Made by a program: the position numbers and the translations under genes. Below are positions 1-64,000 of a stretch of DNA of 64,000 nt, one piece after another. This DNA is from Clostridia bacterium. GTDB lineage: Bacteria; Bacillota; Clostridia; UMGS1883; UMGS1540. Position 1 is the stretch's first letter. Every line of letters starts with the position of its first letter. The DNA lies in contig JAZSIR010000021.1 of NCBI GenBank assembly GCA_045533905.1, forward strand, positions 43,283-107,282, given 5' to 3'. The notes beneath the pieces are model-generated. The model saw nothing but the letters and a program-made list of their open reading frames with translations. It was not told the DNA's origin and ran no database searches.

Positions 1-120
1 AGCATGCAGCACCGCTTCATACATCTGGCGGCGACTTGCCGTTTCCATATCGCTGCCGAAATGAATTTTCAAATATTCCGAAACTTTATCTTTAAATGTT
101 TCCGAAGAAATGTTTGTCAT
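1..120 (-). CDS. glgP: glycogen/maltodextrin phosphorylase, first 40 codons only (gene runs off the left edge)
   Basis: Hand translation of the minus strand from ATG at 118-120, with a GGAGG-type RBS just upstream: MTNISSETFKDKVSEYLKIHFGSDMETASRRQMYEAVLHA. It lies directly downstream of glgA, as in Firmicute glgBCDAP operons. Confidence 0.5.
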   Translation of the reverse strand, partial: MTNISSETFKDKVSEYLKIHFGSDMETASRRQMYEAVLHA

Positions 121-137
121 ATTTTTCTTCCTCCCCC

Positions 138-1559
138 TTACAGTAATTCCCTATACATCGAAATATATGCATCGGCAGCGCCTCGCCAGCTCACATCCCG
201 CGCCATGGCATTTTTGCGAAGCTTTGTAAAGTGCGGTTTGTTATGGTAAAGCGAAATGGCGCGGCGAACCGCATCCAGCATATCATACGCGTTGTAGCTC
301 TGGAAGGTGATACCGTTCCCTTCTCCCGTCTCGGGGTTATACGCTTCTACCGTATCGCGAAGGCCGCCCACGGTGTGCACAATCGGCACGGTGCCGTAGC
401 GCATCGCAATCATCTGCGAAAGGCCACACGGCTCGGATTTTGAAGGCATCAGGAAAAGATCTGCACCTGCATAAATCTTGGAGGCGAGTGCTTTGGAGAA
501 TTTCACAACGCCGCGCACCTTGTCGTGGCATCTTCCTTCCCACTCGCGCATCATCGTCTCATATTCCCAGCTTCCGGTGCCGAGCACGATAAGCTGCATC
601 GGAAGGGCGGAAAATTCGTCCATAATCTCATAGAAAAGGTCGAGCCCCTTCTGCTTTGTAAGGCGGGTGACCATACCGATAAGCGGCACATTTTCTTCCG
701 TGGAAAGCGCCATCTCTTTCTGGAGCGCGATTTTATTATGCCGCTTATTCTGAAGGGTTGCGGCAGAATAGCGCGTTTTGATTTCGGGGTCTGTACCGGG
801 GTCAAACACTTCTGTATCGAGCCCGTTTACAATGCCGCGGAGTTTATGGCGGCGCGCCCCTAAAATATGATGCAGACCGAAGGAATGCTCGGGCGCAAGG
901 ATTTCCTCCGCATAGCTTTGGCTTACGGTGGAAACGAGGTCCGCCGATTCAATGCCGCCCTTTAAGACATTGACGTCCCCATCATAAAGCATAACGGATT
1001 TCTGCGCTTCCGAAAGGCCGAAAAGCTCGCCTAAAATATACGGGTCAAACTTGCCCTGAAACTCGATATTATGAATAGAAAGCACCGTTTTGATATTCTG
1101 ATACTCTTCGCGGTGGCGGTAAAAAGCATTGAGATACACGGGGACCATCGCCGTATGCCAGTCATTGGCATGGATAATGTCGGGCATAAAGTCAATTATG
1201 GGAAGCACTTCCAAAACGGTTCTTGAGAAGAAGGCGAAAATCTCGCCGTCATCATACGCGCCGTACACACTGTCCCGCTTAAAGTATTGCTCATTATCGA
1301 TAAAATAATAGGTTACGCCGCCCTCTATGGCGCGGAAAATGCCGCAATAGCTTTTGCGCCAGCTGTTTTCGACGGTGATATTCGTTATATATTCCATCTT
1401 CTCGCGCATTTCGGGAGAGATGGCAGAATAGAGCGGCAAAATCACGCGGGCATCCACGCCCATACGGACAAGTTCTTTCGGAAGGCCGCCCATAACATCT
1501 CCAAGCCCGCCGACTTTAATAAACGGAGAAGCCTCTGCGGCTGCAAATAAAATCTTCAT
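138..1559 (-). CDS. glgA: glycogen synthase (ADP-glucose type)
   Basis: 473-aa ORF. N-terminal KVGGLGDV motif and full-length GT5 architecture, in a glg operon context. Confidence 0.95.
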   Translation of the reverse strand: MKILFAAAEASPFIKVGGLGDVMGGLPKELVRMGVDARVILPLYSAISPEMREKMEYITNITVENSWRKSYCGIFRAIEGGVTYYFIDNEQYFKRDSVYGAYDDGEIFAFFSRTVLEVLPIIDFMPDIIHANDWHTAMVPVYLNAFYRHREEYQNIKTVLSIHNIEFQGKFDPYILGELFGLSEAQKSVMLYDGDVNVLKGGIESADLVSTVSQSYAEEILAPEHSFGLHHILGARRHKLRGIVNGLDTEVFDPGTDPEIKTRYSAATLQNKRHNKIALQKEMALSTEENVPLIGMVTRLTKQKGLDLFYEIMDEFSALPMQLIVLGTGSWEYETMMREWEGRCHDKVRGVVKFSKALASKIYAGADLFLMPSKSEPCGLSQMIAMRYGTVPIVHTVGGLRDTVEAYNPETGEGNGITFQSYNAYDMLDAVRRAISLYHNKPHFTKLRKNAMARDVSWRGAADAYISMYRELL

Positions 1560-1647
1560 TTCTGACCCCTCATTTACGAAATAGCCATTGGATATTCCAA
1601 TGGCTATTTCAGTATATCACATATTTTGCTTTTTGCCAAGACCTAGT

Positions 1648-2757
1648 TTACACCGTTTTCCCCTTTTTTATAATAAACGGGCAACTTTCCGTACCGAAAA
1701 GACGGCGACCGGCACCGACGACAACATCCTTGTCCGTAATCACGCTCTCAAGCTCGGTCCCTTCTTCAATCACAGTACCCTGCATAATGATGGAATTTCG
1801 GATACGCGCGCCCTTTTTAATGACCACATCGCGGAAGATGATGCAGTTTTCCACCGTGCCGTCGATAACGGAGCCGTCCGCAACGAGTGAATCGCAGATT
1901 TTGGCTTCCTCGCCGTACATCGTGGGCACAGAGTCCTTAATCCGTGTTAAAATCTGGTTCTTGCCGTGGAAAAGCTCGAGGCGCACATCTTTTTTGAGAA
2001 GCTCCATATTCGTTTTGTAGAAGGTTTCCACGCTGTCAATCACCGAGATGTAGCCGTCTACACGGTAGCCGTAAATGCGATATTCCGAAAAGCCGTGCGC
2101 GATGACATCCTTCTTGAAGGAATACCACCCGTAGGTGATACCCTTTTCGATAAGCGAAATGAGAAGCTCCTTCTTCAGAATCATAAGCTCCAGCTGGGTG
2201 TTCTTCTCCTCCTCGTGCGGATACTGGTGAAACATCGTATCCACCACGCGGCCGTCTCCGTCCAGCATAATCTCAAGATTTCGCGTTTTGGTGTTCCGGC
2301 ACGCATACGCCACGGTAATATCGGCATTTTTCTCTTTATGATATTCCATAAACTTTTTAAGGTCTATGTTCATAACGATGTTAGAGTCGCACAGAATGCA
2401 ATATTCAGGCAGTGCGCTTTTAATAAAATCCATCACGCTGTTTAAGGCTTCGATTTTATTGCCGAAAAAGGCCGTGTCCGCATCGTGGAGGAACGGCGTC
2501 AGGAATTTGATGCCGCCGTTTTTGCGGTTTAAGTCCCAGTCCTTGCCCCAGCCGACGTGGTCCATAAGAGAGCCGTACTTATTTCGCGTGACAAGCCCTA
2601 TCGTATGCACATTGGCCCCTACGAGTGAGGAAAGCGCAAAGTCCACAATTCTGTACCGTGCACCAAACGGAATGGAAGCGAGCGTGCGGCCATCCGCAAG
2701 CTCTGAAAGGTCCAGCTTTTCATAGCTGTCTGCAAAAAGTATACAAAATGCGTTCAT
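1648..2757 (-). CDS. glgD: glucose-1-phosphate adenylyltransferase regulatory subunit GlgD
   Basis: 369-aa GlgC paralog lacking the GGxGxRL loop (IPFGARYRIVDFALSS). It lies between glgC and glgA, as is typical for Firmicutes. Confidence 0.88.
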   Translation of the reverse strand: MNAFCILFADSYEKLDLSELADGRTLASIPFGARYRIVDFALSSLVGANVHTIGLVTRNKYGSLMDHVGWGKDWDLNRKNGGIKFLTPFLHDADTAFFGNKIEALNSVMDFIKSALPEYCILCDSNIVMNIDLKKFMEYHKEKNADITVAYACRNTKTRNLEIMLDGDGRVVDTMFHQYPHEEEKNTQLELMILKKELLISLIEKGITYGWYSFKKDVIAHGFSEYRIYGYRVDGYISVIDSVETFYKTNMELLKKDVRLELFHGKNQILTRIKDSVPTMYGEEAKICDSLVADGSVIDGTVENCIIFRDVVIKKGARIRNSIIMQGTVIEEGTELESVITDKDVVVGAGRRLFGTESCPFIIKKGKTV

Positions 2758-2768
2758 TTCGCTCCCCC

Positions 2769-3980
2769 CTATTCTCTTCCATAGCCGGGCTCAATCATTT
2801 CTCCCGCGCGCACAATCTGTCCCTTTTTTACCACGGCGCCCTGCCCCACAACGGCAATGCCCCATTTTTCCCCTTCCGAAAGGCTTTCGGGCGCGGCACC
2901 GACCACGGCGCCTTCTTCAATCACGGCATCGTCCGCTACAATAGCGTAGCGCACCTTCGCGCCTTCCGCGATGCGCGTATTGCGCATCGCAACGGAGTAT
3001 TCCACCTCAGCACCCGCCTCCACCGAAACATTCGAAAACAAAATAGAGTAATTCAGTTTCCCGTTTACGAAGCAATCCTCCGTAACCATAGAATTGATAA
3101 TTTCCGCATTACTGCTTATGTAATGCGGCGTGGTTACATCGTGGCGGCAGTAAATGCGCCACAGGGGATCCCAGATATTAATGGCGATGCTCGGATTCAG
3201 AAGGTCCATATTGGCTTCCCAGAGATTTTCGATGGTTCCTACGTCCTTCCAGTACCCGTCAAAGGGATAGGCAAACATCCGCTCGCCCGCTTCGAGCATG
3301 GCGGGGATGACGTTTTTGCCGAAGTCATTGGCACTCGCCTCGCCCTTCTCTTCATCTTCAATCAGATACTGGCGAAGCTTTTTCCAGTTAAATATGTAAA
3401 TCCCCATCGAAGCCTTTGTGGATTTCGGTTCTTTCGGCTTTTCCTCAAATTCGAAGATAGAAAGGTCCTCGCGCGTGTTCATAATGCCGTAGCTCGAGGC
3501 CTCGTCAATCGGCACATCCATAACGGCAATCGTCGCATCCGCATTTTTCTCCTTGTGGAAGCGGAGCATCCTGGCATAGTCCATTTTATAGACGTGGTCG
3601 CCGGATAGCACGAGAACATACTCGGGATCATACTGCTCAATGAAGTTCATATTCTGGTACACAGCGTTTGCCGTGCCCTTATACCACGAGGCAGAGGAGC
3701 CCGTGTAGGGCGGCAGAATATATACACCGCCGTGCATTCTGTCTAAATCCCACGGCTGTCCGTTTCCGATATAGGAATTGAGCTCCAGAGGTCTGTACTG
3801 CGTTAAAACACCGACGGTGTCAATCCCCGAATTGGTGCAGTTCGACAGCGTAAAATCAATAATTCTGTACTTGCCGCCAAACGGGACCGCAGGCTTTGCG
3901 CGCTGATTCGTAAGTACATATAAGCGATTTCCCTGCCCGCCCGCAAGGAGCATGGCAATCATTTCTTTTTTCTTCGCCAC
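2769..3980 (-). CDS. glgC: glucose-1-phosphate adenylyltransferase
   Basis: 403 aa. Motifs [10 protein letters not shown] and [11 protein letters not shown], with a C-terminal left-handed beta-helix region. Confidence 0.95.
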
Positions 3981-4003
3981 CTTGGGTTTCCCTCCAAACT
4001 ATT

Positions 4004-5896
4004 TTACTTTTCGCCCTTCTTTGCTGCTTTTTTATAAAAATACATCGTGGAAAATGCGGGAAGCGAGAGCGCCACTGTATACGGCCGCCCGTGCATTTCT
4101 CCCTTTTCCGCGCGCACCTTTCCGTTTATAAGGCCGCTGCCGCCGTATTCTGCGGCATCTGTGGAAAACACTTCCTCATATACGCCGCGGCGTGGCACAC
4201 CGATTTTATAGTTCTCCTGCACTTTGCCGGAGAAGTTGCTGACCGCGAGCAGGAGATTGCCCTTCTTATCCTTCCGGAAGAACGAAATGATGTTATTCGA
4301 ATCATCGTCAAGCGCCGCCCAGTCGAATCCCTCCCACGAGGTGTCCTCCTCCCATAACGGCGCATACTTCTGATAGGTGCGGTTCATAGCCGCCACAAAT
4401 TTCTTATGCTTTTCGTGCGCTTCGAACGAAAGAAGGTTCCAGTCGAGCTCCCGTTCCTCGTTCCACTCGATAAACTGCCCGATCTCCGTGCCCATAAAGA
4501 GAAGCTTTTTGCCGGGATGCGCAAACATATAGCCGAGATAGGCGCGCACATTTGCGAATTTATCCTCGTATCCGCCCGGCATTTTCGATAAAATCGAAGC
4601 TTTGCCGTGCACCACCTCATCGTGTGAGAGGGGCAGAATAAAGTTTTCGGAAAAGGCATATGTTAAAGAAAATGTCAGGTTATTATGGACGCCGCGCCGA
4701 AAAAACGGGTCGCTTTGCATATAGCGGAGGGAATCGTTCATCCATCCCATATTCCACTTGTAGTTAAAGCCAAGCCCGCCCTCACTTACGGGGTGAGTGA
4801 TAAGAGGCCACGCCGTCGATTCCTCCGCAATCATCATAATGCCGGGGAACTCTGCGAACACGCGGGTATTGAGCGCCTGCAAAAAGCTTTTGGCTTCGAG
4901 ATTGCCGTTGCCGCCGTATTCGTTCGGGCGCCACTCGCCATCCTTCTTGCCGTAATCGAGGTAAAGCATCGAGGCGACCGCGTCCACACGGAGGCCGTCC
5001 ACGTGGTATTTGTCAAACCAGAAGGCGGCATTCGAAATTAAAAAGCAGCGGACCTCGTTTCTGCCATAATCAAAAATGCGCGTGCCCCAGTCGGGATGTT
5101 CTCTTTTCAAGGGGTCCGCATATTCATAAAGGCAGGTGCCGTCAAATTCATAAAGGCCGTGCGCATCCTTCGGGAAGTGGGCGGGCACCCAGTCGAGAAT
5201 AACGCCGATGCCGTTTTGGTGGCACAAATCCACAAAATGCATAAAATCCTTCGGGGTGCCGTATCGTGCGGTGGGGGCGTAGTACCCCGTCACCTGATAG
5301 CCCCAGGATTTATCGTAGGGATATTCGGAAACGGGCATCACCTCGATATGTGTAAAGCCCATTTCTTTTACATACGGAATCAGCTCCTCTGCAAGCTTTT
5401 CATAACTGAAGGCGTTGCCGTCGGCATACTTTCGCCACGAGCCGAGGTGCATTTCATATATACTGACAGGCGCGTGGTACGGCGCCTTCCGCGCTTCCAT
5501 CCACTTCTTGTCCTGCCATCTGTAGCCGGCAAGCGTATAGACCTTAGAGGCCGTGCCCGGCTTTTCCTCCGCGTGGAAGGCATAGGGGTCGGCCTTCAGA
5601 AATTCGCGGCCGTCGGCTAAAACAATTCTGTATTTATAACTGTCAAATTCCTTTACGCCTTCGACAACACACTCGAAAACGCCGCCGCCTGTGATGCGCC
5701 ACGCGCGGTTTCTGTAAGAATCCCAATCATTAAAAGAGCCGACAACATACACCTCTGCCGCGTTTGGACACCAGACGCGGAAGGTACACGTGTCGCCCTC
5801 CATATGCGCACCGAGATACGAATAGGCGGTATAATTCGTTCCTTCATGGAATAAATATTCCGCTAAAGCCGTCTCTTCTCTCCCTTTGCTCTCCAT
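4004..5896 (-). CDS. glgB: 1,4-alpha-glucan branching enzyme (GH13)
   Basis: 630 aa. GH13 motifs DWVPAHF, GLRVDAVASM, EESTAWP and LSHDEVVHGK. Confidence 0.95.
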   Translation of the reverse strand: MESKGREETALAEYLFHEGTNYTAYSYLGAHMEGDTCTFRVWCPNAAEVYVVGSFNDWDSYRNRAWRITGGGVFECVVEGVKEFDSYKYRIVLADGREFLKADPYAFHAEEKPGTASKVYTLAGYRWQDKKWMEARKAPYHAPVSIYEMHLGSWRKYADGNAFSYEKLAEELIPYVKEMGFTHIEVMPVSEYPYDKSWGYQVTGYYAPTARYGTPKDFMHFVDLCHQNGIGVILDWVPAHFPKDAHGLYEFDGTCLYEYADPLKREHPDWGTRIFDYGRNEVRCFLISNAAFWFDKYHVDGLRVDAVASMLYLDYGKKDGEWRPNEYGGNGNLEAKSFLQALNTRVFAEFPGIMMIAEESTAWPLITHPVSEGGLGFNYKWNMGWMNDSLRYMQSDPFFRRGVHNNLTFSLTYAFSENFILPLSHDEVVHGKASILSKMPGGYEDKFANVRAYLGYMFAHPGKKLLFMGTEIGQFIEWNEERELDWNLLSFEAHEKHKKFVAAMNRTYQKYAPLWEEDTSWEGFDWAALDDDSNNIISFFRKDKKGNLLLAVSNFSGKVQENYKIGVPRRGVYEEVFSTDAAEYGGSGLINGKVRAEKGEMHGRPYTVALSLPAFSTMYFYKKAAKKGEK

Positions 5897-6040
5897 TTTG
5901 TCACCTGCCTATATATGTCTTTGTATATATTGTATCATATCCGCTTATGTTTGTACAGAACTTTTATAAAAAGTTACCATTTTTGTGCAAATTTTATAGA
6001 CTTCCCGCGTGTTTTTCGTGCTTTTTATGCCCCGGATGTA

Positions 6041-6069
6041 TTGACAAACCGACGTGGGGAGAGTATTCT
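6041..6069 (+). promoter_or_regulatory. candidate sigma-A promoter for the GH13 gene (TTGACA-17-TATTCT)
   Basis: TTGACA at 6041-6046, a 17-nt spacer, TATTCT at 6064-6069. GGAGGG RBS before ATG 6105. Confidence 0.4.
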
Positions 6070-6104
6070 AAATACAAGCCTTACTGTCGGAGGGCACATT
6101 TTAT

Positions 6105-7946
6105 ATGCTGCAAGTTTTTTATGATTCGAAAAACGAAATATGCAAAAAACCGTTCGGCGCCGTGAAAACGGACGAAGCTGTCCGGTTTTCTTTGTATGTC
6201 TCGGGGGACGATTTGCCAAAAGGCGCTGCCTTCATCTATCGGGCGGACGCGTCACCGGATTCCATATATATCCCCATGACGCGCACGGAAGAACGGGAAG
6301 GTGGCGCCGTTTTTACGGCCGAGGTCTCTTTTCCCTGTGCGGATTTATATTTTTACCGCTTTGAACTGCAACGGCGCGAGGATGTTTTCTTTGTGGGCCT
6401 TTCGGGCGGCGTGGCCGCCATCGGCGACTGGCTCGGCGAGTGGCAGCTCACGGTGTACGATGCCGGTTTCCGGACGCCGCATTGGGCACGCGGCGGCATT
6501 CTATATCAAATTTTCCCCGACCGGTTCCGGAAAAGCGACGATTTTTCGCCGCTCCCTTCCAAAAACGAGCGAAAAATGCACGACGACTGGTATGATATAC
6601 CCGAATTTATCTATGACACGCCCGACTATCGCGCGAACGATTATTTCGGCGGCAACATTTTGGGTATTATAGGAAAAATTCCGTATCTGCAGACGCTGGG
6701 CGTGACGGCCATATACCTAAACCCCGTTTTTGAAAGCCCGGAATATCACCGCTACAGTACGGGTGATTACAAAAATATTGACCCCTATTTCGGCACAAAC
6801 GAACAGTTTGAGGCGCTTTGCACCGCGTGCCGCAAGGCAGGAATCCGCGTAGTACTCGACGGCGTTTTCAGCCACACGGGCGCAGACAGCGTATATTTTA
6901 ATAAGTATGGGCATTACGAGAGCGTAGGTGCGGCAAATTCCAAAGACTCTCCTTATTATAACTGGTACTCCTTTATAAAATACCCCGAAACGTACGAAAG
7001 CTGGTGGGGTTTTGAAAATTTACCGAATGTCCGCGAAACACGCCCTGATTATATGGAATTTATTACAGGAGAAGGCGGCGTTCTCTCCTTCTGGCAGGAG
7101 AAAGGCGCCGGTGGCTGGCGGCTTGATGTGGCGGATGAGCTTCCCGATGCTTTCCTCGACAGTCTCTATGCCCGCGTGAAAAAAGAGGACCCCGAAGCGC
7201 TCGTTATCGGCGAAGTGTGGGAGGATGCGACGAATAAATTCGCCTATGGTATCCGCCGCCGCTATCTACTCGGCCGGCAGATGGACAGCGTGATGAACTA
7301 TCCGTGGCGCACCGCCATTTTGGAGTTTGTAAAGGACGGCGATGCCGCGCTTTTCGAAAGCCGTCTCCTTTCTATCCTCGAAAACTATCCCGAGCCTGCA
7401 CTGCACACGCTTATGAACTCCCTTTCGACGCATGACACCGTGCGCGCCATAACGTTTTTTGGCGTGGAGCACGACGTGCCCGACGAAGAGAAGGGCAACT
7501 ATAAAATGACAGAGGAAGAATATCAAAACGGACGCGAAAAGCTCATGCGCGCCGCGTTTTTACAGTTTACGCTTCCCGGTATTCCTTGCATCTATTACGG
7601 GGATGAGGTTGGGCTTTCCGGCTTCCGCGATCCGTATTGCCGCATGGCGTACCCGTGGGGGCGCGAGGACGCGGCACTCTTTACGTTCTTCAAAAGCCTT
7701 GCCGCAGTACGCTCGGCGCACAGGGAGGACTTTTCTTCTCCTTTTAAGCCATATGCAAGAGAAGACGGACTCTACGCCTTTCTTCGCGGCGGTCTCCTCT
7801 GCGCGATAAACGAAGGAAAAGAGGCGGCGCCGCTTCTTTTCCAAGACCGCGAGTGCATATTCTCCCACGGAAAAGTGGAATTTCAAGATGATGGCGCACG
7901 CCTTTCGCCGGGTGCTTTTGTGCTACTTAAAAAGACTGCAAACTGA
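6105..7946 (+). CDS. GH13 alpha-glycosidase (neopullulanase/cyclomaltodextrinase-like)
   Basis: 613 aa. Motifs YQIFPDRF, DGVFSHTG, GWRLDVADE, IGEVWED and LSTHDTVR. Confidence 0.85.
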   Translation: MLQVFYDSKNEICKKPFGAVKTDEAVRFSLYVSGDDLPKGAAFIYRADASPDSIYIPMTRTEEREGGAVFTAEVSFPCADLYFYRFELQRREDVFFVGLSGGVAAIGDWLGEWQLTVYDAGFRTPHWARGGILYQIFPDRFRKSDDFSPLPSKNERKMHDDWYDIPEFIYDTPDYRANDYFGGNILGIIGKIPYLQTLGVTAIYLNPVFESPEYHRYSTGDYKNIDPYFGTNEQFEALCTACRKAGIRVVLDGVFSHTGADSVYFNKYGHYESVGAANSKDSPYYNWYSFIKYPETYESWWGFENLPNVRETRPDYMEFITGEGGVLSFWQEKGAGGWRLDVADELPDAFLDSLYARVKKEDPEALVIGEVWEDATNKFAYGIRRRYLLGRQMDSVMNYPWRTAILEFVKDGDAALFESRLLSILENYPEPALHTLMNSLSTHDTVRAITFFGVEHDVPDEEKGNYKMTEEEYQNGREKLMRAAFLQFTLPGIPCIYYGDEVGLSGFRDPYCRMAYPWGREDAALFTFFKSLAAVRSAHREDFSSPFKPYAREDGLYAFLRGGLLCAINEGKEAAPLLFQDRECIFSHGKVEFQDDGARLSPGAFVLLKKTAN

Positions 7947-7960
7947 TGTTTGCAGTCTTT
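7931..7960. terminator. bidirectional stem-loop between the convergent GH13 and GH43 genes
   Basis: AAAGACTGCAAAC-TGAT-GTTTGCAGTCTTT, a perfect 13-bp stem with A/T runs on both sides. Confidence 0.6.
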
Positions 7961-7963
7961 TGT

Positions 7964-8899
7964 TTATATATGGTTTTCGTATCGTTCGGCCGTGATTTTC
8001 CCGTCTTCTATTATCAAACGGCAAATTCGGGCGGTTCGTTTCTCTTCGTATTCTTGGCCGTATTTAGCGCCGCCCGCAAGGTCACGCGGCTCTCTGCCGT
8101 GATAAAATGCATACCACTCGCCATTATGGAAAAGTACGCTATGGTGCCCCGTGCCTTCCTCAAATTCGTTTTTAATGATAACGGGGGCAAACTCCCCGTT
8201 TTCCGTATGCTTTGTAAATTCCACTTTCGTAAGGTCTGCCTCCGTAGTCTTGGCCGTGGCGTAGCCGATGTGGTACGTATCGTCCTGATAGCAGCCGCCG
8301 CTGTACATAAGGTACTGCCACTCCCCTTTTTGAAACCAGAATGCACCCTCAATCGTGTGCCACGGATTTTTCACGGGGTCATAGTCGGGCGTGAAAATTT
8401 CTTCGTCGAAATCTGCCGCAAGCTTTTCCACGGGCTTATGCTCGGGGGTGTAGGGGTCAAGAAGGCGGTCTACGAAAATACGCGTGCCGATTCTTTCGCC
8501 GTCCCATCTGTTTTCCGAGTGCCACAGGAAAAGACCGGCTTCGGTTTCTACTGCGTGCGAATCAATGGAAAACTCGGTATACAGCTGCTTTTCGTCCCTA
8601 AAAGGTCCAAGCGGTGCGTCGGATTTTGCCACGTGCATATATTCCTGAAATGTGCCTTCGTCATTGCAGGAAACGTAGATATAATACATGCCCTCATATC
8701 GGATAACGGACGGCGCCCAGTAATCGGTTTTTCCTTCGAATTTTGCCACAATGCCGCAGTATTCCCACTTGCCGAAAATATCGGCGGCTTCATACGCTTC
8801 GACGCCCTCCTCCCCCGTTACATAGAGATAAAAGACATCGCCATCTTTAAAAATAAACGGGTCCGGCTGTGTTCTTTCGTTTGTTATGCGAAGCTTCAT
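7964..8899 (-). CDS. GH43-family glycoside hydrolase (5-bladed propeller type)
   Basis: Start moved to ATG 8897-8899 with RBS GGAGGAG. N-terminus MKLRITNERTQPDPFIFKDGDVFYLYVT; also WAPSVIRYEGMYYIYVS. Confidence 0.7.
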   Translation of the reverse strand: MKLRITNERTQPDPFIFKDGDVFYLYVTGEEGVEAYEAADIFGKWEYCGIVAKFEGKTDYWAPSVIRYEGMYYIYVSCNDEGTFQEYMHVAKSDAPLGPFRDEKQLYTEFSIDSHAVETEAGLFLWHSENRWDGERIGTRIFVDRLLDPYTPEHKPVEKLAADFDEEIFTPDYDPVKNPWHTIEGAFWFQKGEWQYLMYSGGCYQDDTYHIGYATAKTTEADLTKVEFTKHTENGEFAPVIIKNEFEEGTGHHSVLFHNGEWYAFYHGREPRDLAGGAKYGQEYEEKRTARICRLIIEDGKITAERYENHI

Positions 8900-9082
8900 C
8901 TCTTCTCCTCCTTGGTATGTACTACCGAAAGTATAGCACACCCGAGAGCCTCTTGGCAAGAGATTTATTTGTCTATTTTAACATTTTTGTAGCACAATAT
9001 CGCTAAAATGAATATATCCTATATTTATTTTGGAGTGATTGTATGTCTTTGAAAAGTGTATCCATACGCATCGAAAAAGAAA

Positions 9083-9099
9083 TGCTCGAAAGGCGAGCA
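9083..9099. terminator. short stem-loop with flanking T/A runs just downstream of the 9104 gene stop
   Basis: TGCTCG-AAAGG-CGAGCA, followed by T runs in both orientations. The stem sequence resembles the hairpin at 22341-22373. Confidence 0.4.
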
Positions 9100-9103
9100 C
9101 TTT

Positions 9104-9157
9104 TTATTCTGTTTTCTCCGCTTCCGAGAATATATTCTCAATAATTCCCAAATCCCA
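9104..9157 (-). repeat. R0: possible degenerate fifth copy of the spoIVB tail, now forming the last ~14 codons of the 9104-10423 gene
   Basis: Hand alignment of 9110-9144 against R1 11290-11324 gives 29/35 identical positions, in frame. The encoded ...GIIENIFSEAEKTE* compares with the tail ...[16 protein letters not shown]. Confidence 0.3.
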
Positions 9158-10423
9158 ACAAAGTCTTGATAAAACATATTTATCTCTTATATCCTTTGTG
9201 GCTTTAAAGGTTATTGGCAAAAGTTCTTCATCGAGTCCTATTTCCGCCATTGTTTTCGGAAGACTGGCCTTGTCAAAAAGATTTTCGAGTTCCGAAAACG
9301 CAGGCAGCTCCTCCTCGATAATTTGCAAAATTGCATCCCACTTGGAAAGCAGTGTCCCAAGTCTTTTTCTGTGACTTTCCAAATTATATTTCTGTTCTTT
9401 CTCTTCGAGCGCAATCATCGCTTCTGCACCTTTGCCGAGAAATTTTCTCAATGTTTCACTCCACGCCGCAAAATCAAACGCTTCCGCATACGCCAAAGCT
9501 TTTTGCCTTTCAGGCGTACAGTTTTTTATTTTCTCATAAAGTTTAACGGCTATCAAAGTACCAACCGCACATTGAATGCCGTGAAATTCTACCGCCTCTC
9601 CGAATTCTACGCCACGCATATCCCAAATATGAGAAAAATAATGCTCAACGCCGGAAGCAGGACGGGACATTCCCGCAAATTTCATAGCAGCTCCGCATAT
9701 AACCAATCCCTCAAATACTGCCTTGACCGCATTTTCATCCCGCTGCAAAAGCCCCTCGGCATTATCAACACACTTCTTTAAAGAACTTCTTACAAGCTCT
9801 GCTACCTTCTCGCAATAATATTCGCCGTTTATAAGATGCGAGATGCGCCATTCACAAATGGAAACATACTTTGCAAGCATATCACCAAGTCCCGAAAGCA
9901 TCATTTTTATGGGGGCATTACACAAAATGTCCGTATCGCCAAAAATCACATCGGCACATTTACTGTCGAGAGAGGTTTTGAGGCCATCCATTGTCATAGA
10001 GGATGTTGCAGAGGCATACCCGTCCATAGAGGGCGCTGTTGCCACTATGATATAGAGCCTTCCGGTAACGTTTGCAACAATTTTGCCAATATCGTTGATT
10101 ACACCCGAGCCGACTGCCAAAATTAAATCACAATCTTTTTTGTAGTGCATAATGGCACTGCCGGTACTTGTTTCGTCCGGATGTAAAATTTCATCCCTGT
10201 AAATGTGGGAAAGTATCTTCGTTCCGGAAGAGGCAAGAATTTTACAAACCGCATCGCCTGCCGCGGTGAATGTGTTTTCATCCGCAATCAAAAACACTTT
10301 TTCCGCATGCAGTTTTTGTAACACCTGCGGCAATTGATGGATTACCCCTTTGCCGACTATCACTTCCGATTCGAATGTGTGTGCTTTTCCGCATGTACAC
10401 TGTTTTGTATGTATCAAATTCAT
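9104..10423 (-). CDS. iron-dependent alcohol dehydrogenase family, sn-glycerol-1-phosphate dehydrogenase (AraM)-like
   Basis: 439 aa. Motifs LILAVGSGVINDIGK, APSMDGYAS and GVEHYFSH. Divergent from a DeoR regulator. Confidence 0.65.
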   Translation of the reverse strand: MNLIHTKQCTCGKAHTFESEVIVGKGVIHQLPQVLQKLHAEKVFLIADENTFTAAGDAVCKILASSGTKILSHIYRDEILHPDETSTGSAIMHYKKDCDLILAVGSGVINDIGKIVANVTGRLYIIVATAPSMDGYASATSSMTMDGLKTSLDSKCADVIFGDTDILCNAPIKMMLSGLGDMLAKYVSICEWRISHLINGEYYCEKVAELVRSSLKKCVDNAEGLLQRDENAVKAVFEGLVICGAAMKFAGMSRPASGVEHYFSHIWDMRGVEFGEAVEFHGIQCAVGTLIAVKLYEKIKNCTPERQKALAYAEAFDFAAWSETLRKFLGKGAEAMIALEEKEQKYNLESHRKRLGTLLSKWDAILQIIEEELPAFSELENLFDKASLPKTMAEIGLDEELLPITFKATKDIRDKYVLSRLCWDLGIIENIFSEAEKTE

Positions 10424-10534
10424 ATCATCACCAATTTAATTTTACCAAATATAGAGAGAATAATCAATACTTGAATATTATCTTGACAAAACAATCATCA
10501 ATTGATTATAATAGTGATTAAATAATAGAAACGG

Positions 10535-11242
10535 GTGATTATTTTGTCGATACATACTAGAGAAGAACTGTATATCAAACTCTTGGCGGAAAGAGAGCAT
10601 ACAGTTCGGGACCTGGCAAATAAACTTTTTGTGAGCGAACCTACGGTGCGGCGTGATATACTTGTTTTGGAAAAGAAGGATATTATCACACGCAAAAGAG
10701 GTAGGGTAAATCTCAAAATAAATTCTGCTGATAAACGCATTCCGTTATTTATTCGCGATATGGAAAACAACCCATCTAAAAGGCAAATAGCGCTTAAGGC
10801 TTTATCTTACATTAAAGATGGCGATACGATTATACTGGATGCCTCCACCACGGCCTACTGCCTGTTGCCGCATCTTGTAAATTTCAAAGAACTTTTCGTA
10901 ATAACGAACGGCGCAAAAACAGCTATTGACCTAGCGGCAATGGGGATCAAAACCATATGCACGGGCGGGGAGCTTACCGAAGAATCCTTTTCGTATGTCG
11001 GAACGGATGCCGAGAGCGTTTTAAGTCGCTATAATGCGGATGTAGCTTTTTTCTCCTGCAGAGGGATAACAGAGGATGGTTTTGTTACAGATAACTCTAT
11101 TTTAGAAAATTCTATGCGAAAAATTATGATAAGGAATGCAAGAAAGAGTTACCTTCTTTGTGATAAAAGTAAGCTTGGAAAAACCTATCTGAATACACTT
11201 TGCCACAAAAATGAACTGGATGGCGTTATAACGGATACGTAA
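10535..11242 (+). CDS. DeoR-family transcriptional regulator
   Basis: 235 aa with a GTG start. N-terminal HTH (TVRDLANKLFVSEPTVRRDILVLEKKDII) and a C-terminal DeoR sugar-binding fold (ILDASTTAY). Confidence 0.85.
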   Translation: MIILSIHTREELYIKLLAEREHTVRDLANKLFVSEPTVRRDILVLEKKDIITRKRGRVNLKINSADKRIPLFIRDMENNPSKRQIALKALSYIKDGDTIILDASTTAYCLLPHLVNFKELFVITNGAKTAIDLAAMGIKTICTGGELTEESFSYVGTDAESVLSRYNADVAFFSCRGITEDGFVTDNSILENSMRKIMIRNARKSYLLCDKSKLGKTYLNTLCHKNELDGVITDT

Positions 11243-11247
11243 TATAT

Positions 11248-11279
11248 AGGGCGTGCCTCACTATATTGAGGCACGCCCT
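11248..11279. terminator. bidirectional stem-loop between the DeoR gene stop and the stop codon of tail copy R1
   Basis: AGGGCGTGCCTCA-CTATAT-TGAGGCACGCCCT, followed by TTTT. Confidence 0.6.
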
Positions 11280-11280
11280 T

Positions 11281-11439
11281 TTACTTATTTGTTTTTCCCA
11301 CTTCCGAGAGCATATTTTCAATAAAAATCCCATACCCGCGCGTGGGGTCATTGACGAAAACGTGTGTTACAGCTCCAATGAGTTTGCCATTCTGAACGAT
11401 TGGGGAGCCGCTCATGACTGTTGTCAATGGGGGACAACA
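11281..11439 (-). repeat. R1: displaced copy of the spoIVB 3' end (11281-11415) plus the 7-7-7 inverted repeat (11419-11439)
   Basis: The minus strand reads [44 protein letters not shown] (stop at 11281-11283). The inverted repeat is TGTTGTC-AATGGGG-GACAACA. Confidence 0.85.
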
Positions 11440-11485
11440 AATTTTGAGGAATTTTCAAATCCAAGTTATGTTATATGTACTTTTA

Positions 11486-12694
11486 TCAATCAACTACACA
11501 ACCATTGGCATCCACCCATTTTTTACTGTCTACGTCAACACAAATCAACAACTTATTTAAATCAGTATCGAAAATCTGCTGTCCAAAAGACGGATAATAG
11601 CTGAGTCTTTCTGCAGTGCTGCAAACAGTTTTGTGGGTCATATTGATTGTGCGAAAGCCTTTACCTGAGCCATTTTCAAAAAGTTTAAAATTGGTTTCGT
11701 TTGTATGATTCCAGTCAGGCTGAAGTGTATATTCAATTCTTCCGCAAAAAGCTCCCGGGTGAATTTCACGCATAACATCCCCGAGTTTTCCTCCGGGGGT
11801 TTGGGTAGCCAAACGTTCGATGTTAAAGCTTATCATAGAAACTTCCTGACCGCCGATTAGAATATTACCATCACGGCCATGGTCACCACATTGATTAAAC
11901 AATGGTAAGTTCACATTTCTTTCGTCGCAACAGTTAATCATGGTGATAGGATGATTGTATCCACAATTAAAATCGTAGTTACCAAAAGTATAGCCATAAA
12001 CATTATGTGCTGCCGCACAATTTAACATAACAACATGTTCTCCGCCCACCTGAATTCCTTCATAGAAACCACCTGATGTAACATTGTCATAGCGAACAAT
12101 AAAGTTATTGCTACCATCGGTCATTGTAAGTCCGATGCAGCCTTCTTTTGCCATATCTGTTACACCCAAATATGTATTATCACGCTTTCCGCGAAGTCTG
12201 ACATTTTTCATCTGAACGCGGTCGCAACGACGCAAATCTATGCAGCGAACAGCTTTCTGATTATGCGCCAATGTCATAGTAATATTTTCGAGATTCAGAA
12301 CCGCTCCGCTATATAAACCTCTGTTTTTCCATTCGGTACGAAAAACAGAATATTCACCTTCTTCTATTTTAGAAAGTGCTTCCTCAGAAACATCAATCTG
12401 TACGCCCTCACGATTTTGTTCGAAGCTGAACGATTGTCCGATAATTGCAATTTCCTTATATAAAGCAGGTATCCTAATAGCTGCCATGGGTCCGCCATCT
12501 TCAAAATCATAAAAATCATCTACACAGTAAACACCGTTCAAAAGATAAACATTCTTTCCTTCTTCTGCGGCAGTCTTAATAGCTTTGTTTATCACAAGTT
12601 CATCATTTTTCCCTGAACAAACAAAATCAATGCCATCCTTTTCATTAAATTTTGAATTCGATGCAGCAACAGTTATAAAAGGTGAAAAACTCAT
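11486..12694 (-). CDS. right-handed parallel beta-helix (pectin-lyase fold) protein, probable glycan-degrading enzyme
   Basis: 402 aa. Repetitive beta-helix turns (NLENITM, RCDRVQMKNVRLRG, GLTMTDGSNNFIVRYDNV, VVMLNCAAAHN). No signal peptide. Confidence 0.5.
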   Translation of the reverse strand: MSFSPFITVAASNSKFNEKDGIDFVCSGKNDELVINKAIKTAAEEGKNVYLLNGVYCVDDFYDFEDGGPMAAIRIPALYKEIAIIGQSFSFEQNREGVQIDVSEEALSKIEEGEYSVFRTEWKNRGLYSGAVLNLENITMTLAHNQKAVRCIDLRRCDRVQMKNVRLRGKRDNTYLGVTDMAKEGCIGLTMTDGSNNFIVRYDNVTSGGFYEGIQVGGEHVVMLNCAAAHNVYGYTFGNYDFNCGYNHPITMINCCDERNVNLPLFNQCGDHGRDGNILIGGQEVSMISFNIERLATQTPGGKLGDVMREIHPGAFCGRIEYTLQPDWNHTNETNFKLFENGSGKGFRTINMTHKTVCSTAERLSYYPSFGQQIFDTDLNKLLICVDVDSKKWVDANGCVVD

Positions 12695-12733
12695 AAAATC
12701 TACTCCTTTTTAATTTTTATTCGGGTTAATACC

Positions 12734-13582
12734 TTAAATATTTAAAAATACTATGGATGCAAGTCCTGTTAAGAAACCTGCAAACTGTATTTTTGTCAGT
12801 TTTTCTTTATAAAATACTTTTGAAACAACATATGTAACAATAATTCCCCCTGCCGAAATCAGCGGAAACATAACGGATACAGCCATTGTTCCCGATAACA
12901 CCATAACAAGCAAATTAACAATACCATTCATAGCACCGGAAGCAACAGTAATAAACCGAGCATGATAAAAATTGCTTTTGAAATTATCTTTATTTGTTAC
13001 CAAAGTGGCTACTGCAAAAATCAAAAACACAATTGCGAGAGAAATTATCATAAATTCATTTTTGTATTCACCGTCGAATTTAATTTGTTGCATTTTCTGA
13101 ACGGTTGTACAAAGACCATTGCCGGCAAACGAAAGAAAAACAAATAAAAGCCATTTTGGTGTAATAGGACACTTGTCATTATTCTTGTTCACAAGGAAAA
13201 GCGAAATCGCAAGCAATCCAAGACCAATTATAAAATATATGCTTATTGGTTCCCTGAGAAAAGCAATTCCGTAAAAGGTTGGAATCATAAGTGAATATGA
13301 AATCATAAGTGACGAAAGTGACAAAGAACCATTTGCAATAGCAAGCATACCAGATAGTGAAGCGGTTGAAAATGATAAGGCAAAGGCTATCGAATATGGA
13401 ACAATCCCGGGATTCCAGCTAATATTCTTTGAAGTAACAAGAAAGAACATCATTGAAAAAAGCGCTGTAAGGGATAAAAAAAGATATGTACCATTTGTAC
13501 CTGTCTTTTCTGTATAGAATTTTTTAGCAATGCTCTGACCGGAAACGCCGGCTATTATAATTATCAAATATATAATGTTCAT
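12734..13582 (-). CDS. DMT/EamA-like 10-TM membrane transporter
   Basis: 282 aa. Entirely hydrophobic segments in a two-fold 5+5 pattern. Confidence 0.6.
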   Translation of the reverse strand: MNIIYLIIIIAGVSGQSIAKKFYTEKTGTNGTYLFLSLTALFSMMFFLVTSKNISWNPGIVPYSIAFALSFSTASLSGMLAIANGSLSLSSLMISYSLMIPTFYGIAFLREPISIYFIIGLGLLAISLFLVNKNNDKCPITPKWLLFVFLSFAGNGLCTTVQKMQQIKFDGEYKNEFMIISLAIVFLIFAVATLVTNKDNFKSNFYHARFITVASGAMNGIVNLLVMVLSGTMAVSVMFPLISAGGIIVTYVVSKVFYKEKLTKIQFAGFLTGLASIVFLNI

Positions 13583-13739
13583 ACGTTATGGCTCTATTTT
13601 CATCTGATACTACAAACAATCCCCATCAACTATATAAATTGTACCACTACATATTAATTTTTGTAAATAAATTATATTCTTTAAATATTGCAATATCTTC
13701 CCAACTATTATATAATATTGTTTAGAGGAGGCGTTAAAA

Positions 13740-14546
13740 ATGATTATAAAATACAATACAGAAAAGTTGCGACGTATTATAACCGATATAACCACCTTGA
13801 CTGGAATAAGCGTAGCCGTATTAGATACAGACTATAGCACCATAATAAGAGGACCACAGAGTAAAGAGTATTGCTCATTGCTGCAAACAATAGAAATTAA
13901 AAAAAAGCATTGCAAACAGTGTGATACAAGAATCTTAAACCGATGCCGTTCCTCTAAAAATTTGGAAAGTCACATATGCAGTGCGGGTCTTTATGATTCT
14001 GCAATGCCCATTATAAAAGACGATAACATCGTCGGATATGTCATAATGGGGCAGGTACGTTCTATGGACTCTCCTGCTCTGCCTAAATATTTACCTGATA
14101 CAGATCCTCAAACACTTAAAAAGTTAAATAAAATCTATGAACAAACTCCATTTATTTCAAAAAATCAATTGGAAGCACTGTATGATCTTCTGCCTCATAT
14201 TCTATTTGATAGTGCGATTGAGTTTGTGTACGATCCTGTTGCAATTGATATACTTAAGTTTATTGATGCAAATTTGCAAGCGGATTTAAGTATAAAACAG
14301 CTATGTGAAAGATTTTATATATCAAAAAACCGATTATATGAAGTTTTTCGGAACAATCTAGGATGCACCGTTACAGGATATATTAACGAACAACGCATCA
14401 AGCAAGCAAAAGAATTACTTAAACAATCAGACGATTCTATCTGTAATATTGCCGAAAAGGTAGGTATTTACAATTATACATATTTCTGTAAACTATTTAA
14501 AAAGCTCAGTGGAGTCACACCCACTGAATACAGAAAAAAGCCATAA
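13740..14546 (+). CDS. AraC-family regulator with an N-terminal PocR-type sensor domain
   Basis: 268 aa. PocR-like segment with a Cys-rich stretch (CSLLQ...HCKQCDTRILNRC...HICSAGLYDSAMPII...GYVIMGQV) and a C-terminal AraC HTH (GIYNYTYFCKLFKKLSGVTPTEYR). Confidence 0.8.
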   Translation: MIIKYNTEKLRRIITDITTLTGISVAVLDTDYSTIIRGPQSKEYCSLLQTIEIKKKHCKQCDTRILNRCRSSKNLESHICSAGLYDSAMPIIKDDNIVGYVIMGQVRSMDSPALPKYLPDTDPQTLKKLNKIYEQTPFISKNQLEALYDLLPHILFDSAIEFVYDPVAIDILKFIDANLQADLSIKQLCERFYISKNRLYEVFRNNLGCTVTGYINEQRIKQAKELLKQSDDSICNIAEKVGIYNYTYFCKLFKKLSGVTPTEYRKKP

Positions 14547-14561
14547 AAGGTTTACGTAAAA

Positions 14562-14590
14562 ATGCTCACTTATGAAATATAAGTGAGCAT
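14562..14590. terminator. stem-loop between the AraC stop and the R2 stop codon
   Basis: ATGCTCACTT-ATGAAATAT-AAGTGAGCAT, a 10-bp perfect stem. Confidence 0.5.
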
Positions 14591-14595
14591 TAATG

Positions 14596-14751
14596 TTATT
14601 TAATTTTCTCCGCTTCAGCCAGCATATTCTCTATAAATATCCCATATCCACGTGTCGGGTCATTTACAAAAACGTGTGTCACAGCTCCAATGAGTTTGCC
14701 ATTCTGAACGATTGGGGAGCCGCTCAAGACTGTTGTCAATAGGGGACAACA
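14596..14751 (-). repeat. R2: displaced copy of the spoIVB 3' end (14596-14724) plus the 7-7-7 inverted repeat (14731-14751)
   Basis: The minus strand reads [42 protein letters not shown]. The inverted repeat is TGTTGTC-AATAGGG-GACAACA. Confidence 0.85.
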
Positions 14752-14753
14752 AA

Positions 14754-16949
14754 TCAGATAAGTTTTTCTAACTCTGCCAGAATTCTATCGGCAATATTCT
14801 TCATCCCAATATCTCCGGGATGGTTTGCAACACCCTCGTGGCTAAATAATCCTATTGCTTTCATTTCATTAAGTTCACCCAGGTCTCCAAGTTCAATACA
14901 GGTCAAATTATTTTCTTTTGCATATTCTAAAATGATTTTATCACCGGGATGTTTCCAAAATCCTGTTGTTAATATAACTTTGGCCTTTAATGATTTGTTT
15001 AAATAGTCAAGCAGTTCTCCCAGTTCACGTTTGAATATTTCACAGTCAAATTCATTTTGCGGACAATTTTCAATAAAACGCATCACGATAATATCAGCAT
15101 CAAAGCTGCGGGCTTCTTCAAAGAGATAATGTTTGGTTGAGCCATTTTTATATTCCATTTCCCATTCCGCAACCTGACAGATGCAAAACGCCGCATCGGC
15201 TGATTTTTCCGAAACCGCAGACATCACACGATGAACATAGTCGTTTTCGGGACAGGAAGCCGCCATTCCGCATTCGTTGTACCAGCCTATCTGCGGGCGG
15301 AAGCCGTGGAGTGTCATCGAATTTCCCACAAACATCACTCGTTTACCTTTGCCATTCAAATTAAAAAATCGAATATGCCCACTATTATTGAGTTGATGAC
15401 CGGCACAAACCGTATTTTTCTGAAGTTGTTGGTATTCAGATGTTTTATAACAGATATTCTGCGTAAACTCTCCTGTAACGAATTGGTTCTCGTCAAAGTT
15501 TTTAAGAAGTTCTTGGTTCCAATACAAATTCTCAATCAATATATCTTTGGTTTGGTGGGTATCATCATAACCTTTGAAATATAGCGTTGGCTTTTGGCGA
15601 CCAAAGAGGTGAATGTTACTGAACAACATATTTCGATTGATGCCTCTGCGTGTGCCACCAGCAGAATACTCATGATGGAAACTGCTGACAATATGTATAA
15701 GATCAGGTGCATAATCTAAATTGGTGTTTTGATATGTTTCTGAATCTTTATTTTGAATAACACCTATTGGAATCACATCATCGTACTCTATATTTATATT
15801 TTTATACACCACATCATGCACATCGGCATAATCCACGTTGGAGCAGTCAAGTACATGACCGGTAACGTGTATGATGTTGCAGTTCTTAAAAACAATATTG
15901 CTTATTTCTTCCGCCCTTGTTTCTGCCCCGATTTCAAGACTTTTTCCCCAGTCGTTCCATATGGTGCAATTTTTTATAACTGTGTTCTTAAAAACATCGT
16001 AAGCTTTTCCTTTACGATACATTGCCTCTTTTACCGCTTTTTCAACATCATCTTCATGATAGCAATCAAAGCCTTTTACACAGATTGAATCATCAAAGGT
16101 TCGTAAAAAGCAATTATCTATAACAACATCTTCGCAATTGTGCATATCAATACCGTCTGAATTGTAACGCCAGCAACCAATAATTTTAACATTTGAAATA
16201 TGCATATTTTTGCAACCGATTGGTCTTATATTATAAACCAATGAATCGCGGATGGTGATGCCTTCAATTTTAATATTGTTACAATATTCAAGTTGAACTG
16301 TGTGCTCTCGTTTTGCATTATTGACTGCCGAAATATTATTTTCTGCATTATACTCAAAAAGTATTTTCTCAGTGTTTTTACTGTTGTCAAGAATACCTCT
16401 GCCCAAAATTTTTATGTTTTCGGAATCTATTGATTTTACACAGGCATAAACCACCGCACCTTCGTCAATAAACAATGTCTGATTGCTTTTTAATACAATT
16501 TCTCCGGCATAGTGTTCACCTTTGCCGAAATATATAACATTAGTATTGTTATAATCAATGTCATAGCAAGGTGTGGGATCAGAAAAAATATGAAGTGCAT
16601 TATTTCTGCCATACGGCTCAACGGTAAAATAAGCAGGCTTTTCAAGAGTAAATGTGATTTTTCCGTCTTTGATTTCCGGTGTTATACCCAATGACAACGG
16701 GCGTATAATAACTTCCTCAAAGGGATTTTGAGGAATTATTTCAAAAGACACCGATTCATCTGAAGAAAGTGAAAGGAAATTAACAAGTTCGGTTTGAGCT
16801 TTACTACGCTGATGCCCCGGCCAGCGACGGTTAAAAGGGAATGCAGACACACGGGCAGTATCAAGTGTTACCGGTTGTCCGTTCACTTTAACCTTATAAT
16901 TTTCTATGTGGTCTTTGGTTTGTGTTACAGGATAAATATTTATCGACAT
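14754..16949 (-). CDS. GH28-like beta-helix glycosidase fused to a C-terminal SGNH/GDSL-type esterase domain
   Basis: 731 aa. [32 protein letters not shown] resembles the GH28 NTDGID/DDC motifs. The C-terminus has [12 protein letters not shown] and [13 protein letters not shown] (SGNH blocks I and V). Confidence 0.65.
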
Positions 16950-17101
16950 ATCTTTGACTCCTTGTATTTTAGAATTACTATGACAATTATAATATTAAAG
17001 CAAGTAGAAAAATAGGTAATTTTTTAATATTAAAGGTATATATTTATTGACATTTTTGAGGATGCAATATATAATAGTCGTTATAAAAACCCCAAAGGAG
17101 T

Positions 17102-18004
17102 TTGATATGTGTGTATGTTTATAAAATCAAAATAAATTGTTTGCCAAAACTAATATGGGCTTGCGAAGTTACTGTTGAAAACTATGAATGGAGAAATCGC
17201 AATAGCAAAGATGTGTTGGAAATTTCGTATTCAAAATTTGACACAAAATCTGTTACCCTTAATAACAATAACTTTCTACTGAAAAACAACACTCTATCCT
17301 GCATAGTGGCTGATGAAAACCGTACAGCCTCCTGCAAATCGGGAAAGCCAATAACAATTGTATCAGTTGCTGTTAGTTTAAGTGATTTTAAATACCAACC
17401 ATGCGAACTTGTTGAAGCTGACTTGAGTGATGAAACAGTTCTTATATTGCCTTTTTATTTGGAAGAGTTGCCAATTAATTATGAACTTGAAATAATAAAG
17501 AAACTTCATGAAATCATTAAACTATCTTCCGCTGATTCGGAAAACAGAAAGATTGCTTTAGCATCTGCATTCTTTAACCTGATATGTGAGATTGATAAAA
17601 TAACACGAAATAATATCTGCAGCCAAAACAACAGCGTCAATTATTATGTAAAAAAAATTGATTACATTATCGAATCCAGATATAATGAGAAAATCACTCT
17701 CCAGTCAGTTGCATCAGAGTTGAATATATCACCGGTTTACCTGTCAACCATTTATAAAAGCATAACCGGTATAAATTTTTCGGAGCAACTTCTTATTGTG
17801 CGGATGAAACACGCAGAAAATTTATTGTTTGATCAAAATATTTCCACAACAAAGGTTGCAGAACTTTGCGGATTTTGCGATGAAAATTATTTCAGGAAAA
17901 GATTCAAACGTTTTTTTGGTATGAATGTAAGCGAGTGCAGAAAAATCAAAAACGGATTAACGCTCTACCACGAAAAACCTCAAAGAAAAAATGACAGCTG
18001 CTAA
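17102..18004 (+). CDS. AraC-family transcriptional regulator
   Basis: 300 aa; the start may be GTG 17111 after RBS AAAGGAG. C-terminal HTH: ISPVYLSTIYKSITGINFSEQL...CGFCDENYFRKRFKRFFGMNVSECR. Confidence 0.8.
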   Translation: MICVYVYKIKINCLPKLIWACEVTVENYEWRNRNSKDVLEISYSKFDTKSVTLNNNNFLLKNNTLSCIVADENRTASCKSGKPITIVSVAVSLSDFKYQPCELVEADLSDETVLILPFYLEELPINYELEIIKKLHEIIKLSSADSENRKIALASAFFNLICEIDKITRNNICSQNNSVNYYVKKIDYIIESRYNEKITLQSVASELNISPVYLSTIYKSITGINFSEQLLIVRMKHAENLLFDQNISTTKVAELCGFCDENYFRKRFKRFFGMNVSECRKIKNGLTLYHEKPQRKNDSC

Positions 18005-18020
18005 ATTTAGCGGCTGTCAT
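17991..18020. terminator. stem-loop overlapping the AraC stop, immediately before the R3 stop codon
   Basis: ATGACAGCTG-CTAAATTTAG-CGGCTGTCAT with one mismatch, followed by TTTT. Confidence 0.45.
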
Positions 18021-18026
18021 TTTAAA

Positions 18027-18203
18027 TTAAAAATTTTCTGAATTCTTTTCTTCAATGCTTCGTGCAGCCGCTAACATATTTTCAATAAATATCCCATAAC
18101 CTCTTGTTGGATCATTTACAAATACGTGTGTCACAGCTCCCACAATTCGGCCATTTTGCAGGATGGGTGAACCAGACACGAGTGTTGTCAATATGGGACA
18201 ACA
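18027..18203 (-). repeat. R3: displaced copy of the spoIVB 3' end (18027-18176) plus the 7-7-7 inverted repeat (18183-18203)
   Basis: The minus strand reads [49 protein letters not shown]. The inverted repeat is TGTTGTC-AATATGG-GACAACA. Confidence 0.8.
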
Positions 18204-18217
18204 ATTTTTTATATTTT

Positions 18218-19027
18218 TTATAATTTACGCATTTTTCCGGGTGTTATTTTATAAACATTTTTAAAAGTGTTCGACATATGAGACTGTGAATAGAATCCGC
18301 ATAGGTGTGAGATTTCGGAAATTGAAATATCCGTTGTGAGTAACATTTCTCGTACTCTTATCAATCTTTGTTTTGTAATATATTTATGTAGCGTTATCCC
18401 TTCGTTTTTTACAAAAACTTCATTAAGATAATATGGATGATAGTGCAATTTATCTGAGATTTCCTTTATATTTACAGATATGTTATTTTCAACGATTTCT
18501 TTAATTTTTTCACATAGAGGTACTTTGTGTTGATTGTTTTCTTTGTTTCTCGACAACTTTAACAAAATTATATTCAAATACAAATTTTCTATATCTTGTT
18601 TTTTTGTGCTTTTTTTACTTTCATTGTAAATGCTTTCTATATCGTTCCCTATTTCTTTTGCATTATTTACATATATTACATCAGAAAAAATATCTGGAAT
18701 TTCAGCATTATACCGAAATATAGTGTCATAATTAAACTCACCCGCTTTTTCCGGTACCATTACTCCTATATGCGAAAACTCTTGCGTAAAATCAAAGTTA
18801 ACTGTATAAAATATTATGGTTTCATTTGAATGAATATGATAGGGAAACCCTGAAGGATAATAAATTAGAGTATTTTTACAAAGAGGGTATGTTTTATTGT
18901 TACATTCAAAAACACCATTACCACTCAAAATATAAATCATACGGCAATCCCTCGCAATTACCATGTTATCTATAAAATATTTTGTTTTTGCAATATATCT
19001 TACAAAAGGCTCATAATACAAAGGCAT
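18218..19027 (-). CDS. AraC-family regulator (cupin sensor plus HTH)
   Basis: 269 aa. N-terminal cupin-like region ([17 protein letters not shown]) and C-terminal HTH ([25 protein letters not shown]). Confidence 0.8.
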
Positions 19028-19127
19028 ACAACCAACTCATTTCTTTGTTTTTTGATAAAATAACTTCGTTATATGCATTGATTATAACATAATTAAATAT
19101 TATAATCAAGAAAAATAATAAAAGAAG

Positions 19128-21431
19128 GTGCTTTTTGTGAAAAATCCATTAATTACAATGTCAGCCGTTACAGGAAGGCCATCATTGAGTTTTGTCCAAA
19201 ATTATATGAAATCTCTTAAGGAAAATGGTATTGAACAAGTTATGATTTACCCGAGGTCAGGATGTGAGCTTGAATATTTAAGCAACGACTGGTTTAAGAC
19301 GGTAGAATACTTTTTAAAGTGTGCAAAGCGGTTGGATATGAACATATGGTTATATGATGATTTTAATTGGCCGTCAGGGGATGCGGGCGGAATGGTTTCA
19401 AAAAAATATATGTTGAAATCAATTACAACAGTAGGGAAAAATATAGGTGAAATCAGTACATATTCAGAGCATAATGGTAAGATTTTCGGAATAAAATCTT
19501 TTCCCGATTTGCTGTCTTTTGATGCTGTTGATTACTTTATAAACATCACTCACGAGCAATATTATAGACATTTTAAAGAATATTTTGGAAACACAATAAA
19601 AGGTATTTTCACCGACGAGCCAAGCATTGGATATTGCTGCAACAATTCATCTGTGCCATATTATGAACAGCTCCCCGATGATTATAAAAGCTTGTGCGGA
19701 GATGACTTTTATGATGATATGGAGCTTGGCAGAGACAAGTTTTACGAAACCGTTATGCTTGCAGTGGCAAACAGGTTTAAAGCATGCTATGTTGATAAAA
19801 TACGCAATTGGTGCGAGGAACACTCAATAGATATGTGTGGTCATATGATATATGATCACGAGCCTTGCGCTGCAACCCGAAATAACGGCAATTTATTGAC
19901 AATGCTTTCGTCATTCTCTATTGCGGGAGTAGATGAAATTAACACCAATCTAAATGATTCCACTCTCCTTTCTCTTTTCGGTGCTGCCCAATATGCAAGA
20001 AAGGGTAATTATGCTATGGCAGAATTATTTGCATTAGGACCGTGTGATATGTCATATACATTAAGAAAAAGTATGATTTTTTATTCTGCCTGCTTCAAAA
20101 TAAACCTTTACTTTCTGGCAGTTTCTCATATGGATATGAGAGGAAATACCGCAATACTTGATTATTTTAATGATTTCTCAATTTCTCAGCCGGATTTTTC
20201 AGGAATGAAGCTTTTGGCACAAGAGGCACAGTTAGCGGCTGAATATGCAGATAAGGATTTTACACCCGATGTATATATTGAATATCCTTCAGAATTATGT
20301 GCCGGTAACTTGATGAATAAAAATTTTAATACCAATATTTTTATAGCTCTTTTAAAACGACTTACCTACTATCAGATACAGTGGAAATTTATCGATAAAG
20401 GTGATGATACAAACAATATTGAAGTAATCAGACTTACAAAGGATAATACCTTAAAATACGCACATATCACAACAACCGATATAGATGAAATATGCAAAGC
20501 CCTTGCACAAAAACCGCTTGTTATCAATATTAACGGTGAACTGTGTGAAAATATTTTTGTGCGAAAATTTGATGATGGCAGCTTTGTTGTAATTAATCTT
20601 GATGCCGCACCGTCAAAATATATTATAAACCGCATTGATAAAGAGATTGACGGTTTTGGTGTAGTAACTGACAAGGATGTAATTCCTACCGAGTATAAAA
20701 AAGTAAAAGCTGAAATTCATGATTTTAATGTAAATTACTGCAATAAAAATATTATTCGTTGTATGTATGTTAATTCACAAGATTCAGCAATCATTAAAAG
20801 CAACTCAAATCAAACAGTTGAATTTGTTTTGAGAAACGATGCAAAAGCATATATTGACAATGAAATCATTACTGCACAAAAATTTTGCACCGACATTCCG
20901 TTTGGAATGCAATGTCTTTACAAATCATCAGAATCCATAACACTTTGTAATGGCAGCTTTGTTGTAACATCAAGCAGCGATTATAAATATATGCCAAGTG
21001 TTCTTATAAAGGGCGACTTTGACGCAGAAAGTATAAGCGGAGATGTTTGTCAAATCAATCTTTCTCCACGAAAAAACACACTTTGTATCGGTGATTATAT
21101 AAGCAGTTTTGGGAAAATTGAACTTTCTCAAAAAGTGTTTGTTCCGAAGGAAGCAAAATTTTTAGAGTTAAAAGGAACAACGCTTTATACCTGTGTATCA
21201 ATAAACGAAAAACCGGTAGGCGAGAGAATATGCTCTCCGTATATTTATAAAATTGACAGTAAATATTGCGATAGATTTGTGGATTTAAAAATAGTACAAT
21301 ATTCAAGCATTGCACCTATTTTTGGTGATGTGGAATATTGGGACAAGCATTCCAAAAATGTGTCGTGGAAAGGCATTAAATCACCACAAAAAACCAATTT
21401 CGGAGTAGCAGGAGCAGAGTGGTTGGTATGA
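19128..21431 (+). CDS. large uncharacterised protein, probable glycoside hydrolase (family not assignable by eye)
   Basis: 767 aa, no signal peptide. The N-terminal segment NIWLYDDFNWPSGDAGG resembles motifs I associate with sugar hydrolases. Divergent from an AraC gene. The start is uncertain (GTG 19128, GTG 19137 or ATG 19158). Confidence 0.35.
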   Translation: MLFVKNPLITMSAVTGRPSLSFVQNYMKSLKENGIEQVMIYPRSGCELEYLSNDWFKTVEYFLKCAKRLDMNIWLYDDFNWPSGDAGGMVSKKYMLKSITTVGKNIGEISTYSEHNGKIFGIKSFPDLLSFDAVDYFINITHEQYYRHFKEYFGNTIKGIFTDEPSIGYCCNNSSVPYYEQLPDDYKSLCGDDFYDDMELGRDKFYETVMLAVANRFKACYVDKIRNWCEEHSIDMCGHMIYDHEPCAATRNNGNLLTMLSSFSIAGVDEINTNLNDSTLLSLFGAAQYARKGNYAMAELFALGPCDMSYTLRKSMIFYSACFKINLYFLAVSHMDMRGNTAILDYFNDFSISQPDFSGMKLLAQEAQLAAEYADKDFTPDVYIEYPSELCAGNLMNKNFNTNIFIALLKRLTYYQIQWKFIDKGDDTNNIEVIRLTKDNTLKYAHITTTDIDEICKALAQKPLVININGELCENIFVRKFDDGSFVVINLDAAPSKYIINRIDKEIDGFGVVTDKDVIPTEYKKVKAEIHDFNVNYCNKNIIRCMYVNSQDSAIIKSNSNQTVEFVLRNDAKAYIDNEIITAQKFCTDIPFGMQCLYKSSESITLCNGSFVVTSSSDYKYMPSVLIKGDFDAESISGDVCQINLSPRKNTLCIGDYISSFGKIELSQKVFVPKEAKFLELKGTTLYTCVSINEKPVGERICSPYIYKIDSKYCDRFVDLKIVQYSSIAPIFGDVEYWDKHSKNVSWKGIKSPQKTNFGVAGAEWLV

Positions 21432-21934
21432 ATATTTTTGCATGGACAAGTGGTATTCTCGGAATAACTGCAAATGTGATAATCTATCAGCAAGAAAGCG
21501 GTAAACGAGTTTTGATATACAAGCTTATTTCTGATTTTATATGGGTTTTTCACTATTATACACTTAACGCATATTCGGGGATGGCGGTAGCAATGGTAGG
21601 TATTTTAAGAGAAATTGTTTTCTTAACCCAACAAAAAACGGAAATATCAAAAATCTGGCTGATAATTTTCATGGGCGTTGCGATGGTATGTGCATCCTTC
21701 ACATGGAAAGGTGTAATAAGCTTTCTGCCCGCCACAGCTTCTGTTTTGTCGGTTATAAGCTTTTGGAAAGCAAATCCGGTATTTACAAGAATAATTGCCT
21801 ATCCTATTTCTATTTGTATGTTAACATACGATATTGTATATAAATCATATACAGGAATTACTAACGAAGTATTAACTTTTATTTCATCTACAATAGGTAT
21901 AATACGAATGCGTAAAAAGGTAAATTTAATATAA
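21419..21934 (+). CDS. YgjV-family small inner-membrane protein
   Basis: 171 aa with ~5 TM segments. Overlaps the preceding gene by 13 nt. Similar in architecture to the backbone gene at 43494-44024. Confidence 0.5.
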   Translation: MVGMNIFAWTSGILGITANVIIYQQESGKRVLIYKLISDFIWVFHYYTLNAYSGMAVAMVGILREIVFLTQQKTEISKIWLIIFMGVAMVCASFTWKGVISFLPATASVLSVISFWKANPVFTRIIAYPISICMLTYDIVYKSYTGITNEVLTFISSTIGIIRMRKKVNLI

Positions 21935-22039
21935 AGGGGTAATAACAATGAGCGAATTAAGAATGGGTGTAATTAATTAGGAAAGAACTTTAATACGCTA
22001 TTGATGCCGGGATTATGAAAAAAATGGCCTAACAGATTT

Positions 22040-22276
22040 TCCTGAAGATACCGGTATCAGGGTTATACAAAGACAGAGTGTATCCCCGGTCCAACAAATC
22101 AGGAGTTAAAAGATGGTGCTGATATGTTTTGCAGATGGATGGAAGAAAATATAAGCTATATGAAAAGGATGCATATCCTGACATTTGCATGGAATGAATT
22201 CGAAGAAGGAGCATGGCTGTGCCCCACATGTATTGATGACTCAAGTATAGACGATAGCCGTATTAAAGCATTTTAA
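22040..22276 (+). pseudogene. frame-disrupted C-terminal remnant of a GH99-like/WbsX-family gene
   Basis: Hand translation gives ...DGADMFCRWMEENISYMKRMHILTFAWNEFEEGAWLCPTCIDDSSIDDSRIKAF*. The AWNEFEEGAW segment resembles the WNEW.EG motif. Upstream frames are broken by stops. Confidence 0.3.
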
Positions 22277-22340
22277 AATATTGTAAAAATGTGGAAGTCA
22301 AAGCTTGGGTAAGCTTTTATATAAATATTAATATGTGATA

Positions 22341-22373
22341 AATATGCTCGCCTTTAATAAAGACGAGCATATT
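22341..22373. terminator. stem-loop immediately before the R4 stop codon
   Basis: AATATGCTCG-(13 nt)-CGAGCATATT, a 10-bp stem. Confidence 0.4.
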
Positions 22374-22374
22374 A

Positions 22375-22530
22375 CTATTTAATCTTCTCAGCTTCGGAGA
22401 GCATATTCTCAATAAATATCCCATACCCACGGGTTGGGTCATTTATAAAAACATGAGTTACTGCACCAACTAACTTGCCATTTTGCAGGATGGGTGAACC
22501 CGACACGACTGTTGTCAATAGGGGACAACA
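22375..22530 (-). repeat. R4: displaced copy of the spoIVB 3' end (22375-22503) plus the 7-7-7 inverted repeat (22510-22530)
   Basis: The minus strand reads [42 protein letters not shown] (TAG stop). The inverted repeat is TGTTGTC-AATAGGG-GACAACA, and the activase gene ends inside it. Confidence 0.85.
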
Positions 22531-23396
22531 TTTTTCACACCGATGGCTTTGATTTTTTCTGCAACCAATGCAATTTCATCCTTTGTAGGTAATGGAACCA
22601 TTGACAAAGGATAACCAAGCTCCATACACTCATATTTTCTTTCCGCATAGTTGTGATAAGGCAGTATCCGCAGTACTTTTACGGATTTTAAATCTTTAAC
22701 AAAGGCTGCAATTTTCTCCGCTTCACCGTCATTCATTGTTGGTATGTATGGATATCTTATTTCTATAGGGATACGCAGAGAATCGATATATTTTATGTTT
22801 TCAAGTATCTGTTTATTTGATACTCCTGTGCATTTTGTGTGAATATCCTCATTGATAGCCTTTATATCAAAGAGAAATGTGTCGGTATAGGGGATGATTT
22901 TATCAAAAGCCACTCTGTTTACAAATCCGCTGGTGTCCACGGCAATATTTATATCGTGTTCTTTCAGAAGCTTTGCAATTTCTACGCAAAAGTCCGCCTG
23001 CATAAGCGGTTCACCACCGGAAAAGGTTACACCTCCGCCACTGCCTTTCATAAATATTTCGTCTTTAAGAACTTCTTTTGCTATTTCCTCTGCAGAAGAT
23101 GTTTTACCTGAAATTTCGAATGCATTATTGGGACAGATATCTTCACATTTCCCGCATAACGTACATTTTTCTTTGATAAACATATGCTTTTCGTCTTTGA
23201 TTACATTTGCCTCACATATTTTGGTGCATCGCATACAATTACCGCAAGCAGTTTTGTCAAAAAGTATTTCTTTTTCAAAGGAAAATGATTCCGGATTGTG
23301 ACACCATTTACATCGGAGGGGACACCCCTTGAAAAATACAGTTGTTCTTATGCCATCGCCGTCGTGAATTTCAAAAGGCTTTATAGCAAAAATCAT
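22515..23396 (-). CDS. glycyl-radical enzyme activating protein (radical SAM)
   Basis: 293 aa. [12 protein letters not shown] (CxxxCxxC) plus two ferredoxin-type clusters, [11 protein letters not shown] and [16 protein letters not shown] motif present. Confidence 0.9.
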
Positions 23397-25594
23397 TAGC
23401 CCGACACCTCACATTGCTTTATAAACATATCTTGTTTTACTTTGCTGAGCTTTACAAAATATTCATTCCAGCCACATACCCTTACCTGAAGAGTTGAATA
23501 TTTTTCAGGATATTTCTGAGCTTCAATCAAAGTCTCTCTTTTTACTATATTTCCCTGCATTGCAAATCCGCCATTATCGAGGAAGATTTTGATAAGAGAA
23601 ATAAAGTCCTCAAGACCTTTTTCGCCTTCAACGGCAGAAGGATGTAATATAAAATCAAACGGTACTCCGTCTACAAAAGATGCTGAGTCAATTTTCAATA
23701 CAGATTGCATATATGCGGTAATACCGCCCCTGTCCATTCCGTCGGATGCACACAGATTTTTGGAAATCGGTTTTTTTGCATTTCTTCCGTCAGATGTAGC
23801 AGATGTTTTTTCTCCGTGTTTTATACAATGATATACCGAATCAAGTCCAAGACGCACCTTGCCGCCTCTTTCGAGATTCTTGTTGCAATAACGATTGGCA
23901 AGATTTTCTAAAATGTCGGTCATTATCTTATCGGGAATGGTCATATTATTTCCATACTTTTCTTTGTCGTTGATAATTCTCTTTTGCAAATCTTCAAACC
24001 CTTTCCAGTCTGACAAAAGAGCTCTTCTCATATCGTCAAGTGAAATTTCCTTAAGGTCAAATACATATTTTTTTATTGCAACAAGAGAATCCACCGTAGT
24101 TGCAAGACCGTGATGCTTTAAAGATAAATTATTATACTTCAAAGGATATTCGTGCACATCCATACCTTTTTCAATACATTCTGAAAAACTACTCGAATAT
24201 ATAGGCGAAGGATTAATAAGTGTACTGTATTCTCCTTGCTTTTCAATGAAATCCAACGCAAAGTCGGTGCAGTAATTCAGTTGTTTTAAGTAGATGTCAA
24301 AAAACTCCTCAAAACTTTTAATATCTGTTTTACTTTCATATCCAACCTGAGAATCTGTCATAATATCTCTACCGCCATTTATAGCAAATTCAACACATTT
24401 TACCGTATTAAAACGAAGTGCCGAAATTTCACCTTCTTCCAATCCCATAATAATAGGCTCATAACAACCAAGTATAACATAGTTCTGTGAATCTTCTTTA
24501 GGTATGCCGATTTTTTCGTATGCATCAAATACCGCTTCGTCATTAATAAGACATATACTGCTGTGTCCGCCTCTTATCATTAAAGCGGCTTTTCTTATGA
24601 TTTTTTCGTCTATGTTTTTATGACATCTTATGTGAATTTTGGGGTCATAAATGCCCATTTCATCATATACGTTTAAAATAAGATGACTGAGCTCATTAGT
24701 GTAATCATTTCCGTCCTTGTCAGAACCGCACATGGTAAATGGTTGTTCAGCAAATCTTTTTGCCGCTGTGAAATGAATGAAATAATACCTGAAGAGCTCT
24801 TTAATTTCTTCTTCTGTTTTTCCTGTTGCCTTGTCTTTTTCAAAATATGGAAAATACATTCTGTCAATGGGCCCGAGTGTTCTGGCTTTTTCGACTCCGA
24901 TTTCCTCAAAATAAAGATAGAGTATGGAAAATTGCATTACCTCATACAAATTTTCGGGTGGCTTTGTCATAAGATTTTTTATGCACCTTGAAAACTCCGG
25001 CACATTGAATTTAAGTGAATATGTGTATATTCTGTCAAGAAGTCTTAAAATTGCATTATAGCATATTAATACAGAGTCAAGAAAAACAATTTGTTTATCC
25101 AGATAGTTTCCGCTTGCTATAAGCTTTTCTTTTGAATTTTTAACGTTTTTAATAATTCCTGCAAAACCATTTTCCAATAGATATGACCAGTTGGGAACAG
25201 TATGAATAAAATCAACCATCATCCAATCAAGACCAACATCTGCAAATTTTTTAAATTTTTCATATTCTTCAGGGAGCTTTTTTTTGCGAATTTTTTCTGT
25301 TTGCGAATAAAAAGCTTTACAAAAAACAGTATCTGTAGCAAAATAAGAATAGTCAATTCCAAGGTTTAGTTTTACCGAAAATGGTGTATGCTCATTGATT
25401 TCCAGTTGCAGATTATCCAAAAGATACGAATATGCATTTGCGCACACAATTTCCCTGGGTAATTCTGTTTCGTAATTTTGAAATTCCTGTAGCTTTGATA
25501 ATAAGATTTTGGGTGAAAGTCCTGTGGATTCATCCCAGATTGCTTGTTCAAATCCATTTTGTATGAAGTCTCTGTTTTCTTTGAATTTTTGCAT
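23396..25594 (-). CDS. glycyl-radical enzyme (PFL-fold), unknown substrate
   Basis: 732 aa. C-terminal glycyl-radical fingerprint TLQVRVCGWNEYFVKL and a mid-protein LGCYEPII Cys loop. Overlaps the activase start by 1 nt. Confidence 0.85.
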   Translation of the reverse strand: MQKFKENRDFIQNGFEQAIWDESTGLSPKILLSKLQEFQNYETELPREIVCANAYSYLLDNLQLEINEHTPFSVKLNLGIDYSYFATDTVFCKAFYSQTEKIRKKKLPEEYEKFKKFADVGLDWMMVDFIHTVPNWSYLLENGFAGIIKNVKNSKEKLIASGNYLDKQIVFLDSVLICYNAILRLLDRIYTYSLKFNVPEFSRCIKNLMTKPPENLYEVMQFSILYLYFEEIGVEKARTLGPIDRMYFPYFEKDKATGKTEEEIKELFRYYFIHFTAAKRFAEQPFTMCGSDKDGNDYTNELSHLILNVYDEMGIYDPKIHIRCHKNIDEKIIRKAALMIRGGHSSICLINDEAVFDAYEKIGIPKEDSQNYVILGCYEPIIMGLEEGEISALRFNTVKCVEFAINGGRDIMTDSQVGYESKTDIKSFEEFFDIYLKQLNYCTDFALDFIEKQGEYSTLINPSPIYSSSFSECIEKGMDVHEYPLKYNNLSLKHHGLATTVDSLVAIKKYVFDLKEISLDDMRRALLSDWKGFEDLQKRIINDKEKYGNNMTIPDKIMTDILENLANRYCNKNLERGGKVRLGLDSVYHCIKHGEKTSATSDGRNAKKPISKNLCASDGMDRGGITAYMQSVLKIDSASFVDGVPFDFILHPSAVEGEKGLEDFISLIKIFLDNGGFAMQGNIVKRETLIEAQKYPEKYSTLQVRVCGWNEYFVKLSKVKQDMFIKQCEVSG

Positions 25595-25728
25595 AATTTA
25601 ATCACCTCTTGCAATGTATTATACCTTTGCTTTAACGCGAAGTAAATGCATTATAGAGTCAAATAGATGTAAAAATCCGTCATTGACATTTATGGATATT
25701 TATTGTATAGTTTAATTGGTGATGATTT

Positions 25729-26499
25729 ATGAATGATATATGTATCAAAGAAATAGTCAATGTTTACCACAGGAATAAAATCATGTGGAGAAGAAATTCT
25801 TTTGCTCCACGTGCTTTCGATGCTGTTGTTTTATTTACACACGGAGAAATAGAATATAAATTTTCTGACAAAACCTTTGTTGCAAAAAAAGGTGATTTTC
25901 TATTGTTGCCGTGCGATATTGCATATTCAGGAAAAATGCATACTGATAATGCTTCTTATTATGTAGTAGACTTTAGGTGTTTATGTGCTGACGAATTTAA
26001 AAATTATATAGCACCGGGTGTTTTTAAAACAGAAAATTTTGGTTTGTTTGTTTCTAAATTTGAAAATGCAGTGAAATCATGGGATGTTCACACACTCAAT
26101 GCAAATCTCAAAATCAAATCATTACTTTATTCTGTGCTTGCAGAATTCCAAAAACAGAAAGAAATGAATTTTAAAACAACAAGTATTTATGATATTATAG
26201 AATACATATCTGATCATATTGGTGATTCAAATCTTAATGTAACAGAGTTATGCAGACTGTTTCATATATCGGATTCTCAACTCAGAAGAAATATTTTAAA
26301 AAATACCGGCTTATCTCCAAACGAATATATATTTACAATAAGAGTGAACAAAGCAAAAAACGAACTCTCGTACACCGATAAACCGATTCAAATGATTTCT
26401 TACGAATGCGGCTTTTCATCACCATATTATTTCTCAAGATGTTTTTCCAAAAGTACAGGAATGTCCCCCTCAAAATACAGAACACTCACCCGTACATGA
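25729..26499 (+). CDS. AraC-family regulator (cupin plus HTH)
   Basis: 256 aa. C-terminal HTH CGFSSPYYFSRCFSKSTGMSPSKYR. Divergent from the GRE operon. Confidence 0.85.
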   Translation: MNDICIKEIVNVYHRNKIMWRRNSFAPRAFDAVVLFTHGEIEYKFSDKTFVAKKGDFLLLPCDIAYSGKMHTDNASYYVVDFRCLCADEFKNYIAPGVFKTENFGLFVSKFENAVKSWDVHTLNANLKIKSLLYSVLAEFQKQKEMNFKTTSIYDIIEYISDHIGDSNLNVTELCRLFHISDSQLRRNILKNTGLSPNEYIFTIRVNKAKNELSYTDKPIQMISYECGFSSPYYFSRCFSKSTGMSPSKYRTLTRT

Positions 26500-26511
26500 G
26501 CAGGTGAGTGT
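26482..26511. terminator. stem-loop overlapping the AraC stop, 12 nt from the spoIVB stop codon (serves both convergent genes)
   Basis: ACACTCACC-(12 nt)-GGTGAGTGT, followed by TTT. Confidence 0.5.
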
Positions 26512-26522
26512 TTTCGATTCTG

Positions 26523-27722
26523 TTATTTAATTTTCTCCACTTCCGCTAGCATGTTTTCAATAAATATCCCATAACCTCTTGTTGGATCATTCACAAAAAC
26601 GTGAGTTATTGCACCAACGAGTTTGCCGTTTTGGATTATAGGCGAACCCGACATACCTTGCACGATGCCGCCGGTGAGCCGCAAAAGGCGCTCGTCCGTG
26701 ATTTTCAGGACCATACTTTTTCCGTTTCCGCTGCGGCGCGAAAGTTTTTCGATTTCGACGGTGTACGCCTTTTTCTCGCCGTCAATACTGCTGAAGATGA
26801 CGGCATCGCCTTTTTGTACCTGTGTGCTCGCAGCAATGGGGACGGAGATGCCGTCCTTTCCCATTTCGCTTTTGCCGAAGAGGCCGACGGCCTCATTTTT
26901 CAAAATGGTGCCCACATCCGCTCCGAACACGCCGCGCACCGCGCCGGGAACGCCGTTCTCCCCTTTATCGATCTGTACGATTTCGCACGCGGTGATGCTG
27001 CCGTGCGCAGGCGGCACGGCTTCTTCGGTATCGGGGTCGAGAATCGCGTGGCCGAGGGCCGCGTAGGTGCCGTCCTCGGGAATGTAGAAGGTGACGGTGC
27101 CGATACCGGCTGTGCTCTCGCGCACCCAAAGGCCGAGCTTGTAGGCGCCGCCATCGGCGTACCAGACGGGTGTGATTTCCGCATCCCACTGCTTTTCCCT
27201 GCGGCAGACCGTGAGCGTCATCGCTTTGCCGCCGCTTTTTACAACGGCCTCCTCGAGCATATCGCTCCCCGAAAGGCGTGCGCCGTTCACGGCCACGATT
27301 CTGTCGCCCGCACGGATGCCGGCTTCCTTCCCCGGGGCGCGGCCTGTTTGGGGAATTTCGGAAAGGCCGATGACGAGAACACCGTCCATATACAGCTTAA
27401 TGCCGACTGCCTCGCCCCCTAACGTGACGTTTCTGCCCTCCACCACGCTTACGGCGGCCGTCCGCCGCCAAAGGCCGAAGGCGGAAAGGTCCATCGTATA
27501 CGCGCCGGCCTTTTCGGGCGTTACCAGAAAGCGGTTGTCTTCTTTTGTAAAATGAAAATCGCCTTCGGAAGCGATGGGCGCAACGAAGGCGGGCAGGGCG
27601 TGCTTTTCCCCGCGGAGCATCACAAACTCCGAAGGCAGAAGCGTGCCGTAAAAATAACAAAAAATCAAGGAAACAGAAAGCGCGCCGACAGCGAGACGGC
27701 GCGCGTATTTTTGCCTCTTCAT
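26523..27722 (-). CDS. spoIVB: SpoIVB sporulation signalling serine peptidase (S55), PDZ domain plus peptidase domain
   Basis: 399 aa. N-terminal TM segment, PDZ (GIRAGDRIVAVNG), and active-site region [42 protein letters not shown]. Confidence 0.9.
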   Translation of the reverse strand: MKRQKYARRLAVGALSVSLIFCYFYGTLLPSEFVMLRGEKHALPAFVAPIASEGDFHFTKEDNRFLVTPEKAGAYTMDLSAFGLWRRTAAVSVVEGRNVTLGGEAVGIKLYMDGVLVIGLSEIPQTGRAPGKEAGIRAGDRIVAVNGARLSGSDMLEEAVVKSGGKAMTLTVCRREKQWDAEITPVWYADGGAYKLGLWVRESTAGIGTVTFYIPEDGTYAALGHAILDPDTEEAVPPAHGSITACEIVQIDKGENGVPGAVRGVFGADVGTILKNEAVGLFGKSEMGKDGISVPIAASTQVQKGDAVIFSSIDGEKKAYTVEIEKLSRRSGNGKSMVLKITDERLLRLTGGIVQGMSGSPIIQNGKLVGAITHVFVNDPTRGYGIFIENMLAEVEKIK

Positions 27723-27780
27723 TTTCTCACCTCGGCTTTAGTTTTGCCGAATGTGGCGAGGATATAAGAATCAATTTTTG

Positions 27781-29145
27781 TTAATTTAAATGCGCGTATT
27801 TTGCATATACTTTTTTACGGACAATGCGGTAACAAATGAAATGTGCCGTGCCTGTTAAAATCCAGCTGATGGGATAGGAAATGAAAAGCCACCCGATCGT
27901 GTGATGGTGCTGAAACACCGTAAGCACCCAAAGTACGCGGAATGCACACGCGCCAAGAAGCGAAACGCACATCGGCAAAATGGAATAGCCAAGGCCGCGC
28001 ACGGTGCCCATTGTCGTTTCCATAAGGCCCACAAGAAAATACGGCATAGCAATATACAAAAACCGCTGACAGCCGTAACGGATAACCTCGGGTTCCGTAG
28101 AATAGATAGAGAGTAGCGCTTCGTCAAAAAGCACCACGATACCGCCGAGGGCAGCGCCGATGACGGCAGCTGTGAGCGCGGCTACGCGAAGACCCTTATC
28201 AATACGGTCAAACTGCCGCGCGCCGAGGTTTTGCCCCGTTAAGGTCAGCATCGTCTGGTAAATGGCGTTCATGGCCACGTATACAAAGCCTTCGATATTG
28301 GCCGCAGCGGCGTTGCCGGCCACAATGGCCGTGGAACCAAAGGAATTGATAGAAGACTGGATGAGCATATTGGAAATTGAGAAGAGCGAACTCTGGATAC
28401 CTGCCGGAAGCCCGATTTTGACCATCGTAATTGCTTCTTCCTTGCAAAGGCGCACGCGGCTCGGCACAAGGCGCACTTCGCTTTCCTCATGGATAAGACA
28501 AAGAAAGACAAGCGCGGCGGAAATGAACTGTGCCGCGGCGGTAGCAATGCCGACACCGACAGCGCCGAGATGAAAGCCAATAACGAGGATAAGGTTTAAA
28601 ACGACATTGACAATACCTGCAATGATAAGGATATATAAGGGACGCATCGTGTCGCCCTTGGCGCGGAGAATGGCTGTGCCGAAGTTATAGATAATGCTTG
28701 CAGGGATACCAACCGCATAGGCGCGAAGATAAGAAACGGCGCTATTCAGAATCGCATCGGGCGTATCCAGAAGACTTAAAAGACCTTCCGCCAAAAAGAA
28801 CATAGCCACGCCGGCGAGTAAACCCGATACAATGGAGATGAAGACAGCAGTATGTACCGCGCGTTCAATCCCGGCGCGGTCACGCGCGCCGATATATCTT
28901 GCGACGAGGACGTTTGCACCAATCGAAAGACCAATGCAAAGGTTTACGATGAGGTTTATCGCAGCGCCATTGGAGCCTACGGCCGCAAGCTCCGTCTCCC
29001 CCGCAAAACGGCCAACGACAATGACGTCTGCCGCATTAAAGAGAAGCTGCAGGATGCTGCTTATAATAATTGGTACAGAAAACAGGAGAATATTCTTTAA
29101 AAACGGGCCTTCGAGAAGGTTTCCGTTTGGTATTCTCGCTCGCAT
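27781..29145 (-). CDS. MATE-family efflux transporter
   Basis: Start moved to ATG 29143-29145 (MRARIPNGNLLEGPFLKNILLFSVPIII...). 12 TM segments; motif FNAADVIVVGRF. Confidence 0.85.
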   Translation of the reverse strand: MRARIPNGNLLEGPFLKNILLFSVPIIISSILQLLFNAADVIVVGRFAGETELAAVGSNGAAINLIVNLCIGLSIGANVLVARYIGARDRAGIERAVHTAVFISIVSGLLAGVAMFFLAEGLLSLLDTPDAILNSAVSYLRAYAVGIPASIIYNFGTAILRAKGDTMRPLYILIIAGIVNVVLNLILVIGFHLGAVGVGIATAAAQFISAALVFLCLIHEESEVRLVPSRVRLCKEEAITMVKIGLPAGIQSSLFSISNMLIQSSINSFGSTAIVAGNAAAANIEGFVYVAMNAIYQTMLTLTGQNLGARQFDRIDKGLRVAALTAAVIGAALGGIVVLFDEALLSIYSTEPEVIRYGCQRFLYIAMPYFLVGLMETTMGTVRGLGYSILPMCVSLLGACAFRVLWVLTVFQHHHTIGWLFISYPISWILTGTAHFICYRIVRKKVYAKYAHLN

Positions 29146-29270
29146 ACGCTCGCCCCCAAAGGAAGATTTTCTAAAAAATACTGTACCACAGCACCCCTTT
29201 TTTGTCAATAGGCACTTTGGAAAAAATATTTTGACTTTTCCTACAATATATAGTATAATGTTATAATAGG

Positions 29271-31244
29271 ATGGTGATATTTATGGCCGAATACGGAAAC
29301 GAGAGCATTTCCTCATTAAAAGGCGCGGACAGGGTGCGAAAGCGCCCCGGTGTTATCTTCGGGTCAGACGGGCTCGAGGGTTGTGAACATGCCGTTTTTG
29401 AGATTGTTTCAAACTCCATAGACGAAGCACGCGAAGGCTACGGCAAGGTCATTGAGGTTACCCGTTTTCGCGACAAGTCCATTGAAGTGCGCGATATGGG
29501 CCGCGGCATTCCTATGGACTATAACCCGAAGGAGGAGCGGTATAACTGGGAGCTCGTCTTTTGTGAAATGTACGCAGGCGGCAAGTATGATAACAATTCC
29601 GGCCAGAATTATGAATATAGCTTAGGTCTCAACGGTCTCGGCAGCTGCGCCACGCAGTACGCTTCCGAATATATGGAAGTTACCGTACAGCGTGACGGAT
29701 ACCGTTACCAGCTCTTTTTTGAAAAGGGCGAAAATCAGGGCGGTTTATATAAAGAACAGGTACGCTATCGCCACACGGGAACGACGATTAAATGGCGACC
29801 GGACCTTGAGGTATTTACGGACATTGATATCCCCCTCTCCTATTTTCAGGAAATGCTCCGCAAGCAGGCCGTTGTAAACGCCGGCATCACGTTTAAGCTT
29901 AAGAACGAAACGCCGGAGGGTATGGAGGAATTTACCTACTTTTACGAAAACGGCATTACAGATTATCTCAAGGAATGCTGCGGTGCCGAAGCTTTTACGG
30001 GTATTGCCCGCTATGAGGCGGAGTGCATGGGGCGTGACCGCGAGGATATGCCGGACTATAAGCTCCGTATGCAGGTTGTTTTCTGCTTTAACAATACACA
30101 CACGCTTCTCGAATATTACCACAATTCCAGCTTTCTCGAGCACGGCGGCTCGCCCGACAAGGCGGTGAAAAGCGCCTTCGTTTCGGCGCTGGATGCCTAC
30201 ATCCGCGCACAGAACAAATACCAGAAGGGTGAATCGAAAATCACCTTTGTGGATGTGCAGGACAGTCTTTGCCTTGTTATGAACTCGTTCTCGACGATGA
30301 CGAGCTACGAAAACCAGACGAAAAAATCGATTACGAACAAGTTTATTGCTTCGGCTATGACGGATTTTCTCCGCGAAAAGCTCGAAATATACTTTATTGA
30401 AAACAGAATTGAAGCGGAAAAGATTGCCGAGCAGGTGCTTCTCAATAAGCGCAGCCGCGAACGCGCGGAAAAAACGCGTGTGGACCTTAAGAAGAAGCTT
30501 GCAAAGAATATTGACGTGACGAACCGCGTGCAAAAGTTTGTAGACTGCCGCACGCGCGACACGGAAAGACGCGAGCTGTACATCGTGGAAGGTGACTCGG
30601 CTCTCGGTTCTGTAAAGCTTGCACGAAACGCAGAATTTCAGGCGATTATGCCGGTACGCGGCAAGATTTTGAATTGCCTTAAAAGTGACCTTACCAAAAT
30701 TTTCAAAAGCGATATTATAATGGACCTTATGCGCGTGCTCGGGTGCGGCATTGAGGTGAAAACGAAGGATTTCAATGCCTTTGAACTTGAAAATCTTCGT
30801 TGGGACAAGATTATTATCTGTACCGACGCGGATGTTGACGGCTACCAGATCCGCACGCTGATTCTGGCAATGATTTACCGCCTCACGCCGACGCTTATCC
30901 GCGAAGGGCGCGTGTATATCGCCGAATCGCCGCTTTTTGAAATTACCACAAAGAATGACACGTATTTTGCCTATACCGAACGCGAAAAGGCACAGATTCT
31001 TGCAGAGCTCGGGAATACGAAATGCACCATTCAGCGCTCGAAAGGTCTTGGTGAAAACAACCCCGATATGATGAGTAAAACCACGATGAACCCCGAATCG
31101 CGCAGACTTATCCGCGTACTTCCCGAGGAGGCGGAAAAGACGGCGGCGGTGTTTGACCTTCTTCTCGGGGATAATCTCCAGGGGAGAAAGGATCATATTG
31201 CCGAATGCGGGGCGCAGTATATTGACCTCGCAGACGTTATGTAG
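29271..31244 (+). CDS. type IIA DNA topoisomerase subunit B (GyrB/ParE family)
   Basis: 657 aa; an alternative start is ATG 29283. Motifs VRKRPGVIFGS, the GHKL ATPase region, Toprim YIVEGDSALGS, PVRGKILN and DADVDGYQIRTL. Confidence 0.85.
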   Translation: MVIFMAEYGNESISSLKGADRVRKRPGVIFGSDGLEGCEHAVFEIVSNSIDEAREGYGKVIEVTRFRDKSIEVRDMGRGIPMDYNPKEERYNWELVFCEMYAGGKYDNNSGQNYEYSLGLNGLGSCATQYASEYMEVTVQRDGYRYQLFFEKGENQGGLYKEQVRYRHTGTTIKWRPDLEVFTDIDIPLSYFQEMLRKQAVVNAGITFKLKNETPEGMEEFTYFYENGITDYLKECCGAEAFTGIARYEAECMGRDREDMPDYKLRMQVVFCFNNTHTLLEYYHNSSFLEHGGSPDKAVKSAFVSALDAYIRAQNKYQKGESKITFVDVQDSLCLVMNSFSTMTSYENQTKKSITNKFIASAMTDFLREKLEIYFIENRIEAEKIAEQVLLNKRSRERAEKTRVDLKKKLAKNIDVTNRVQKFVDCRTRDTERRELYIVEGDSALGSVKLARNAEFQAIMPVRGKILNCLKSDLTKIFKSDIIMDLMRVLGCGIEVKTKDFNAFELENLRWDKIIICTDADVDGYQIRTLILAMIYRLTPTLIREGRVYIAESPLFEITTKNDTYFAYTEREKAQILAELGNTKCTIQRSKGLGENNPDMMSKTTMNPESRRLIRVLPEEAEKTAAVFDLLLGDNLQGRKDHIAECGAQYIDLADVM

Positions 31245-31261
31245 AGGGGAATGTAAAAAAA

Positions 31262-31785
31262 GCGCAGACCGCAAAAAGGAAAACTAAATATTGACGAAGT
31301 ATTTTTGTTTATCTGTCGTAACTTCGTACGGGTAGGGACTCTCAAATCTTGAGAGTCCCTTTGTTCTTGTTCCTTTTTGCTACACCAAAACTCCACCGCT
31401 TGCGGTACGCATGTACAGCTGCGGGTGGAGTTTTGGCGTTCTGCATCTTTTTTTCCGATTCCCCTCCGCAGCTTTGCAAAAGAAAAATAAGTAACCGAAG
31501 GGCACAGACCGCAAAAGGCAGGGGAAAATATATCTTAGTCCGTGTGCTGACAAAAGACAGTACAAATGGGCAGGGACTCTCAGGCGTGAGAGTCCCTTTG
31601 TTTTCATGCCTTTTTGCTATGCGAAAACTTTGCCCATTATACGGGGCCCCCGAAAGGCGTAAGCGCCTTTTGGGGAAGAGGAGAAGCAAGGAAGCAGAGC
31701 TACGTTTTCGCCGATGCGGCGAAAACAGGGTGGGCGGACTTTGCTTTGACGAGTTCTGCATCTTTTTTCCGATCCCCCTCCGCTT
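31262..31785. repeat. two tandem, diverged copies of a ~240-290 bp intergenic repeat unit
   Basis: Three blocks are shared between the two units. GCRCAGACCGCAAAAGG occurs at 31262 and 31501. The hairpin AGGGACTCTCA-N5-TGAGAGTCCCTTTGTT occurs at 31334-31360 and 31572-31597. TTCTGCATCTTTTTTTCCGATYCCCCTCCGC occurs at 31439-31469 and 31754-31783. Confidence 0.7.
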
Positions 31786-31904
31786 CAGGAAAAACCCCAC
31801 ACTTTACCGGCTGCGCACAAGTGCGCTTTTTATCGGCCTGCCAGGCTCGCATCTGTTCCTTTATTGAACCGCGCGACTGTCGCGTGGTTTTCGTTATACA
31901 ACAA

Positions 31905-31937
31905 GAAAGAGCTCCGGGAAATTCCCGGAGCTCTTTT
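31905..31937 (-). terminator. terminator of the SLH-protein gene
   Basis: AAAGAGCTCCGGG-AAATT-CCCGGAGCTCTTT. A T-rich tract follows on the minus strand. Confidence 0.6.
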
Positions 31938-31949
31938 CAAAAGCTATTC

Positions 31950-34900
31950 TTATCTGTTGCGGCCGTCAGTATATTTGATAGTCATCTGCGTCTTAAGGTC
32001 GCCATTTACGAGGAGGAGAATTACATCATCCACTTCGAGATCGCCTACAGATATCGTATCAAACTTCTTCGTTCTGGTGTTCCATTCAACACATACGCCA
32101 CCGCCTACACTGTAGATACCCGTATTGGCTGCAGAACCCGGATCTGCCGGCAGGAAGCCTGTCTTGCTCTTACCGATTACAGTTTCAATCGTGTAACCGC
32201 TGCTACCGAGTCTCTGAACAGTACCGAAGAGCATAGACGGGTCAGAGGTATAGAGCGCTTCCTTAGTAAGTGCATCAATATAGTCACCATACTGTGTGGT
32301 TCTGAAGCCCATTCTATAAATAACTTCTTCTTCACCTTCCATTACGACATATTCCGAATAGTTGACACGGAAGTCAACTCTACCTACAGTAAGCTCACCC
32401 TTGCCGTTGGACTTGTAGCTGATAACGTCACCGGCATCAAGGTCCTGCGGATCCAGATACATCGTCGGACGCTGTGTGCTTCTTGCATTGAAGATAGAAT
32501 CGCGATCGTCGCCTTCAATTCTTTCACCGTTTCCTGCAAGGCCGTACCAATCCGGGTCAGAGAGAGCGTCCGCATTTGCCTTGTGGTAGAAGAGCTGGGA
32601 ATCTTCTGTAACGATAATGCTCTTTTCACCGTCTGTGCTGAACACCTTAATTACATCATAAACTTCGCCTTCTTCATCACGCATAGAGCCAATACCTGTA
32701 ACGAGCGCGAAGAAGCCGGTATCTACCGGTGCCTTCGTTGTAACGCCGCCGCCATCTTTTTGACCGAGAAGGTCACGACGCCATACAACGGCACCTGTCT
32801 GGAAGTCTTCGTTTACATCGTAGAAGGAGAGACATGCCTTTTCACGGAGTTCATCAACATTTTTGATGCCGCTTGTAGCCTTCATTACTTCGTAGCCCTT
32901 TTCATCAGAAAGGTCTTCCGGAACGACAAACATAATTGCTTCGGAGATATATACACGGCCGAATACGGTGCCGCCCATATACTGGGTAATACCACTTGCA
33001 CCTGTACCTGTGTGTGTACCTGTGAATGTGGAAACCTGACCGGAAGATTTTGCGCTATTCGCACTGTTAATATACCAGTCCATACTGAAGTTGGAGCTGT
33101 CAGTTCTGATTTCGTCGCTAAGGTTGTTGGCGGTAAGGTTTTCAGCCGTCTTGATTTCGGTGATGAAGCCTTCCTTGCCTTCCTTATACACAATAAGCTG
33201 CGGAACGATTTCGCCTGCACGGTTTACGAGAGTCGGCTTGTTGCCTACGCCCCAAAGATCAGATTCTGCATTTGCAGCATCCATAATGTCTTCAGCCAAT
33301 GTCGCTGTGTTGCTGTTGAACTTAACCTTTTCGTCCAGCTTGAGGGTGACCCATTCGCCGTCAGAATTAAAGATTTCCATATAGTATGTGGTTCTTGTAC
33401 CCTTTACTTCCGGAACGAAATCCTTCAGCCAGCCGTAGGTGAGGTCGCCAATTTCAGCGCCGCCTGCAACAACTTCGTTGAGTGTTGCCTTTGTGGCTAC
33501 GATAGCGCCTGTGCAGTCGAGGTAGAATTCGCCTGTGGCGCCGGTAGCTACTGTGCCGCTCAGAACGGTGTCAGCTACTGCATATTCTTTGTCATCGATT
33601 GTAGCAAAGCCATCGCGGGTTTCGCGAACGGTGCCTTCGATGATTTCGGTGGAAACGCGAACGCGGATAACGTTGCCGTCAGCACTGCTTGCAATGGAGA
33701 GAACGTTCCATTCTTCCAGATCGCCAAGCTCTACTGCTTCGCCTTCAGCGTCTGTGATAACAATTGCCTTTGTCTTGTCCTCAACGTCAAGTGTGAGGCC
33801 TGTACCGTCTTCAAAAACAACTCTGTTGGTTCTTTCGTTAACGGTCTTGACAAGCTGATTTACATATTCTTCAACGATGATATACTGATATGCCTTGCCT
33901 GTGTTGCGGATAAGGCGGACAGCGCCGATTGCCGGGAGGATGTCAGCATCCGTGGGAGCTGCAATCTTGCGGCCGTTCTTTACAACAACAGCGCCTGTGA
34001 TATCTTCTTCCACAACCTTGCCGTCTTCGTTTTCATATGCGAATACGCCTTCGGCGAGGGAAACTTCAGCGGCTTCGATAGCCTGTGCAGTTACATCGAG
34101 AACATCGGTGGTTGCACGCGGAACAATAGCGAGAACAACCGGTTTGCCGGTAAGTTCATCTTCGCGGGCATAGATTTCTACGCGCTGGCCGAGGAATTCC
34201 TGTGCATTGGATTCGCCTGCCATCATAACAGTAGTGCCTGCAACGAGCTCGTCACTCCTAAGGGACGGTGCTGCAGCGATTACGCAGCCCATGGGAGTTG
34301 CATTGATCACTTCTGTGTAGTGCTGTGCCTTGAGGTAATAGGTGAGAAGTGTAACATCTTCATCTTCACTGAACTCAAGCTTTGCATCGCCGTAGCTGGA
34401 CTGGATGGAAAGCTGTGTGTTCAGCGCGTTGTAAAGGAGAATAGCCATGTCGCCACGGTTCATTTCGCCTTCAACCTTGATGTTCTTCAGAATGTCAAGC
34501 TGTGCAGCCTTGGAAAGGTAACCGGACGGATAACCGCCGGCAGCTTCTGCCTGTACGCCGTAGCCGAGAGCGGCTACAACCATTTTAACAGCCTGTTCAT
34601 CCGTAACCGGTGCATCGGGTGCAAAGATTGTTGCGCTCATACCGTTGATAATACCAAGCTGGTATGCTGCTGCAACGTTTGCATATGCCCAGTGGGATGC
34701 AGGAACGTCTTCAAAAATTGCCTGACCCTGTGCGCCTTCTTCCATATTCATAGCACGAAGGATAATAGTGGCCATTTCTGCTCTTGTTAAAGAACCGTTC
34801 GGCTCATACTTGCCTTCTTCACGTCCTTCAACGATACCGAGACCAGCCAGAACATTTACGGCAGCCTCGCACTTTTCGCCAACTACGTCGGTTAAAACCG

Positions 34901-34976
34901 GAGTAGCGGCACTGGCTGTTACTACTGTCGTAAGAAGCATTACTAAGGTGAGTAACAGGGTGATGGATCTTTTCAT
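31950..34976 (-). CDS. large secreted cell-surface protein with N-terminal SLH domains
   Basis: 1008 aa. Signal peptide MKRSITLLLTLVMLLTTVVTASA, and SLH-type repeats (LAGLGIVEG..., FEDVPASHWAYANVAAAYQLGIINGMS, AALGYG...). Confidence 0.8.
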   Translation of the reverse strand: MKRSITLLLTLVMLLTTVVTASAATPVLTDVVGEKCEAAVNVLAGLGIVEGREEGKYEPNGSLTRAEMATIILRAMNMEEGAQGQAIFEDVPASHWAYANVAAAYQLGIINGMSATIFAPDAPVTDEQAVKMVVAALGYGVQAEAAGGYPSGYLSKAAQLDILKNIKVEGEMNRGDMAILLYNALNTQLSIQSSYGDAKLEFSEDEDVTLLTYYLKAQHYTEVINATPMGCVIAAAPSLRSDELVAGTTVMMAGESNAQEFLGQRVEIYAREDELTGKPVVLAIVPRATTDVLDVTAQAIEAAEVSLAEGVFAYENEDGKVVEEDITGAVVVKNGRKIAAPTDADILPAIGAVRLIRNTGKAYQYIIVEEYVNQLVKTVNERTNRVVFEDGTGLTLDVEDKTKAIVITDAEGEAVELGDLEEWNVLSIASSADGNVIRVRVSTEIIEGTVRETRDGFATIDDKEYAVADTVLSGTVATGATGEFYLDCTGAIVATKATLNEVVAGGAEIGDLTYGWLKDFVPEVKGTRTTYYMEIFNSDGEWVTLKLDEKVKFNSNTATLAEDIMDAANAESDLWGVGNKPTLVNRAGEIVPQLIVYKEGKEGFITEIKTAENLTANNLSDEIRTDSSNFSMDWYINSANSAKSSGQVSTFTGTHTGTGASGITQYMGGTVFGRVYISEAIMFVVPEDLSDEKGYEVMKATSGIKNVDELREKACLSFYDVNEDFQTGAVVWRRDLLGQKDGGGVTTKAPVDTGFFALVTGIGSMRDEEGEVYDVIKVFSTDGEKSIIVTEDSQLFYHKANADALSDPDWYGLAGNGERIEGDDRDSIFNARSTQRPTMYLDPQDLDAGDVISYKSNGKGELTVGRVDFRVNYSEYVVMEGEEEVIYRMGFRTTQYGDYIDALTKEALYTSDPSMLFGTVQRLGSSGYTIETVIGKSKTGFLPADPGSAANTGIYSVGGGVCVEWNTRTKKFDTISVGDLEVDDVILLLVNGDLKTQMTIKYTDGRNR

Positions 34977-35142
34977 CTCGCATTCTCCATTCTTTGAGTA
35001 AATTTATACAGGTACTTTATAGAAGAGAACACTCTCCTATGATACCTATATCTCTATTATTCTAACACACATACTTTTCTCTGTCTATATAAAAAAGTGC
35101 TCTATTTTTTGTAAAAAAGTGCGAATTTACAGTCCCGCAAAT

Positions 35143-35172
35143 AAGAATGTGCAGAAGCTGGTGCTTCTGCAC
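35143..35172 (-). terminator. terminator of the hit gene
   Basis: AATGTGCAGAAGC-TGGT-GCTTCTGCACATT, a 13-bp perfect stem. Confidence 0.6.
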
Positions 35173-35187
35173 ATTTTGAACCTTATA

Positions 35188-35529
35188 TCAACCGGGAGGC
35201 CACGCCAGTGCACGCCCGCCGAGAAGGTGGAAATGCAGGTGTCCGACCGTCTGCCCGCCGTCCTCACCGCAATTATTTACAACGCGGTAGCCCTTCTCCG
35301 CAAAACCGAGCTCGCGAGCGAGCTTTGCTGCCACCGCGAAGATATGCCCGACCACATCGGCATTTTCCGCCGAAAGCTCGTTTGCGGAAGCGATGTGCGC
35401 CTTCGGCACAATCAGAATGTGCACGGGCGCGGCGGGTGCGATATCGTGGAAGGCGTAGACCTTTTCGTCCTCATACACTTTATTGGAAGGAATTTCTCCC
35501 TTTATAATTTTACAGAAAAGACAATTCAT
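35188..35529 (-). CDS. hit: HIT-family (histidine triad) nucleotide hydrolase
   Basis: 113 aa. CLFCKII and the HLHFHLLGG triad. Confidence 0.9.
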   Translation of the reverse strand: MNCLFCKIIKGEIPSNKVYEDEKVYAFHDIAPAAPVHILIVPKAHIASANELSAENADVVGHIFAVAAKLARELGFAEKGYRVVNNCGEDGGQTVGHLHFHLLGGRALAWPPG

Positions 35530-35543
35530 TTTTGTCCTCCTTA

Positions 35544-38192
35544 TTATTTGAGCTGTGCGGCTACCACACTTGCGACTGCCGAAAGGGCTTCCTCCGCCTT
35601 TTCGGGCTGCTTGCCGCCGGCCTGTGCGCTATCGGGCTTACCGCCACCACCGCCGCCTGCGATTTTCGCAACCTCGCGGACAAGGTTTCCGGCGTGTACG
35701 CCGCGGGAGACGGCTTCCTTTGTAGCCATTGCTACGAAGGTGACCTTGCCTTCTGCGGTGCCTGCGATGACGAGAACGCCCTCGCCCATCTTCGATTTTA
35801 CATTGTCGCCGATGGCGCGGAGTGCATCTGCATCCATACCGTCGAAAAGCCCTGTTATAACCTTTACGCCGCCGACCTCGGAAGCGTTTTTGAGAAGCGC
35901 ATCAATCTGGCTGCCTGCGCTTTTCAGTTTGACTTCTTCAAGTGTGCGCTGGAGGTTTTTCACTTCTTCCATCACAGCGCCGCCCTTTACCGCGATATCG
36001 GCAGGGCTTGTTTTGAGTGCCGCGGCCGTCTCTGCGATAAGCGCATCGCGTTCTGCGAGAAGAGAAAGGATTCTTGTGCCCGTTACGGCTTCGATGCGGC
36101 GTGTGCCGGAAGCGACGGAGCTTTCCGATACGATTTTGAAAAGACCAATCTCGCTTGTATTATCTACGTGTGTACCGCCGCAAAGCTCGATGCTGTAGTC
36201 GCCCATCTTGACAACGCGGACTACATCGCCGTACTTTTCGCCGAAAAGTGCCATAGCGCCGAGTGCCTTGGCTTCTGCCTGCGGCATTTCGCGCTTATCT
36301 ACGGAAAGTGCTGCCACAATCGCGGCGTTTACTTTCTTTTCTACCTCTGCAAGCTCCTCGGGCTTTACAGCTTCAAAGTGCTGGAAGTCAAAGCGGAGTC
36401 TCTCGGGGTTTACGAATGAACCTGCCTGGGTAACGTGGTCACCCACAACCTCGCGAAGTGCTTTCTGCAGAAGGTGTGTGGCGGAGTGGTTCTGCGCCGT
36501 GGCACGGCGGCTTTCCTTGCAGTATGCCGAGGTGAACACATCGCCTGTGCCGATTGCGCCGCTTTCTACCTTAATAAAATGTACAATCTTGCCGTCGGCA
36601 AGTTTCTTTGCATCGGTTACGATAGCTTTTGCCGTTTTACCGGAAAGCGTGCCGCGGTCACCCGTCTGGCCGCCGCTTTCGCCATAGATAACGGTTTTAT
36701 CGAGGATTACGGCGCCTTCTTCGCCTTCGCCGATGGCCTCTGCAATTTCGCCGCCGGAAATGACTGCCAAAACGCGGCCTTCTGCCGTTTCTTCGGTGTA
36801 ACCTGCAAATTCTGTTTTAATGGATTTATCGAGTTTTGTATATACGTCTTCACTCCAGCCTGCGCCCTCGCCTTCTTTTCTGGCATCACGTGCGCGGGTT
36901 TTCTGTGCTTCCATTTCGGCGCGGAAGCCTTCTTCGTCAACAGAAAGACCGCGCTCGCCTAAAATTTCAATCGTTAAATCAATCGGGAATCCGAAGGTAT
37001 CGTAAAGCTTGAACGCATTTTCACCCGAAAGCACGGTTTCGCCGCTCTTTTCGAGTGCTTCGATATGCGTATTCAAAATAGCAAGACCCTGATCGACCGT
37101 TTCGTCAAACCGTTCTTCCTCGATACGGATCATCTTGCAGATATAGTCCTTCTTCTCGATGAGTGCCGGATACGCCTCGCCGGATTCGCGAATAACCGTT
37201 TCGGCTATTTTATAAAGGAAGGGTTTTTTAATGCCGAGGAGTTTGCCGTGGCGTGCCGCGCGACGGAGAAGTCTGCGCACAACGTAGCCGCGGCCTTCGT
37301 TCGAGGGCACGATAGAGTCGCTAATCATAAACGTGGTGGAACGGATATGGTCGGTAATAACACGAAGGGAAATGTCCGACTTTTCGTTCTCGCCGTATTT
37401 TACACCGGCCACATCGCTGATGGCAAGCATAATATTGCGCACGGTGTCTACCTCAAAGAGGTTATTTACGCCCTGCATAATTGCCGCGAGGCGTTCAAGA
37501 CCCATACCTGTATCAATATTCGGATGTGCGAGGCGGTTGTAGTTGCCTTCTTCATCCTTATCAAACTGCGTGAAAACAAGGTTCCAGAATTCCACGAAGC
37601 GGTCACAATCACAGCCGAGCTTGCAGTCGGGGCTGCCGCAACCGGCTGCCTCGCCGCGGTCAAAGTAAATTTCCGAGCAGGGGCCGCAGGGACCTGTGCC
37701 GATTTCCCAGAAGTTATCTTCCTTGCCCATACGAACTACGCGGTCGGGTGCAACGCCGATTTCCTTCGTCCAGATATCAAACGCTTCATCGTCATCAAGA
37801 TATACCGTAACCCAAAGCTTGTCCACCGGCATTTCCATAACCTTCGTTACAAATTCCCATGCCCAGGAAATGGCTTCACGCTTGAAGTAATCCCCAAACG
37901 AGAAGTTGCCGAGCATTTCGAAGAATGTGCCGTGGCGTGCCGTTTTACCAACGCGCTCAATATCGGGCGTGCGGATACATTTCTGGCATGTGGTTACGCG
38001 CTTTCTCGGCGGCACCTCCTTACCCGTAAAATACGGCTTTAAGGGGGCCATACCGGCGTTAATCAAAAGAAGGCTGGCATCGTTTTGCGGCACGAGCGAA
38101 AAGCTCGGCAGGCGCAGATGCTCCTTCGTTTCGTAAAACTGTAAAAATTTCTCGCGGATTTCATTTAAACCTAATTTTTTCACGAAAACCAT
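35544..38192 (-). CDS. alaS: alanine--tRNA ligase
   Basis: 882 aa. Class II core (TTCQKCIRTPDIERVG), editing-domain HSATHLL, and C-terminal DHHA1 GGGGGKPDSAQAGG. Confidence 0.97.
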   Translation of the reverse strand: MVFVKKLGLNEIREKFLQFYETKEHLRLPSFSLVPQNDASLLLINAGMAPLKPYFTGKEVPPRKRVTTCQKCIRTPDIERVGKTARHGTFFEMLGNFSFGDYFKREAISWAWEFVTKVMEMPVDKLWVTVYLDDDEAFDIWTKEIGVAPDRVVRMGKEDNFWEIGTGPCGPCSEIYFDRGEAAGCGSPDCKLGCDCDRFVEFWNLVFTQFDKDEEGNYNRLAHPNIDTGMGLERLAAIMQGVNNLFEVDTVRNIMLAISDVAGVKYGENEKSDISLRVITDHIRSTTFMISDSIVPSNEGRGYVVRRLLRRAARHGKLLGIKKPFLYKIAETVIRESGEAYPALIEKKDYICKMIRIEEERFDETVDQGLAILNTHIEALEKSGETVLSGENAFKLYDTFGFPIDLTIEILGERGLSVDEEGFRAEMEAQKTRARDARKEGEGAGWSEDVYTKLDKSIKTEFAGYTEETAEGRVLAVISGGEIAEAIGEGEEGAVILDKTVIYGESGGQTGDRGTLSGKTAKAIVTDAKKLADGKIVHFIKVESGAIGTGDVFTSAYCKESRRATAQNHSATHLLQKALREVVGDHVTQAGSFVNPERLRFDFQHFEAVKPEELAEVEKKVNAAIVAALSVDKREMPQAEAKALGAMALFGEKYGDVVRVVKMGDYSIELCGGTHVDNTSEIGLFKIVSESSVASGTRRIEAVTGTRILSLLAERDALIAETAAALKTSPADIAVKGGAVMEEVKNLQRTLEEVKLKSAGSQIDALLKNASEVGGVKVITGLFDGMDADALRAIGDNVKSKMGEGVLVIAGTAEGKVTFVAMATKEAVSRGVHAGNLVREVAKIAGGGGGGKPDSAQAGGKQPEKAEEALSAVASVVAAQLK

Positions 38193-38216
38193 CCTTTATA
38201 TATAAACTTACCCTTT

Positions 38217-38245
38217 ATTATACCCGTTTTGGTGTATCTTGTCAA
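38217..38245 (-). promoter_or_regulatory. candidate sigma-A promoter of alaS (TTGACA-17-TATAAT on the minus strand)
   Basis: The reverse complement of 38240-38245 is TTGACA and that of 38217-38222 is TATAAT, with a 17-nt spacer. It lies ~25 nt upstream of the start codon. Confidence 0.5.
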
Positions 38246-38330
38246 GAGATTTTGCGCGTTCCAAATGCAAAAGAGGACCGCGTACGGCCCCCTTCTGAAA
38301 AAGAGATATGCAAAATGAAGTAATTTTTCT

Positions 38331-38780
38331 TTATTTTGTGCCCGTGGACCCAAAGCCGCCTGCGCCGCGCGCGGTGTCTTCGAGTGTATCCGCCTCGCAA
38401 AATGCGGCTTTCAGATACGGGGCAATCACGATTTGGGCAATGCGCTCGCCGTTTTCCACGGTCTGCACCTCGGGAGACTGGTTATAAAGTGCCACCATCA
38501 CCTCGCCGCGATAGTCGCTGTCAATTACGCCCACTTTATTGGCAGGGGCAAGGCCGCGCTTTACACTTATCCCGCTTCGCGCATAGATAAGCCCTACAAA
38601 CCCCTCGGGGATTGCAAAGAAAAGACCTGTGGAGATAAGCTTCGTTTCACCGGGCGAAAGCGTGACGGCACCCTCGGGAAGAAAGGCGTGTAAATCCGCG
38701 CCCGCGGCGTGTTCTGAGCCGTAGTGCGGAAGAAGCGCTTCGGGATGCAGTTTTCGAACAAGTACCTCTGCTTTTTCCAT
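38331..38780 (-). CDS. dut: dUTP diphosphatase
   Basis: Start moved to ATG 38778-38780 with RBS GGGGAGGGG. Motifs ARSGISVKRGL, GVIDSDYRGEV and GGFGSTG. Confidence 0.9.
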   Translation of the reverse strand: MEKAEVLVRKLHPEALLPHYGSEHAAGADLHAFLPEGAVTLSPGETKLISTGLFFAIPEGFVGLIYARSGISVKRGLAPANKVGVIDSDYRGEVMVALYNQSPEVQTVENGERIAQIVIAPYLKAAFCEADTLEDTARGAGGFGSTGTK

Positions 38781-38866
38781 TTTCCCCTCCCCTTTCCTTT
38801 TTAGTATACCAATATATTGTACATTTGTCAAGAGGCAAAACGATATATGGGCCGAAAACAAAACAC

Positions 38867-38895
38867 TTGCAATCTTTTGGAAACTATGGTACAAT
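38867..38895 (+). promoter_or_regulatory. candidate sigma-A promoter of tyrS (TTGCAA-17-TACAAT)
   Basis: TTGCAA at 38867-38872, a 17-nt spacer with TGG before the -10, and TACAAT at 38890-38895. Confidence 0.45.
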
Positions 38896-38928
38896 GATAG
38901 AAACTTATCCTGAAAGGAAGAACGTACA

Positions 38929-40146
38929 ATGGAAAATGTTTTTGATACCCTCTCGGCGCGTGGTCTCATCGCGCAGGTAACCCACGAGGAAGAAATTCGA
39001 AATCTCCTTGGGAATGAGAAGGTTTCCTTTTATATTGGCTTTGACCCGACTGCGGACAGTCTCCACGTAGGGCACTTTTTGCAGATGGTGGTTATGCGCC
39101 ACATGCAAAACGCAGGGCACCGTCCCATCGCCCTCGTCGGCGGCGGCACGGGTATGGTAGGTGACCCGTCCGGCAGAACGGACATGCGAAAGATGATGAC
39201 ACCGGAAACCATTCGCCACAATTGCGACTGCTTCCGCCGTCAGCTCGCTTCCGTGATTGACTTTTCGGACGACCGCGCTATTATGGTGGACAACGGCGAC
39301 TGGCTTTTAGGCCTTAACTACATCGAGTTCCTCCGCGAGGTGGGCAGCTGCTTCTCCGTAAACAAGATGCTGACAGCTGAGTGCTTTAAAACACGTCTTG
39401 AAAAAGGCCTTTCCTTTATTGAATTCAACTATATGCTCATGCAGAGCTATGACTTTTTACAGCTTTACAAGAACTACGGCTGCAAGCTCGAGCTTGGCGG
39501 TGACGACCAGTGGAGCAACATCCTCGGCGGTATTGACCTTGTCCGCCGCAAGGAAAATGCACAGGTCTACGGTATGACCTTCACGCTCCTTACAAACAGT
39601 GAAGGCAAGAAGATGGGCAAAACCGCAAACGGTGCGCTCTGGCTTGACCCTGAAAAGGTTTCGCCGTACGATTTCTACCAGTACTGGAGAAACGTGGATG
39701 ATCAGGACGTTTGCCGCTTCTTAAAACTCCTCACCTTCCTGCCGCTTCCTGAAATTGCGGAATACGAAAAACTTGAAGGGCAGGCCATTAACGAAGCAAA
39801 AACACGCCTTGCCTTTGAAGTTACAAAGCTTGTACACGGTGAAGAAGAAGCCACAAAGGCAAACGAAGCGGCGAAGACGGTATTCGCGGCAGGCGGCATT
39901 TCCGCCAATATGCCGACGGCGGAAGTTACCGCGGAAGACGCCGCAGAAGGACTTCTTTCGATGCTCGTGAAAATCGGCTTCATTCCGTCAAAATCCGAAG
40001 GCAGACGTCTTCTCCAGCAGGGCGGCCTTACGGTAAACGGCGAAAAGGTGACGGCGGACGGGCCCGTCGAGAAAGAATCTTTCGGCGAAGAAGGTTTAAT
40101 CGTAAAACGCGGCAAGAAAGCTATCATCAAAATTACACTCGCATAA
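38929..40146 (+). CDS. tyrS: tyrosine--tRNA ligase
   Basis: 405 aa. HIGH-type motif [20 protein letters not shown]-type KKMGKT, and a C-terminal S4 domain. Confidence 0.95.
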
Positions 40147-40203
40147 AACATCGGGCGCGGGGAGGTTTCTCCCGCGCCCGTACTTACAAAAGGAGTTTTT
40201 CAT

Positions 40204-40884
40204 ATGATTGGAATTATCGTAGCCATGGAAAAAGAGATGCAGGCGCTCGCGATTGAAAATGCAAAAAAAGAGATGCACGGCGGCATCACGTTTACACGCG
40301 GGCTCGTCGGCGGCAAAGAAATCGTGGCGGCCGTGTGCGGCATCGGCAAGGTATTTGCCGCCATCTGCACGCAGACGATGCTTCTCGTCTACGCCCCCGA
40401 GCTACTCATAAACTGCGGTGTTGCCGGCTCTCTTTCTGAAAAATTACACGTATTTGATATTGCCGTAGGTACGGGCGCGGTGCAGTATGATATGGACACG
40501 ACGCCGCTTGGCGACCCGCGCGGTCTCATTTCGGGCCTTGACATTGTGGAGATGCCGACAGATGCGGCCCTTTCGGAAAAACTTCTCGCCGCGGCCGAAA
40601 GACTTGGTCTTTCTGCGCACGCGGGCCTTATCGCCACGGGGGACCGTTTTTGTGCCTCCGCCGCAGATAAAGATGCCATTTTAAAGGACTTTCCCGCCAT
40701 TGCCTGCGAGATGGAGGGCGGCGCGGTGGCGCAGGTATGCACAGCCGCAGGCGTTCCCTTTTGCCTCTTCCGCGCAATTTCGGACGCGGCGGACGGCGAA
40801 GCGCCTGTCTCATACGACACCTTCGTGATAGAAGCGGCAGAAAACGCAGGAAAGCTGATGACCGCGTTTTTAGAAAATCTTTAA
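40204..40884 (+). CDS. mtnN: 5'-methylthioadenosine/S-adenosylhomocysteine nucleosidase
   Basis: 226 aa. MIGIIVAMEKEM, GIGKV and EMEGGAVAQVC. Confidence 0.9.
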   Translation: MIGIIVAMEKEMQALAIENAKKEMHGGITFTRGLVGGKEIVAAVCGIGKVFAAICTQTMLLVYAPELLINCGVAGSLSEKLHVFDIAVGTGAVQYDMDTTPLGDPRGLISGLDIVEMPTDAALSEKLLAAAERLGLSAHAGLIATGDRFCASAADKDAILKDFPAIACEMEGGAVAQVCTAAGVPFCLFRAISDAADGEAPVSYDTFVIEAAENAGKLMTAFLENL

Positions 40885-40892
40885 AGATACAA

Positions 40893-40925
40893 AAACGGCA
40901 GAAACATTTCGTTTCTGCCGTTTTA
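40893..40925. terminator. bidirectional terminator between mtnN and ybaK
   Basis: AAAACGGCAGAAAC-(5 nt)-GTTTCTGCCGTTTT. Confidence 0.65.
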
Positions 40926-41396
40926 TTATACAGTTAAGGATGCGACCGTGGCTCTCACAAATTCCGCTAAATCCCCGGGCGGCATAATAAGCTGCCCGCC
41001 GCGAACGCCTGCGGAAAATGCAATTTTCTCTTGCGACATGGCGCTTTCGTCTAAAAACGTGGGGTACTGCTTTTTCATGCCTATGGGACTGCAGCCGCCG
41101 CGGATGTATCCTGTCAGCGGCAAAAGGTCTTTTACCGCTATCATTTCGAGCTTTTTGTTCCCCGAAGCCTTTGCCGCCTTTTTAAGGTCCAGCTCCAAAT
41201 GAACGGGAATACAAAGGACGATGATGCCCGTCCTATCGCCGCGCGCCACAAGCGTTTTAAAAACGCTCTCGTACGGCATACCTACCGCATCGGCCACATG
41301 GGTGCCCGAAAGGTCGTTTTCGTCCACGGGGTATTCCGCCGTTTTGTATGCGATTTTTGCTTTATCGAGAATCCGCATTGCATTTGTTTTTTGCAT
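40926..41396 (-). CDS. ybaK: Cys-tRNA(Pro)/Cys-tRNA(Cys) deacylase YbaK
   Basis: 156 aa. TNAMRILDKAKIAY, and the YbaK/EbsC fold motif GGCSPIG. Confidence 0.85.
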   Translation of the reverse strand: MQKTNAMRILDKAKIAYKTAEYPVDENDLSGTHVADAVGMPYESVFKTLVARGDRTGIIVLCIPVHLELDLKKAAKASGNKKLEMIAVKDLLPLTGYIRGGCSPIGMKKQYPTFLDESAMSQEKIAFSAGVRGGQLIMPPGDLAEFVRATVASLTV

Positions 41397-41405
41397 AGCT
41401 TTCTC

Positions 41406-43484
41406 CTATTCAAAAAGCATATCGGCATAGGTCGGGAACGGCCAATGTGTCGCCGCCGTCATCTTTTCACCTTCGTCTGCCGCTTTTCTCACTTCGTCCA
41501 TCGCGCGGCATACAAAGTCCTTATAAAATACGGCCGCTTTCTGCCCTGCGCCCATTTTTTCGGCTTCCGCGACAAGCTCCGCAAGGTCCTCAGTTTTTGC
41601 ATAGAGCGTGTCGACGATGCCGTAATACTTTGTAAGCTGTGCACGTCTTGCACCGCCGCCCTTTGCGATTTTCTCGCGGGTCAAAACGCTATCGGCCAAG
41701 GTTTTGGCATACGTATCCATCGCAGGCAAAATCGCACGGCGGGACATTTCAAGCATTGTGAGTGCCTCAATGTGAAGCGTGTTGCAGTATTCCTCCGTCT
41801 GAATTTCATAGCGGGAACGAAGCTCGTCCTCCGTGAAAATGCCGTGACGGCCAAAAAGGGCAAGGTTTTTGTCGCTTACGAGGTACGGAAGTGCCTCGGG
41901 CGTGGTGCGAAGGTTGAGTAGTCCGCGTACGGCCGCCTCGTTCTCCCATTCCTTTGCGTAGTTATCGCCGTTAAACACAATGCGGCGGTGCGCACGGTAT
42001 GTTCTGCGGATAAGGCGCTGTACATCCTCTTCAAAGTCGGTAGACTTTTCGAGAATATCGGCAAATTCCGAAAGGGCATCTGCCACAGCGGTATTCATAA
42101 TAATATTCGCTTCCGCAATCGACGCCGAGGAGCCGAGCATACGGAATTCGAACTTGTTTCCTGTGAAAGCGAGCGGCGAGGTGCGGTTACGGTCGGTCGT
42201 GTCGCGCGTCAGCGTCGGCAGAACGCTTACGCCTACCTCCATCGTTTCCTTCTCGCGCGCATCGATGGCTTCCTTCTTCTCCATGGCATCGAGTATCCCT
42301 GTAAGCTCATCGCCGAGGAAAATCGAAAGGATTGCAGGCGGCGCTTCCGCGGCGCCGAGGCGGTGGTCGTTCCCCGCGGTGGCTACGGAAATGCGAAGGA
42401 GATCCTGATACGTATCTACTGCTTTTATAACAGCGGCGAGGAACAGAAGGAAACGGGGATTATCCTGCGGTGCCTTGCCGGGGTTTAAGAGGTTTTCGCC
42501 GGCAGCTGTGGAAAGCGACCAGTTATTGTGCTTGCCGCTTCCGTTTACGCCGCGAAACGGCTTTTCGTGAAGAAGGCATACCATACCGTGCTTTTCGGCA
42601 ACCTTTTTCATCATCTCCATCGTGAGCTGGTTATGGTCGGTTGCGGTATTGACAGAGGTGAACACCGGCGCAAGCTCGTGCTGCGAGGGTGCCGCCTCAT
42701 TATGTTCGGTTTTAGCAAGTACGCCAAGTTTCCAGAGCTCCGCGTCAAGGTCTTTCATAAACGCCAGTACGCGCGGCTTGATGGTGCCGAAATAATGGTC
42801 ATCCATCTCCTGCCCTTTCGGCGCGGACGCGCCGAAGAGCGTGCGGCCTGTAAAGACGAGGTCGCGCCGTTTTTCGTACATTTTCTTATCAATTAAAAAG
42901 TATTCCTGCTCGGCACCTACTGTGGGCGTAACGCGCCCGGTTTCCGTATCGCCGAAAAGACGGAGAATGCGACGAGCCTCACGGCTTATCGCTTCCATAG
43001 AGCGGAGAAGCGGCGTCTTTTTATCAAGGCACTCGCCGTGATAGCCGTAAAATGCCGTGGGAATACAAAGGGTATTGTCTTTAATAAAAGCATAGGAAGT
43101 GGGGTCCCACGCCGTGTAGCCGCGCGCTTCAAACGTGGTGCGAAGCCCGCCCGACGGGAAGGAAGAAGCATCGGATTCGCCCTTTAAAAGCTCTTTCCCC
43201 GAAAACTCCATAATGACACCATCACCCTCGGGGGAGAGGAAGCTATCGTGCTTTTCGGCGGTGATGCCCGTCATCGGCTGGAACCAGTGTGTATAATGGG
43301 TGGCGCCGCGCTCCACTGCCCAGTCGCGCATAGCGGCGGCTACCTCTTTGGCAATGCCCGGGTCGAGTGCCTTGCCTTCCTCCACCGTTTCGCGAACTGC
43401 GCGGTAGACATCGGCAGAGAGGCGTTCCTCCATAACTTTATCGTTAAAAACACAGCTTCCGAAAATTTCTGCTATTTTCGTCAT
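41406..43484 (-). CDS. glnA: glutamine synthetase, type III
   Basis: 692 aa, the length and layout typical of GSIII. Segments HYTHWFQP, EQEYFLID and NGSGKHNNWS. Confidence 0.85.
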   Translation of the reverse strand: MTKIAEIFGSCVFNDKVMEERLSADVYRAVRETVEEGKALDPGIAKEVAAAMRDWAVERGATHYTHWFQPMTGITAEKHDSFLSPEGDGVIMEFSGKELLKGESDASSFPSGGLRTTFEARGYTAWDPTSYAFIKDNTLCIPTAFYGYHGECLDKKTPLLRSMEAISREARRILRLFGDTETGRVTPTVGAEQEYFLIDKKMYEKRRDLVFTGRTLFGASAPKGQEMDDHYFGTIKPRVLAFMKDLDAELWKLGVLAKTEHNEAAPSQHELAPVFTSVNTATDHNQLTMEMMKKVAEKHGMVCLLHEKPFRGVNGSGKHNNWSLSTAAGENLLNPGKAPQDNPRFLLFLAAVIKAVDTYQDLLRISVATAGNDHRLGAAEAPPAILSIFLGDELTGILDAMEKKEAIDAREKETMEVGVSVLPTLTRDTTDRNRTSPLAFTGNKFEFRMLGSSASIAEANIIMNTAVADALSEFADILEKSTDFEEDVQRLIRRTYRAHRRIVFNGDNYAKEWENEAAVRGLLNLRTTPEALPYLVSDKNLALFGRHGIFTEDELRSRYEIQTEEYCNTLHIEALTMLEMSRRAILPAMDTYAKTLADSVLTREKIAKGGGARRAQLTKYYGIVDTLYAKTEDLAELVAEAEKMGAGQKAAVFYKDFVCRAMDEVRKAADEGEKMTAATHWPFPTYADMLFE

Positions 43485-43493
43485 ATCCGTTTC

Positions 43494-44024
43494 CTACCTC
43501 GCTTCTTCGTTTTTCTTTCTGTCATGTAAAAGCATACCTGCCACTGTAAAGACCAAAAGGATTACGTGGGTAATAAGGGGACCGTGTGCCGGGCGGAGAA
43601 GGTCATACGTGCACCAAAGCACCATGTTAATAACCGTCCAGCTGCGGTATCTTGCGCCCGTCTTTTGCCCGACGCACATAATAAAGGTGAGCGATGCGAT
43701 GATGGCAATGACATCGACCGGCACCTGGAATACAAGAAGATTTGCTACGATGAAAGCCGCGGCATATGCCGTGATGAGCCACTTCGGAAGCGGTTTTCCC
43801 TTTGCATCATAAAAGGAATTGATAATCGCCTGCGCGGCGCCGATGAAGCAGGAAACCGCACCTGCGCCCTGCCCGTCGATTAAATAACTCGTTGCCACGA
43901 GGAAGTTACCGAGGAAAACAAAAAGCAGGATTTTTTTTATATTTTTGCCTTTTAAGAGGGACGAAACAATCATAGAAATAAGGCCTAAAATGCTCAGCGT
44001 ATACGCCAAGGCGAACACCTCCAA
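43494..44024 (-). CDS. YgjV-family inner-membrane protein
   Basis: 176 aa with ~5 TM segments. Confidence 0.5.
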   Translation of the reverse strand: MEVFALAYTLSILGLISMIVSSLLKGKNIKKILLFVFLGNFLVATSYLIDGQGAGAVSCFIGAAQAIINSFYDAKGKPLPKWLITAYAAAFIVANLLVFQVPVDVIAIIASLTFIMCVGQKTGARYRSWTVINMVLWCTYDLLRPAHGPLITHVILLVFTVAGMLLHDRKKNEEAR

Positions 44025-44133
44025 AGCTTAAAATCTTTACAAACAGAAAGTATATCATAAAATGGCGGATTTTGCAAGGATTTCTTTCCAAAAAACCGCC
44101 GTGCGGCACTTCGGAACGAAACAAAAAGAGTGC

Positions 44134-44162
44134 TTTACTTTCCTCTTTATATGTGATATAAT
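44134..44162 (+). promoter_or_regulatory. candidate sigma-A promoter of typA (TTTACT-17-TATAAT with a TG-extended -10)
   Basis: TTTACT at 44134-44139 and TATAAT at 44157-44162, preceded by TGTGA. Confidence 0.45.
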
Positions 44163-44200
44163 ATAGTTTTGAACAAATGCTTTATACGGGAGAGGATACT

Positions 44201-46018
44201 GTGGACAGACAAAATATACGAAATATCGCCATCATCGCACACGTTGACCACGGCAAAACCACGCTTGTGGATGCTATGCTTCGCCAAAGCGGCACATTCC
44301 GCGAAAACGAGCAGGTTGCCGAGCGCGTTATGGACTCGGATGCCATTGAACGTGAGCGCGGTATTACCATTTTAGCGAAAAACACCGCCCTTTTCTATAA
44401 GGACGTTAAAATCAATATTATCGACACACCGGGGCACGCCGATTTCGGCGGCGAGGTGGAGCGCGGCCTTAAAATGGCCGACGGTGTTCTGCTTTTAGTC
44501 GATGCCTTTGAAGGCTGCATGCCGCAGACGCGGTTTGTACTGAAAAAAGCGCTGGGTCTTGACCTTCGCCCCATTGTTGTTATCAATAAGGCCGACCGCC
44601 CGAATGCAAGACCCGAGGCGGTAGCCGATGAAGTTCTTGACCTTCTTATCGACCTCGGTGCCGATGACGAACAGCTCGAAGCACCGTTTATCTACGCTTC
44701 GGGGCGTGACGGCTGGGCCAGTACCGACCCGCACACAAAAGGCGAAAACCTCGGCGTTTTATTTGACCTTATTTTGGATACCATCCCCGCGCCGAGCGGC
44801 GAAGAGGATGCCCCCTTACAGATGCTCATCTCGAATATTGATTACGATACATACACAGGGCGCATTGCCATCGGCAAGGTGCAGCGCGGGCAAGTGCGCG
44901 TAGGCGCAGCCGTAAGTGTTTCTTGCCTCGGGCAGGATGGCGTTCGAAATGCAAGAGTCAACACGCTTTACACCTATGCGGGACTTGGAAAGGCGGATGC
45001 CGAAGTCGTTTCGGCGGGTGACATTGCCGCGATTTCCGGCATTACCGACATTAACATCGGTGAAACCGTTTGCGCGCCGGAAGCTGTGGAACCCCTTCCG
45101 TTTGTGGAAATTGACCGCCCTGTTTTATCTATGACATTCTCGGTAAATGACAGTCCCTTTGCAGGTAAAGAAGGGAAATTTGTTACAAGCCGCCATCTTC
45201 GCGCAAGACTTTATAAGGAGCTTGAATCGAACATCAGCCTTACGGTGGAAGACACCGATACAACGGAAGCCTTCATCGTATCAGGAAGAGGCGAACTCCA
45301 TCTTTCCGTTTTAATTGAAAACATGCGTCGCGAAGGATATGAATTCCAGGTTTCGGGGCCGAAGGTTATTACCAAAACGATAGACGGCGTTCTTTGCGAG
45401 CCGATTGAATACCTCATGGTGGACGTGCCTGACGAATATACCGGCGCCGTTATGGAAAGTGCCGGTCTTCGAAAGGGAACGCTTGTGAATATGGCACCGG
45501 GCGCTACGGGATATTCCCGTCTTGAATTTCGCATTCCGGCGCGCGGCCTTTTAGGCTACCGCAGCCAGCTTCTCACGGAAACGCGCGGCACGTGTGTTAT
45601 AAACCACGTTTTTGATTCGTTTGAGCCCTTTAAAGGCGCGCTTCCTACGCGTACGCGCGGCTCGCTCGTCGCGTTTGAAACGGGCGAAGCAATCTCCTAC
45701 GGTCTTTTTAACGCCCAGGACCGCGGCACAATGTTCATTTCCCCCGGCGACAAGGTGTATGAAGGCATGGTCGTTGGCGAAAACAGCCGCGCCGATGATA
45801 TTGTAGTAAACGTATGCAAGCGCAAGCACGTAACGAATATGCGCGCCGCAGGCAGCGACGAAGCGCTTCGCCTTGTGCCGCCGCGGAATTTAAGCCTTGA
45901 ACAGCATATCGAATTTTTGGCGGACGATGAGCTTCTCGAAATCACCCCCTCTACGCTTCGCATCCGTAAACGTATTCTCGATAACAGCCTTCGCGCCAAG
46001 AAAAACGCAAATAAATAA
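44201..46018 (+). CDS. typA: translational GTPase TypA/BipA
   Basis: GTG 44201 after RBS GGGAGAGG is preferred over ATG 44177. Motifs [33 protein letters not shown] and NKADR. Confidence 0.93.
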
Positions 46019-46037
46019 ACTTTTCTGTATTTTTCTA

Positions 46038-46066
46038 TTGACTTTATCGTATTACTGTGCTATCAT
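46038..46066 (+). promoter_or_regulatory. candidate sigma-A promoter of the his operon (TTGACT-17-TATCAT)
   Basis: TTGACT at 46038-46043, a 17-nt spacer, and TATCAT at 46061-46066. Confidence 0.45.
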
Positions 46067-46099
46067 ACTAAAGTGATAAAGCGAAAAGGAGAGAATTCT

Positions 46100-47215
46100 A
46101 TGCAAATCAGCGGTGCTATTTTGCGAAATGATGAAAAGGCCATCTTTGGTCTTCGCGCGCTGTACCAAAAATACGGGTACTCGCAGTATAAAATGAGTAA
46201 GTTTGAGCCGTACGACCTGTATGTGCGAAATAAAGACTTTCTCATTTCCGAAAATGTAATTACCTTTACGGATCTTGACGGAAAGCTTCTGGCACTAAAG
46301 CCGGACGTTACGCTTTCCATTATAAAGAATAGTCCCGATGCGGCGGAATTTACGCAAAAGGTCTATTATAATGAAAATGTATACCGCGCCGAAAAGGGCG
46401 GCAGCGGCTACCGCGAGATTATGCAGCTGGGGCTCGAATGCATCGGCAAAACCGATACATACGCGATGGCAGAGGTTATGATGCTTGCGGCAGAAAGCCT
46501 TGACTTTATCGCATCTGACTTTGTGCTTGACATTTCGCATATGGGCATCATCTCCCCCATTTTGGATAGCCTCGGCGCTTCGCATACCACGCGCCAAGAA
46601 ATTCTCAAATGCCTTGGCGAGAAAAATGCACACGGCATCACGCGTGCATGCCGCGCGGAAAATATTTCCGCCGACATGCTCACCGCGCTCGTTTCTTTAT
46701 ACGGGCCGGCGGCAGAGGTGCTTCCGAAGCTTTCGGAAGTCACAATCCCCGAAAACGAAGCGGCCATTTCTGCCCTTTGCGATGTGGCACGTATTTTGGA
46801 AGGCTGTGGCTTTGGCGATAAAATCCGCATCGATTTTTCTGTAATCAATGACATGAATTATTATAACGGCTTCGTATTCACCGGCTTTATAAAGGGGCTC
46901 TCTTCGGGCATCTTATCGGGTGGTCAGTACGACAGACTTATGGAAAAAATGGGCAAAAAGGCAGGTGCCATCGGCTTTGCCATTTATCTCGACATGCTCT
47001 CGTCGCTTCCCTCGGATGAAGCCGAATACGATGTAGATACTGTTCTTTTATACGATGAAAACGCCGACATGCGCGCCCTTTGCGAGGCGGTGGGTCTTTT
47101 AACCGCAAACGGAAAGAGCGTTTCCGCGCAGCGCAGTGTGCCGGAAAAAATCAAATACAAACAGCTTTTGAAATTACAGGAGAGAGGGGTTGAAATCATT
47201 GAAAACCATGCTTAA
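46100..47215 (+). CDS. hisZ: ATP phosphoribosyltransferase regulatory subunit
   Basis: Start at ATG 46100 after RBS AAAGGAGAG. HisRS-like fold without an anticodon domain. First gene of the his operon. Confidence 0.85.
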   Translation: MQISGAILRNDEKAIFGLRALYQKYGYSQYKMSKFEPYDLYVRNKDFLISENVITFTDLDGKLLALKPDVTLSIIKNSPDAAEFTQKVYYNENVYRAEKGGSGYREIMQLGLECIGKTDTYAMAEVMMLAAESLDFIASDFVLDISHMGIISPILDSLGASHTTRQEILKCLGEKNAHGITRACRAENISADMLTALVSLYGPAAEVLPKLSEVTIPENEAAISALCDVARILEGCGFGDKIRIDFSVINDMNYYNGFVFTGFIKGLSSGILSGGQYDRLMEKMGKKAGAIGFAIYLDMLSSLPSDEAEYDVDTVLLYDENADMRALCEAVGLLTANGKSVSAQRSVPEKIKYKQLLKLQERGVEIIENHA

Positions 47216-47837
47216 TGTGGCGCTTCCTAAGGGAAGACTCGGCGAGAAGGTATACGCCATGTTTGAAAAAGCCGGCTTTCCGTGTCCCTCCATTTATGAA
47301 AATAACCGAAAACTCATTTTCGAAAACCCCGAAAAGGGCGTACGCTACTTCTGGGTAAAGCCTTCCGACGTTGCCATTTACGTAGAACGCGGCGCGGCGG
47401 ATATCGGCGTTGCCGGAAAAGATATTCTTCTTGAATACGAGCCGGACGTGTATGAGCTTTTAGACCTTGACATCGGCAAGTGCCGCATGGCCGTGGCCGC
47501 CCAAAAAGGCTGGCGCGATAACCCGCAGAAAACACTTCGCGTGGCCACCAAATTTTCGAACATTACGAAAAATTATTACGCCGGCAAAGGGCGCGACATT
47601 GATATTATTCATTTAAACGGCTCCATCGAAATTGCGCCGATTCTCGGCCTTTCCGATGTAATTGCCGACATTGTGGAAACGGGCACCACCTTAAAGGAAA
47701 ATAACCTCGAAGTCATTGAAACCATCGTGCCTATAAGTGCACGCCTTATTGCAAACAAGGCAGGGTTTAAGTTCAAATCCGCCCAGATCGAAACGCTGGT
47801 AGCGGCGCTCGCCGCAGACGGAGGCAAAAATGATTAA
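47208..47837 (+). CDS. hisG: ATP phosphoribosyltransferase (short form)
   Basis: MLNVALPKGRLGE... An alternative upstream start is 47190. Overlaps the hisZ stop. Confidence 0.9.
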   Translation: MLNVALPKGRLGEKVYAMFEKAGFPCPSIYENNRKLIFENPEKGVRYFWVKPSDVAIYVERGAADIGVAGKDILLEYEPDVYELLDLDIGKCRMAVAAQKGWRDNPQKTLRVATKFSNITKNYYAGKGRDIDIIHLNGSIEIAPILGLSDVIADIVETGTTLKENNLEVIETIVPISARLIANKAGFKFKSAQIETLVAALAADGGKND

Positions 47838-49110
47838 GATTTTAGAATACGGCAAAGTGAAAACGGAAGAAATTTTCTCGCGCGTAGTGCCGAAAACCGA
47901 CGTTATGGGCATTGTCGAGGGCATTATTGCCGCCGTACGAAGTGAAGGCGATGCCGCCCTTATCCGCTACGCAAAGGAATTTGACGGCGCCGCGCTTTCT
48001 TCCCTTCGCGTCACGAGCGAGGAAATCGAAGCGGCGGTAGAAAAGGTGGAGCCGCGCTTTCTCGAAATTCTCGAAAAAGCGGCGAAAAACATTCGCAAAT
48101 TTCACGAAAAACAGGTACGCACCGGTTTTATTTTAAATGATGAAAGCGGCATTGTGATGGGGCAGAAGATTATCCCCGTGGACCGCGCAGGTCTCTATGT
48201 GCCGGGCGGTACTGCCGCCTACCCCTCCACCGTTTTGATGGACGCGATCCCCGCTAAAATCGCAGGCTGCCCTGAGGTTGTTATGGTAACGCCACCGCAA
48301 GCGGACGGCACGATAAACCCCGTAATCCTCGCGGCGGCAAAGGTGGCAGGCGTTGATAAAATCTTTAAAATCGGCGGTGCAGGTGCTGTGGCCGCACTCG
48401 CATACGGTACAGAATCTGTGCCGAAGGTAGATAAAATCGTAGGCCCCGGTAACGCCTTTGTGGCGGAAGCCAAGCGGCAGGTGTTCGGCGAGGTTTCCAT
48501 TGATATGATTGCAGGCCCGAGCGAAATTTTAATTATCGCAGATGAAACGGGTGACGCCTCCATCATCGCGGCGGACCTTCTCTCCCAAGCCGAGCACGAC
48601 CGCCTTGCAAGTGCCGTTTTAATTACCACTTCTTCGAAACTTGCCGAAGAAGTGCAGTCTGCACTCGAAGAGCAGATTCCGCGCCTTCCGCGCGCCGAGA
48701 TTGCCCGCACTTCGATTGACGAAAACGGCAAAATCATAGTTGTACCCTCGCTTTCAGAAGCAATTGCAATTTCAAACGAGCTTGCCCCCGAGCATCTCGA
48801 GCTTTTTGTAGATAACCCCTTTGACTATCTCGATGCCATCCGCCATGCAGGCAGTATCTTCCTTGGCAAAAACTGCCCCGAAGCACTTGGCGACTATATG
48901 GCAGGCCCGAACCACACCCTGCCCACAAGCGGCACGGCCAAATTTGCAAGTCCCCTTTCTGTGGATGATTTCATAAAGAAAACACAGTACACGTATTTTA
49001 CGCGTGAGGCACTTTCGCGCTACGCGGGTGATGTGGCATTCTTTGCAGAAAAAGAAGGCCTTACGGCACATGCCGAGAGCGCACGGTGCCGAACGGAGGA
49101 GAAAAAATGA
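47830..49110 (+). CDS. hisD: histidinol dehydrogenase
   Basis: 426 aa. Motifs GPGNAFVAEAKR and SQAEHD. Confidence 0.95.
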   Translation: MIKILEYGKVKTEEIFSRVVPKTDVMGIVEGIIAAVRSEGDAALIRYAKEFDGAALSSLRVTSEEIEAAVEKVEPRFLEILEKAAKNIRKFHEKQVRTGFILNDESGIVMGQKIIPVDRAGLYVPGGTAAYPSTVLMDAIPAKIAGCPEVVMVTPPQADGTINPVILAAAKVAGVDKIFKIGGAGAVAALAYGTESVPKVDKIVGPGNAFVAEAKRQVFGEVSIDMIAGPSEILIIADETGDASIIAADLLSQAEHDRLASAVLITTSSKLAEEVQSALEEQIPRLPRAEIARTSIDENGKIIVVPSLSEAIAISNELAPEHLELFVDNPFDYLDAIRHAGSIFLGKNCPEALGDYMAGPNHTLPTSGTAKFASPLSVDDFIKKTQYTYFTREALSRYAGDVAFFAEKEGLTAHAESARCRTEEKK

Positions 49111-50168
49111 GCCGATTTTTTTCCGATAAATTCGCGCTTCTTTCCCCCTACACCCCGGGCGAGCAGCCGAAAACAAGAAAATTTATAAAACTCAATACAA
49201 ACGAATCGCCATTTCCGCCATCTGCGCGCGCGATAGAAGCGGCGACGGAGGCGGCGAAAAGCCTCGAACTTTATTCTGACCCCGAGTGCCGCGCCCTTAC
49301 TGAGAAAATGGCCGAGACGCTTGGTGTAGCCTATGAAGAAGTTTTGATGACCAACGGGTCGGACGAGATCCTCAATTTCGCCTTTATGGCGTTTTGCGAT
49401 GCGGCGCATCCCGCAGTGTTTCCCGACATCACCTACGGGTTCTACCCCGTTTTTGCAAATCTTTCGGGCATTCCGTACGAGGAAATTCCTTTAAAAGACG
49501 ATTTTTCCGTGGATGTAGATGCCTTTTGCGGTATACATAAAACGATTTTCATTGCAAACCCGAACGCGCCGACGGGTCTTCTCCTGCCGCTTTCGGATAT
49601 CGAGAAAATTGTGGCCTCGAACCCCGACAATGTGGTAGTCATTGACGAAGCGTACATTGATTTTGGGGGCGAGAGTGCCGTACCGCTTATAAAGAAATAC
49701 GATAACCTCTTAGTTACACAAACTTTCTCGAAATCGCGTTCGATGGCAGGCGCGCGCCTTGGGTTTGGCGTGGGCAATGCCGCACTCATCCGTGACCTTA
49801 ACACCATCAAGTATTCCACAAACCCTTATAATGTAAACGCCATGACGATGGCGGCAGGCCTTGGCACGCTTTCCGATGCCGCATACACCGAGAGAAACTG
49901 CCGCACCATCTCGGAAAACCGCGCGTATACGGCCGAAGCGCTGAAGAAACTCGGCTTTACGCTGACCGACAGCCGCGCAAACTTCCTGTTTGCAAAGCAT
50001 CCGCGTCTTTCGGGCGAAGAACTCTATGCGGCGCTTCGCGAAAAAGGCATCCTCGTACGGCATTTTAAGAAAGACCGCATTTCTGACTTTTGCCGCATCA
50101 CGGTAGGAAGCCGTGAGGAAATGGAAACACTTGTAAAAACGATTACTGAAATATCGGAGGGAAAATAA
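49107..50168 (+). CDS. hisC: histidinol-phosphate aminotransferase
   Basis: Start at ATG 49107 after GGAGGAG. Motifs LNTNESP and the PLP lysine region TFSKSRSMAGARLG. Confidence 0.93.
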   Translation: MSRFFSDKFALLSPYTPGEQPKTRKFIKLNTNESPFPPSARAIEAATEAAKSLELYSDPECRALTEKMAETLGVAYEEVLMTNGSDEILNFAFMAFCDAAHPAVFPDITYGFYPVFANLSGIPYEEIPLKDDFSVDVDAFCGIHKTIFIANPNAPTGLLLPLSDIEKIVASNPDNVVVIDEAYIDFGGESAVPLIKKYDNLLVTQTFSKSRSMAGARLGFGVGNAALIRDLNTIKYSTNPYNVNAMTMAAGLGTLSDAAYTERNCRTISENRAYTAEALKKLGFTLTDSRANFLFAKHPRLSGEELYAALREKGILVRHFKKDRISDFCRITVGSREEMETLVKTITEISEGK

Positions 50169-50759
50169 ATGAGAACTTCTGAAATCAAAAGAACAACTGC
50201 GGAAACCGACATTATGCTCTCGCTTACGATTGACGGCACAGGGAAAAGTGAAATCAATACAGGCTGTGGCTTTTTAGACCATATGCTGACGCTTTTTGCC
50301 CGCCACGGCCGCTTTGACCTTACCGTTTCGGCCACGGGCGACACCTATGTGGACGACCACCACACGGTAGAAGACGTGGGCATTTGTCTCGGGCAGGCTT
50401 TCCGCGAAGCACTTTCCGATAAGCGCGGCATCTGCCGCTACGGAAGCTGCACCCTCCCGATGGACGAGGCGCTTATTTTAGCCGCCACCGATCTTTCCGG
50501 CAGAAGCTTTCTCGGCTACGCGCTCGACATTCGCACCGAGAAAGTGGGCACGTTTGACACAGAGCTTGTGGAAGAATTCTTCCTCGCTTTCACGCGCGAG
50601 GCGGCGTGTAACCTCCACCTTCGTTCCCTTGCCGGCCAAAACTCGCACCACATCATCGAAGGGGCGTTTAAGGCCTCGGCCCGCGCACTTCGCGATGCCG
50701 TGAAAATTGATCCGGACTATAAAGATGAAATCCCCTCTACCAAAGGAGTACTTTCATGA
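50169..50759 (+). CDS. hisB: imidazoleglycerol-phosphate dehydratase
   Basis: 196 aa. Motifs GFLDHML, DDHHTVED and HHIIEGAFKA. Confidence 0.95.
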   Translation: MRTSEIKRTTAETDIMLSLTIDGTGKSEINTGCGFLDHMLTLFARHGRFDLTVSATGDTYVDDHHTVEDVGICLGQAFREALSDKRGICRYGSCTLPMDEALILAATDLSGRSFLGYALDIRTEKVGTFDTELVEEFFLAFTREAACNLHLRSLAGQNSHHIIEGAFKASARALRDAVKIDPDYKDEIPSTKGVLS

Positions 50760-51370
50760 TAGCCATTGTAGACTACGGCGTTGGGAACCTCTTTTCCCTA
50801 AAGAGTTCCCTTGCCGCCATCGGGGCGGACGCCTTTGTAAGTAAAAATCCAGACGAGATTGCGCGTGCGGAAAAAATCATTCTGCCGGGCGTAGGCGCTT
50901 TTCCCGATGCTGCGAAAAAGCTTTCGGAAGCCGGCATGACCGACATGCTTCGCCGCGCAGCAAACGAAGGAAAGCCGCTTATGGGCATTTGCCTTGGGAT
51001 GCAGCTTCTCTTTGAAAAAAGCTATGAATATGGAGAATGTGCGGGGCTCGGGCTTATCCCGGGCGAAATTCGCCCCATTTCTGAAAAAATTCCAAAAGAC
51101 CTGAAAATTCCGCATATTGGCTGGAATGCGCTCAATTTCACAAAACCTTCCCGCCTTTTCCGCTATATAAAGGACGGCGATTTTGTATACTTTGTGCACT
51201 CGTTTTCGGCTACGGAAAGCGACGCGGTGATTGCCACCTCGGAATACGGCGCACCGCTTGTGGCGGCGGTTGAGTGCGGCAATGTGTGTGGCTGTCAGTT
51301 CCATCCCGAAAAAAGCGGTGATGTGGGCCTCGCCATTTTGCGTGGCTTTTGTGAGGAGGTGACGGTATGA
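50756..51370 (+). CDS. hisH: imidazole glycerol phosphate synthase, glutaminase subunit
   Basis: 204 aa. Motifs GICLGMQLL and FHPEKS. Confidence 0.95.
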   Translation: MIAIVDYGVGNLFSLKSSLAAIGADAFVSKNPDEIARAEKIILPGVGAFPDAAKKLSEAGMTDMLRRAANEGKPLMGICLGMQLLFEKSYEYGECAGLGLIPGEIRPISEKIPKDLKIPHIGWNALNFTKPSRLFRYIKDGDFVYFVHSFSATESDAVIATSEYGAPLVAAVECGNVCGCQFHPEKSGDVGLAILRGFCEEVTV

Positions 51371-52080
51371 TTCTTTTTCCTGCAATTGACCTTTTTGAGG
51401 GCAAAGCCGTACGGCTTCTTCGCGGCGAATATGATAAAATGACCGTGTATAGCGAAAACCCCGCGGAAATTGCCGCGGATTTTAAAGCGCAGGGTGCCTC
51501 GCACATCCACCTTGTGGACCTTGAAGGCGCCAAAAGCGGCGACACACCGAACCTTTCTGTGGTGACGCGCATCAAGGAGACCTCGGGTCTTTTCTGCGAG
51601 ATTGGCGGCGGCGTACGCCGTATGGAAACGGTGAAAAAATACATCGATGCCGGCATGGACCGCGTAATTTTAGGCACGGCGGCGGTGGAGGACGAAGCGT
51701 TTCTCCGCGCGGCGGTAGAAGGCTACGGCGAGAAAATCGCGGTAGGTGCCGATATTAAAGACGGCTTTGTGGCCACACGCGGCTGGACGGAAAAATCGGC
51801 CTTTGCGTGCTTTGATTTTTGTGAGAAAATGCAAAAAATCGGCGTTAGAACCTTAATTTGCACGGACGTATCAAAAGACGGCGCCATGCAGGGCACAAAC
51901 CGCGAGCTTTACCGTGACCTTTCCGAGAAATTCTCGATGCAGATTGTAGCCTCGGGCGGCGTATCCACGATGGACGATATTCGCCATCTTCGCGCGCTTT
52001 CTTTATATGGCGCGATTATCGGCAAAGCGTACTATACGGGCGCAATTTCGCTTCGGGAAGCAATTGAGGTGGCCAAATGA
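51367..52080 (+). CDS. hisA: ProFAR isomerase
   Basis: 237 aa. Motifs PAIDL..GKAVRL and GGGVR. Confidence 0.93.
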   Translation: MILFPAIDLFEGKAVRLLRGEYDKMTVYSENPAEIAADFKAQGASHIHLVDLEGAKSGDTPNLSVVTRIKETSGLFCEIGGGVRRMETVKKYIDAGMDRVILGTAAVEDEAFLRAAVEGYGEKIAVGADIKDGFVATRGWTEKSAFACFDFCEKMQKIGVRTLICTDVSKDGAMQGTNRELYRDLSEKFSMQIVASGGVSTMDDIRHLRALSLYGAIIGKAYYTGAISLREAIEVAK

Positions 52081-52835
52081 TTACAAAACGAATTATTCCG
52101 TGCCTGGACGTTCGCGACGGGCGCGTTGTGAAAGGCGTAAATTTTGAGGGACTTTCCGATGTTTCCTCCCCCATCGAGCTTGGGCGCTACTATAGCCGCG
52201 CAGGCGCCGATGAACTTGTTTTTTATGATATTACCGCATCCGCCGAAGGGCGCGCCCTTTTTACCGACATTTTGTGCGAAGTGGCGCGCACCATTTTCAT
52301 TCCGCTCACTGTCGGCGGCGGCATCAATACCTTAGAAGATTTCGACCGCGTTTTAAAATGCGGGGCCGACAAGGTAAGCGTAAACTCGGGCGCGATTAAA
52401 AACCCGAACCTCATTTATGAGGCGGCCAAGCGCTACGGCGACCAATGCGTCGTTTTATCGGCGGACGTAAAGCGTGTGGACGGCGTATTTCGCGTGTTCG
52501 CGAAGGGCGGACGGGAAAACACCGGCATGGAAGCCATCGAATGGATAAAAAGATGTGTTTCGATGGGTGCGGGCGAAGTCGTTGTAAATTCCATTGATAC
52601 GGACGGTGTAAAAAAAGGCTTCGACCTTCCGATGCTCGAAGCTGTGTGCAACGCCGTTTCGGTGCCCGTAATTGCCTCGGGCGGCGCAGGGTGCAAGGAA
52701 GACTTTACCACGCTTTTCAAATCCCTTCCCAAGGTAGACGCGGGTCTTGCCGCTTCTATTTTCCACTTTGGGGAAGTGGATATTTGTGACCTTAAGAAAA
52801 CACTTGCCGCGGAAGATATCCCGGTACGACTTTAG
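52077..52835 (+). CDS. hisF: imidazole glycerol phosphate synthase, cyclase subunit
   Basis: 252 aa. Motifs KRIIPCLDV, TVGGGI and ASGGAG. Confidence 0.95.
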   Translation: MITKRIIPCLDVRDGRVVKGVNFEGLSDVSSPIELGRYYSRAGADELVFYDITASAEGRALFTDILCEVARTIFIPLTVGGGINTLEDFDRVLKCGADKVSVNSGAIKNPNLIYEAAKRYGDQCVVLSADVKRVDGVFRVFAKGGRENTGMEAIEWIKRCVSMGAGEVVVNSIDTDGVKKGFDLPMLEAVCNAVSVPVIASGGAGCKEDFTTLFKSLPKVDAGLAASIFHFGEVDICDLKKTLAAEDIPVRL

Positions 52836-52847
52836 GAGGTTTTAACA

Positions 52848-53498
52848 ATGCTGAATATCGATAGCTTGAAATTTGACGAAAAGGGGCTCATCCCCGCCAT
52901 TGTGGTGGACGCGGAAACGAAAAAGGTGTTAACACTTGCCTATATGAACCGCGAAAGCCTTATGATTTCGATGGAAGAAAAGAAAACGTGCTTTTTTAGC
53001 CGTTCCCGTCAGGAACTCTGGCGAAAGGGCGAAACAAGCGGCAACTTCCAGCACGTCGTTTCGATTACGGCCGACTGCGATAACGATGCACTCGTAGTAC
53101 TTGTTGACAAGGAAGGCCCTGCCTGCCATGAGGGTACGGATTCCTGCTTTACGCACCCTGTTTTTGAAAATGACGAGCGCTCCGCTTTCTCTTTAGAAGC
53201 TTTAATGACGCTCATCGAAGGCAGAAAGACAGAGAAGAAGGAAGGCTCCTACACCACATACCTTTTTGAAAAGGGACTTGATAAAATGCTTAAAAAGGTT
53301 GGCGAGGAATGCACGGAAGTTATCATCGCCGCAAAGGACGATGACAAGAAGGAAACGATTTACGAAATTGCAGACCTTACCTACCACGTGATGGTTATGA
53401 TGATTGAAATGGGCATTTCGCTCTCTGACATTCACCGTGAGCTTGCCTCCCGCCATGTGATTGACCACAAGGTAAAGCAGGAGAAAATGACGAAATGA
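52848..53498 (+). CDS. hisIE: bifunctional phosphoribosyl-AMP cyclohydrolase / phosphoribosyl-ATP pyrophosphatase
   Basis: 216 aa. [18 protein letters not shown] (HisI part) plus the C-terminal HisE helix bundle. Confidence 0.93.
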
Positions 53499-54280
53499 TG
53501 GATTTTCACGTGCACACCACGTTTTGCGACGGCGCAGCTTCGCCGCGCGAAATGGTAGAAGCCGCCATCAAACGCGGTATGGAGGCTATCGGCTTTTCTT
53601 CCCACGCGCACACGGGGTTTGATGCGGACTACTGCCTTAAAATAGAAAAAACCGAGGAATACCGCCGCGAGATTTTGGCGCTTTCCGAAGAATACAAAGA
53701 CCGCATCCGCATTTACTGCGGCATGGAGGCGGACCTCTACGGTGATACGCCGCTCTCCGGTTTTTCCTATGTAATCGGCTCGGTGCACTACGTGGAAAAG
53801 GACGGCGTGTATCTTTCCGTGGACCACTCGCCCGAAGTTTTCAAAAAGAATGTGGAAACGCATTTCGGCGGCGACTACTACGCCTTTGCCGAACGCTATT
53901 TTGAAGCGGTGGCAACCGTTCCCGCTACGCTTCATCCCACCTTTATCGGGCACTTTGACCTTGTTTCGAAATTCAACCGGGGCGGCGCGCTTTTTGACGA
54001 GGCGCATCCGCGTTACCAAAAGGCGTGGAAAACGGCGCTTTCTGCGCTTTTAGAAAGCGGTCTTCCCTTTGAGGTAAACACAGGCGCCATCTTCCGAGGG
54101 TATCGGGATTTCCCCTATCCCTCGCGCGAGCAGCTCGAGATGATTCGAGACAGAGGCGGCCGCGTGCTCCTTTCGGGCGATGCACATACGCCCTCCTCCC
54201 TCTGCTTCGAGTTTGAAAAGTGGGAGCCTATGCTTCGAGAGATGAAAATTTCCATCATCACAGCTGAAGAACTACTATAG
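53495..54280 (+). CDS. histidinol-phosphatase, PHP family
   Basis: 261 aa. [12 protein letters not shown] and GSVHYV. Last gene of the his operon. Confidence 0.85.
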
Positions 54281-54286
54281 AAAATT

Positions 54287-54323
54287 AAAAGAGCAGTAAA
54301 ACAAAAGTTTTACTGCTCTTTTT
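54287..54323. terminator. hairpin copy 1 (AAAAGAGCAGTAAAAC-AAAA-GTTTTACTGCTCTTTT), bidirectional terminator
   Basis: Perfect 16-bp stem, lying between the his operon stop and the stop of the convergent SLOG gene. Confidence 0.7.
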
Positions 54324-54837
54324 AGTAATGGCCCAGCATCTCTGCCGCATTAAATATGGAACGTCCCTTTCGCTCTGCATACAAATAAGCAATTTTTGTA
54401 CCGCTTTTTGGCATTTGTTGCGAATTCTTCGGGAGCGCATACTGCACATCATAATAGAAAACACAGAATGCACATGTATCTATCATTTCAAAATTTCTTT
54501 TTATATAGACGCCTCGCCCTGCAGCATGTACGCTTTGGGGGAAGTAGGTATCTTCATATCCTTGCAGGAGATATGCTCTATATTCTTCTCCTATATATGG
54601 AAATTCCGCCCTCACATACACTCTCTGTATGTGGGGGTATTTTTCTTTTAGAGAAGTAACAACGCGATAGCAAATTTCGTCAAACTGACTTTTACTGCCA
54701 AACAAAAAAGTACTTACTGCCTTTTCCGTAATCAAATGCTCAATATGGCGATGCAGTATTTGCCAAAGAGCCTCTGTTTCTTTCACATTGCGGTGCCCCA
54801 AAAAACAACAACAGGAACTTTTTTCTGTTTCGTACAT
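54322..54837 (-). CDS. SLOG-fold / DUF1273-like protein
   Basis: Start moved to ATG 54835-54837 with RBS GAGGGGAG. CCCFLGHR near the N-terminus, FLFGSKSQFDEICYRVV, and YIKRNFEMID, as I recall for the DUF1273/YpsA-like family. Confidence 0.55.
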   Translation of the reverse strand: MYETEKSSCCCFLGHRNVKETEALWQILHRHIEHLITEKAVSTFLFGSKSQFDEICYRVVTSLKEKYPHIQRVYVRAEFPYIGEEYRAYLLQGYEDTYFPQSVHAAGRGVYIKRNFEMIDTCAFCVFYYDVQYALPKNSQQMPKSGTKIAYLYAERKGRSIFNAAEMLGHY

Positions 54838-54948
54838 ATTCTCCCCTCTTTCGACCAGTATAGCGGACAATATTTTCTGTAATTATATCATACAATATAC
54901 TTGATTGCAACCGATACTGGTCAATTATGAACTTTGGGGGATGTATGT

Positions 54949-55188
54949 ATGGAGCAGAAAATAAGGAGAGACCTAAACATTGGCGACAATATAAGAAGGC
55001 TTCGTCTCGCGCATGATATTTCGCAGGAAAAACTTTGCGCGGAGTTACAACGGCGCGGATGCGACATTGGCAGAAGCACCTATGCAAAGTATGAAAACGG
55101 GGAACTAAACGTGCGCGTGAGCGTCCTCGTAGAACTCCGCAAAATCTACGATTGTGCATATGACGAGTTCTTTCTAGGACTAGAGTAG
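54949..55188 (+). CDS. XRE-family helix-turn-helix regulator
   Basis: 79 aa from ATG 54949 with RBS GGGGGA. IGDNIRRLRLAHDISQEKLCAEL...STYAKYENGE. Confidence 0.8.
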   Translation: MEQKIRRDLNIGDNIRRLRLAHDISQEKLCAELQRRGCDIGRSTYAKYENGELNVRVSVLVELRKIYDCAYDEFFLGLE

Positions 55189-55190
55189 AC

Positions 55191-55228
55191 AAAAAGAGCA
55201 GTAAAACTTTTGTTTTACTGCTCTTTTT
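55191..55228. terminator. hairpin copy 2, the same 16-bp stem with loop TTTT (the exact reverse complement of copy 1)
   Basis: AAAAAGAGCAGTAAAAC-TTTT-GTTTTACTGCTCTTTTT, directly after the XRE stop. Confidence 0.65.
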
Positions 55229-55589
55229 GCTGATGTCGTTTTGCGCGTAGGCGTAAAAAAGCTTTTTAGTAAAGTTCTCTTTTTGTAGGGGCGTTATGTG
55301 ACGCCCCTACCACCCCCACAGGGCGCGCTTCGCTAAAAGGCTTTCGCCTTTTGCCGCCTTTCCGCTCGAAAGCCTTTTCTCTCGAAAAGTCTTCCTCGTC
55401 TCTCTCAGGCAAGCCGCCGCACTTTTTGCGCCGTCTTCCTTCGAATCGGCGGCACGCTCCGTAAAGCGCCCGTTTTGGAAAGTACGGAAAAGGAGTAAAC
55501 AACCAAAAGCGAGATTTGCGACATCTGCAAGTGGTGAAGTTTTTCCCTTCTGCATCTTTTTTTCCTATCCCCGTTAATGGATCGAACTC

Positions 55590-55625
55590 AAAAGAGCAGT
55601 AAAACATAAGTTTTACTGCTCTTTT
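55590..55625. terminator. hairpin copy 3, the same stem with loop ATAA; terminator of ftsK
   Basis: AAAAGAGCAGTAAAAC-ATAA-GTTTTACTGCTCTTTT, 6 nt from the ftsK stop. Confidence 0.65.
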
Positions 55626-55630
55626 CCATG

Positions 55631-57889
55631 TTACTCTTTTGAAGGCTCGTCATCTGTATGCATTTTCATTTCGTAGTACTGTTGTTTTGTGATGAGTACC
55701 TGCCGCGGTTTTGCGCCTTCGTGCGGCCCGATAATGCCGCGTGCTTCCATCTGGTCAATAATGCGGCCGGCGCGGCTATAGCCTACTTTGAGTCTTCTCT
55801 GAATGAAGGAAACGGAAGCTTGTCCGCTTTCTACAACGGTTTCGATGGCTGCGGGGAGAAGCTCGTCGCTATCGCCCGGATCGTCTTCCTCCTCGGTGTC
55901 ACCGCGTTCGAGTTTTTCCATAATCTCCTCGTCATACACGGCTTCCTCCTCGCCCTTTACGAATTCCACAAGGCGTTCCACTTCGCTGTCGGAGATAAAC
56001 GCGCCCTGCAGACGAATCGGTTTTGACGCGCCAAACGGCAAATAGAGCATATCGCCTTTCCCAAGCAAACGCTCCGCGCCCATCATATCGAGAATCGTGC
56101 GGCTATCAATTTGGCTGGCAACAGCAAAGGCAATGCGCGAAGGAATGTTTGCCTTAATAAGGCCCGTGATAACATCCACACTCGGACGCTGGGTAGCGAT
56201 AACAAGGTGAATGCCGGCCGCACGCCCCATCTGCGCGAGGCGGCAAATCGCATCCTCCACCTCGTGGGGCGCCGCCATCATAAGGTCGGCAAGCTCGTCC
56301 ACGATAATGATGATGGATTCCATCGTCTTTTCGCCTTCGCTCACGAGATACTCGTTATAGCCTGCGAGGTTTCTAACATTACTATCCGAGAAAAGCTGGT
56401 AGCGGCGAAGCATTTCTGTAACGGCCCAGTTTAAGGCACCTGCCGCCTTTCGCGGGTCGGTAACTACCGGAATTAAAAGGTGCGGAAGACCGTTATATAC
56501 TTTCAGCTCTACCACTTTCGGGTCAATCATCAAAAGGCGCACATCTTCGGGCGCCGCCTTATAGATAAGGCTTGCAATGAGGGTGTTAATGCAGACGCTC
56601 TTACCCGAGCCCGTGGCACCGGCAATGAGAAGATGCGGCATCTTTGAAAGGTCCGCCACCATCGTCTGCCCGGAAATATCCTTGCCGACAGCAAACGCCG
56701 TTTTGGCTTTGAAATCCCGAAACTCGGGCGTCTCCAGCATTTCGCGAAGCGTTACCGTGGCGGCATTTGCGTTCGGCACCTCAATGCCAACCGCGGCCTT
56801 TCCGGGGATAGGTGCTTCGATACGTACAGCCGTTGCGGCAAGGTTTAAAGCGATATCATCGGCGAGATTTACGATTTTACTAACCTTTACACCGGCGGAA
56901 GGCTGCAGCTCATACCGCGTGATGTTCGGCCCCTTTGTAACTTCTAAAATTTTGGCGCCTACGCCAAAACTTTGGAGCGTTTCCACAAGCTTTTTCGCAT
57001 TTTCGCGGAGGTCCTCCGCCTTTTCGGGGCGGTTTTGCCGCGGCATTGCGAGTAGATCCGTCGAAGGAAATACGTATATGCGCTCCTCCCGTCTTTCCGC
57101 AATTTCCTCTTCAATTTCCGAAACGGCAACGGGCGGGCCGACCTCTTCCTCCTTTTCGGGCGTCTTCGGCGCTTCTTCCGCCGCTTTCTCCTCTTCGGGC
57201 ACATCGTGCACGGAAATCTGGTCGTGCGCAATAATCTTTATTTTCTCAAAATCAAACGGTTCCTCGTCCTCTTTCTTTTCGGCCTTTGCCGGCTTTTTCT
57301 TCTCTTCCGGTGCCGGTGCTTCCTTCCTCACTTCTGCACGCGGCGCCTTCTCGCGCGCGGCAAACTTCGCGCGGACCGCTTCCAGAATATCCGACACGGA
57401 AATGTTCGTAATCCATACGCCTAAAAGAAGCAGAACACCGATTAAAATGACGGCCGAAACGGCTTTCGTGGAAAGCTTTACGAGCGCGGTGGCAAGTACG
57501 CCGCCCAGAAGGCCGCCTGCCATATGGTCATAGTAAAAAGCATCAAAGCTCCACATATGTACGCCGCGGAAAACGTGCACCAAAGAGGAAAGGAGCACAA
57601 GAATAACAAGCGCCAGAATGTAGTTTCTTTTATAGGCCGCGATGTTTCGTTTTATCAGATAATGCACCCCGAACACGACGAGATAGAGAGGCAGCACATA
57701 CCCCATCACGCCAAAGATGCCAAGGCCGAGGCCGTTCACAATTTTACCGAGCGGTGAGATGCGCGCCTCCGTATAAAAGCAAAGGGCCATAATAATGCCG
57801 ACGGCAATGAAAATCATTGCCCACATTTCTCGCGAGGGTGCCTCCTTTTTCGGAACACTCTTTGCGGGAATCCGTTTACGCTGCGCCAT
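55631..57889 (-). CDS. ftsK: DNA translocase FtsK/SpoIIIE
   Basis: 752 aa. N-terminal TM segments, a charged linker, Walker A GATGSGKSVCIN, and a C-terminal gamma domain (SVSFIQRRLKVGYSRAGRIIDQME). Confidence 0.93.
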   Translation of the reverse strand: MAQRKRIPAKSVPKKEAPSREMWAMIFIAVGIIMALCFYTEARISPLGKIVNGLGLGIFGVMGYVLPLYLVVFGVHYLIKRNIAAYKRNYILALVILVLLSSLVHVFRGVHMWSFDAFYYDHMAGGLLGGVLATALVKLSTKAVSAVILIGVLLLLGVWITNISVSDILEAVRAKFAAREKAPRAEVRKEAPAPEEKKKPAKAEKKEDEEPFDFEKIKIIAHDQISVHDVPEEEKAAEEAPKTPEKEEEVGPPVAVSEIEEEIAERREERIYVFPSTDLLAMPRQNRPEKAEDLRENAKKLVETLQSFGVGAKILEVTKGPNITRYELQPSAGVKVSKIVNLADDIALNLAATAVRIEAPIPGKAAVGIEVPNANAATVTLREMLETPEFRDFKAKTAFAVGKDISGQTMVADLSKMPHLLIAGATGSGKSVCINTLIASLIYKAAPEDVRLLMIDPKVVELKVYNGLPHLLIPVVTDPRKAAGALNWAVTEMLRRYQLFSDSNVRNLAGYNEYLVSEGEKTMESIIIIVDELADLMMAAPHEVEDAICRLAQMGRAAGIHLVIATQRPSVDVITGLIKANIPSRIAFAVASQIDSRTILDMMGAERLLGKGDMLYLPFGASKPIRLQGAFISDSEVERLVEFVKGEEEAVYDEEIMEKLERGDTEEEDDPGDSDELLPAAIETVVESGQASVSFIQRRLKVGYSRAGRIIDQMEARGIIGPHEGAKPRQVLITKQQYYEMKMHTDDEPSKE

Positions 57890-57892
57890 AGC

Positions 57893-58717
57893 TTATCCTC
57901 CGAAATACAGAATGAATGACAAAATACCTGCAAAAAGGCAGTAATACGAAAAATAATGGAACTTGCTGTTTTGCACCAGCTTTAAAAGCCAGCGGATGGC
58001 AAAAAAGCCGGAGATGGCCGCCACCGCCATACCAACGAGTGCAGGAAGTACGGCGATTGCCGCCGCCTCACCCGTGATAATATCCAAGACATCCAAAAGC
58101 GCGGCGCCGAGGATTGCGGGAATGGAAAGGATAAAAGAAAACTTTACTGCAAATTCCCGCGTGTAGCCTGCCGTGCGCGCACCCACAATGGTAGAGCCCG
58201 AACGGCTGATGCCGGGCAGAATCGCAAAGCCCTGGAAAAGACCAACTAAAAACGCGGACGGGAGAGATGCTGTCTCCATCGTCTTACCCCCTTCGGGGAG
58301 CCTGTCGGAAATCCAGAGAAGAATCGCCGTTACAAAAAGGGCGATGCCGATGGCAAAAAGCGGAAGCGTGCTGATAGCGTCTTTGAAGAAAACGCCCACA
58401 ATGCCCGCGGGAATACTGCCGATAATGACCATCAGGACAAAGCGGCGGTACGGCGACTTGAAATCAGGCTTCCCGCGAAGGACATCCCACACCATCAGGA
58501 AAAACTCACGGATAAGGGCCCAGATATCTTTGTAGTACACAAGGAACACGGCGAAAAGCGTGCCCACGTGCAGAAGAATGTCAAGCGTGAGCGTGGTGGT
58601 AAGCGCGTCTGCCCCGAGAATTTCTTTGAAAATGGCAAGATGCCCGGAGCTGGAAACCGGCAAAAACTCCGTAAGCCCCTGCACGAGACCTAAGATCGCG
58701 GACTGTAAATATTCCAA
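57893..58717 (-). CDS. uppP: undecaprenyl-diphosphate phosphatase
   Basis: 274 aa. Motifs LTEFLPVSSSGHL and PGISRSG. Confidence 0.93.
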   Translation of the reverse strand: MEYLQSAILGLVQGLTEFLPVSSSGHLAIFKEILGADALTTTLTLDILLHVGTLFAVFLVYYKDIWALIREFFLMVWDVLRGKPDFKSPYRRFVLMVIIGSIPAGIVGVFFKDAISTLPLFAIGIALFVTAILLWISDRLPEGGKTMETASLPSAFLVGLFQGFAILPGISRSGSTIVGARTAGYTREFAVKFSFILSIPAILGAALLDVLDIITGEAAAIAVLPALVGMAVAAISGFFAIRWLLKLVQNSKFHYFSYYCLFAGILSFILYFGG

Positions 58718-58799
58718 ATGCGTCGCCTCCTGTTTTTTTCATATCATTATAAGTATAGCACAGACCGGATAAAAATGCCAGTCTTTTTTTGCAAATGAA

Positions 58800-58830
58800 A
58801 AAGCTGTCACCCGAAAAAGATGACAGCTTT
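58800..58830 (-). terminator. terminator of the NlpC/P60 gene
   Basis: AAAGCTGTCA-(11 nt)-TGACAGCTTT. A T run follows on the minus strand. Confidence 0.55.
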
Positions 58831-58833
58831 ACC

Positions 58834-59535
58834 CTATTCGAAAATTCTTCTCGCCGTTACGAAGGTTCCTGCATAATAGCCCGACTGCAGTGTGGTGATT
58901 TTGACCACATCCCCCGTCTGCGGGGCGTGGATAAAGTTACCGTCTCCCACATAGATGCCTACGTGGTTAATACGGGTGTATTTACTCGTGTTGTGGAAGA
59001 ATACAATGTCACCGGGTTTTAGGTTTTCGCGCGTTACCGGTATGCCGTGCGCCGTCTGGTCCGCCGCAACGCGATTTAAGGAAACACCGAGCTCGCGGAA
59101 CACATACTGCACAAGACCGCTGCAGTCAAACCCTGCGGGCGTGGAGCCGCCATATACATACGGAATGCCGAGGTATTTTGAAGCGGTGGCCACAACAAGC
59201 TGCCCCTTCTCCGTGCCCTCTGCCGTCTGGATGGACATATCTGCCGTTTTATCGTACACTACGGGCGTGCCGGCGCGGCTGTCGGCCACATAGTCGGCGT
59301 GCACATACCCGATGCCGCCTTCAAACTCAATCTTAAACCATTCGCCGCCGGTTTTCGTAATAATATTCATTTTCTGGCCGCTATAAAGCTGCCCCATAAC
59401 GCCTGCATCCATAGAAGGCGCCACGCGCACATTAAGTGATGTGGCATCCACCGCGCCAACGGCATTCGTATCTGCCGAAGCCGCCAGAGGGATGAGAAGC
59501 AGAGCTAAAATGCAAAAAGCAAGTTTTTTCTTCAA
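58834..59535 (-). CDS. secreted SH3b plus NlpC/P60 cell-wall endopeptidase
   Basis: 233 aa. Signal peptide, SH3 region (LNVRVAPSMDAGVMGQL), and GIPYVYGG...FDCSGLVQYVF. Confidence 0.88.
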   Translation of the reverse strand: MKKKLAFCILALLLIPLAASADTNAVGAVDATSLNVRVAPSMDAGVMGQLYSGQKMNIITKTGGEWFKIEFEGGIGYVHADYVADSRAGTPVVYDKTADMSIQTAEGTEKGQLVVATASKYLGIPYVYGGSTPAGFDCSGLVQYVFRELGVSLNRVAADQTAHGIPVTRENLKPGDIVFFHNTSKYTRINHVGIYVGDGNFIHAPQTGDVVKITTLQSGYYAGTFVTARRIFE

Positions 59536-59552
59536 CGTATATCTCTCCTACG

Positions 59553-60092
59553 TTAGATTTCGTACACTGCACGGCTGCCGCCGATAAATTTCGGGCGTGT
59601 TTTTGCAAAGGTTACGTGCGCCTCGCCAATCTTCGAAACGGGAAGTCTTACAGGCACCGCCACGTGGCGAAGGTGCATCCCGATAAACGTATCGCCGATA
59701 TCCATACCGGCGTGGCAACGTGCAAATTCTACCGCAACAGCATCGGGGATTCTCTTGTATGCCGCCGTGGCTGCGCTGCCGCCTGCCTTCGGCCGGGGGA
59801 TTACAGAAACGATTTCAAAGCCGTATTTTTCCGCCGCTTCTCTTGAGAGAATTACGGCGCGGTTTAAGTGCTCACAGCACCCCACCGCGAGATAGACCCC
59901 GAGCGGCTCCAAAACGGAAAGCGCCGCGGAAATTATGGCATCGCCCACATCCGGCACCGAGCCTTTTCCGATTTTCTCGCCCACAACCTCACTCGTGCTG
60001 CAGCCGAGAATCACAATTTCACCTTTTTGTATATTGGCCTCTTTTGTGAGCGCTTCCAACGCGGTCACAACAGCCTTTTTAATCTCTTCCAT
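59553..60092 (-). CDS. UPF0340/TIGR01440-family protein (YwlG-like)
   Basis: Start at ATG 60090-60092 after GGAGG. Motifs ILGCSTSEV and AVGCCEHLNRA. Confidence 0.7.
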   Translation of the reverse strand: MEEIKKAVVTALEALTKEANIQKGEIVILGCSTSEVVGEKIGKGSVPDVGDAIISAALSVLEPLGVYLAVGCCEHLNRAVILSREAAEKYGFEIVSVIPRPKAGGSAATAAYKRIPDAVAVEFARCHAGMDIGDTFIGMHLRHVAVPVRLPVSKIGEAHVTFAKTRPKFIGGSRAVYEI

Positions 60093-60180
60093 TTTTGCCT
60101 CCACAAGGTTTGTTATCTTTTAGTATACGCGTTTTTCCGCCATTTGTCAAGTCCGCCCCCAAAAAAGCGGCAAAACCCGA

Positions 60181-60209
60181 TTGACAACGCCGCATTTTTA
60201 GGGTATACT
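60181..60209 (+). promoter_or_regulatory. near-consensus sigma-A promoter (TTGACA-17-TATACT) driving the tRNA-Arg transcript
   Basis: TTGACA at 60181-60186, a 17-nt spacer, and TATACT at 60204-60209. Confidence 0.55.
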
Positions 60210-60218
60210 ATCGGTATG

Positions 60219-60241
60219 CCCTCTTAGTTAAGTGGATATAC
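60219..60241 (+). repeat. exact 23-nt duplicate of the tRNA-Arg 5' portion (acceptor 5' strand plus most of the D arm)
   Basis: GCCCTCTTAGTTAAGTGGATATA is identical to 60395-60417. It diverges afterwards and cannot close a D stem. Confidence 0.8.
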
Positions 60242-60394
60242 GAACCGCACGCCGTTTCCAAAATCACAGATTTTGACGGCTGGGCGAACCGTGTTATTCG
60301 CTTCGCTCATAATAACAAGCCTCCATTGCACTTAGGAGGGGCTTGTTTTGGTTCTTCTTGCCCTCTGCAGAAAAACTTAAATATACGCATATTC

Positions 60395-60469
60395 GCCCTC
60401 TTAGTTAAGTGGATATAACAAGCCCCTCCTAAGGGCTAGTCACGCGTTCGACTCGCGTAGAGGGTGCCA
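60395..60469 (+). tRNA. tRNA-Arg (anticodon CCT)
   Basis: Hand-folded cloverleaf: 7-bp acceptor stem (G1:U71 wobble), D stem GTTA/TAAC, anticodon stem AGCCC/GGGCT with loop CT-CCT-AA, T stem ACGCG/CGCGT with loop TTCGACT, and an encoded CCA. Confidence 0.85.
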
Positions 60470-60472
60470 ACA

Positions 60473-60503
60473 AAAAAGACTTGCCGGAAGGCAAGTCTTT
60501 TTC
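60473..60503. terminator. bidirectional terminator after the tRNA-Arg gene and the convergent GH43 gene
   Basis: AAAAAAGACTTGCC-GGAA-GGCAAGTCTTTTT. Confidence 0.7.
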
Positions 60504-60511
60504 TATCTCTC

Positions 60512-61405
60512 TTATCTTTCGGGTTTTCCGAAAACGGGCAAATCGTCCTCGTCCCAGAAAATTTCCTGCGCCCACACACTTCTCCCGTGCCAGCCGGAGC
60601 CGGACTCGAGATTCGCGTGGTATACGATATAGTCTGCCTCCCGCCCATCCTCTGTAACCGTTGTAAAGGAGCAGTGCCCGGGGCCGAAAATATCTTCCGT
60701 TTTTTCGAAAAAAGCGCGGTTATGCTTCGTCCAGTTCTGCATATCCGAAATATCACCGCCGCAAAACGTCATAACGCCGAGGCAGTATTCGTCATACCGG
60801 CTGTCGTTCGCGCTGAACACAAGATGGATTTTCCCGTTATGCCGTAGGATTGCGGGGCCCTCATTTACAAGCCCTTCCCGTGTTTCAAAAGGAAGCTCGG
60901 GCTTCATAACGGAAATAAACGGCTTTTCGATGCTATCAGGGGACGACATTTTCGCCATAAACATTTCCTTGCACTTCGTCCATATAAACCACCGGTTGCC
61001 CTCGTGTTCCAAAAGGGTGCCGTCGATGCTCCATTCGCCTTCAAGCCCCTTTATAATACCGAGGCTTTGGAAGGGGCCGAAAGGGTCCTCCCCCTTTCTT
61101 TCAAGCACACACATCGTGTGAAGCCGTTCCCCGTCCACAAGGGGCGCGGCGTAAATGTACCAGTTTCCGTCCAGAAGATGGAGCTCCGGTGCAAACCAGG
61201 CCGTGTACCCTGCGGCATCCGGCACGGTATATACGCGGCACTTCTCGCCTTCACCGATTTCCCAGAGGTTCTTTGCCCGCGCGAGATACACACCGTCTCC
61301 CGCCTCGTAGCAGTGGTAATAATAGCCGCCGTATCTTGTCACGTGCGGATCGGCCGTGCGGCCGCCTCTTTCGGTCTGAATAATGGGGTTTTTGAAGCTT
61401 CGCAT
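60512..61405 (-). CDS. GH43-family glycoside hydrolase
   Basis: Start moved to ATG 61403-61405 with RBS AAAGGAG. MRSFKNPIIQTERGGRTADPHVTRYGGYYYHCY..., WFAPELH and GPGHCSF. Confidence 0.75.
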   Translation of the reverse strand: MRSFKNPIIQTERGGRTADPHVTRYGGYYYHCYEAGDGVYLARAKNLWEIGEGEKCRVYTVPDAAGYTAWFAPELHLLDGNWYIYAAPLVDGERLHTMCVLERKGEDPFGPFQSLGIIKGLEGEWSIDGTLLEHEGNRWFIWTKCKEMFMAKMSSPDSIEKPFISVMKPELPFETREGLVNEGPAILRHNGKIHLVFSANDSRYDEYCLGVMTFCGGDISDMQNWTKHNRAFFEKTEDIFGPGHCSFTTVTEDGREADYIVYHANLESGSGWHGRSVWAQEIFWDEDDLPVFGKPER

Positions 61406-61523
61406 CCACGACACTCCTTTCTTCGGCTTTATTATAGCATACCGCTTTGTAAAAAGCAATAGAAAGACGCAAAAACAGCATCGAAAGCTTTCGATGCTGT
61501 TTTTGCTTTTGATTGACGGAATG

Positions 61524-62297
61524 TCAAACCTTGTACGGCTCGAGTTTTTGGGGAAAGAGACGCAGCGCATTATCACGGAGGATATTGACCTTATCCTTTT
61601 CCGAGATTCTAGCATACACTATGCGACCATATTGAGACGCGGAGGAATATGTGTCCGTGCCGAAAAGAATCTTTTCGGACCCGAGCTTTTCTGTAGCATA
61701 TTCAATGATATTGTTCGAAAAGCTGCCACTGCCGGACGTGTCGACATAGATATTTTTATGCTTCGCCCCAAGCGCTGCATCTACATGCCCCTTGCCGTAT
61801 ACATGGGCAATTATCAATTTCATTTTGGGGTACTTATCGGCAAGCTCTGCAAGGGAATCGAGACACTGCGGATGCATGACCACCGCAGCCTCCTTCTCAT
61901 TTGCATACCCGAAAATTTTGTCCCCATAGGCACGGATATCGTACCCGTGTGCGCCGGGATGAATCTTAATCCCGAGGCACTTTTCAGAAGAAAGCATTTT
62001 GTCTGCCTGTAAAAACGTATCGTCCTGCCGTGGCTCGATCACCACCCATTGGTACACACGCGGATTTTCTTTCGAGAGTGCATACATATAGTCATTCTCC
62101 GCACACACCACGCGGTCGGAAATTACGCCGGCAAACGTCGAAAACGCGCCGCAGGCGATATTGCAGGCATCGTATTCCCGAAGAAGGAAGTCGAGCGTGC
62201 AGTTATACGATTCTTCGCGCCCCGCCATGCTTGTATCAAACGGCGAGCCGTGGTTTATATGGGTATGAATATCAATTGCTTTTACAGTTTCGAGCAT
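61524..62297 (-). CDS. amidohydrolase-superfamily metal-dependent hydrolase (TIM barrel)
   Basis: 257 aa. The N-terminal IDIHTHINHG metal-binding motif. Confidence 0.7.
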   Translation of the reverse strand: MLETVKAIDIHTHINHGSPFDTSMAGREESYNCTLDFLLREYDACNIACGAFSTFAGVISDRVVCAENDYMYALSKENPRVYQWVVIEPRQDDTFLQADKMLSSEKCLGIKIHPGAHGYDIRAYGDKIFGYANEKEAAVVMHPQCLDSLAELADKYPKMKLIIAHVYGKGHVDAALGAKHKNIYVDTSGSGSFSNNIIEYATEKLGSEKILFGTDTYSSASQYGRIVYARISEKDKVNILRDNALRLFPQKLEPYKV

Positions 62298-62307
62298 TTC
62301 TTACTCC

Positions 62308-63270
62308 TTATTTTTTACGGATGGTAAAGCGTGTGCCGCCATCCTCTGTGTAGTATTCCATATCGAAATCGAAGCCTGCTTCTTCTGCCGCGGTGCGGTA
62401 CACCGTTCTCGTTTCCTCCACGTAGTGCTTCGTGGGCTCCTGATGGAGTGAGCGCATGTAGGCTACTACAGGGCACTTCGAAATGGTTACCGTGAGCTTG
62501 TCATCCGTAAGCTCGGTTGTTAAAACGTCGGAAGCTTCTTCCACTTCGTATGTCTTTTCAATCCACTCTTTGAAAGCTACAAGGCCGCGTGCCTTTATAT
62601 CTTCAATCTGCGGCGCATAGAATTTCTTGGTGAAATTCGTAAGAAAAAGCACAACCTCTTCGTCACCAAACTGCTCACCGCAGTAGCGAAGGGCAAGGTC
62701 GCCGGAAACGTGGAAGTCGCGGTGGAGGTACTTATTGTCCTCCGGCTTCAAATCCTCCACGATCTTCGTGTCGTCAATGCGCATAGCAGATTCCTTGTCT
62801 ATACCGGTTTTGATATCGTATAGGAAGGACGAGCACTCTGCATTGTCGATTTTAGAAAGGTCCATCTCATGCATGATGCCGTATCGATCCAGAATGTGCT
62901 GGTAAATGATATCGCAATGGCCGCAGTAGTCATAATACGGTTCGATATGCTTTAAAGCATTCAGTCTGCCGCGCGAAGGGCAGTGGCGCATATGGCTATA
63001 CGTGCATTTATTCTTGAGGTCATGCACCTTCAACACATCGCTCGCTTCTTCTGCCAATGTATGCTGCCAGTACTTTACTGCGCCGTAGTACGCATCGCCT
63101 TCTTTTTCTCTTTCTACAAAGGAAATGAGGCTATTCGGGTTCGTTTTGTCACCGATGCCGTTATCGGCAATGTAGTACCAGTATTTGAGTACGGCATCAT
63201 GGCCGCCCTTTTCATCCAAAAACCAGAAGAATTCACTATAAAGCGGGATAAACTCTGTGCAAGAAATCAT
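62308..63270 (-). CDS. hypothetical protein (His/Cys-rich segment, family not recognised)
   Basis: 320-aa ORF with backbone-like composition, tightly packed in an operon. Contains HMRHCPSRG...YDYCGHCDIIY. Confidence 0.5.
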   Translation of the reverse strand: MISCTEFIPLYSEFFWFLDEKGGHDAVLKYWYYIADNGIGDKTNPNSLISFVEREKEGDAYYGAVKYWQHTLAEEASDVLKVHDLKNKCTYSHMRHCPSRGRLNALKHIEPYYDYCGHCDIIYQHILDRYGIMHEMDLSKIDNAECSSFLYDIKTGIDKESAMRIDDTKIVEDLKPEDNKYLHRDFHVSGDLALRYCGEQFGDEEVVLFLTNFTKKFYAPQIEDIKARGLVAFKEWIEKTYEVEEASDVLTTELTDDKLTVTISKCPVVAYMRSLHQEPTKHYVEETRTVYRTAAEEAGFDFDMEYYTEDGGTRFTIRKK

Positions 63271-63282
63271 CGTTTTTCCTCC

Positions 63283-64000
63283 TTAAAGTTCGCCAATTTT
63301 CTTCATAAAGTTCGTAATAGCTTCTACTTCGCCGGGCAGAGGCGGCAAAACATGGTAGCCTTTATGGTACTCGCCGGAAAGCCCGAGGAGATTCATGGCG
63401 ATTGTATATCCCGGCCAGAGGCCGTTTTGGAACATAAGGTCGCGAAGGTCTAAAATATTATCGAGTGCGATGCGGCAACCCTCAATGTCCCCTGCCTTTT
63501 GGCAGCGTACAAATTCGGCTGCGTTTTTCGGCGTGCAGGTGAACATACCGTCAAGGAAATTCGGAATGCCATATGCCGCGCCGACATCAAAAACATCCAG
63601 GTTCGAGTAAAATACAGCGAAGTCCGGATAATCGCGGAGAATTTTGCGAACGAGAACGGTGTCGGGCGTCTTCATACCCTTGATATTCGGATGCTTTACA
63701 AGCTCCTCGACCATCGGCCACGTAATCTTATTCTGTGTTACGCCCGGAAGGTCATAAAGATATACGGGCTTCGGCGAAATATCGGCTACTGCGCGGAAGA
63801 AGGATAAAAGTGCGCCGTCCGACTCTTTGCCGTAAAACGGAGCTGTCACTACAACGCCGTCGAAGTCAAGGTCGCCTATCATATCGAGGCGTTCCTTTAC
63901 GCGGTATACAGACGGGTCCATAACGCCGATAAAAAGCGGAACGCGGCCGGCCACTGCCTTTACCGCAACTTCTGCGGTTTTCTTGTATGTTTCTTTGGAA
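63283..64000 (-). CDS. DapA/N-acetylneuraminate-lyase family aldolase, C-terminal ~238 codons (the N-terminus lies beyond the right edge)
   Basis: The frame stays open to position 64000 (…KETYKKTAEVAVKAVAGRVPLFIGVMD...). The GRVP.IaGv and TAPFY segments are typical of the DHDPS family. Confidence 0.65.
   Translation of the reverse strand, partial: SKETYKKTAEVAVKAVAGRVPLFIGVMDPSVYRVKERLDMIGDLDFDGVVVTAPFYGKESDGALLSFFRAVADISPKPVYLYDLPGVTQNKITWPMVEELVKHPNIKGMKTPDTVLVRKILRDYPDFAVFYSNLDVFDVGAAYGIPNFLDGMFTCTPKNAAEFVRCQKAGDIEGCRIALDNILDLRDLMFQNGLWPGYTIAMNLLGLSGEYHKGYHVLPPLPGEVEAITNFMKKIGEL

Follow-up and report, generated by a model that had tools for sequence, protein, structure and literature searches.

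Cargo cassettes without a recombinase stacked behind spoIVB in a Clostridia genome, at putative attachment sites of a serine-recombinase element

Results

A foreign island behind spoIVB

We analysed a 64-kb stretch of DNA (the window) from contig C15 of a Clostridia genome that was recovered as a 23-contig bin; all coordinates are positions within this window. Between 7964 and 29208, 16 credible genes were counted. This range is bounded by two native genes on the minus strand, a GH43 gene on the far side (7964-8959; PF04616, 2e-29; ~49-53% G+C) and the gene of a MATE efflux pump (27781-29208; PF01554 MatE, 3.7e-50; ~50% G+C), which also adjoins spoIVB in genomes G014 and G020. The stretch between them is a foreign island behind the sporulation gene spoIVB, with 35.3% G+C; the flanks have 50.4 and 50.7%, and the body of spoIVB reaches 59.5%.

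The native body of spoIVB (26652-27722, minus strand; PF05580, 4e-76) ends at the Met codon preceding the catalytic Ser, and the TG of this codon (26652-26653) is the crossover dinucleotide. The SpoIVB reading frame (26523-27722) is completed by a live tail, t5 (26523-26651, minus strand), whose 42 codons run from the catalytic Ser to the stop at 38% G+C; third-position G+C is 73.5% in the body vs 32.6% in the tail. The homology of t5 to the displaced tails described below begins directly after the TG. Because t5 is foreign, the live body/tail junction is attB-like (B-TG-B').

Att-like sites divide the island into modules, with five cassettes (A-E) stacked on the minus strand. Read in the sense of spoIVB, a cassette comprises a replacement spoIVB tail (Ser to stop), a terminator hairpin, a regulator of its own with genes for catabolism or transport, an A-rich stretch and a 25-nt arm consisting of a 7-7-7 inverted repeat, referred to here as the P arm. 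Cassette E (cargo and right end 22506-26522; P arm 22506-22530) encodes an AraC regulator (25729-26499, plus strand), a glycyl-radical enzyme (23396-25594) and a radical-SAM activase (22515-23396), all named by Pfam. It is followed by a TG (22504-22505) and the displaced tail t4 (22375-22503), an open frame of 42 codons, which together with the arm form an attR-type site. Cassette D (18179-22374; P arm 18179-18203) carries a YgjV membrane protein (21419-21934, plus strand), a GH106-like glycosidase (19128-21431, plus strand) and an AraC regulator (18218-19027), and is followed by TG 18177-18178 and the 49-codon tail t3 (18027-18176). In cassette C (14727-18026; P arm 14727-14751), an AraC regulator (17102-18004, plus strand) accompanies a GH28-like enzyme of 731 aa (14754-16949), before TG 14725-14726 and tail t2 (14596-14724). 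Cassette B (11415-14595; P arm 11415-11439) contains a PocR-AraC regulator (13740-14546, plus strand), an EamA transporter (12734-13582) and a beta-helix enzyme (11486-12694), and ends at TG 11413-11414 and tail t1 (11281-11412). The oldest, cassette A (9104-11280), is truncated and lacks a P arm; it encodes a DeoR regulator (10535-11242, plus strand) and an Fe-ADH_2 enzyme (9104-10423), the last codons of which are a tail remnant, t0 (9105-9159).

The island carries no recombinase

A sequence-only reading of this DNA had reported no recombinase, transposase, excisionase or relaxase among the genes from GH43 to MATE, which was borne out by Pfam naming and by the folds of the unnamed reading frames. 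Its tally of four AraC and one DeoR regulators, enzymes, two membrane proteins and spoIVB also agrees with the Pfam names, the AraC regulators lying in four cassettes and the DeoR in one. Two frames had been singled out as possible hidden recombinases; structures predicted from alignments suggest that both are carbohydrate enzymes. The product of 11486-12694 is predicted to form a right-handed beta-helix (pLDDT 79) with Foldseek matches to AlgE4 epimerase, pectin methylesterase and tailspikes, and PF12708 is found in its homologues. For 19128-21431, the model has the TIM-barrel fold of a glycoside hydrolase (pLDDT 87) and matches the GH106 enzyme BT_0986 (E 9e-19). Ten small or antisense frames searched with Pfam gave no family of note. 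When the genome's own recombinase loci and six serine recombinases of the elements described below were compared with the 64-kb window by tblastn, the best E value was 0.03.

Six-frame searches of the whole genome identified five PF00589 and four PF00239 genes, none of them on C15; the genome holds three Xer-sized tyrosine recombinases (282-323 aa). The integrase scan proposed in the earlier reading returned no cognate recombinase of the spoIVB element in this genome, where the best serine recombinase is 28-32% identical to that of the element, and neither a P' arm nor an attL was found in the window or its genome. That no recombinase is present is notable in a true island such as this one, split by att-like sites.

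The inverted repeat resembles half of a serine-recombinase attachment site

The 7-7-7 repeat precedes each of the four displaced tails (t1-t4) and is absent from the live junction. Four copies occur in the window vs 0.1 expected by chance, and none elsewhere in the genome. To judge from its sequence, the repeat is the 25-nt P arm of the attP of a large serine recombinase (LSR). An attP rebuilt from the attL and attR of elements in genomes G022 and G023 reads 25+TG+25 nt, and its dyad symmetry reaches 18/27 and 16/27 in register vs 8-13 when shifted. It fits what defines LSR sites, namely ~50 bp, imperfect dyad symmetry and a non-palindromic central dinucleotide. After LSR integration, attR combines a P half with a B' half, and attL a B half with a P' half. 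Taking the repeat as the element's P arm makes the cassette boundaries attR-type (P arm, TG, older tail); there are then four such sites in the window, besides a single junction of attB type, where the native body meets the newest tail at TG. An attB-type junction is the product of LSR excision (attL x attR).

A search with an exact 17-base P-arm pattern found 48 sites, and the TG lies next to the arm in 47 of these pattern-found sites. Among displaced tails identified independently of the pattern, five of seven keep the arm at 21-24 of 27 positions. The arm is 78-100% conserved, though the tails next to it are saturated at synonymous sites, and tail homology begins at the crossover point of the element.

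The 7-7-7 spacing is also the geometry of a tyrosine-recombinase core, and the three Xer-sized enzymes in the genome could be taken to suggest that a housekeeping Xer-type or an integron-type integrase uses the repeat as a dif-like or attC-like site. We consider this extremely unlikely: the repeat is missing from the live junction and lies wholly on one side of the crossover, no integrase gene is found beside the array, and the repeat reads as the outer plus inner motif of one LSR half-site, its mirror half being located at the opposite end of the triple-LSR element. The comparisons with integrons and Xer/dif drawn in the earlier reading do not hold up either, given that the repeat appears to be half of a serine-recombinase attP and not an attC or dif.

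A triple-LSR element occupies spoIVB in other gut Clostridia

The earlier reading had recommended looking in other strains for a complete parent element inserted at spoIVB. This was successful in G022, G023 and G197, each with a large element at precisely this site that has three serine recombinases and shares the P arm. An LSR gene (Resolvase, Recombinase and zinc ribbon) adjoins the site in these three genomes and not in the window or its genome. In all three genomes, the arm lies 27-30 nt beyond the last of the LSR genes, which in G022 and G023 are consecutive (Resolvase, Recombinase and Zn_ribbon_recom); in these two genomes the arm abuts a spoIVB tail. Here the element interrupts spoIVB at the Met codon that precedes the catalytic Ser, and the spoIVB body, ending right after the Met codon, is found on another contig; both genomes have one tail each, without a cassette. 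G197 harbors a third element, with a 61% identical LSR and a variant arm adjoining a spoIVB tail. A different contig of G197 carries a further spoIVB copy that is intact, possibly owing to a binning artefact.

An orthologue of the terminal LSR of the element was present in none of 22 family genomes and none of 37 other cassette-bearing genomes, so that the proposed comparison of candidate recombinases with array-bearing genomes gave no co-occurrence. Element and cassette were never seen joined in a composite, nor did any array contain an attL or attP. Mobile elements are frequently lost from metagenome bins, and most of the genomes are such bins, so that the absence of the LSR is weak evidence either way.

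The cassettes might also be, or descend from, small autonomous elements that carried the tail and their own recombinase, either an LSR from another lineage or a tyrosine integrase with the tail as its core, and that decayed here into remnants, much as in classical tandem accretion at 3' gene ends. Tyrosine-integrase islands and their integrase-less remnants are typically bracketed by repeats of a 3' gene end (Guedon et al. 2017, PMC5704250), and G197 combines an intact spoIVB with an LSR-arm-tail contig. We nevertheless regard this origin as quite improbable, as a recombinase lies inside the tail-bearing cassette in 0 of 43 arm+tail loci, the homology starts exactly at the LSR crossover, and the arm is shared with the tail-less triple-LSR element. 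Moreover, the same small cassettes with the same ends occur in unrelated hosts, which independent decay would not yield. Nor are the cassettes simple decayed copies of the triple-LSR element, because they start with a B'-type tail and not with a P' arm.

Cassettes recur beside divergent spoIVB genes

The cassettes of the window are also present in at least 40 other genomes, and the layout of body, tail, cargo, P arm and tail was observed at 20 or more loci from independent assemblies. Identical cargo (98-100%) lies beside spoIVB bodies that are only 33-44% identical. For example, cassette B at locus L118 is 94.6% identical overall and 98-100% in its cargo, with an adjoining spoIVB body of 39% identity; the near-identity stops exactly at the TG, and within the tail only the last 40 nt and the terminator share the identity of the cargo. 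Cassette E recurs as a ~99% identical 4.07-kb contig with other flanks in gut metagenomes of several studies, the same metagenomes leaving the spoIVB body nearly without cover, and independent runs include cassette E ending in tails.

Given that the genome is a 23-contig bin, that repeats break assemblies and that many relatives' contigs terminate at tails, the repeated tails might have caused a misassembly. This is very unlikely, since the tails differ from one another by 12-35% and are therefore not collapsible repeats; the recurrence of the layout in independent assemblies and of tail-ended cassette E in independent runs argues against it as well.

Of 46 displaced tails, 45 retain an open frame, and pN/pS is 0.15 at a pS of 0.79; the tails diverged while translated, the displaced copies being young. 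The tails are also mosaic, and for several cargo blocks the boundary is not the TG but an edge of the arm-tail unit. The mosaic pattern shows that homologous recombination between tails happens.

These observations bear on a further scenario, in which one ancient serine-recombinase event made the arm-tail unit, all later spread and stacking was of the RecA type, and the P arm is a relic. A circle looped out between two tails would re-enter any spoIVB tail by a single crossover, and such a Campbell-type crossover gives the identical layout. The mosaic tails (as in L118), the cargo blocks that often stop at the outer edges of the arm-tail unit and the lack of a cognate recombinase in any cassette-bearing genome searched all fit this scenario. 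However, composition in the high-GC host switches within ~12 nt of the TG, which is the very margin of the homologous stretch and thus the least probable place for a homologous crossover, and the L118 near-identity stops at this same dinucleotide. The conservation of the arm next to saturated synonymous sites likewise counts against this scenario, and hosts with 33-44% identical bodies offer only ~130 nt at ~75-80% identity for recombination. We therefore judge an exclusively RecA-type history unlikely; homologous recombination could still account for much of the cassette spread.

Discussion

With slightly more conviction than doubt, we read the array as five non-autonomous cargo cassettes in the attachment site of a spoIVB-targeting LSR element family. 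A full element with three LSR genes would integrate at the spoIVB body/tail junction. Upon excision, it could pair its own attL with any attR further along the row, and would thereby collect cassettes or leave them behind in another host; arriving cassettes would be placed beside the spoIVB body. We infer both that an LSR moved the cassettes and the route; action in trans is suggested by site identity and not by co-occurrence, because no cognate recombinase was found in the cassette-bearing genomes searched. A cassette circle would carry attR, and an LSR alone does not integrate attR into attB. More tentatively, and on balance doubtful to us, the serine-recombinase half-sites might form an integron-like capture platform of gut Clostridia, in which cassettes bearing the end of an essential sporulation gene are independent units shuttled between distant hosts by a rare triple-LSR element choosing among attR sites. 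The cassettes might then also act as repair patches, keeping spoIVB whole where the element would break it.

The earlier reading had left the choice between a trans-acting enzyme and fixed accretion. The former gains from the parent element with the same P arm found elsewhere and loses from the lack of a cognate recombinase or P' arm here. For this genome, the latter, accretion that is now fixed and open only to homologous recombination, is the better description, also in view of the mosaic tails. The stack looks stranded, and the array is probably fixed apart from tail-to-tail (~130-nt) homologous recombination or gene conversion. Of the analogies offered at the time, mobilisable islands that borrow the integrase of another element proved the best, because the full element with the same P arm sits at the spoIVB site elsewhere.

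By analogy, the closest known systems appear to be ccr-less SCC composite islands and CIME accretion arrays. In SCC composite islands at rlmH/orfX (SCC, ccr-less pseudo-SCC, ACME), serine recombinases insert elements into the 3' end of a conserved gene, which stays intact, and recombinase-less elements lie in tandem with a repeated site at each boundary, thought to be moved by the recombinases of another element. The layout is shared, in that units without a recombinase lie behind a conserved gene between repeated sites; LSR dependence is here suggested by site identity. In contrast, the SCC repeat is ~15-18 bp, whereas the spoIVB repeat is a replacement gene end of 42-49 codons with its own terminator, and the full spoIVB element has three LSR genes and breaks its target. 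Furthermore, spoIVB sites keep a strict P/B half-site asymmetry, their hosts are uncultured gut Clostridia and mobilisation is presumed.

CIMEs, as in tandem accretion with ICESt1/ICESt3 at fda, likewise lack integration or transfer genes and lie in tandem at the 3' end of a gene, retain by definition both attL and attR, and can be co-excised by an adjacent functional element that integrates beside them (cis-mobilisation; Guedon et al. 2017, PMC5704250). The spoIVB cassettes are also devoid of integration and transfer genes, but keep attR-type sites only, their left end being a B'-type tail without a P' arm; known CIME cases use tyrosine integrases and have an identical core in all four att sites. 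The element itself resembles streptococcal ICEs with triplet serine-integrase modules, in which three co-oriented LSR genes lie at one end, adjoining the site of integration, insertion disrupts the target gene (mutT, traG or hsdM; spoIVB is not listed) and direct repeats are 2-8 bp (Ambroset et al. 2016, PMC4701971). It also has three LSR genes at the site and disrupts its target, but recombinase-less cassette arrays are not reported at the mutT, traG or hsdM sites.

Sporulation genes are known to host intervening elements, such as skin in sigK, SPbeta in spsM and gin in gerE. These are located in mother-cell genes and excised there, whereas spoIVB of Bacillus subtilis is expressed in the forespore. 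As in those cases, an LSR-bearing element splits a sporulation gene in G022 and G023; the window, however, has no such element, only cassettes that keep spoIVB whole. The array resembles integrons in that cassettes without a recombinase are stacked in order at a single site, the newest expected beside the anchor. It differs in having no intI (no PF00589 match on the contig of the window) and no attC, in boundaries made of arm plus spoIVB tail, in cassettes with their own regulators and promoters, and in serine-recombinase site chemistry. Xer-dependent IMEX and dif modules use a 28-bp 11-6-11 site that crosses over in its spacer, unlike the 7-7-7 repeat, the whole of which is on the element's side of the crossover.

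In this genome, the region is a foreign island whose gene order records the order of arrival, with nothing on board able to move it. If the cassettes were moved by a recombinase that they do not carry, spoIVB would be a widespread gene-collecting site in spore-forming gut bacteria, a role not described in the literature searched. Serine recombinases would then be serving cassettes that lack a recombinase in a second system, independent of SCC, and its strict P/B site logic would predict which rearrangements are permitted. The 25-nt arm plus spoIVB tail is a simple annotation marker of horizontally acquired DNA in metagenome bins, and the spoIVB site would trade ready-regulated carbohydrate, glycyl-radical and transport modules between families.

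A low-GC array of cassettes behind spoIVB

The window holds a 17.5-kb island of 35.3% G+C, bounded by the native spoIVB body on one side and a GH43 gene on the other, whereas the flanks lie at ~50% and the spoIVB body at 59.5%. Direct-repeat search and alignment within the window revealed that the end of spoIVB (last 129-150 nt) is present four further times, together with one 55-nt remnant, and every tail copy begins at the catalytic Ser codon and ends with the stop. Read along the minus strand, in the sense of the gene, the array starts with the spoIVB body and its live tail t5. Cassette E (AraC, glycyl-radical enzyme, activase) follows, then an arm and displaced tail t4; cassette D (YgjV, GH106-like glycosidase, AraC), then arm and t3; cassette C (AraC, GH28-like enzyme), then arm and t2; cassette B (PocR-AraC, EamA, beta-helix enzyme), then arm and t1; and finally cassette A (DeoR, Fe-ADH_2 with a fused tail remnant), which adjoins GH43.

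The terminal codons of the Fe-ADH_2 gene (9105-9159) derive from a spoIVB tail. The final 11 codons and stop of the GH28-like gene (14754-14790, minus strand) also show in-frame likeness to the tail end (22/33 nt by hand count) and lie 2 nt before the P arm; they may be the remnant of a cassette that was deleted almost entirely. Elsewhere in the window, G+C falls to 43% over 1 kb (54001-55000) in sequence otherwise at 50%.

The sequence-only reading had seen no recombinase, transposase, excisionase or relaxase in the array, and profile searches bore this out: Pfam named 14 of the 16 credible genes, none of them of these kinds. Two ORFs had been singled out as possible carriers of a diverged recombinase fold. 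The ORF at 11486-12694 proved to be a right-handed beta-helix like that of pectin lyases (alignment and fold, pLDDT 79), and that at 19128-21431 a TIM-barrel glycosidase nearest to GH106 rhamnosidases (pLDDT 87, Foldseek E 9e-19), so that a recombinase concealed in either was ruled out by predicted fold. Small intergenic and antisense ORFs gave no matches of note. Recombinase gene remnants were absent from the whole 64 kb in tblastn searches with the ORFs of the genome's nine recombinase loci and six element recombinases as queries.

The inverted repeat as half of an attP

The inverted repeat TGTTGTC-N7-GACAACA stands before t1 to t4 (four matches in the window vs 0.1 expected), and a check of the genome for further copies confirmed that the motif is confined to the array. 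A pattern scan across genomes, with one genome per species, returned at least 117 loci with the motif; among the 117 matches listed, 43 continue into an in-frame spoIVB tail, all of them in gut Clostridia bins. Two of those 43 loci, in genomes G022 and G023, have a run of three adjacent large serine recombinase (LSR) genes that stops 27-30 nt short of the motif. Here spoIVB is split: its body lies on a separate contig, ends right after the Met codon preceding the catalytic Ser, and continues into element DNA whose first part is a mirror-image arm with GGGACAACA at its end. Joining the element ends yields a 52-bp attP (25 nt, TG, 25 nt) with dyad symmetry at 16-18 of 27 in register vs 8-13 when shifted. 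Together, the three LSR genes beside the motif, the mirror arm and the attP symmetry lead us to read the 7-7-7 repeat, from sequence, as the two motifs, outer and inner, belonging to a single half-site (the P arm), and every arm plus tail as a predicted attR-type site.

The dinucleotide TG comes next after the arm in 47/48 sites, a set gathered with the 17-base arm pattern itself as query. Of seven displaced tails located without the pattern, five have kept the arm (21-24 of 27). At locus L118, a 26-nt duplication (4990-5040) of an A-rich stretch and the first P-arm bases sits immediately to the left of the arm in its cassette B copy.

The full element and its occurrence

The full element carries genes for ParA, ParB, RepA_N and LPD15 at its left end, and for a RecD2-like helicase, YqaJ, DUF3854 and a sigma-factor fragment at its right end. 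By gene content it looks like a large integrative element and is probably conjugative; no type IV secretion genes were found in the element parts read. In both carriers, G022 (L139, L141) and G023 (L138, L140), the cut in SpoIVB lies just upstream of the catalytic Ser and is expected to inactivate the protein. The spoIVB of Bacillus belongs to the forespore, whereas the genes split by known intervening elements are mother-cell genes.

A third element, in G197, has a recombinase that is 61% identical and a variant arm adjoining a spoIVB tail. This genome has an intact spoIVB as well as the LSR-arm-tail contig, which may reflect a true composite or a binning artefact; the contig end matches nothing. 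Elements targeting spoIVB were found in one of 151 genomes of G022's order (G022 itself), and twice among 301 sampled genomes from G023's family (G023 itself and G197). A metagenome scan with the LSR alignment returned solely the query's own contig, and a viral collection contained neither the mirror-image P' arm nor an arm followed by a spoIVB tail.

Six-frame searches of the window's genome located five tyrosine and four serine recombinases, all on contigs other than the window's. A cognate enzyme among these nine was rejected, as none is orthologous to the element's LSRs; the best match to the terminal recombinase reaches 28-32% identity. The protein of this genome that comes nearest to the element recombinases (581 aa, 28-32% identity) is encoded outside the window on contig C8 (36765-38288), ~450 nt from a contig end. 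Neither the P' arm nor a further arm copy outside the array was found in this genome. Since the genome lacks both a cognate enzyme and a P' arm, 'stranded' is the best description of the array. The earlier proposal of a mobiliser supplied in trans by a complete element is partly supported: a triple-LSR element with the same arm does sit at spoIVB in G022 and G023, but the window's genome has no orthologue of its LSRs. Nor did the suggested comparison of candidate recombinases with array-bearing genomes give a match, since an orthologue of the terminal LSR was found in 0/22 family genomes (best 274 bits vs 550-690 bits for true orthologues) and in 0/37 other cassette-bearing genomes. An LSR shared within the family was also rejected as mobiliser: the family LSRs are mutually 27-47% identical, except for the close pairs G010/G020 (96%) and G012/G021 (85%), and none has an adjoining arm.

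Cassettes shared between hosts

In the window's host, GC3 drops from 73.5% to 32.6% within ~12 nt of the TG. Open frames persist in 45/46 displaced tails, and tail differences are mostly synonymous (pS 0.79, pN 0.117). This indicates that the tails diverged under translation and that the displaced copies are too young for decay. That tails share high amino-acid identity between hosts was discarded as proof of their mobility because native tails are likewise highly conserved, leaving the GC3 contrast and the terminator as the sole support for this argument. Behind many tails lies a hairpin whose stem is conserved (ATGCTC-R-C ... G-Y-GAGCAT, followed by a T run); such hairpins stand at 22341-22373, 14562-14590 and 9070-9100 of the window, and others in L019, L020, L091 and L118. 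The stem is conserved more strongly than termination alone would require, pointing either to shared ancestry of tail and hairpin as one unit or to a further functional site. Across the 48 attR-type sites, the catalytic Ser codon is TCN or AGC; one cannot become the other by a single change without losing Ser, and at least two old tail lineages therefore circulate. In family genomes G013, G015, G006, G005 and G011, the live tail has a GC3 far below that of the body, yet the assembly is without arm plus tail. Contigs frequently break off shortly after the tail, which probably means that bins understate the number of cassette arrays.

The body-tail-cargo-arm-tail layout recurs at at least 20 loci, with cargo of 1.2-4.3 kb, and bins whose spoIVB bodies share only 33-44% identity have cargo in common. 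Cassette B of the window is also the first cassette in L118, with 98-100% identical cargo; L034/L077, L091/G009 and others behave in the same way, sharing cargo across differing bodies. Between L118 and the window, near-identity stops exactly at the crossover on one side and inside the tail on the other, indicating that tails are chimeric.

Cassette E occurs at ~99% identity in contigs of four gut-metagenome runs from four studies. One run almost lacks cover of the spoIVB body, although lack of cover cannot be taken as absence; in a second run, a different tail adjoins the cassette. This glycyl-radical cassette (short 732-aa enzyme, activase and AraC; 22508-26573) is ~99% identical in animal gut and faecal metagenomes, with at least half of the query's words in 17 runs of 12 studies (20 runs of 14 studies overall). 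It looks like a successful metabolic module that spread recently.

A proposed route for cassette deposition

The body-TG-tail junction is the product left by serine-recombinase excision (attL x attR). Cis-mobilisation is the simplest route using canonical reactions only, and we infer its steps as follows. A full element would integrate into the one attB, between body and first tail. At excision, attL could pair with the nearest attR for a clean exit, or with a more distant attR, whereupon the intervening cassettes would leave with the element. In a new host, integration followed by exit via the nearest attR would deposit these cassettes beside the body. Such a route predicts the newest cassette nearest the body and older tails pushed outward, which matches the array as seen.

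G022 and G023 each have a single tail without a cassette, and no composite of element and cassette was seen; since bins lose mobile elements, the census carries little weight in either direction. Mosaic tails, and cargo blocks ending at the edges of arm-tail units, show homologous recombination and gene conversion at work, and this could in principle spread cassettes unaided. Weighing the absent orthologues and composites, the mosaic tails and the weak bin census, we lean slightly towards a serine-recombinase route and regard spread by homologous recombination alone as rather unlikely.

Relation to known systems

Among the closest systems are composite SCC islands lacking ccr, which involve serine recombinases, the 3' end of a conserved gene and recombinase-less units. 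Also close are triplet serine-integrase ICEs, whose insertion disrupts the targeted gene (Ambroset et al. 2016, PMC4701971), and CIME accretion arrays (Guedon et al. 2017, PMC5704250). The window's cassettes differ from CIMEs, and fall outside their definition (Guedon et al. 2017, PMC5704250), in that they begin with a tail rather than a P' arm, and so do not represent elements that have simply decayed. Among the papers searched, none pairs spoIVB with serine recombinases. New here are spoIVB as the integration target, a 42-codon gene end that is portable and carries its own terminator, the strict half-site pattern of the array, and a division in which the full element breaks the gene while the cassettes preserve it.

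Follow-up and report, generated by a model that had tools for sequence, protein, structure and literature searches.

Positions 9104-26654 of a 64,000-nt stretch of Clostridia DNA (hereafter, the window) probably represent a composite array of five non-autonomous integrative cassettes that were stacked, one after another, on the 3' end of spoIVB by large serine recombinases (LSRs) acting in trans, with subsequent reshuffling of the gene ends carried by the cassettes. The array is part of a widespread and apparently undescribed family of mobile elements of gut Clostridia, the self-sufficient members of which carry LSRs.

Organization of the array

A repeat search detected a five-member family of direct repeats in the window (at 11292, 14604, 18056, 22383 and 26531). 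The claim, made in the initial annotation, that four of these repeats (R1-R4; Table 1) are homologous to the end of the live spoIVB gene withstood MAFFT alignment and tblastn, and the translations made by hand match the computed ones: R1-R4 and the live end (aligned at 26523-26651) are all in frame, and each has a stop codon. The array was originally delimited as 11281-26654. The R1-R4 units stand, but the last ~55 nt of the ORF at 9104-10423(-) are a truncated sixth tail, R0, which is joined in frame to the Fe-ADH ORF, shows 77% identity to the R4 unit over 57 nt (E 6e-6, tblastn; also found as repeat family D2) and has lost its palindrome. Because this copy has a terminator of its own, the array comprises five modules and starts at about 9104. 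Terminator-like stem-loops were detected after R0, R1, R2 and the live end.

The distal M0 is probably the oldest module and M4, which adjoins spoIVB, the newest. As expected from the AT-richness noticed initially, the GC content of the modules is 33-41% compared to 50-51% in the flanks. The cassettes hold 2-3 genes, including regulators, along with strong predicted promoter matches. There are no Rfam matches within the array, and the sole tRNA in the window is located at 60395-60469.

Table 1. Features of the spoIVB array, by position in the window
Feature	Position	Strand	Remarks
R0, truncated sixth tail	9104-9159	-	last ~18 codons and stop; terminator 9080-9102 follows
M0 glycerol-1-phosphate-dehydrogenase-like Fe-ADH	9104-10423	-	
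M0 cargo	9160-11280		GC 0.41; most distal
M0 DeoR regulator	10535-11242	+	
Displaced tail R1	11281-11412	-	MAFFT, tblastn; terminator 11248-11279 follows
Palindrome H1	11419-11439		pattern match
M1 cargo	11440-14595		GC 0.35
M1 402-aa protein	11486-12694	-	no family match
M1 EamA transporter	12734-13582	-	
M1 PocR/AraC regulator	13740-14546	+	
Displaced tail R2	14596-14724	-	MAFFT, tblastn; terminator 14561-14591 follows
Palindrome H2	14731-14751		pattern match
M2 cargo	14752-18026		GC 0.35; consensus promoter match 17047-17075
M2 GH28-like 731-aa enzyme	14754-16949	-	
M2 AraC regulator	17102-18004	+	
Displaced tail R3	18027-18176	-	MAFFT, tblastn; longer C-terminal extension
Palindrome H3	18183-18203		identical to palindrome beside recombinase genes of L091, L093
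M3 cargo	18204-22374		GC 0.33
M3 AraC regulator	18218-19027	-	
M3 767-aa protein	19128-21431	+	no family match
M3 YgjV-like membrane protein	21419-21934	+	
Displaced tail R4	22375-22503	-	MAFFT, tblastn; 6-nt spacer 22504-22509 precedes
Palindrome H4	22510-22530		right end of M4; activase stop codon inside H4
M4 glycyl-radical enzyme activase	22515-23396	-	Pfam, NCBIfam
M4 cargo	22531-26522		GC 0.34; near-consensus promoter match 25683-25711
M4 glycyl-radical enzyme	23396-25594	-	Pfam, NCBIfam
M4 AraC regulator	25729-26499	+	Pfam, NCBIfam
Terminator-like stem-loop	26481-26512	-	directly 3' of the live tail's stop codon
Live tail	26523-26654	-	43 codons from catalytic Ser of GMSGSP, and stop; AT-rich
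Live spoIVB	26523-27722	-	399 aa; PDZ and peptidase S55 (Pfam)

The live gene and its foreign end

The identification of the target as a sporulation protease gene is corroborated by Pfam: spoIVB is a complete ORF that contains all S55 and PDZ domains and aligns to PDB 9lnf through the C-terminus. There is no interruption of the sporulation type in this ORF, and the gene is complete in the window without any excision. The genes upstream encode a MatE transporter and a GyrB-like (ParE/GyrB-type) topoisomerase subunit.

The live spoIVB is a chimera of a host-type part, the first 1068 nt (GC 0.60, GC3 0.71), and a foreign, element-derived part, the last 132 nt (GC 0.38, GC3 0.34), with the compositional switch coinciding exactly with the repeat boundary. 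Given this break in GC3, the working end of the gene, including the catalytic serine, is foreign, M4 presumably being its source. The live junction has no palindrome yet has a foreign tail, so that at least this step requires a crossover at the coding sequence.

Purifying selection has acted on the tails, in agreement with the earlier suggestion that each copy was once selected as a working gene end: when their first 35 codons were compared formally by the Nei-Gojobori method, dN/dS was 0-0.07, with synonymous sites near saturation and the ratio restricted to pairs with estimable dS.

A conserved junction across Clostridia

The palindrome TGTTGTC-N7-GACAACA is present in four copies in the window, with 0 expected by chance, and each copy lies 6 nt upstream (in the gene sense) of a displaced tail. 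The search for this palindrome followed by a spoIVB tail in other genomes, as proposed in the initial annotation, was productive. In 60 of the 62 genome loci, from many Clostridia species, the spoIVB end follows the palindrome in frame, and it also follows the palindrome in 15 of the 19 metagenomic loci. The sequence of the palindrome, not merely its stem, and the exact 6-nt register to the Ser codon are retained in 60/62 loci, and the target, the region of the catalytic Ser of spoIVB, is constant in the same proportion. Among the 67 junctions compared, variation sits at third codon positions. All non-live tails in the fetched loci are accompanied by a palindrome, intact or decayed, and truncated tails occur in loci other than the window as well.

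Exchange of cassettes and mosaicism of tails

M1 moved between species as a discrete unit. Its counterpart in locus L037, from another species, shows 94.6% identity over 3451 nt, with most 50-nt windows of the cargo at 98-100%, whereas the N-terminal part of the host SpoIVB is only 38% identical to that encoded in the window; in L037, M1 is the first module and adjoins the live spoIVB, a different position in the array. The tails flanking M1 in the two loci are only 70-86% identical. Eight further pairs of loci share 0.96-2.6 kb that reach the palindrome, with 91-97% identity and different tails. Clearly, tails are not faithfully inherited together with the cargo, and homologous recombination or gene conversion among tails is also at work. 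The initial notion that each incoming unit brings a replacement gene end is supported.

The palindrome and the first 4 nt of the spacer segregate with the upstream cargo, being identical in 7 of the 16 same-cargo pairs against a background of 17%, and never with the downstream tail (0 of 7). The exchange point thus falls on the 3' side of the palindrome and is bracketed by spacer position 4 and the Ser codon, a range that is blurred by the mosaicism of the tails. In 9 of the 16 pairs, the palindrome loop and spacer differ, which is not predicted by a clean 2-nt crossover. The left-hand breakpoints are scattered along the tail (+12, +24, ~+107 and ~+130 nt); hence, homologous recombination has a substantial share in the process, and its role might, in principle, exceed the one we assign to it. 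Among the loci from other species, no circular contigs turned up, and neither a circular junction nor an empty site was seen.

Recombinases adjoining the junction

As already noted in the initial annotation, the units lack a recombinase: profile searches identified no recombinase families among the ORFs of the five modules, and LSRs from other genomes produced no tblastn match in the 64-kb window. Neither is there a recombinase among the matches listed for the other ORFs in the window (in one scan, 25 of 63 families). In other genomes, tandem LSR genes, three in a row in the related elements, stop 27-70 nt short of this palindrome-tail junction, on its upstream side (loci L072/L091, L084, L080, L093 and L094). 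These LSRs contain the Resolvase, Recombinase and Zn_ribbon_recom domains (plus DUF4368) and are 50-57% identical to the LSR of L072. No left junction of an LSR-bearing element (5' part of spoIVB with the element's own tail) was captured among the loci. Recombinase-less cassettes prevail: of the complete modules in other genomes, which span 1.3-5.6 kb, all 35 are free of LSRs and LSR remnants. Tyrosine recombinases were not detected in the first 62 loci by a motif regex, although this regex overlooked the serine recombinases too, and none was seen among the listed Pfam matches of the window or the called genes of L063-L071 and L091-L095. LSRs are the only recombinases that adjoin the site.

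A model of stacking and the alternatives

Serial integration at the 3' end of a gene by units moved in trans, as initially envisaged, gains support from the chimeric gene, the purifying selection on the tails, the recurring junction, the occurrence of M1 in L037 and the LSR-bearing relatives. We infer that the LSRs act on the recombinase-less cassettes. In the gene orientation, a cassette begins with a replacement spoIVB end of 43-49 codons, the first of which encodes the catalytic Ser, followed by a terminator-like stem-loop and by cargo that has a regulator and promoter of its own; it closes with a right end of ~25 nt made up of the palindrome and 4 additional nt. In a circular form, this right end would be joined to the start of the tail, producing an attP-like site; the same junction lies beside the tandem LSR genes of larger elements in other Clostridia. 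An LSR provided in trans would then recombine attP with the conserved spoIVB sequence encoding ...GGIVQGM/SGSPI..., the exchange probably occurring at or beside the invariant TG that precedes the Ser codon. The incoming tail would become the working gene end, and the old tail would be pushed behind the palindrome of the new cassette. The new tail encodes the same motif, which would make the gene junction a usable target again and hence allow cassettes to stack. Later, RecA-type recombination and gene conversion among the repeated units of ~180 nt would render the tails mosaic. Two features of canonical serine integrases count against this model: these enzymes work in one direction only and do not accept attL in place of attB, and an internal perfect palindrome is untypical of their attP arms (PMC3783163).

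Some of these observations would also fit homologous recombination alone, whereby RecA produces circles between direct-repeat tails, which return through one crossover in whichever spoIVB tail they meet, or whereby cassettes arrive by transformation, the palindrome being a mere weak terminator or insulator. The scattered breakpoints and the divergence of the tails around nearly identical M1 cargo are compatible with this scenario, as are the first ~75 nt of R1, which are nearly identical to those of R2 and indicate gene conversion; furthermore, H3 and H4 score as terminator-like on the plus strand. We nevertheless consider it unlikely: the palindrome sequence and its register persist across many species, LSR genes abut the same site in several lineages, and ~130 nt at 75-90% identity is a poor substrate for RecA across species. 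Moreover, a single crossover within the tail would hold together the palindrome, the spacer and the first part of the tail, whereas the identity of same-cargo pairs drops off within a few nucleotides of the palindrome and does not reach into the tail. An integron-like system, in which the 7-7-7 palindrome itself is the crossover site (a tyrosine-type core or a folded single-strand site) served by a recombinase encoded elsewhere, so that cassettes swap between palindromes independently of the live gene, appears improbable, even though the 7-bp arms and 7-nt spacer resemble a tyrosine recombinase core, several same-cargo pairs diverge from loop positions 3-4 or from the first nucleotide after the palindrome, and the loop variants (CT, CC, AT and TT) act like an exchangeable centre. 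The scans made revealed only LSRs at the site and no tyrosine recombinase, the live junction has a foreign tail with no palindrome, the spacer never segregates with the downstream tail, and the cassettes, unlike those of integrons, are not promoterless.

The modules might, alternatively, be inert relics, that is, immobile LSR-bearing elements with internal deletions, in which case the array would be a fossil of five independent integrations of full elements. LSR-bearing elements do exist, R0 is a shortened tail joined to a cargo gene, and decayed palindromes and truncated tails are found in other loci. This explanation seems highly improbable given that M1, with its near-identical cargo and no LSR remnant, occupies different array positions in two distantly related hosts, that the complete small modules elsewhere are equally devoid of such remnants, and that R1-R4 and all four palindromes in the window are intact; five independent deletions of the same style in one array are unlikely in themselves. 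Thus, we favor stacking by LSRs in trans with later reshuffling of the tails. A far-reaching extension, which we find doubtful although conceivable, is that spoIVB is a general 'cassette chromosome' of gut Clostridia, with the target rebuilt by each unit, limitless stacking, last-in-first-out removal, a trans-acting, possibly bidirectional set of three LSRs and a new palindromic attP arm.

Implications

If the favored interpretation is correct, spoIVB arrays are an unrecognised, widespread route for the exchange of ready-to-use metabolic modules (for example, glycyl-radical enzymes, pectin-type hydrolases and transporters, each accompanied by a dedicated regulator) among gut and rumen Clostridia, at an insertion site missed by standard island finders, which depend on tRNA genes as targets and on a neighbouring integrase. 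A signalling protease that is essential for sporulation would then routinely derive its catalytic serine and C-terminus from mobile DNA. Repetition of the junction may cause metagenome assemblies to break off at spoIVB. The triple-LSR elements with their compact site of ~50 bp could yield new tools for site-specific recombination, for which the spoIVB site would be a natural example of a re-usable target permitting serial stacking. Should the 'cassette chromosome' be real, it would be a platform for cassette capture with a function comparable to that of integrons, although its basis would be serine recombinases and a target gene that encodes a protein.

Comparison with known systems

Unlike islands that target tRNA or tmRNA genes, the spoIVB array has neither such a target nor an integrase. 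With integron arrays, it shares ordered small cargo units that lack a recombinase and a conserved repeated junction with an inverted repeat. The integron likeness drawn initially fails, however, on the defining features: no IntI tyrosine recombinase (intI) was seen among the listed matches of the window, attI and Pc are absent, the junction is not attC but the palindrome, gene end and terminator (~180 nt), and the cassettes are 2-4 kb long, with their own regulators and promoters. Compared with LSR integrative elements (attP x attB), the window modules lack the LSR that related elements with the same junction encode. The skin/sigK, SPbeta/spsM, gin/gerE and yin/yabG elements (PMC4191935, PMC5595907, PMC10747680) likewise combine LSR-type recombinases with sporulation-gene targets in Firmicutes. 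They split the gene, which is restored by excision in the mother cell, whereas spoIVB remains whole, a working end being provided by the element, and needs no developmental excision; furthermore, the window units carry neither a recombinase nor a directionality factor.

The tandem ssrA islands of Dehalococcoides (PMC3146451) resemble the spoIVB array in that islands entered the 3' end of a single-copy gene site-specifically and one after another, are separated by direct repeats of that gene end and carry niche-specific catabolic cargo. They differ in the tmRNA target and in the repeat length of ~20 bp. Each of these islands is also said to carry its own recombinase, whereas the window modules have none. 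The CIMEs accreted and mobilised at the 3' end of fda (ICESt1/ICESt3 family; PMC5704250) are similarly att-bounded, non-autonomous elements without recombination genes that are stacked with, or left by, autonomous elements rebuilding the 3' end of a protein-coding gene. In that case, however, tyrosine integrases and conjugative ICEs are involved instead of LSRs, and spoIVB arrays grow to at least five units, with no autonomous partner lying close by.

The closest analogue is the staphylococcal SCC composite island with ccr-less pseudo-SCC elements (PMC3900703, PMC9430635, bioRxiv 10.1101/336396). Both systems involve tandem LSRs (CcrA/CcrB in SCC and three LSR genes in spoIVB-associated elements), insertion into the 3' portion of a single conserved chromosomal gene whose frame is kept, direct repeats of the target that delimit each element, tandem accretion into composite islands, and many units devoid of recombinase genes that bear adaptive cargo and are presumably moved in trans. 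The target is rlmH/orfX in SCC and spoIVB in gut Clostridia, and the SCC repeat of 15-20 bp contrasts with a replacement end of 43-49 codons that includes the catalytic serine and terminator; the probable spoIVB crossover lies ~130 nt before the stop codon, and therefore each element carries a replacement end. The end of spoIVB elements is, in addition, marked by a conserved perfect palindrome of 21 nt, their LSRs are not orthologues of Ccr (51 bits against the CcrB model, with a cutoff of 900), and the cargo consists of regulators and catabolic enzymes instead of resistance genes. The initial statement that the array matches no described system was accordingly too strong: both the SCC composites that include ccr-less pseudo-SCC elements and the accretion of CIMEs come close to it functionally.

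Array of modules bounded by spoIVB 3' ends

A repeat finder run on the window detects a family of five direct repeats (at 11292, 14604, 18056, 22383, and 26531). As the initial annotation had proposed, four of these (R1-R4; see the table) are displaced copies, or "tails", homologous to the last 132 nt of ORF 26523-27722(-), the live spoIVB gene, and every copy keeps the reading frame and the stop codon. The truncated sixth copy, R0, aligns with the R4 unit at 77% identity over 57 nt (tblastn, E 6e-6) and is directly followed by a terminator-like stem-loop (9080-9102); R1, R2, and the live end are each followed by a stem-loop of their own as well. Given R0 and its stem-loop, the array comprises five modules, from M0, the most distal, to M4, adjoining spoIVB, and spans 9104-26654, so that the four tails recognized initially stand and the start placed at 11281 does not. 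The reported AT-richness of the blocks between the tails is evident, with 33-41% GC vs 50-51% in the flanks. The palindrome TGTTGTC-N7-GACAACA, for which the chance expectation in the window is no occurrence, is present in four copies (H1-H4), each located 6 nt upstream, in the gene sense, of a displaced tail; none lies beside the live spoIVB. No Rfam matches were detected within the array. The array is a real and statistically secure feature. Within H4, positions 22515-22530 encode the final five codons of the glycyl-radical activase gene together with its stop (...NVVPY*), and hence the 3' end of a cargo gene overlaps the presumed recombination site.

Features of the spoIVB array in the window and tandem recombinase genes in other Clostridia loci (L091, L093, L094)
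Feature	Position	Description	Evidence
R0	last ~55 nt of Fe-ADH ORF 9104-10423(-)	truncated sixth tail	repeat family D2
R1	11281-11412	displaced spoIVB tail	alignment, tblastn
R2	14596-14724	displaced spoIVB tail	alignment, tblastn
R3	18027-18176	displaced spoIVB tail	alignment, tblastn
R4	22375-22503	displaced spoIVB tail	alignment, tblastn
M0		DeoR regulator; glycerol-1-phosphate-dehydrogenase-like enzyme	
M1		PocR/AraC regulator; EamA transporter; 402-aa protein without family match	
M2		AraC regulator; GH28-like 731-aa enzyme	
M3		AraC regulator; 767-aa protein without family match; YgjV-like membrane protein	
M4		AraC regulator; glycyl-radical enzyme; its activase	
Three consecutive recombinase genes	L091:6633-11608; L093:6612-11602; L094:6660-11608	ORFs slightly overlapping, preceded by a DUF6870 gene	

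Perfect or near-perfect matches to sigma-70-type promoters precede the regulator genes of M0, M2, and M4. The modules had been described as devoid of recombinases, and indeed, the module ORFs show no matches to recombinase families, and tblastn searches with large serine recombinases (LSRs) from other loci find no match in the window. For the other ORFs of the window, no recombinases are among the matches listed, part of which represent the best 25 of 63 families; the remaining genes are housekeeping ones (glycogen and histidine genes, tRNA synthetases, FtsK). Genes for YgjV-family membrane proteins occur twice, in M3 (21419-21934) and in the host backbone (43494-44024). Directly past the histidine operon, the GC content dips to 0.43 (54001-55000), overlapping a 182-aa ORF without a Pfam match (54322-54870(-)).

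The live spoIVB gene and selection on the tails

The protein encoded by the live gene contains a PDZ domain and a peptidase S55 domain (Pfam). The GC content and GC3 are 0.60 and 0.71, respectively, in the first 1068 nt of the gene, and 0.38 and 0.34 in the last 132 nt. By its composition, the live spoIVB is chimeric, the working end, including the catalytic serine, having arrived with foreign AT-rich DNA. When aligned with the SpoIVB crystal structure 9lnf, the tail begins at the serine of GMSGSP; this position, that of the catalytic Ser378, reads GMAGAP in the crystallized protein. The formal comparison of the tails suggested at the outset gives dN/dS of 0-0.07 (Nei-Gojobori, first 35 tail codons) for the pairs with estimable dS, synonymous sites being near saturation; the tail copies, therefore, diverged while coding. 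Across the loci, the variable columns of the tail alignment fall at third codon positions, a pattern that indicates protein-level selection. We found no exact-protein records for the SpoIVB, the glycyl-radical enzyme, or the GH28-like protein of the window; the nearest SpoIVB on record is 71% identical to the window protein.

Spread of the palindrome-tail junction

The palindrome-tail combination, which the initial annotation recommended searching for in Clostridia, is common. A scan of one genome per species with the pattern TGTTGTCCCNNATTGACAACA, in which 19 bases are fixed so that only a handful of chance matches is expected in the collection, yielded 62 loci, and in 60 of these, the palindrome is followed by an in-frame spoIVB end in the same register. 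Scanning metagenomes brought a further 19 loci, of which 15 have tails; no circular contigs were among the metagenome palindrome matches. The hosts are many different Clostridia MAGs of human and animal gut origin, among them Oscillospiraceae, Lachnospiraceae, and Acutalibacteraceae, and about 25 loci display the succession of a live spoIVB, at least one module, the palindrome, and a displaced tail. In all fetched loci, the palindrome or a decayed form of it accompanies every non-live tail. The conservation of the palindrome in the locus alignment is partly imposed by the search pattern; nevertheless, it is a genuine companion of the tail because decayed copies turn up independently via tblastn. 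A PHROGs scan of 146 locus ORFs was uninformative (best 25 of 129 families).

Many MAG and metagenome contigs end in or just past a spoIVB tail or palindrome (L067-L071, L012, L015, L023, L028, and others), which suggests that the repeated junctions, or strain variation there, systematically break short-read assemblies at this locus. In L066-L071, from a related species (SpoIVB P0018, 59% identical to the window protein), spoIVB is broken inside the tail, directly after ...GAVTHVCVN (for example, L066:11078-11246), by DNA with repeated GATACCTACA motifs, and six independent metagenome contigs all stop within ~100 nt of the break. Either a different element that splits spoIVB or a repeat that disrupts assembly may be responsible.

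Module movement and the site of exchange

M1 recurs in the genome locus L037 with 94.6% identity over 3451 nt, most of the cargo being 98-100% identical. It occupies the first module position in L037, immediately behind the live spoIVB, and the fourth position, counted from spoIVB, in the window; the N-terminal part of the L037 host SpoIVB is only 38% identical to that of the window protein. Eight further locus pairs have 0.96-2.6 kb of DNA in common up to the palindrome (91-97% identity), followed by different tails, and none of the 35 complete modules in other genomes (1.3-5.6 kb) encodes a recombinase. These comparisons argue that the modules move as units. Compared to window 11419-11480, a 26-nt segment at the end of the cargo, including the left palindrome arm, is tandemly duplicated in L037 (~4995-5060); of the two copies, the first ends with TTGTTGTACA, resembling a collapsed palindrome, and the duplication may be a scar of aberrant recombination.

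On the right side, the identity of same-cargo copies extends through the palindrome and breaks down no more than a few nucleotides beyond it. The first four spacer nucleotides are shared by 7 of the 16 pairs with the same cargo and different tails, against a 17% background, and by none of the 7 pairs with the same tail and different cargo. Thus, the palindrome plus 4 nt (25 nt in total) travels with the upstream cargo, a length that approximately matches an attP half-site of serine integrases. The linkage places the likely exchange point between spacer position 4 and the Ser codon, which is preceded by an invariant TG (NTG in displaced junctions, ATG in live genes). A crossover inside the palindrome, whether at a tyrosine-type core or an LSR centre, was rejected because the in-frame live junction would be impossible and the linkage puts the exchange 3' of the spacer. 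By-eye comparison revealed no convincing inverted symmetry of the arms flanking the candidate crossover.

The left side is fuzzy, with same-cargo identity starting +12, +24, ~+107, or ~+130 nt into the tail, and R1 and R2 are nearly identical over the first ~75 nt. Homologous recombination and gene conversion among the ~180-nt repeated units would be expected to produce such a pattern, and these processes account for the lack of faithful co-inheritance of tails and cargo.

Associated large serine recombinases

Where the cargo is long, an LSR gene terminates 27-70 nt upstream of the palindrome; its product has Resolvase, Recombinase, Zn_ribbon_recom, and DUF4368 domains. These LSRs were recognized by reading the palindrome-adjoining ORFs; they carry the motif Y-x-R-L-S-x-E-D rather than Y-x-R-V-S-T and are overlooked by a regular expression of the latter type. 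A conserved block consisting of HTH and sigma-like genes, DUF6870, and three tandem LSR genes leads into the palindrome, the 6-nt spacer, and the spoIVB tail in L072/L091, L084, L080, L093, and L094, with the LSRs showing 50-57% identity to the one of L072. This is a large family (630 proteins at E<1e-60), and an LSR lies beside about one in ten of the palindromes with visible upstream DNA. Because LSR genes abut the same site elsewhere, the window cassettes share an attachment site with autonomous elements and lack the enzyme. The left end of the LSR elements is >10 kb away from the LSR genes; upstream in L091 and L093 are sigma70_r4/HTH_16-type genes, a ParM-like gene (ALP_N), and a RecD2-like helicase gene.

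A phage origin is unsupported: IMG/VR contains no copy of the palindrome, and a search for viral relatives of the LSR found none. In L063 (16169-16392), the first module ends in a degenerate palindrome (TATTGCCACTTATTGACAACA) and a truncated tail, past which begins an ORF (MSRLARTISESGVYHILFRG...) that, by eye, resembles the N-terminus of an IS200-type transposase. The insertion is apparently incidental and single, and a HUH/IS200-type single-strand mechanism was dropped because such genes do not recur.

Proposed mechanism of array growth

We consider it probable that cassettes integrate at spoIVB by the action of an LSR in trans, with replacement of the tail. A circular cassette would bear an attP-like joint (palindrome, 4 nt, TG, tail start), and the LSR would recombine this joint with the conserved stretch of spoIVB that encodes GGIVQGM|SGSPI. 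The tail and terminator of the cassette would take over as the working gene end, and the earlier tail would be pushed behind the palindrome of the new cassette. Because incoming and resident tails must both encode SGSPI(I/L)QNG, the occupied gene junction would again resemble the empty target; the displaced junction would likewise be attP-like. Cassettes could then stack serially, the newest beside the gene, and one or several proximal cassettes could be lost through the recombinase. The truncation of M0 and its composition, nearest to that of the host (GC 0.41), fit this order, as does the position of M1, proximal in L037 and distal in the window. We infer that junctions are reused and that directionality is lacking; LSRs of the Ccr and TnpX types are less directional. 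Canonical serine integrases show no such junction reuse or non-directionality (PMC3783163). The palindrome loop centre and the spacer vary between same-cargo copies more than a clean 2-nt crossover predicts, an excess that the proposed mechanism cannot fully explain.

Homologous recombination could have built the array by itself, and the mosaic tails are what it would leave; however, it leaves unexplained why the palindrome is so strictly kept in sequence and register, why the right boundary is sharp, and why LSRs are associated with the site, and we regard this as unlikely. Even less probable is an integron-like system, in which an unknown recombinase would cross over within the palindrome: the 7-7-7 architecture and some of the breakpoints agree with it, but the in-frame live junction cannot arise in this manner, and there is no candidate enzyme. 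We give the least credence to the modules being inert deletion relics, a notion that M1 and the 35 clean modules lacking recombinases contradict.

Comparison with known systems

Searches of full-text literature linking spoIVB with integrase and attB, serine recombinases, or integrated elements found nothing relevant, and the spoIVB cassette family, which is widespread, appears to be undescribed. The initial reading of the array is essentially right as a whole; the suggested likeness to an integron cassette array, though, fails on the criteria that define integrons. The claim that no described system matches goes too far in that close analogues exist; the spoIVB cassettes lie outside the staphylococcal SCC family. 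CIME accretion (PMC5704250) and the ssrA islands of Dehalococcoides (PMC3146451) are close in logic. Intervening elements in sporulation genes also employ LSRs but split their targets (PMC4191935, PMC5595907), whereas spoIVB stays whole.

The nearest functional analogue is SCC. Both have tandem LSR genes, enter a conserved gene in its 3' part without disrupting the reading frame, and form composite islands with direct repeats between units; the ccr-less pseudo-SCC elements parallel the recombinase-less cassettes (PMC3900703, PMC9430635). The two have different targets and hosts as well as recombinases of different lineages (with the CcrB model, the associated LSRs reach 51 bits vs a cutoff of 900), and the replaced segment is a catalytic end of 43-49 codons with its terminator here, compared to a ~15-20-bp repeat in SCC. 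The spoIVB family is mechanistically testable and bears on gene flow in gut Clostridia and on the discovery of recombinase tools. The array is best filed as an LSR-type "cassette chromosome" at spoIVB, built of non-autonomous cassettes.

Follow-up and report, generated by a model that had tools for sequence, protein, structure and literature searches.

A conserved palindrome at displaced spoIVB 3' ends of Clostridia as the probable element-side arm of a serine-integrase attachment site

The spoIVB array of the window

The window, which is the whole stretch of 64 kb of clostridial DNA analysed here, contains a live spoIVB gene and behind it an array of four modules, each composed of a tail, then cargo, and then a palindrome with a linker. 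The tails are copies of the 3' end of spoIVB. Altogether five copies of the last ~150 nt of this gene are present, 3.3-4.3 kb apart from each other, and the displaced ones are 129-150 nt long. Gene sense for the palindromes and the tails is the minus strand, and at the displaced copies the order in gene sense is palindrome, 6-nt linker (NNN-NTG), and SGSP codons. Starting from the live gene the array comprises the following features.

26523..27722, minus strand, live spoIVB, SpoIVB peptidase S55 of 399 aa (Pfam PF05580, E 4e-76)
26523-26651, minus strand, foreign tail of the live gene, joined to the host-like body at the MSGSP codons
22534..26522, minus strand, cargo of module 4, G+C 31-37%
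25729..26499, plus strand, AraC regulator of module 4
23396..25594, minus strand, glycyl-radical enzyme of module 4
22515..23396, minus strand, activase (radical-SAM) of module 4
22510..22530, minus strand, palindrome 4, in gene sense TGTTGTC CCCTATT GACAACA, distal terminus of module 4
22504..22509, minus strand, linker 4, GTCGTG, with the putative crossover at or beside its terminal TG
22375..22503, minus strand, displaced tail 4, SGSPILQNG...AEKIK and stop, with a terminator-like hairpin after it
18207..22374, cargo of module 3, G+C 28-35%
21419..21934, plus strand, YgjV-family membrane protein of module 3
19128..21431, plus strand, 767-aa protein of module 3 without significant Pfam match
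18218..19027, minus strand, AraC regulator of module 3
18183..18203, minus strand, palindrome 3, gene-sense spacer CCATATT, distal terminus of module 3
18177-18182, minus strand, linker 3, CTCGTG
18027..18176, minus strand, displaced tail 3, with a longer C-terminus
14754..18026, cargo of module 2
17102..18004, plus strand, AraC regulator of module 2
14754..16949, minus strand, GH28-like 731-aa protein of module 2
14731..14751, minus strand, palindrome 2, spacer CCCTATT, distal terminus of module 2
14725-14730, minus strand, linker 2, GTCTTG
14596..14724, minus strand, displaced tail 2
14561-14591, terminator hairpin behind tail 2
11443..14595, cargo of module 1
13740..14546, plus strand, PocR-AraC regulator of module 1
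12734..13582, minus strand, EamA transporter of module 1
11486..12694, minus strand, 402-aa protein of module 1 without Pfam match
11419..11439, minus strand, palindrome 1, spacer CCCCATT, distal terminus of module 1
11413-11418, minus strand, linker 1, GTCATG
11281..11412, minus strand, displaced tail 1, last in the array, GC3 0.49, between host and modules
11248-11279, strong GC-rich terminator behind tail 1

Besides the peptidase domain the live spoIVB reading frame has a PDZ domain, and its catalytic motif is GMSGSP. The host SpoIVB is unique in the protein collection searched, the nearest relative showing 71% identity. The contigs of relatives with about 60% identity (L047-L049) end before any second tail. 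The region from 11.4 to 26.5 kb has a G+C content of 28-39% as compared to ~50% in the host. A similar step in composition runs through the live gene itself, as the GC3 of the spoIVB body is 0.71 (0.66-0.80 in every 150-nt slice) versus 0.33 in the live tail, and this switch falls at the MSGSP codons. The live spoIVB is accordingly a chimera, the tail of which was brought by the adjacent module. A chimeric live gene suggests that cassettes enter the live gene, bring a new tail with them and push the old tail behind their palindrome. A like switch from a GC-rich body to an AT-rich tail is seen at locus L033. A candidate for a sixth tail relic at 9105-9159 (repeat family D2), located at the C-terminus of an Fe-ADH_2 reading frame, was rejected as native sequence or chance resemblance because a similar sequence also terminates an Fe-ADH_2 homologue in L131.

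Exact copies of TGTTGTC-N7-GACAACA were found at 11419-11439, 14731-14751, 18183-18203, and 22510-22530, with AATGGGG, AATAGGG, AATATGG, and AATAGGG as the respective spacers on the plus strand, in full agreement with a preliminary description of this DNA. No further copy occurs in the 64 kb with two mismatches tolerated. Against these four copies, 0.10 are expected from dinucleotide-preserving shuffles, and none of 100 shuffles reached four. All four stand at SpoIVB tail junctions. The preliminary description had placed the palindrome 3-6 nt from the SGSP codons; the adjacency holds, but the spacing proved not to be variable, since in the window the distance from the palindrome to the Ser codon of the displaced tail is constantly 6 nt, and 3 nt to the NTG codon, with the linkers GTCATG, GTCTTG, CTCGTG, and GTCGTG in coordinate order. 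It had also been right in stating that the motif is missing from the live junction, which reads ...GGCATCGTGCAAGGTATG|TCGGG and shows no trace of the palindrome, ordinary spoIVB codons preceding SGSP, and that two cargo genes end in or beside a palindrome: the TGA stop codon of the activase frame 22515..23396 lies inside palindrome 4, and the stop codon of the frame 14754..16949 is located 2 nt short of palindrome 2.

Each of the four modules combines a regulator with metabolic or catabolic genes. The Pfam families found in the 37 reading frames of the window are those of regulators, enzymes, transporters, and housekeeping genes only, with no recombinase or transposase domain among them. A comparison with Rfam at E<=1 over positions 8000-29000 yielded no structured RNA at the junctions.

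Occurrence of the junction in relatives and its integrase neighbours

One genome per species was scanned with the palindrome plus GGNTCNCC as the pattern. This gave 50 matches in 46 stretches, and 47 of the 50 matches are followed by an in-frame SpoIVB tail, the remaining three being chance matches in unrelated contigs. The 47 junctions come from metagenome-assembled genomes (MAGs) of uncultured Clostridia from the gut, assigned to Acutalibacteraceae, Oscillospiraceae, Lachnospiraceae, Congzhengia, and Ructibacterium or unclassified. At many of these loci the live spoIVB is followed by one to three palindrome-tail junctions, and arrays similar to that of the window are present in L010, L034, L037, L131, and L132. 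Metagenomes were scanned with the palindrome alone, in the form TGTTGTCC-N4-TTGACAACA, which matched 81 stretches, 19 of them with a SpoIVB tail and the characteristic spacers. The other ~60 matches have unrelated spacers, differing G+C content, and no tail, and correspond to the chance expectation for a pattern of 18 fixed bases. Viral contigs contained no match to the junction and neither did the plasmids of PLSDB. Throughout 430 kb of related loci each copy of the motif stands at a tail, with the exception of the three chance matches already mentioned. Within the window, these related loci, and the public collections searched the motif is thus confined to the junctions, as had been supposed, and the homologous arrays of dozens of other genomes carry it. 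A motif frequent elsewhere, or missing in relatives, would have spoken against the preliminary description; neither was observed, which favours a junction-specific element.

The spacer is conserved as well, with CCCTATT in the majority and CCCCATT and CCATATT being rarer, while a spacer CCTACTT goes together with a tail of the type LLSGSP...ETAQSVA. This noncoding 21-mer is fixed while the tails differ by 20-30%, mainly at third codon positions. This pattern points to selection on the motif and to an evolution of each tail within a working gene. The invariance of the arms is in part a selection effect, as the search patterns by which most junctions were retrieved prescribe the arms; the unbiased set comprises 10 sites. 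One junction (L056) has GCG in place of NTG.

AraC-type regulators are the commonest family (10 + 10) among 264 reading frames around the genome matches. The first half of these frames contains no recurring integrase. In the second half three frames with Resolvase, Recombinase, and Zn_ribbon_recom domains were found, all of them at locus L043, where the three integrase genes are arranged in tandem and end 40 nt before the palindrome, which is followed by a GC-rich, host-like displaced tail. Homologues of the last integrase of this trio (LSR3) with 51-67% identity were then collected together with their genomic contexts. In all eight LSR3 loci examined (P0121, P0123, P0133, P0163, P0219, P0207, L043, and L051-type loci) the order is trio, motif in one of its versions, linker, and SpoIVB tail. 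The distance from the end of the trio to the motif is ~40-230 nt, and ~1 kb in one locus. The Ser codon is found 65-87 nt past the detected LSR3 match in most loci, ~250 nt past it in P0207, and ~1 kb past it in P0219, where another reading frame lies between. A small DUF6870 gene is located before the trio in seven of the seven fetched loci whose sequence covers the region in front of the first integrase gene. Behind the displaced tail of L135-137 comes spo0A, which usually neighbours spoIVB.

Large serine recombinase genes thus adjoin the site in relatives, whereas the window itself has none: a tblastn comparison of the three L043 integrases with the window gave no match, and the annotated arrays L131, L132, and L047 contain no recombinase. 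In the sample of displaced-tail junctions the trio is present at 13 of 82, and ~44 with enough upstream sequence are without it. In L141/L143/L145 a trio element is directly followed by a recombinase-less module of 3.8 kb which encodes an AAA_15/AAA_21 ATPase, an HD protein, and others, and both end in the same unusual site variant, TGTTGTCCCATCCTTGACACA. The 27-nt site of L043 is identical to those of cargo-only modules in L011, L019, and L025, so that autonomous and recombinase-less elements with a common att site were found in both instances. The commonest site of cargo modules (CCCTATT with linker GTCGTG or GTGGTG) was never seen beside a trio in this sample. Reading frames of 209 aa in mini-modules of 930 nt were considered as hidden resolvases and gave no Pfam match.

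Point of exchange and role of the palindrome

The position of the exchange was mapped on pairs of the same module in different genomes (L007/L022, L036/L039, L005/L041, and L031/L060). These pairs are 97-99% identical across the end of the cargo, both arms, the spacer, and the linker, and the identity collapses at -4..+2 of the first base of the Ser codon. The same pattern of the distal breakpoint is seen in the alignment of L001 with L026. As identity extends through the linker and is lost only there, the crossover falls outside the palindrome and probably coincides with, or adjoins, the TG of the NTG codon. Often this TG is all that live and displaced junctions have in common, the Ser codon being for example AGC in one and TCN in the other. 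The proximal end was examined in L033, L036, and L039, which have unrelated spoIVB bodies and one module common to all three. From roughly +21 of the tail onward the three copies of this module show 96-100% identity, with 3-7 differences within +2..+20, and the interval +2..+21 gives the proximal boundary a blurred look. When copies of one module are compared, the 5'-most 12-21 nt of their tails prove to be mosaic or hypervariable, and adjacent tails in one array often share blocks of identity of 23-100 nt which start from position 0. A clean 2-bp exchange explains neither this mosaicism nor the blocks. The blurred proximal end and the blocks at position 0 may be due to gene conversion among tails that accompanies a precise exchange. 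Purely homologous insertion via the tail, be it of the Campbell type or by double crossover, was rejected as the main route because all distal breakpoints coincide with the very 5' margin of the homologous region; as an additional process, homologous exchange or gene conversion between tails does seem to take place.

The palindrome is probably the element-side P arm of a serine-integrase attachment site which is kept by non-autonomous spoIVB cassettes. Given its place beside three tandem integrase genes in relatives, it most likely forms part of the attachment site used by these enzymes. The preliminary view of the motif as a terminal site of the module side, related to recombination and adjoining the tail in a circular module, is retained in this proposal. 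A family of integrative elements would target the catalytic-serine codons (G-M-S-G-S-P) of spoIVB, and the cassettes would insert into the gene by replacing its last 43 codons. The circular element is envisaged to carry, in this order, the end of the cargo, the palindrome, 6 nt ending with NTG, the SGSP tail, the terminator, and the start of the cargo. Recombination at or beside the TG preceding the Ser codon would join the body of the host gene to the tail of the element, so that spoIVB would stay intact after integration and the old tail would end up behind the palindrome of the element. As SpoIVB coding sequence would form the right half-site of either partner, the live junction would remain a target, and insertions would therefore stack with the newest beside the gene. 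The tandem elements are parted by direct repeats of the 3' end of the target, the newest being next to the gene. Inner junctions would resemble the own site of the element, and cassettes at the front could presumably be excised.

The most likely candidates for the enzymes responsible are the three large serine recombinases of the autonomous members, the tandem genes of which are located directly upstream of the motif. Judging from this arrangement the trio may bind the motif, and the TG is the candidate crossover dinucleotide. The four modules of the window would be non-autonomous cassettes which have kept palindrome and tail and depend on integrases in trans. One and the same module is found at an identical position in different species, which bears indirectly on this suggested mobilisation in trans.

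Serine-integrase sites comprise ~40-50 bp with imperfect dyad symmetry about a 2-bp crossover core, and a perfect 7-7-7 palindrome within one half-site is not predicted by the usual half-site model of these enzymes. The symmetry is internal to the P arm: a comparison with the first 25 nt of the tail, made by hand, gave ~10/25 matches, and a dyad symmetry between P arm and tail side is not convincing from this comparison. A heteromeric trio might not require a symmetric site. The second choice is that the palindrome is an accessory operator beside the crossover, bound by the dimer of a small partner which controls synapsis or direction, with a directionality factor, the DUF6870 protein, or one of the trio paralogues as candidates. 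A perfect palindrome of 21 bp would suit a symmetric dimer better than a serine-integrase half-site does, the DUF6870 gene accompanies the trio in all seven loci which extend far enough upstream, and in some families the sequence upstream of the motif contains recurring TTGACAA-like repeats. This alternative is nevertheless considered unlikely. Modules with cargo only keep nothing else at this place and their reading frames abut or overlap the palindrome, which means that palindrome and 6 nt must suffice as the element-side half-site, and integrase-adjacent variants with an 8-nt spacer and no symmetry keep TGTTGTCC and TTGACA in register.

The same variants bear on the question whether the motif acts as a folded single strand. 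Such a hairpin, resembling an oriT or attC, would be cut ~6 nt 3' of its stem by an HUH relaxase, a Rep protein or transposase, or an integron-type integrase, and the cassette would move as single-stranded DNA. The layout of hairpin, linker, and breakpoint does recall the nic sites of relaxases and IS200/IS605 right ends, the sequence of the loop is conserved, and the arrays are cassette-like and free of recombinases. As DNA, however, the 7-bp hairpin is weak with -4.9 to -5.8 kcal/mol (z -1.1 to -2.7), and only in subfamily B, the stem of which extends to 9 bp, are -8.4 kcal/mol and a z of -4.95 reached in favour of folding. Covariation of the arms, which had been suggested as a check, was not borne out: in the 10 sites not picked by an exact-arm pattern 3-6 of the 7 pairs remain, a single change is double-sided and hence compensatory, and the rest are one-sided. 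What is conserved is the sequence including the loop and not the pairing, and in the 8-nt-spacer variants it is the register with the breakpoint which is kept while symmetry is lost. Weak hairpin, one-sided changes, and register kept over symmetry favour recognition of the duplex sequence. HUH enzymes, relaxases, Rep proteins, Y1 transposases, and IntI are absent from the recurrent Pfam and PHROG families of the 264 reading frames and from the annotated arrays, and the recurrent recombinases are serine integrases. The folded site, which the preliminary description had offered as its alternative, is therefore rated as quite improbable.

Still less credit can be given to the view that the motif has no role in recombination and is a small terminator, an insulator, or the operator of a regulator that closes the cargo operon. 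It could draw on the AraC-type or other regulator which every module contains and on the fact that two of the four copies in the window pass a permissive terminator scan, on the plus strand (antisense) and with a T-run after them. Yet the T-run and the flank of the palindrome are not conserved, only 2 of the 7 pairs of the stem are G-C, the same 21 nt close unrelated cargo with unrelated regulators and also follow integrase genes, and the position of the motif is fixed to the nucleotide relative to the breakpoint. Xer/dif-like sites, parS, Spo0A box, TnrA box, and a sigma-70 -35 element do not seem to fit either, and none of them explains the fixed register to the breakpoint. A core site of a tyrosine recombinase with strand exchange in a 7-bp overlap, as favoured by the preliminary description and suggested by a geometry equal to that of the lambda core and by spacers whose conservation within subfamilies would be in keeping with an overlap region, is hardly tenable, because it requires exchange inside the spacer while the breakpoints lie outside the palindrome, because neither arm is present at the live junction, because exchange between palindromes could not have given the live gene its foreign tail, and because the autonomous relatives examined carry serine recombinases and no tyrosine recombinase was found in the window, in the annotated arrays, or in families common to at least two of the 264 neighbouring reading frames.

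If the attachment-site proposal is correct, spoIVB would be a previously undescribed and widely used insertion platform in uncultured Clostridia of gut and rumen, at which ready-regulated metabolic operons are stacked and exchanged across species, with glycyl-radical enzymes, glycoside hydrolases, sugar isomerases, and transporters as examples of the cargo. The combination TGTTGTCC-N4/5-TTGACA-N9-SGSP codons would then serve as a signature for finding such cassettes and their boundaries in metagenomes. It would also provide a candidate attachment site for the three-integrase module. Modules of this kind are abundant in gut bacteria, and to our knowledge the architecture of their sites and the division of labour between the three enzymes have not been worked out. 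With a 27-nt arm and a short conserved coding target the system would offer a compact substrate for integrases as possible tools in genome engineering.

Comparison with known systems

The general principles involved, namely site-specific accretion, borrowing of integrases by non-autonomous elements, and replacement of gene ends, are already known. The closest known system is the SCC/psiSCC island at rlmH, followed by ICE/CIME accretion and by ICEs with triplet integrases, while integrons are alike in logic and not in mechanism.

Composite islands of SCC and SCCmec reside at the 3' end of rlmH (orfX) and are moved by the large serine recombinases CcrAB or CcrC. Both SCC and the spoIVB elements occupy the 3' end of a conserved gene, which is not inactivated by them, are stacked in tandem beside this gene, repeat the 3' end of the target at their boundaries, and have short inverted repeats at their termini. 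In both, some members lack a recombinase and the enzymes, as proposed here for spoIVB, are large serine recombinases. SCC arrays include psiSCC elements without ccr genes (10.1101/336396). The spoIVB elements differ in their target and in their hosts, which are anaerobic spore-formers, and they repeat the last 43 codons (~130 nt) plus terminator as compared to ~15-18 bp in SCC. They are associated with three integrase paralogues instead of one or two, and their cargo consists of regulated catabolic operons, in one array of AAA_15/AAA_21 ATPase and HD genes, instead of resistance genes. Unlike that of SCC, their mobility is deduced here from sequence comparison.

Triplets of serine integrases are an established integration module of ICEs which generates repeats of 2-8 bp, as described for streptococcal elements of the Tn5252/Tn1549 superfamily (PMC4701971). 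Like the trio at spoIVB, these integrase genes are tandem and co-oriented, combine Resolvase, Recombinase, and Zn-ribbon domains, and are located at one extremity of an element which inserts site-specifically into a protein-coding gene with a very short common core. The described triplets disrupt their targets (mutT, traG, hsdM), whereas the spoIVB elements restore theirs with a tail of their own, and arrays of recombinase-less cassettes have not been described for triplet ICEs. In the literature collection searched no paper links spoIVB with serine recombinases, and spoIVB is unreported there as a target. Accretion of ICEs and CIMEs is exemplified by the 3' end of fda in Streptococcus thermophilus (PMC5704250, PMC6323972). 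CIMEs resemble the spoIVB cassettes in being bounded by att sites, in adjoining an autonomous element in a tandem arrangement at a gene's 3' end (compare L141), and in presumably borrowing the recombinase of the latter. They differ by their tyrosine integrases and by longer attP sites which contain arms. Furthermore, CIMEs are usually decayed ICEs, whereas the spoIVB cassettes are compact units of a regulator plus an operon in arrays of four or more.

Sporulation genes of Firmicutes are also known to be entered by serine-recombinase-borne intervening elements, such as skin in sigK, SPbeta in spsM, gin in gerE, and yin in yabG (PMC5595907, PMC4191935, PMC10747680). These share both features with the spoIVB elements, but they split the gene and must be excised during sporulation, while spoIVB is kept whole, so that excision would not be required.

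Integron arrays have in common with those at spoIVB the recombinase-less cassettes, a short palindromic end, a single platform with the newest cassette nearest to it, and exchange between species. The differences are that the spoIVB cassettes have no IntI and no folded site of the attC type, that the crossover lies outside of the palindrome, that the cassettes carry their own promoters and regulators, and that the platform is the interior of a gene whose end is replaced by each cassette. One may tentatively go one step further, on odds that are somewhat below even, and regard the spoIVB arrays of gut Clostridia as the equivalent of an integron that is driven by serine integrases. Integration would then regenerate the target at the live gene and leave an attP-like junction behind each cassette. 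Tracts of identity anchored at the crossover might be due to repair starting at breaks made by the integrases, conjugative elements would provide the integrase trios in trans, and compact catabolic or defence cassettes with their own regulation, each with only a 27-nt arm and a replacement tail, could be stacked, excised, and traded between species.

Tail identity blocks and composition of spoIVB

By composition the live spoIVB gene is a chimera, its body (26652-27722) having a GC3 of 0.71 and its last 43 codons (26523-26651) one of 0.33. Neighbouring tails, that is the copies of the spoIVB 3' end from the SGSP codons onward, have in common identity blocks of 23-100 nt. Each block begins with the Ser codon's first base, and beyond it the tails diverge at wobble positions. 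These blocks were found between adjacent tails of the related loci L003, L008, L026 and L027, and in the window between tail 1 (11281-11412) and tail 2 (14596-14724). In L033, L036 and L039, which are copies of one module, most of the differences fall within ~20 nt of the tail's start. Both patterns resemble conversion tracts with one end fixed at the crossover.

Noncoding DNA, DUF6870 gene and cargo in related arrays

Shortly upstream of the palindrome, at 110-220 nt, some cargo modules of the relatives contain conserved noncoding stretches, grouped into family A (L005, L008, L016, L026, L027, L041), family B (L002, L015, L019, L025, L029, L034) and family C (L003, L007, L022, L032). Family B has an additional inverted GGGACAACA half-site ~125 nt upstream of the palindrome, and TTGACAAA-type repeats are common to family C and the spacer between integrase and palindrome in L043. 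The four modules of the window are devoid of the conserved upstream stretches of families A, B and C.

A small DUF6870 gene (74-89 aa) was present upstream of the integrase trio, the three tandem large serine recombinase genes, in all seven fetched loci that reach beyond the first integrase gene on its upstream side (L133-L145), and its product may serve as an accessory or directionality factor. Cargo also includes 930-nt mini-modules recurring in several Acutalibacteraceae-type arrays, each with one 209-aa ORF, for which no match was found in Pfam:

L019:3894-4520, mini-module ORF
L029:508-1134, mini-module ORF
L034:1302-1928, mini-module ORF

In L141 (11111-14521), and likewise in L143 and L145, the recombinase-less module adjoining the integrase-trio element encodes an AAA_15/AAA_21 ATPase and an HD-domain protein, which suggests defence-type rather than catabolic cargo.

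Regulator promoters and surroundings of the island

Near-consensus sigma-70-type promoters (TTGACA-17/18-TATAAT, 11-12 of 12 positions) precede three module regulator genes of the window, which suggests that the cassettes supply the signals for their expression themselves:

10483-10512, promoter 5' of the DeoR gene
17047-17075, promoter 5' of an AraC gene
25683-25711, promoter 5' of an AraC gene

In the window spo0A is not adjacent to spoIVB; in its place glycogen and amylase genes (138-7946) come after the island. A YgjV-family membrane protein is encoded in module 3 (21419-21934) as well as in host DNA (43494-44024).

Immediately past the last displaced tail lies one further stretch:

9104-11242, DeoR regulator and Fe-ADH_2 (ORF 9104-10423)

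Its G+C content is 40-43% versus ~50% for the host. In tail 1, GC3 is intermediate (0.49). The C-terminus of the Fe-ADH_2 ORF (…LGIIENIFSEAEKTE, then stop) and its terminator resemble SpoIVB tail ends (repeat family D2, 9105-9159). A sixth tail at this position was rejected and the likeness is probably native or due to chance, because the Fe-ADH_2 homologue in the related locus L131 has the same type of ending. The stretch 9104-11242 may be an older module which has since lost its palindrome and tail; its DeoR and Fe-ADH_2 pair mirrors the first module of L131, which consists of a Sugar-bind regulator, Fe-ADH_2 and RpiB.
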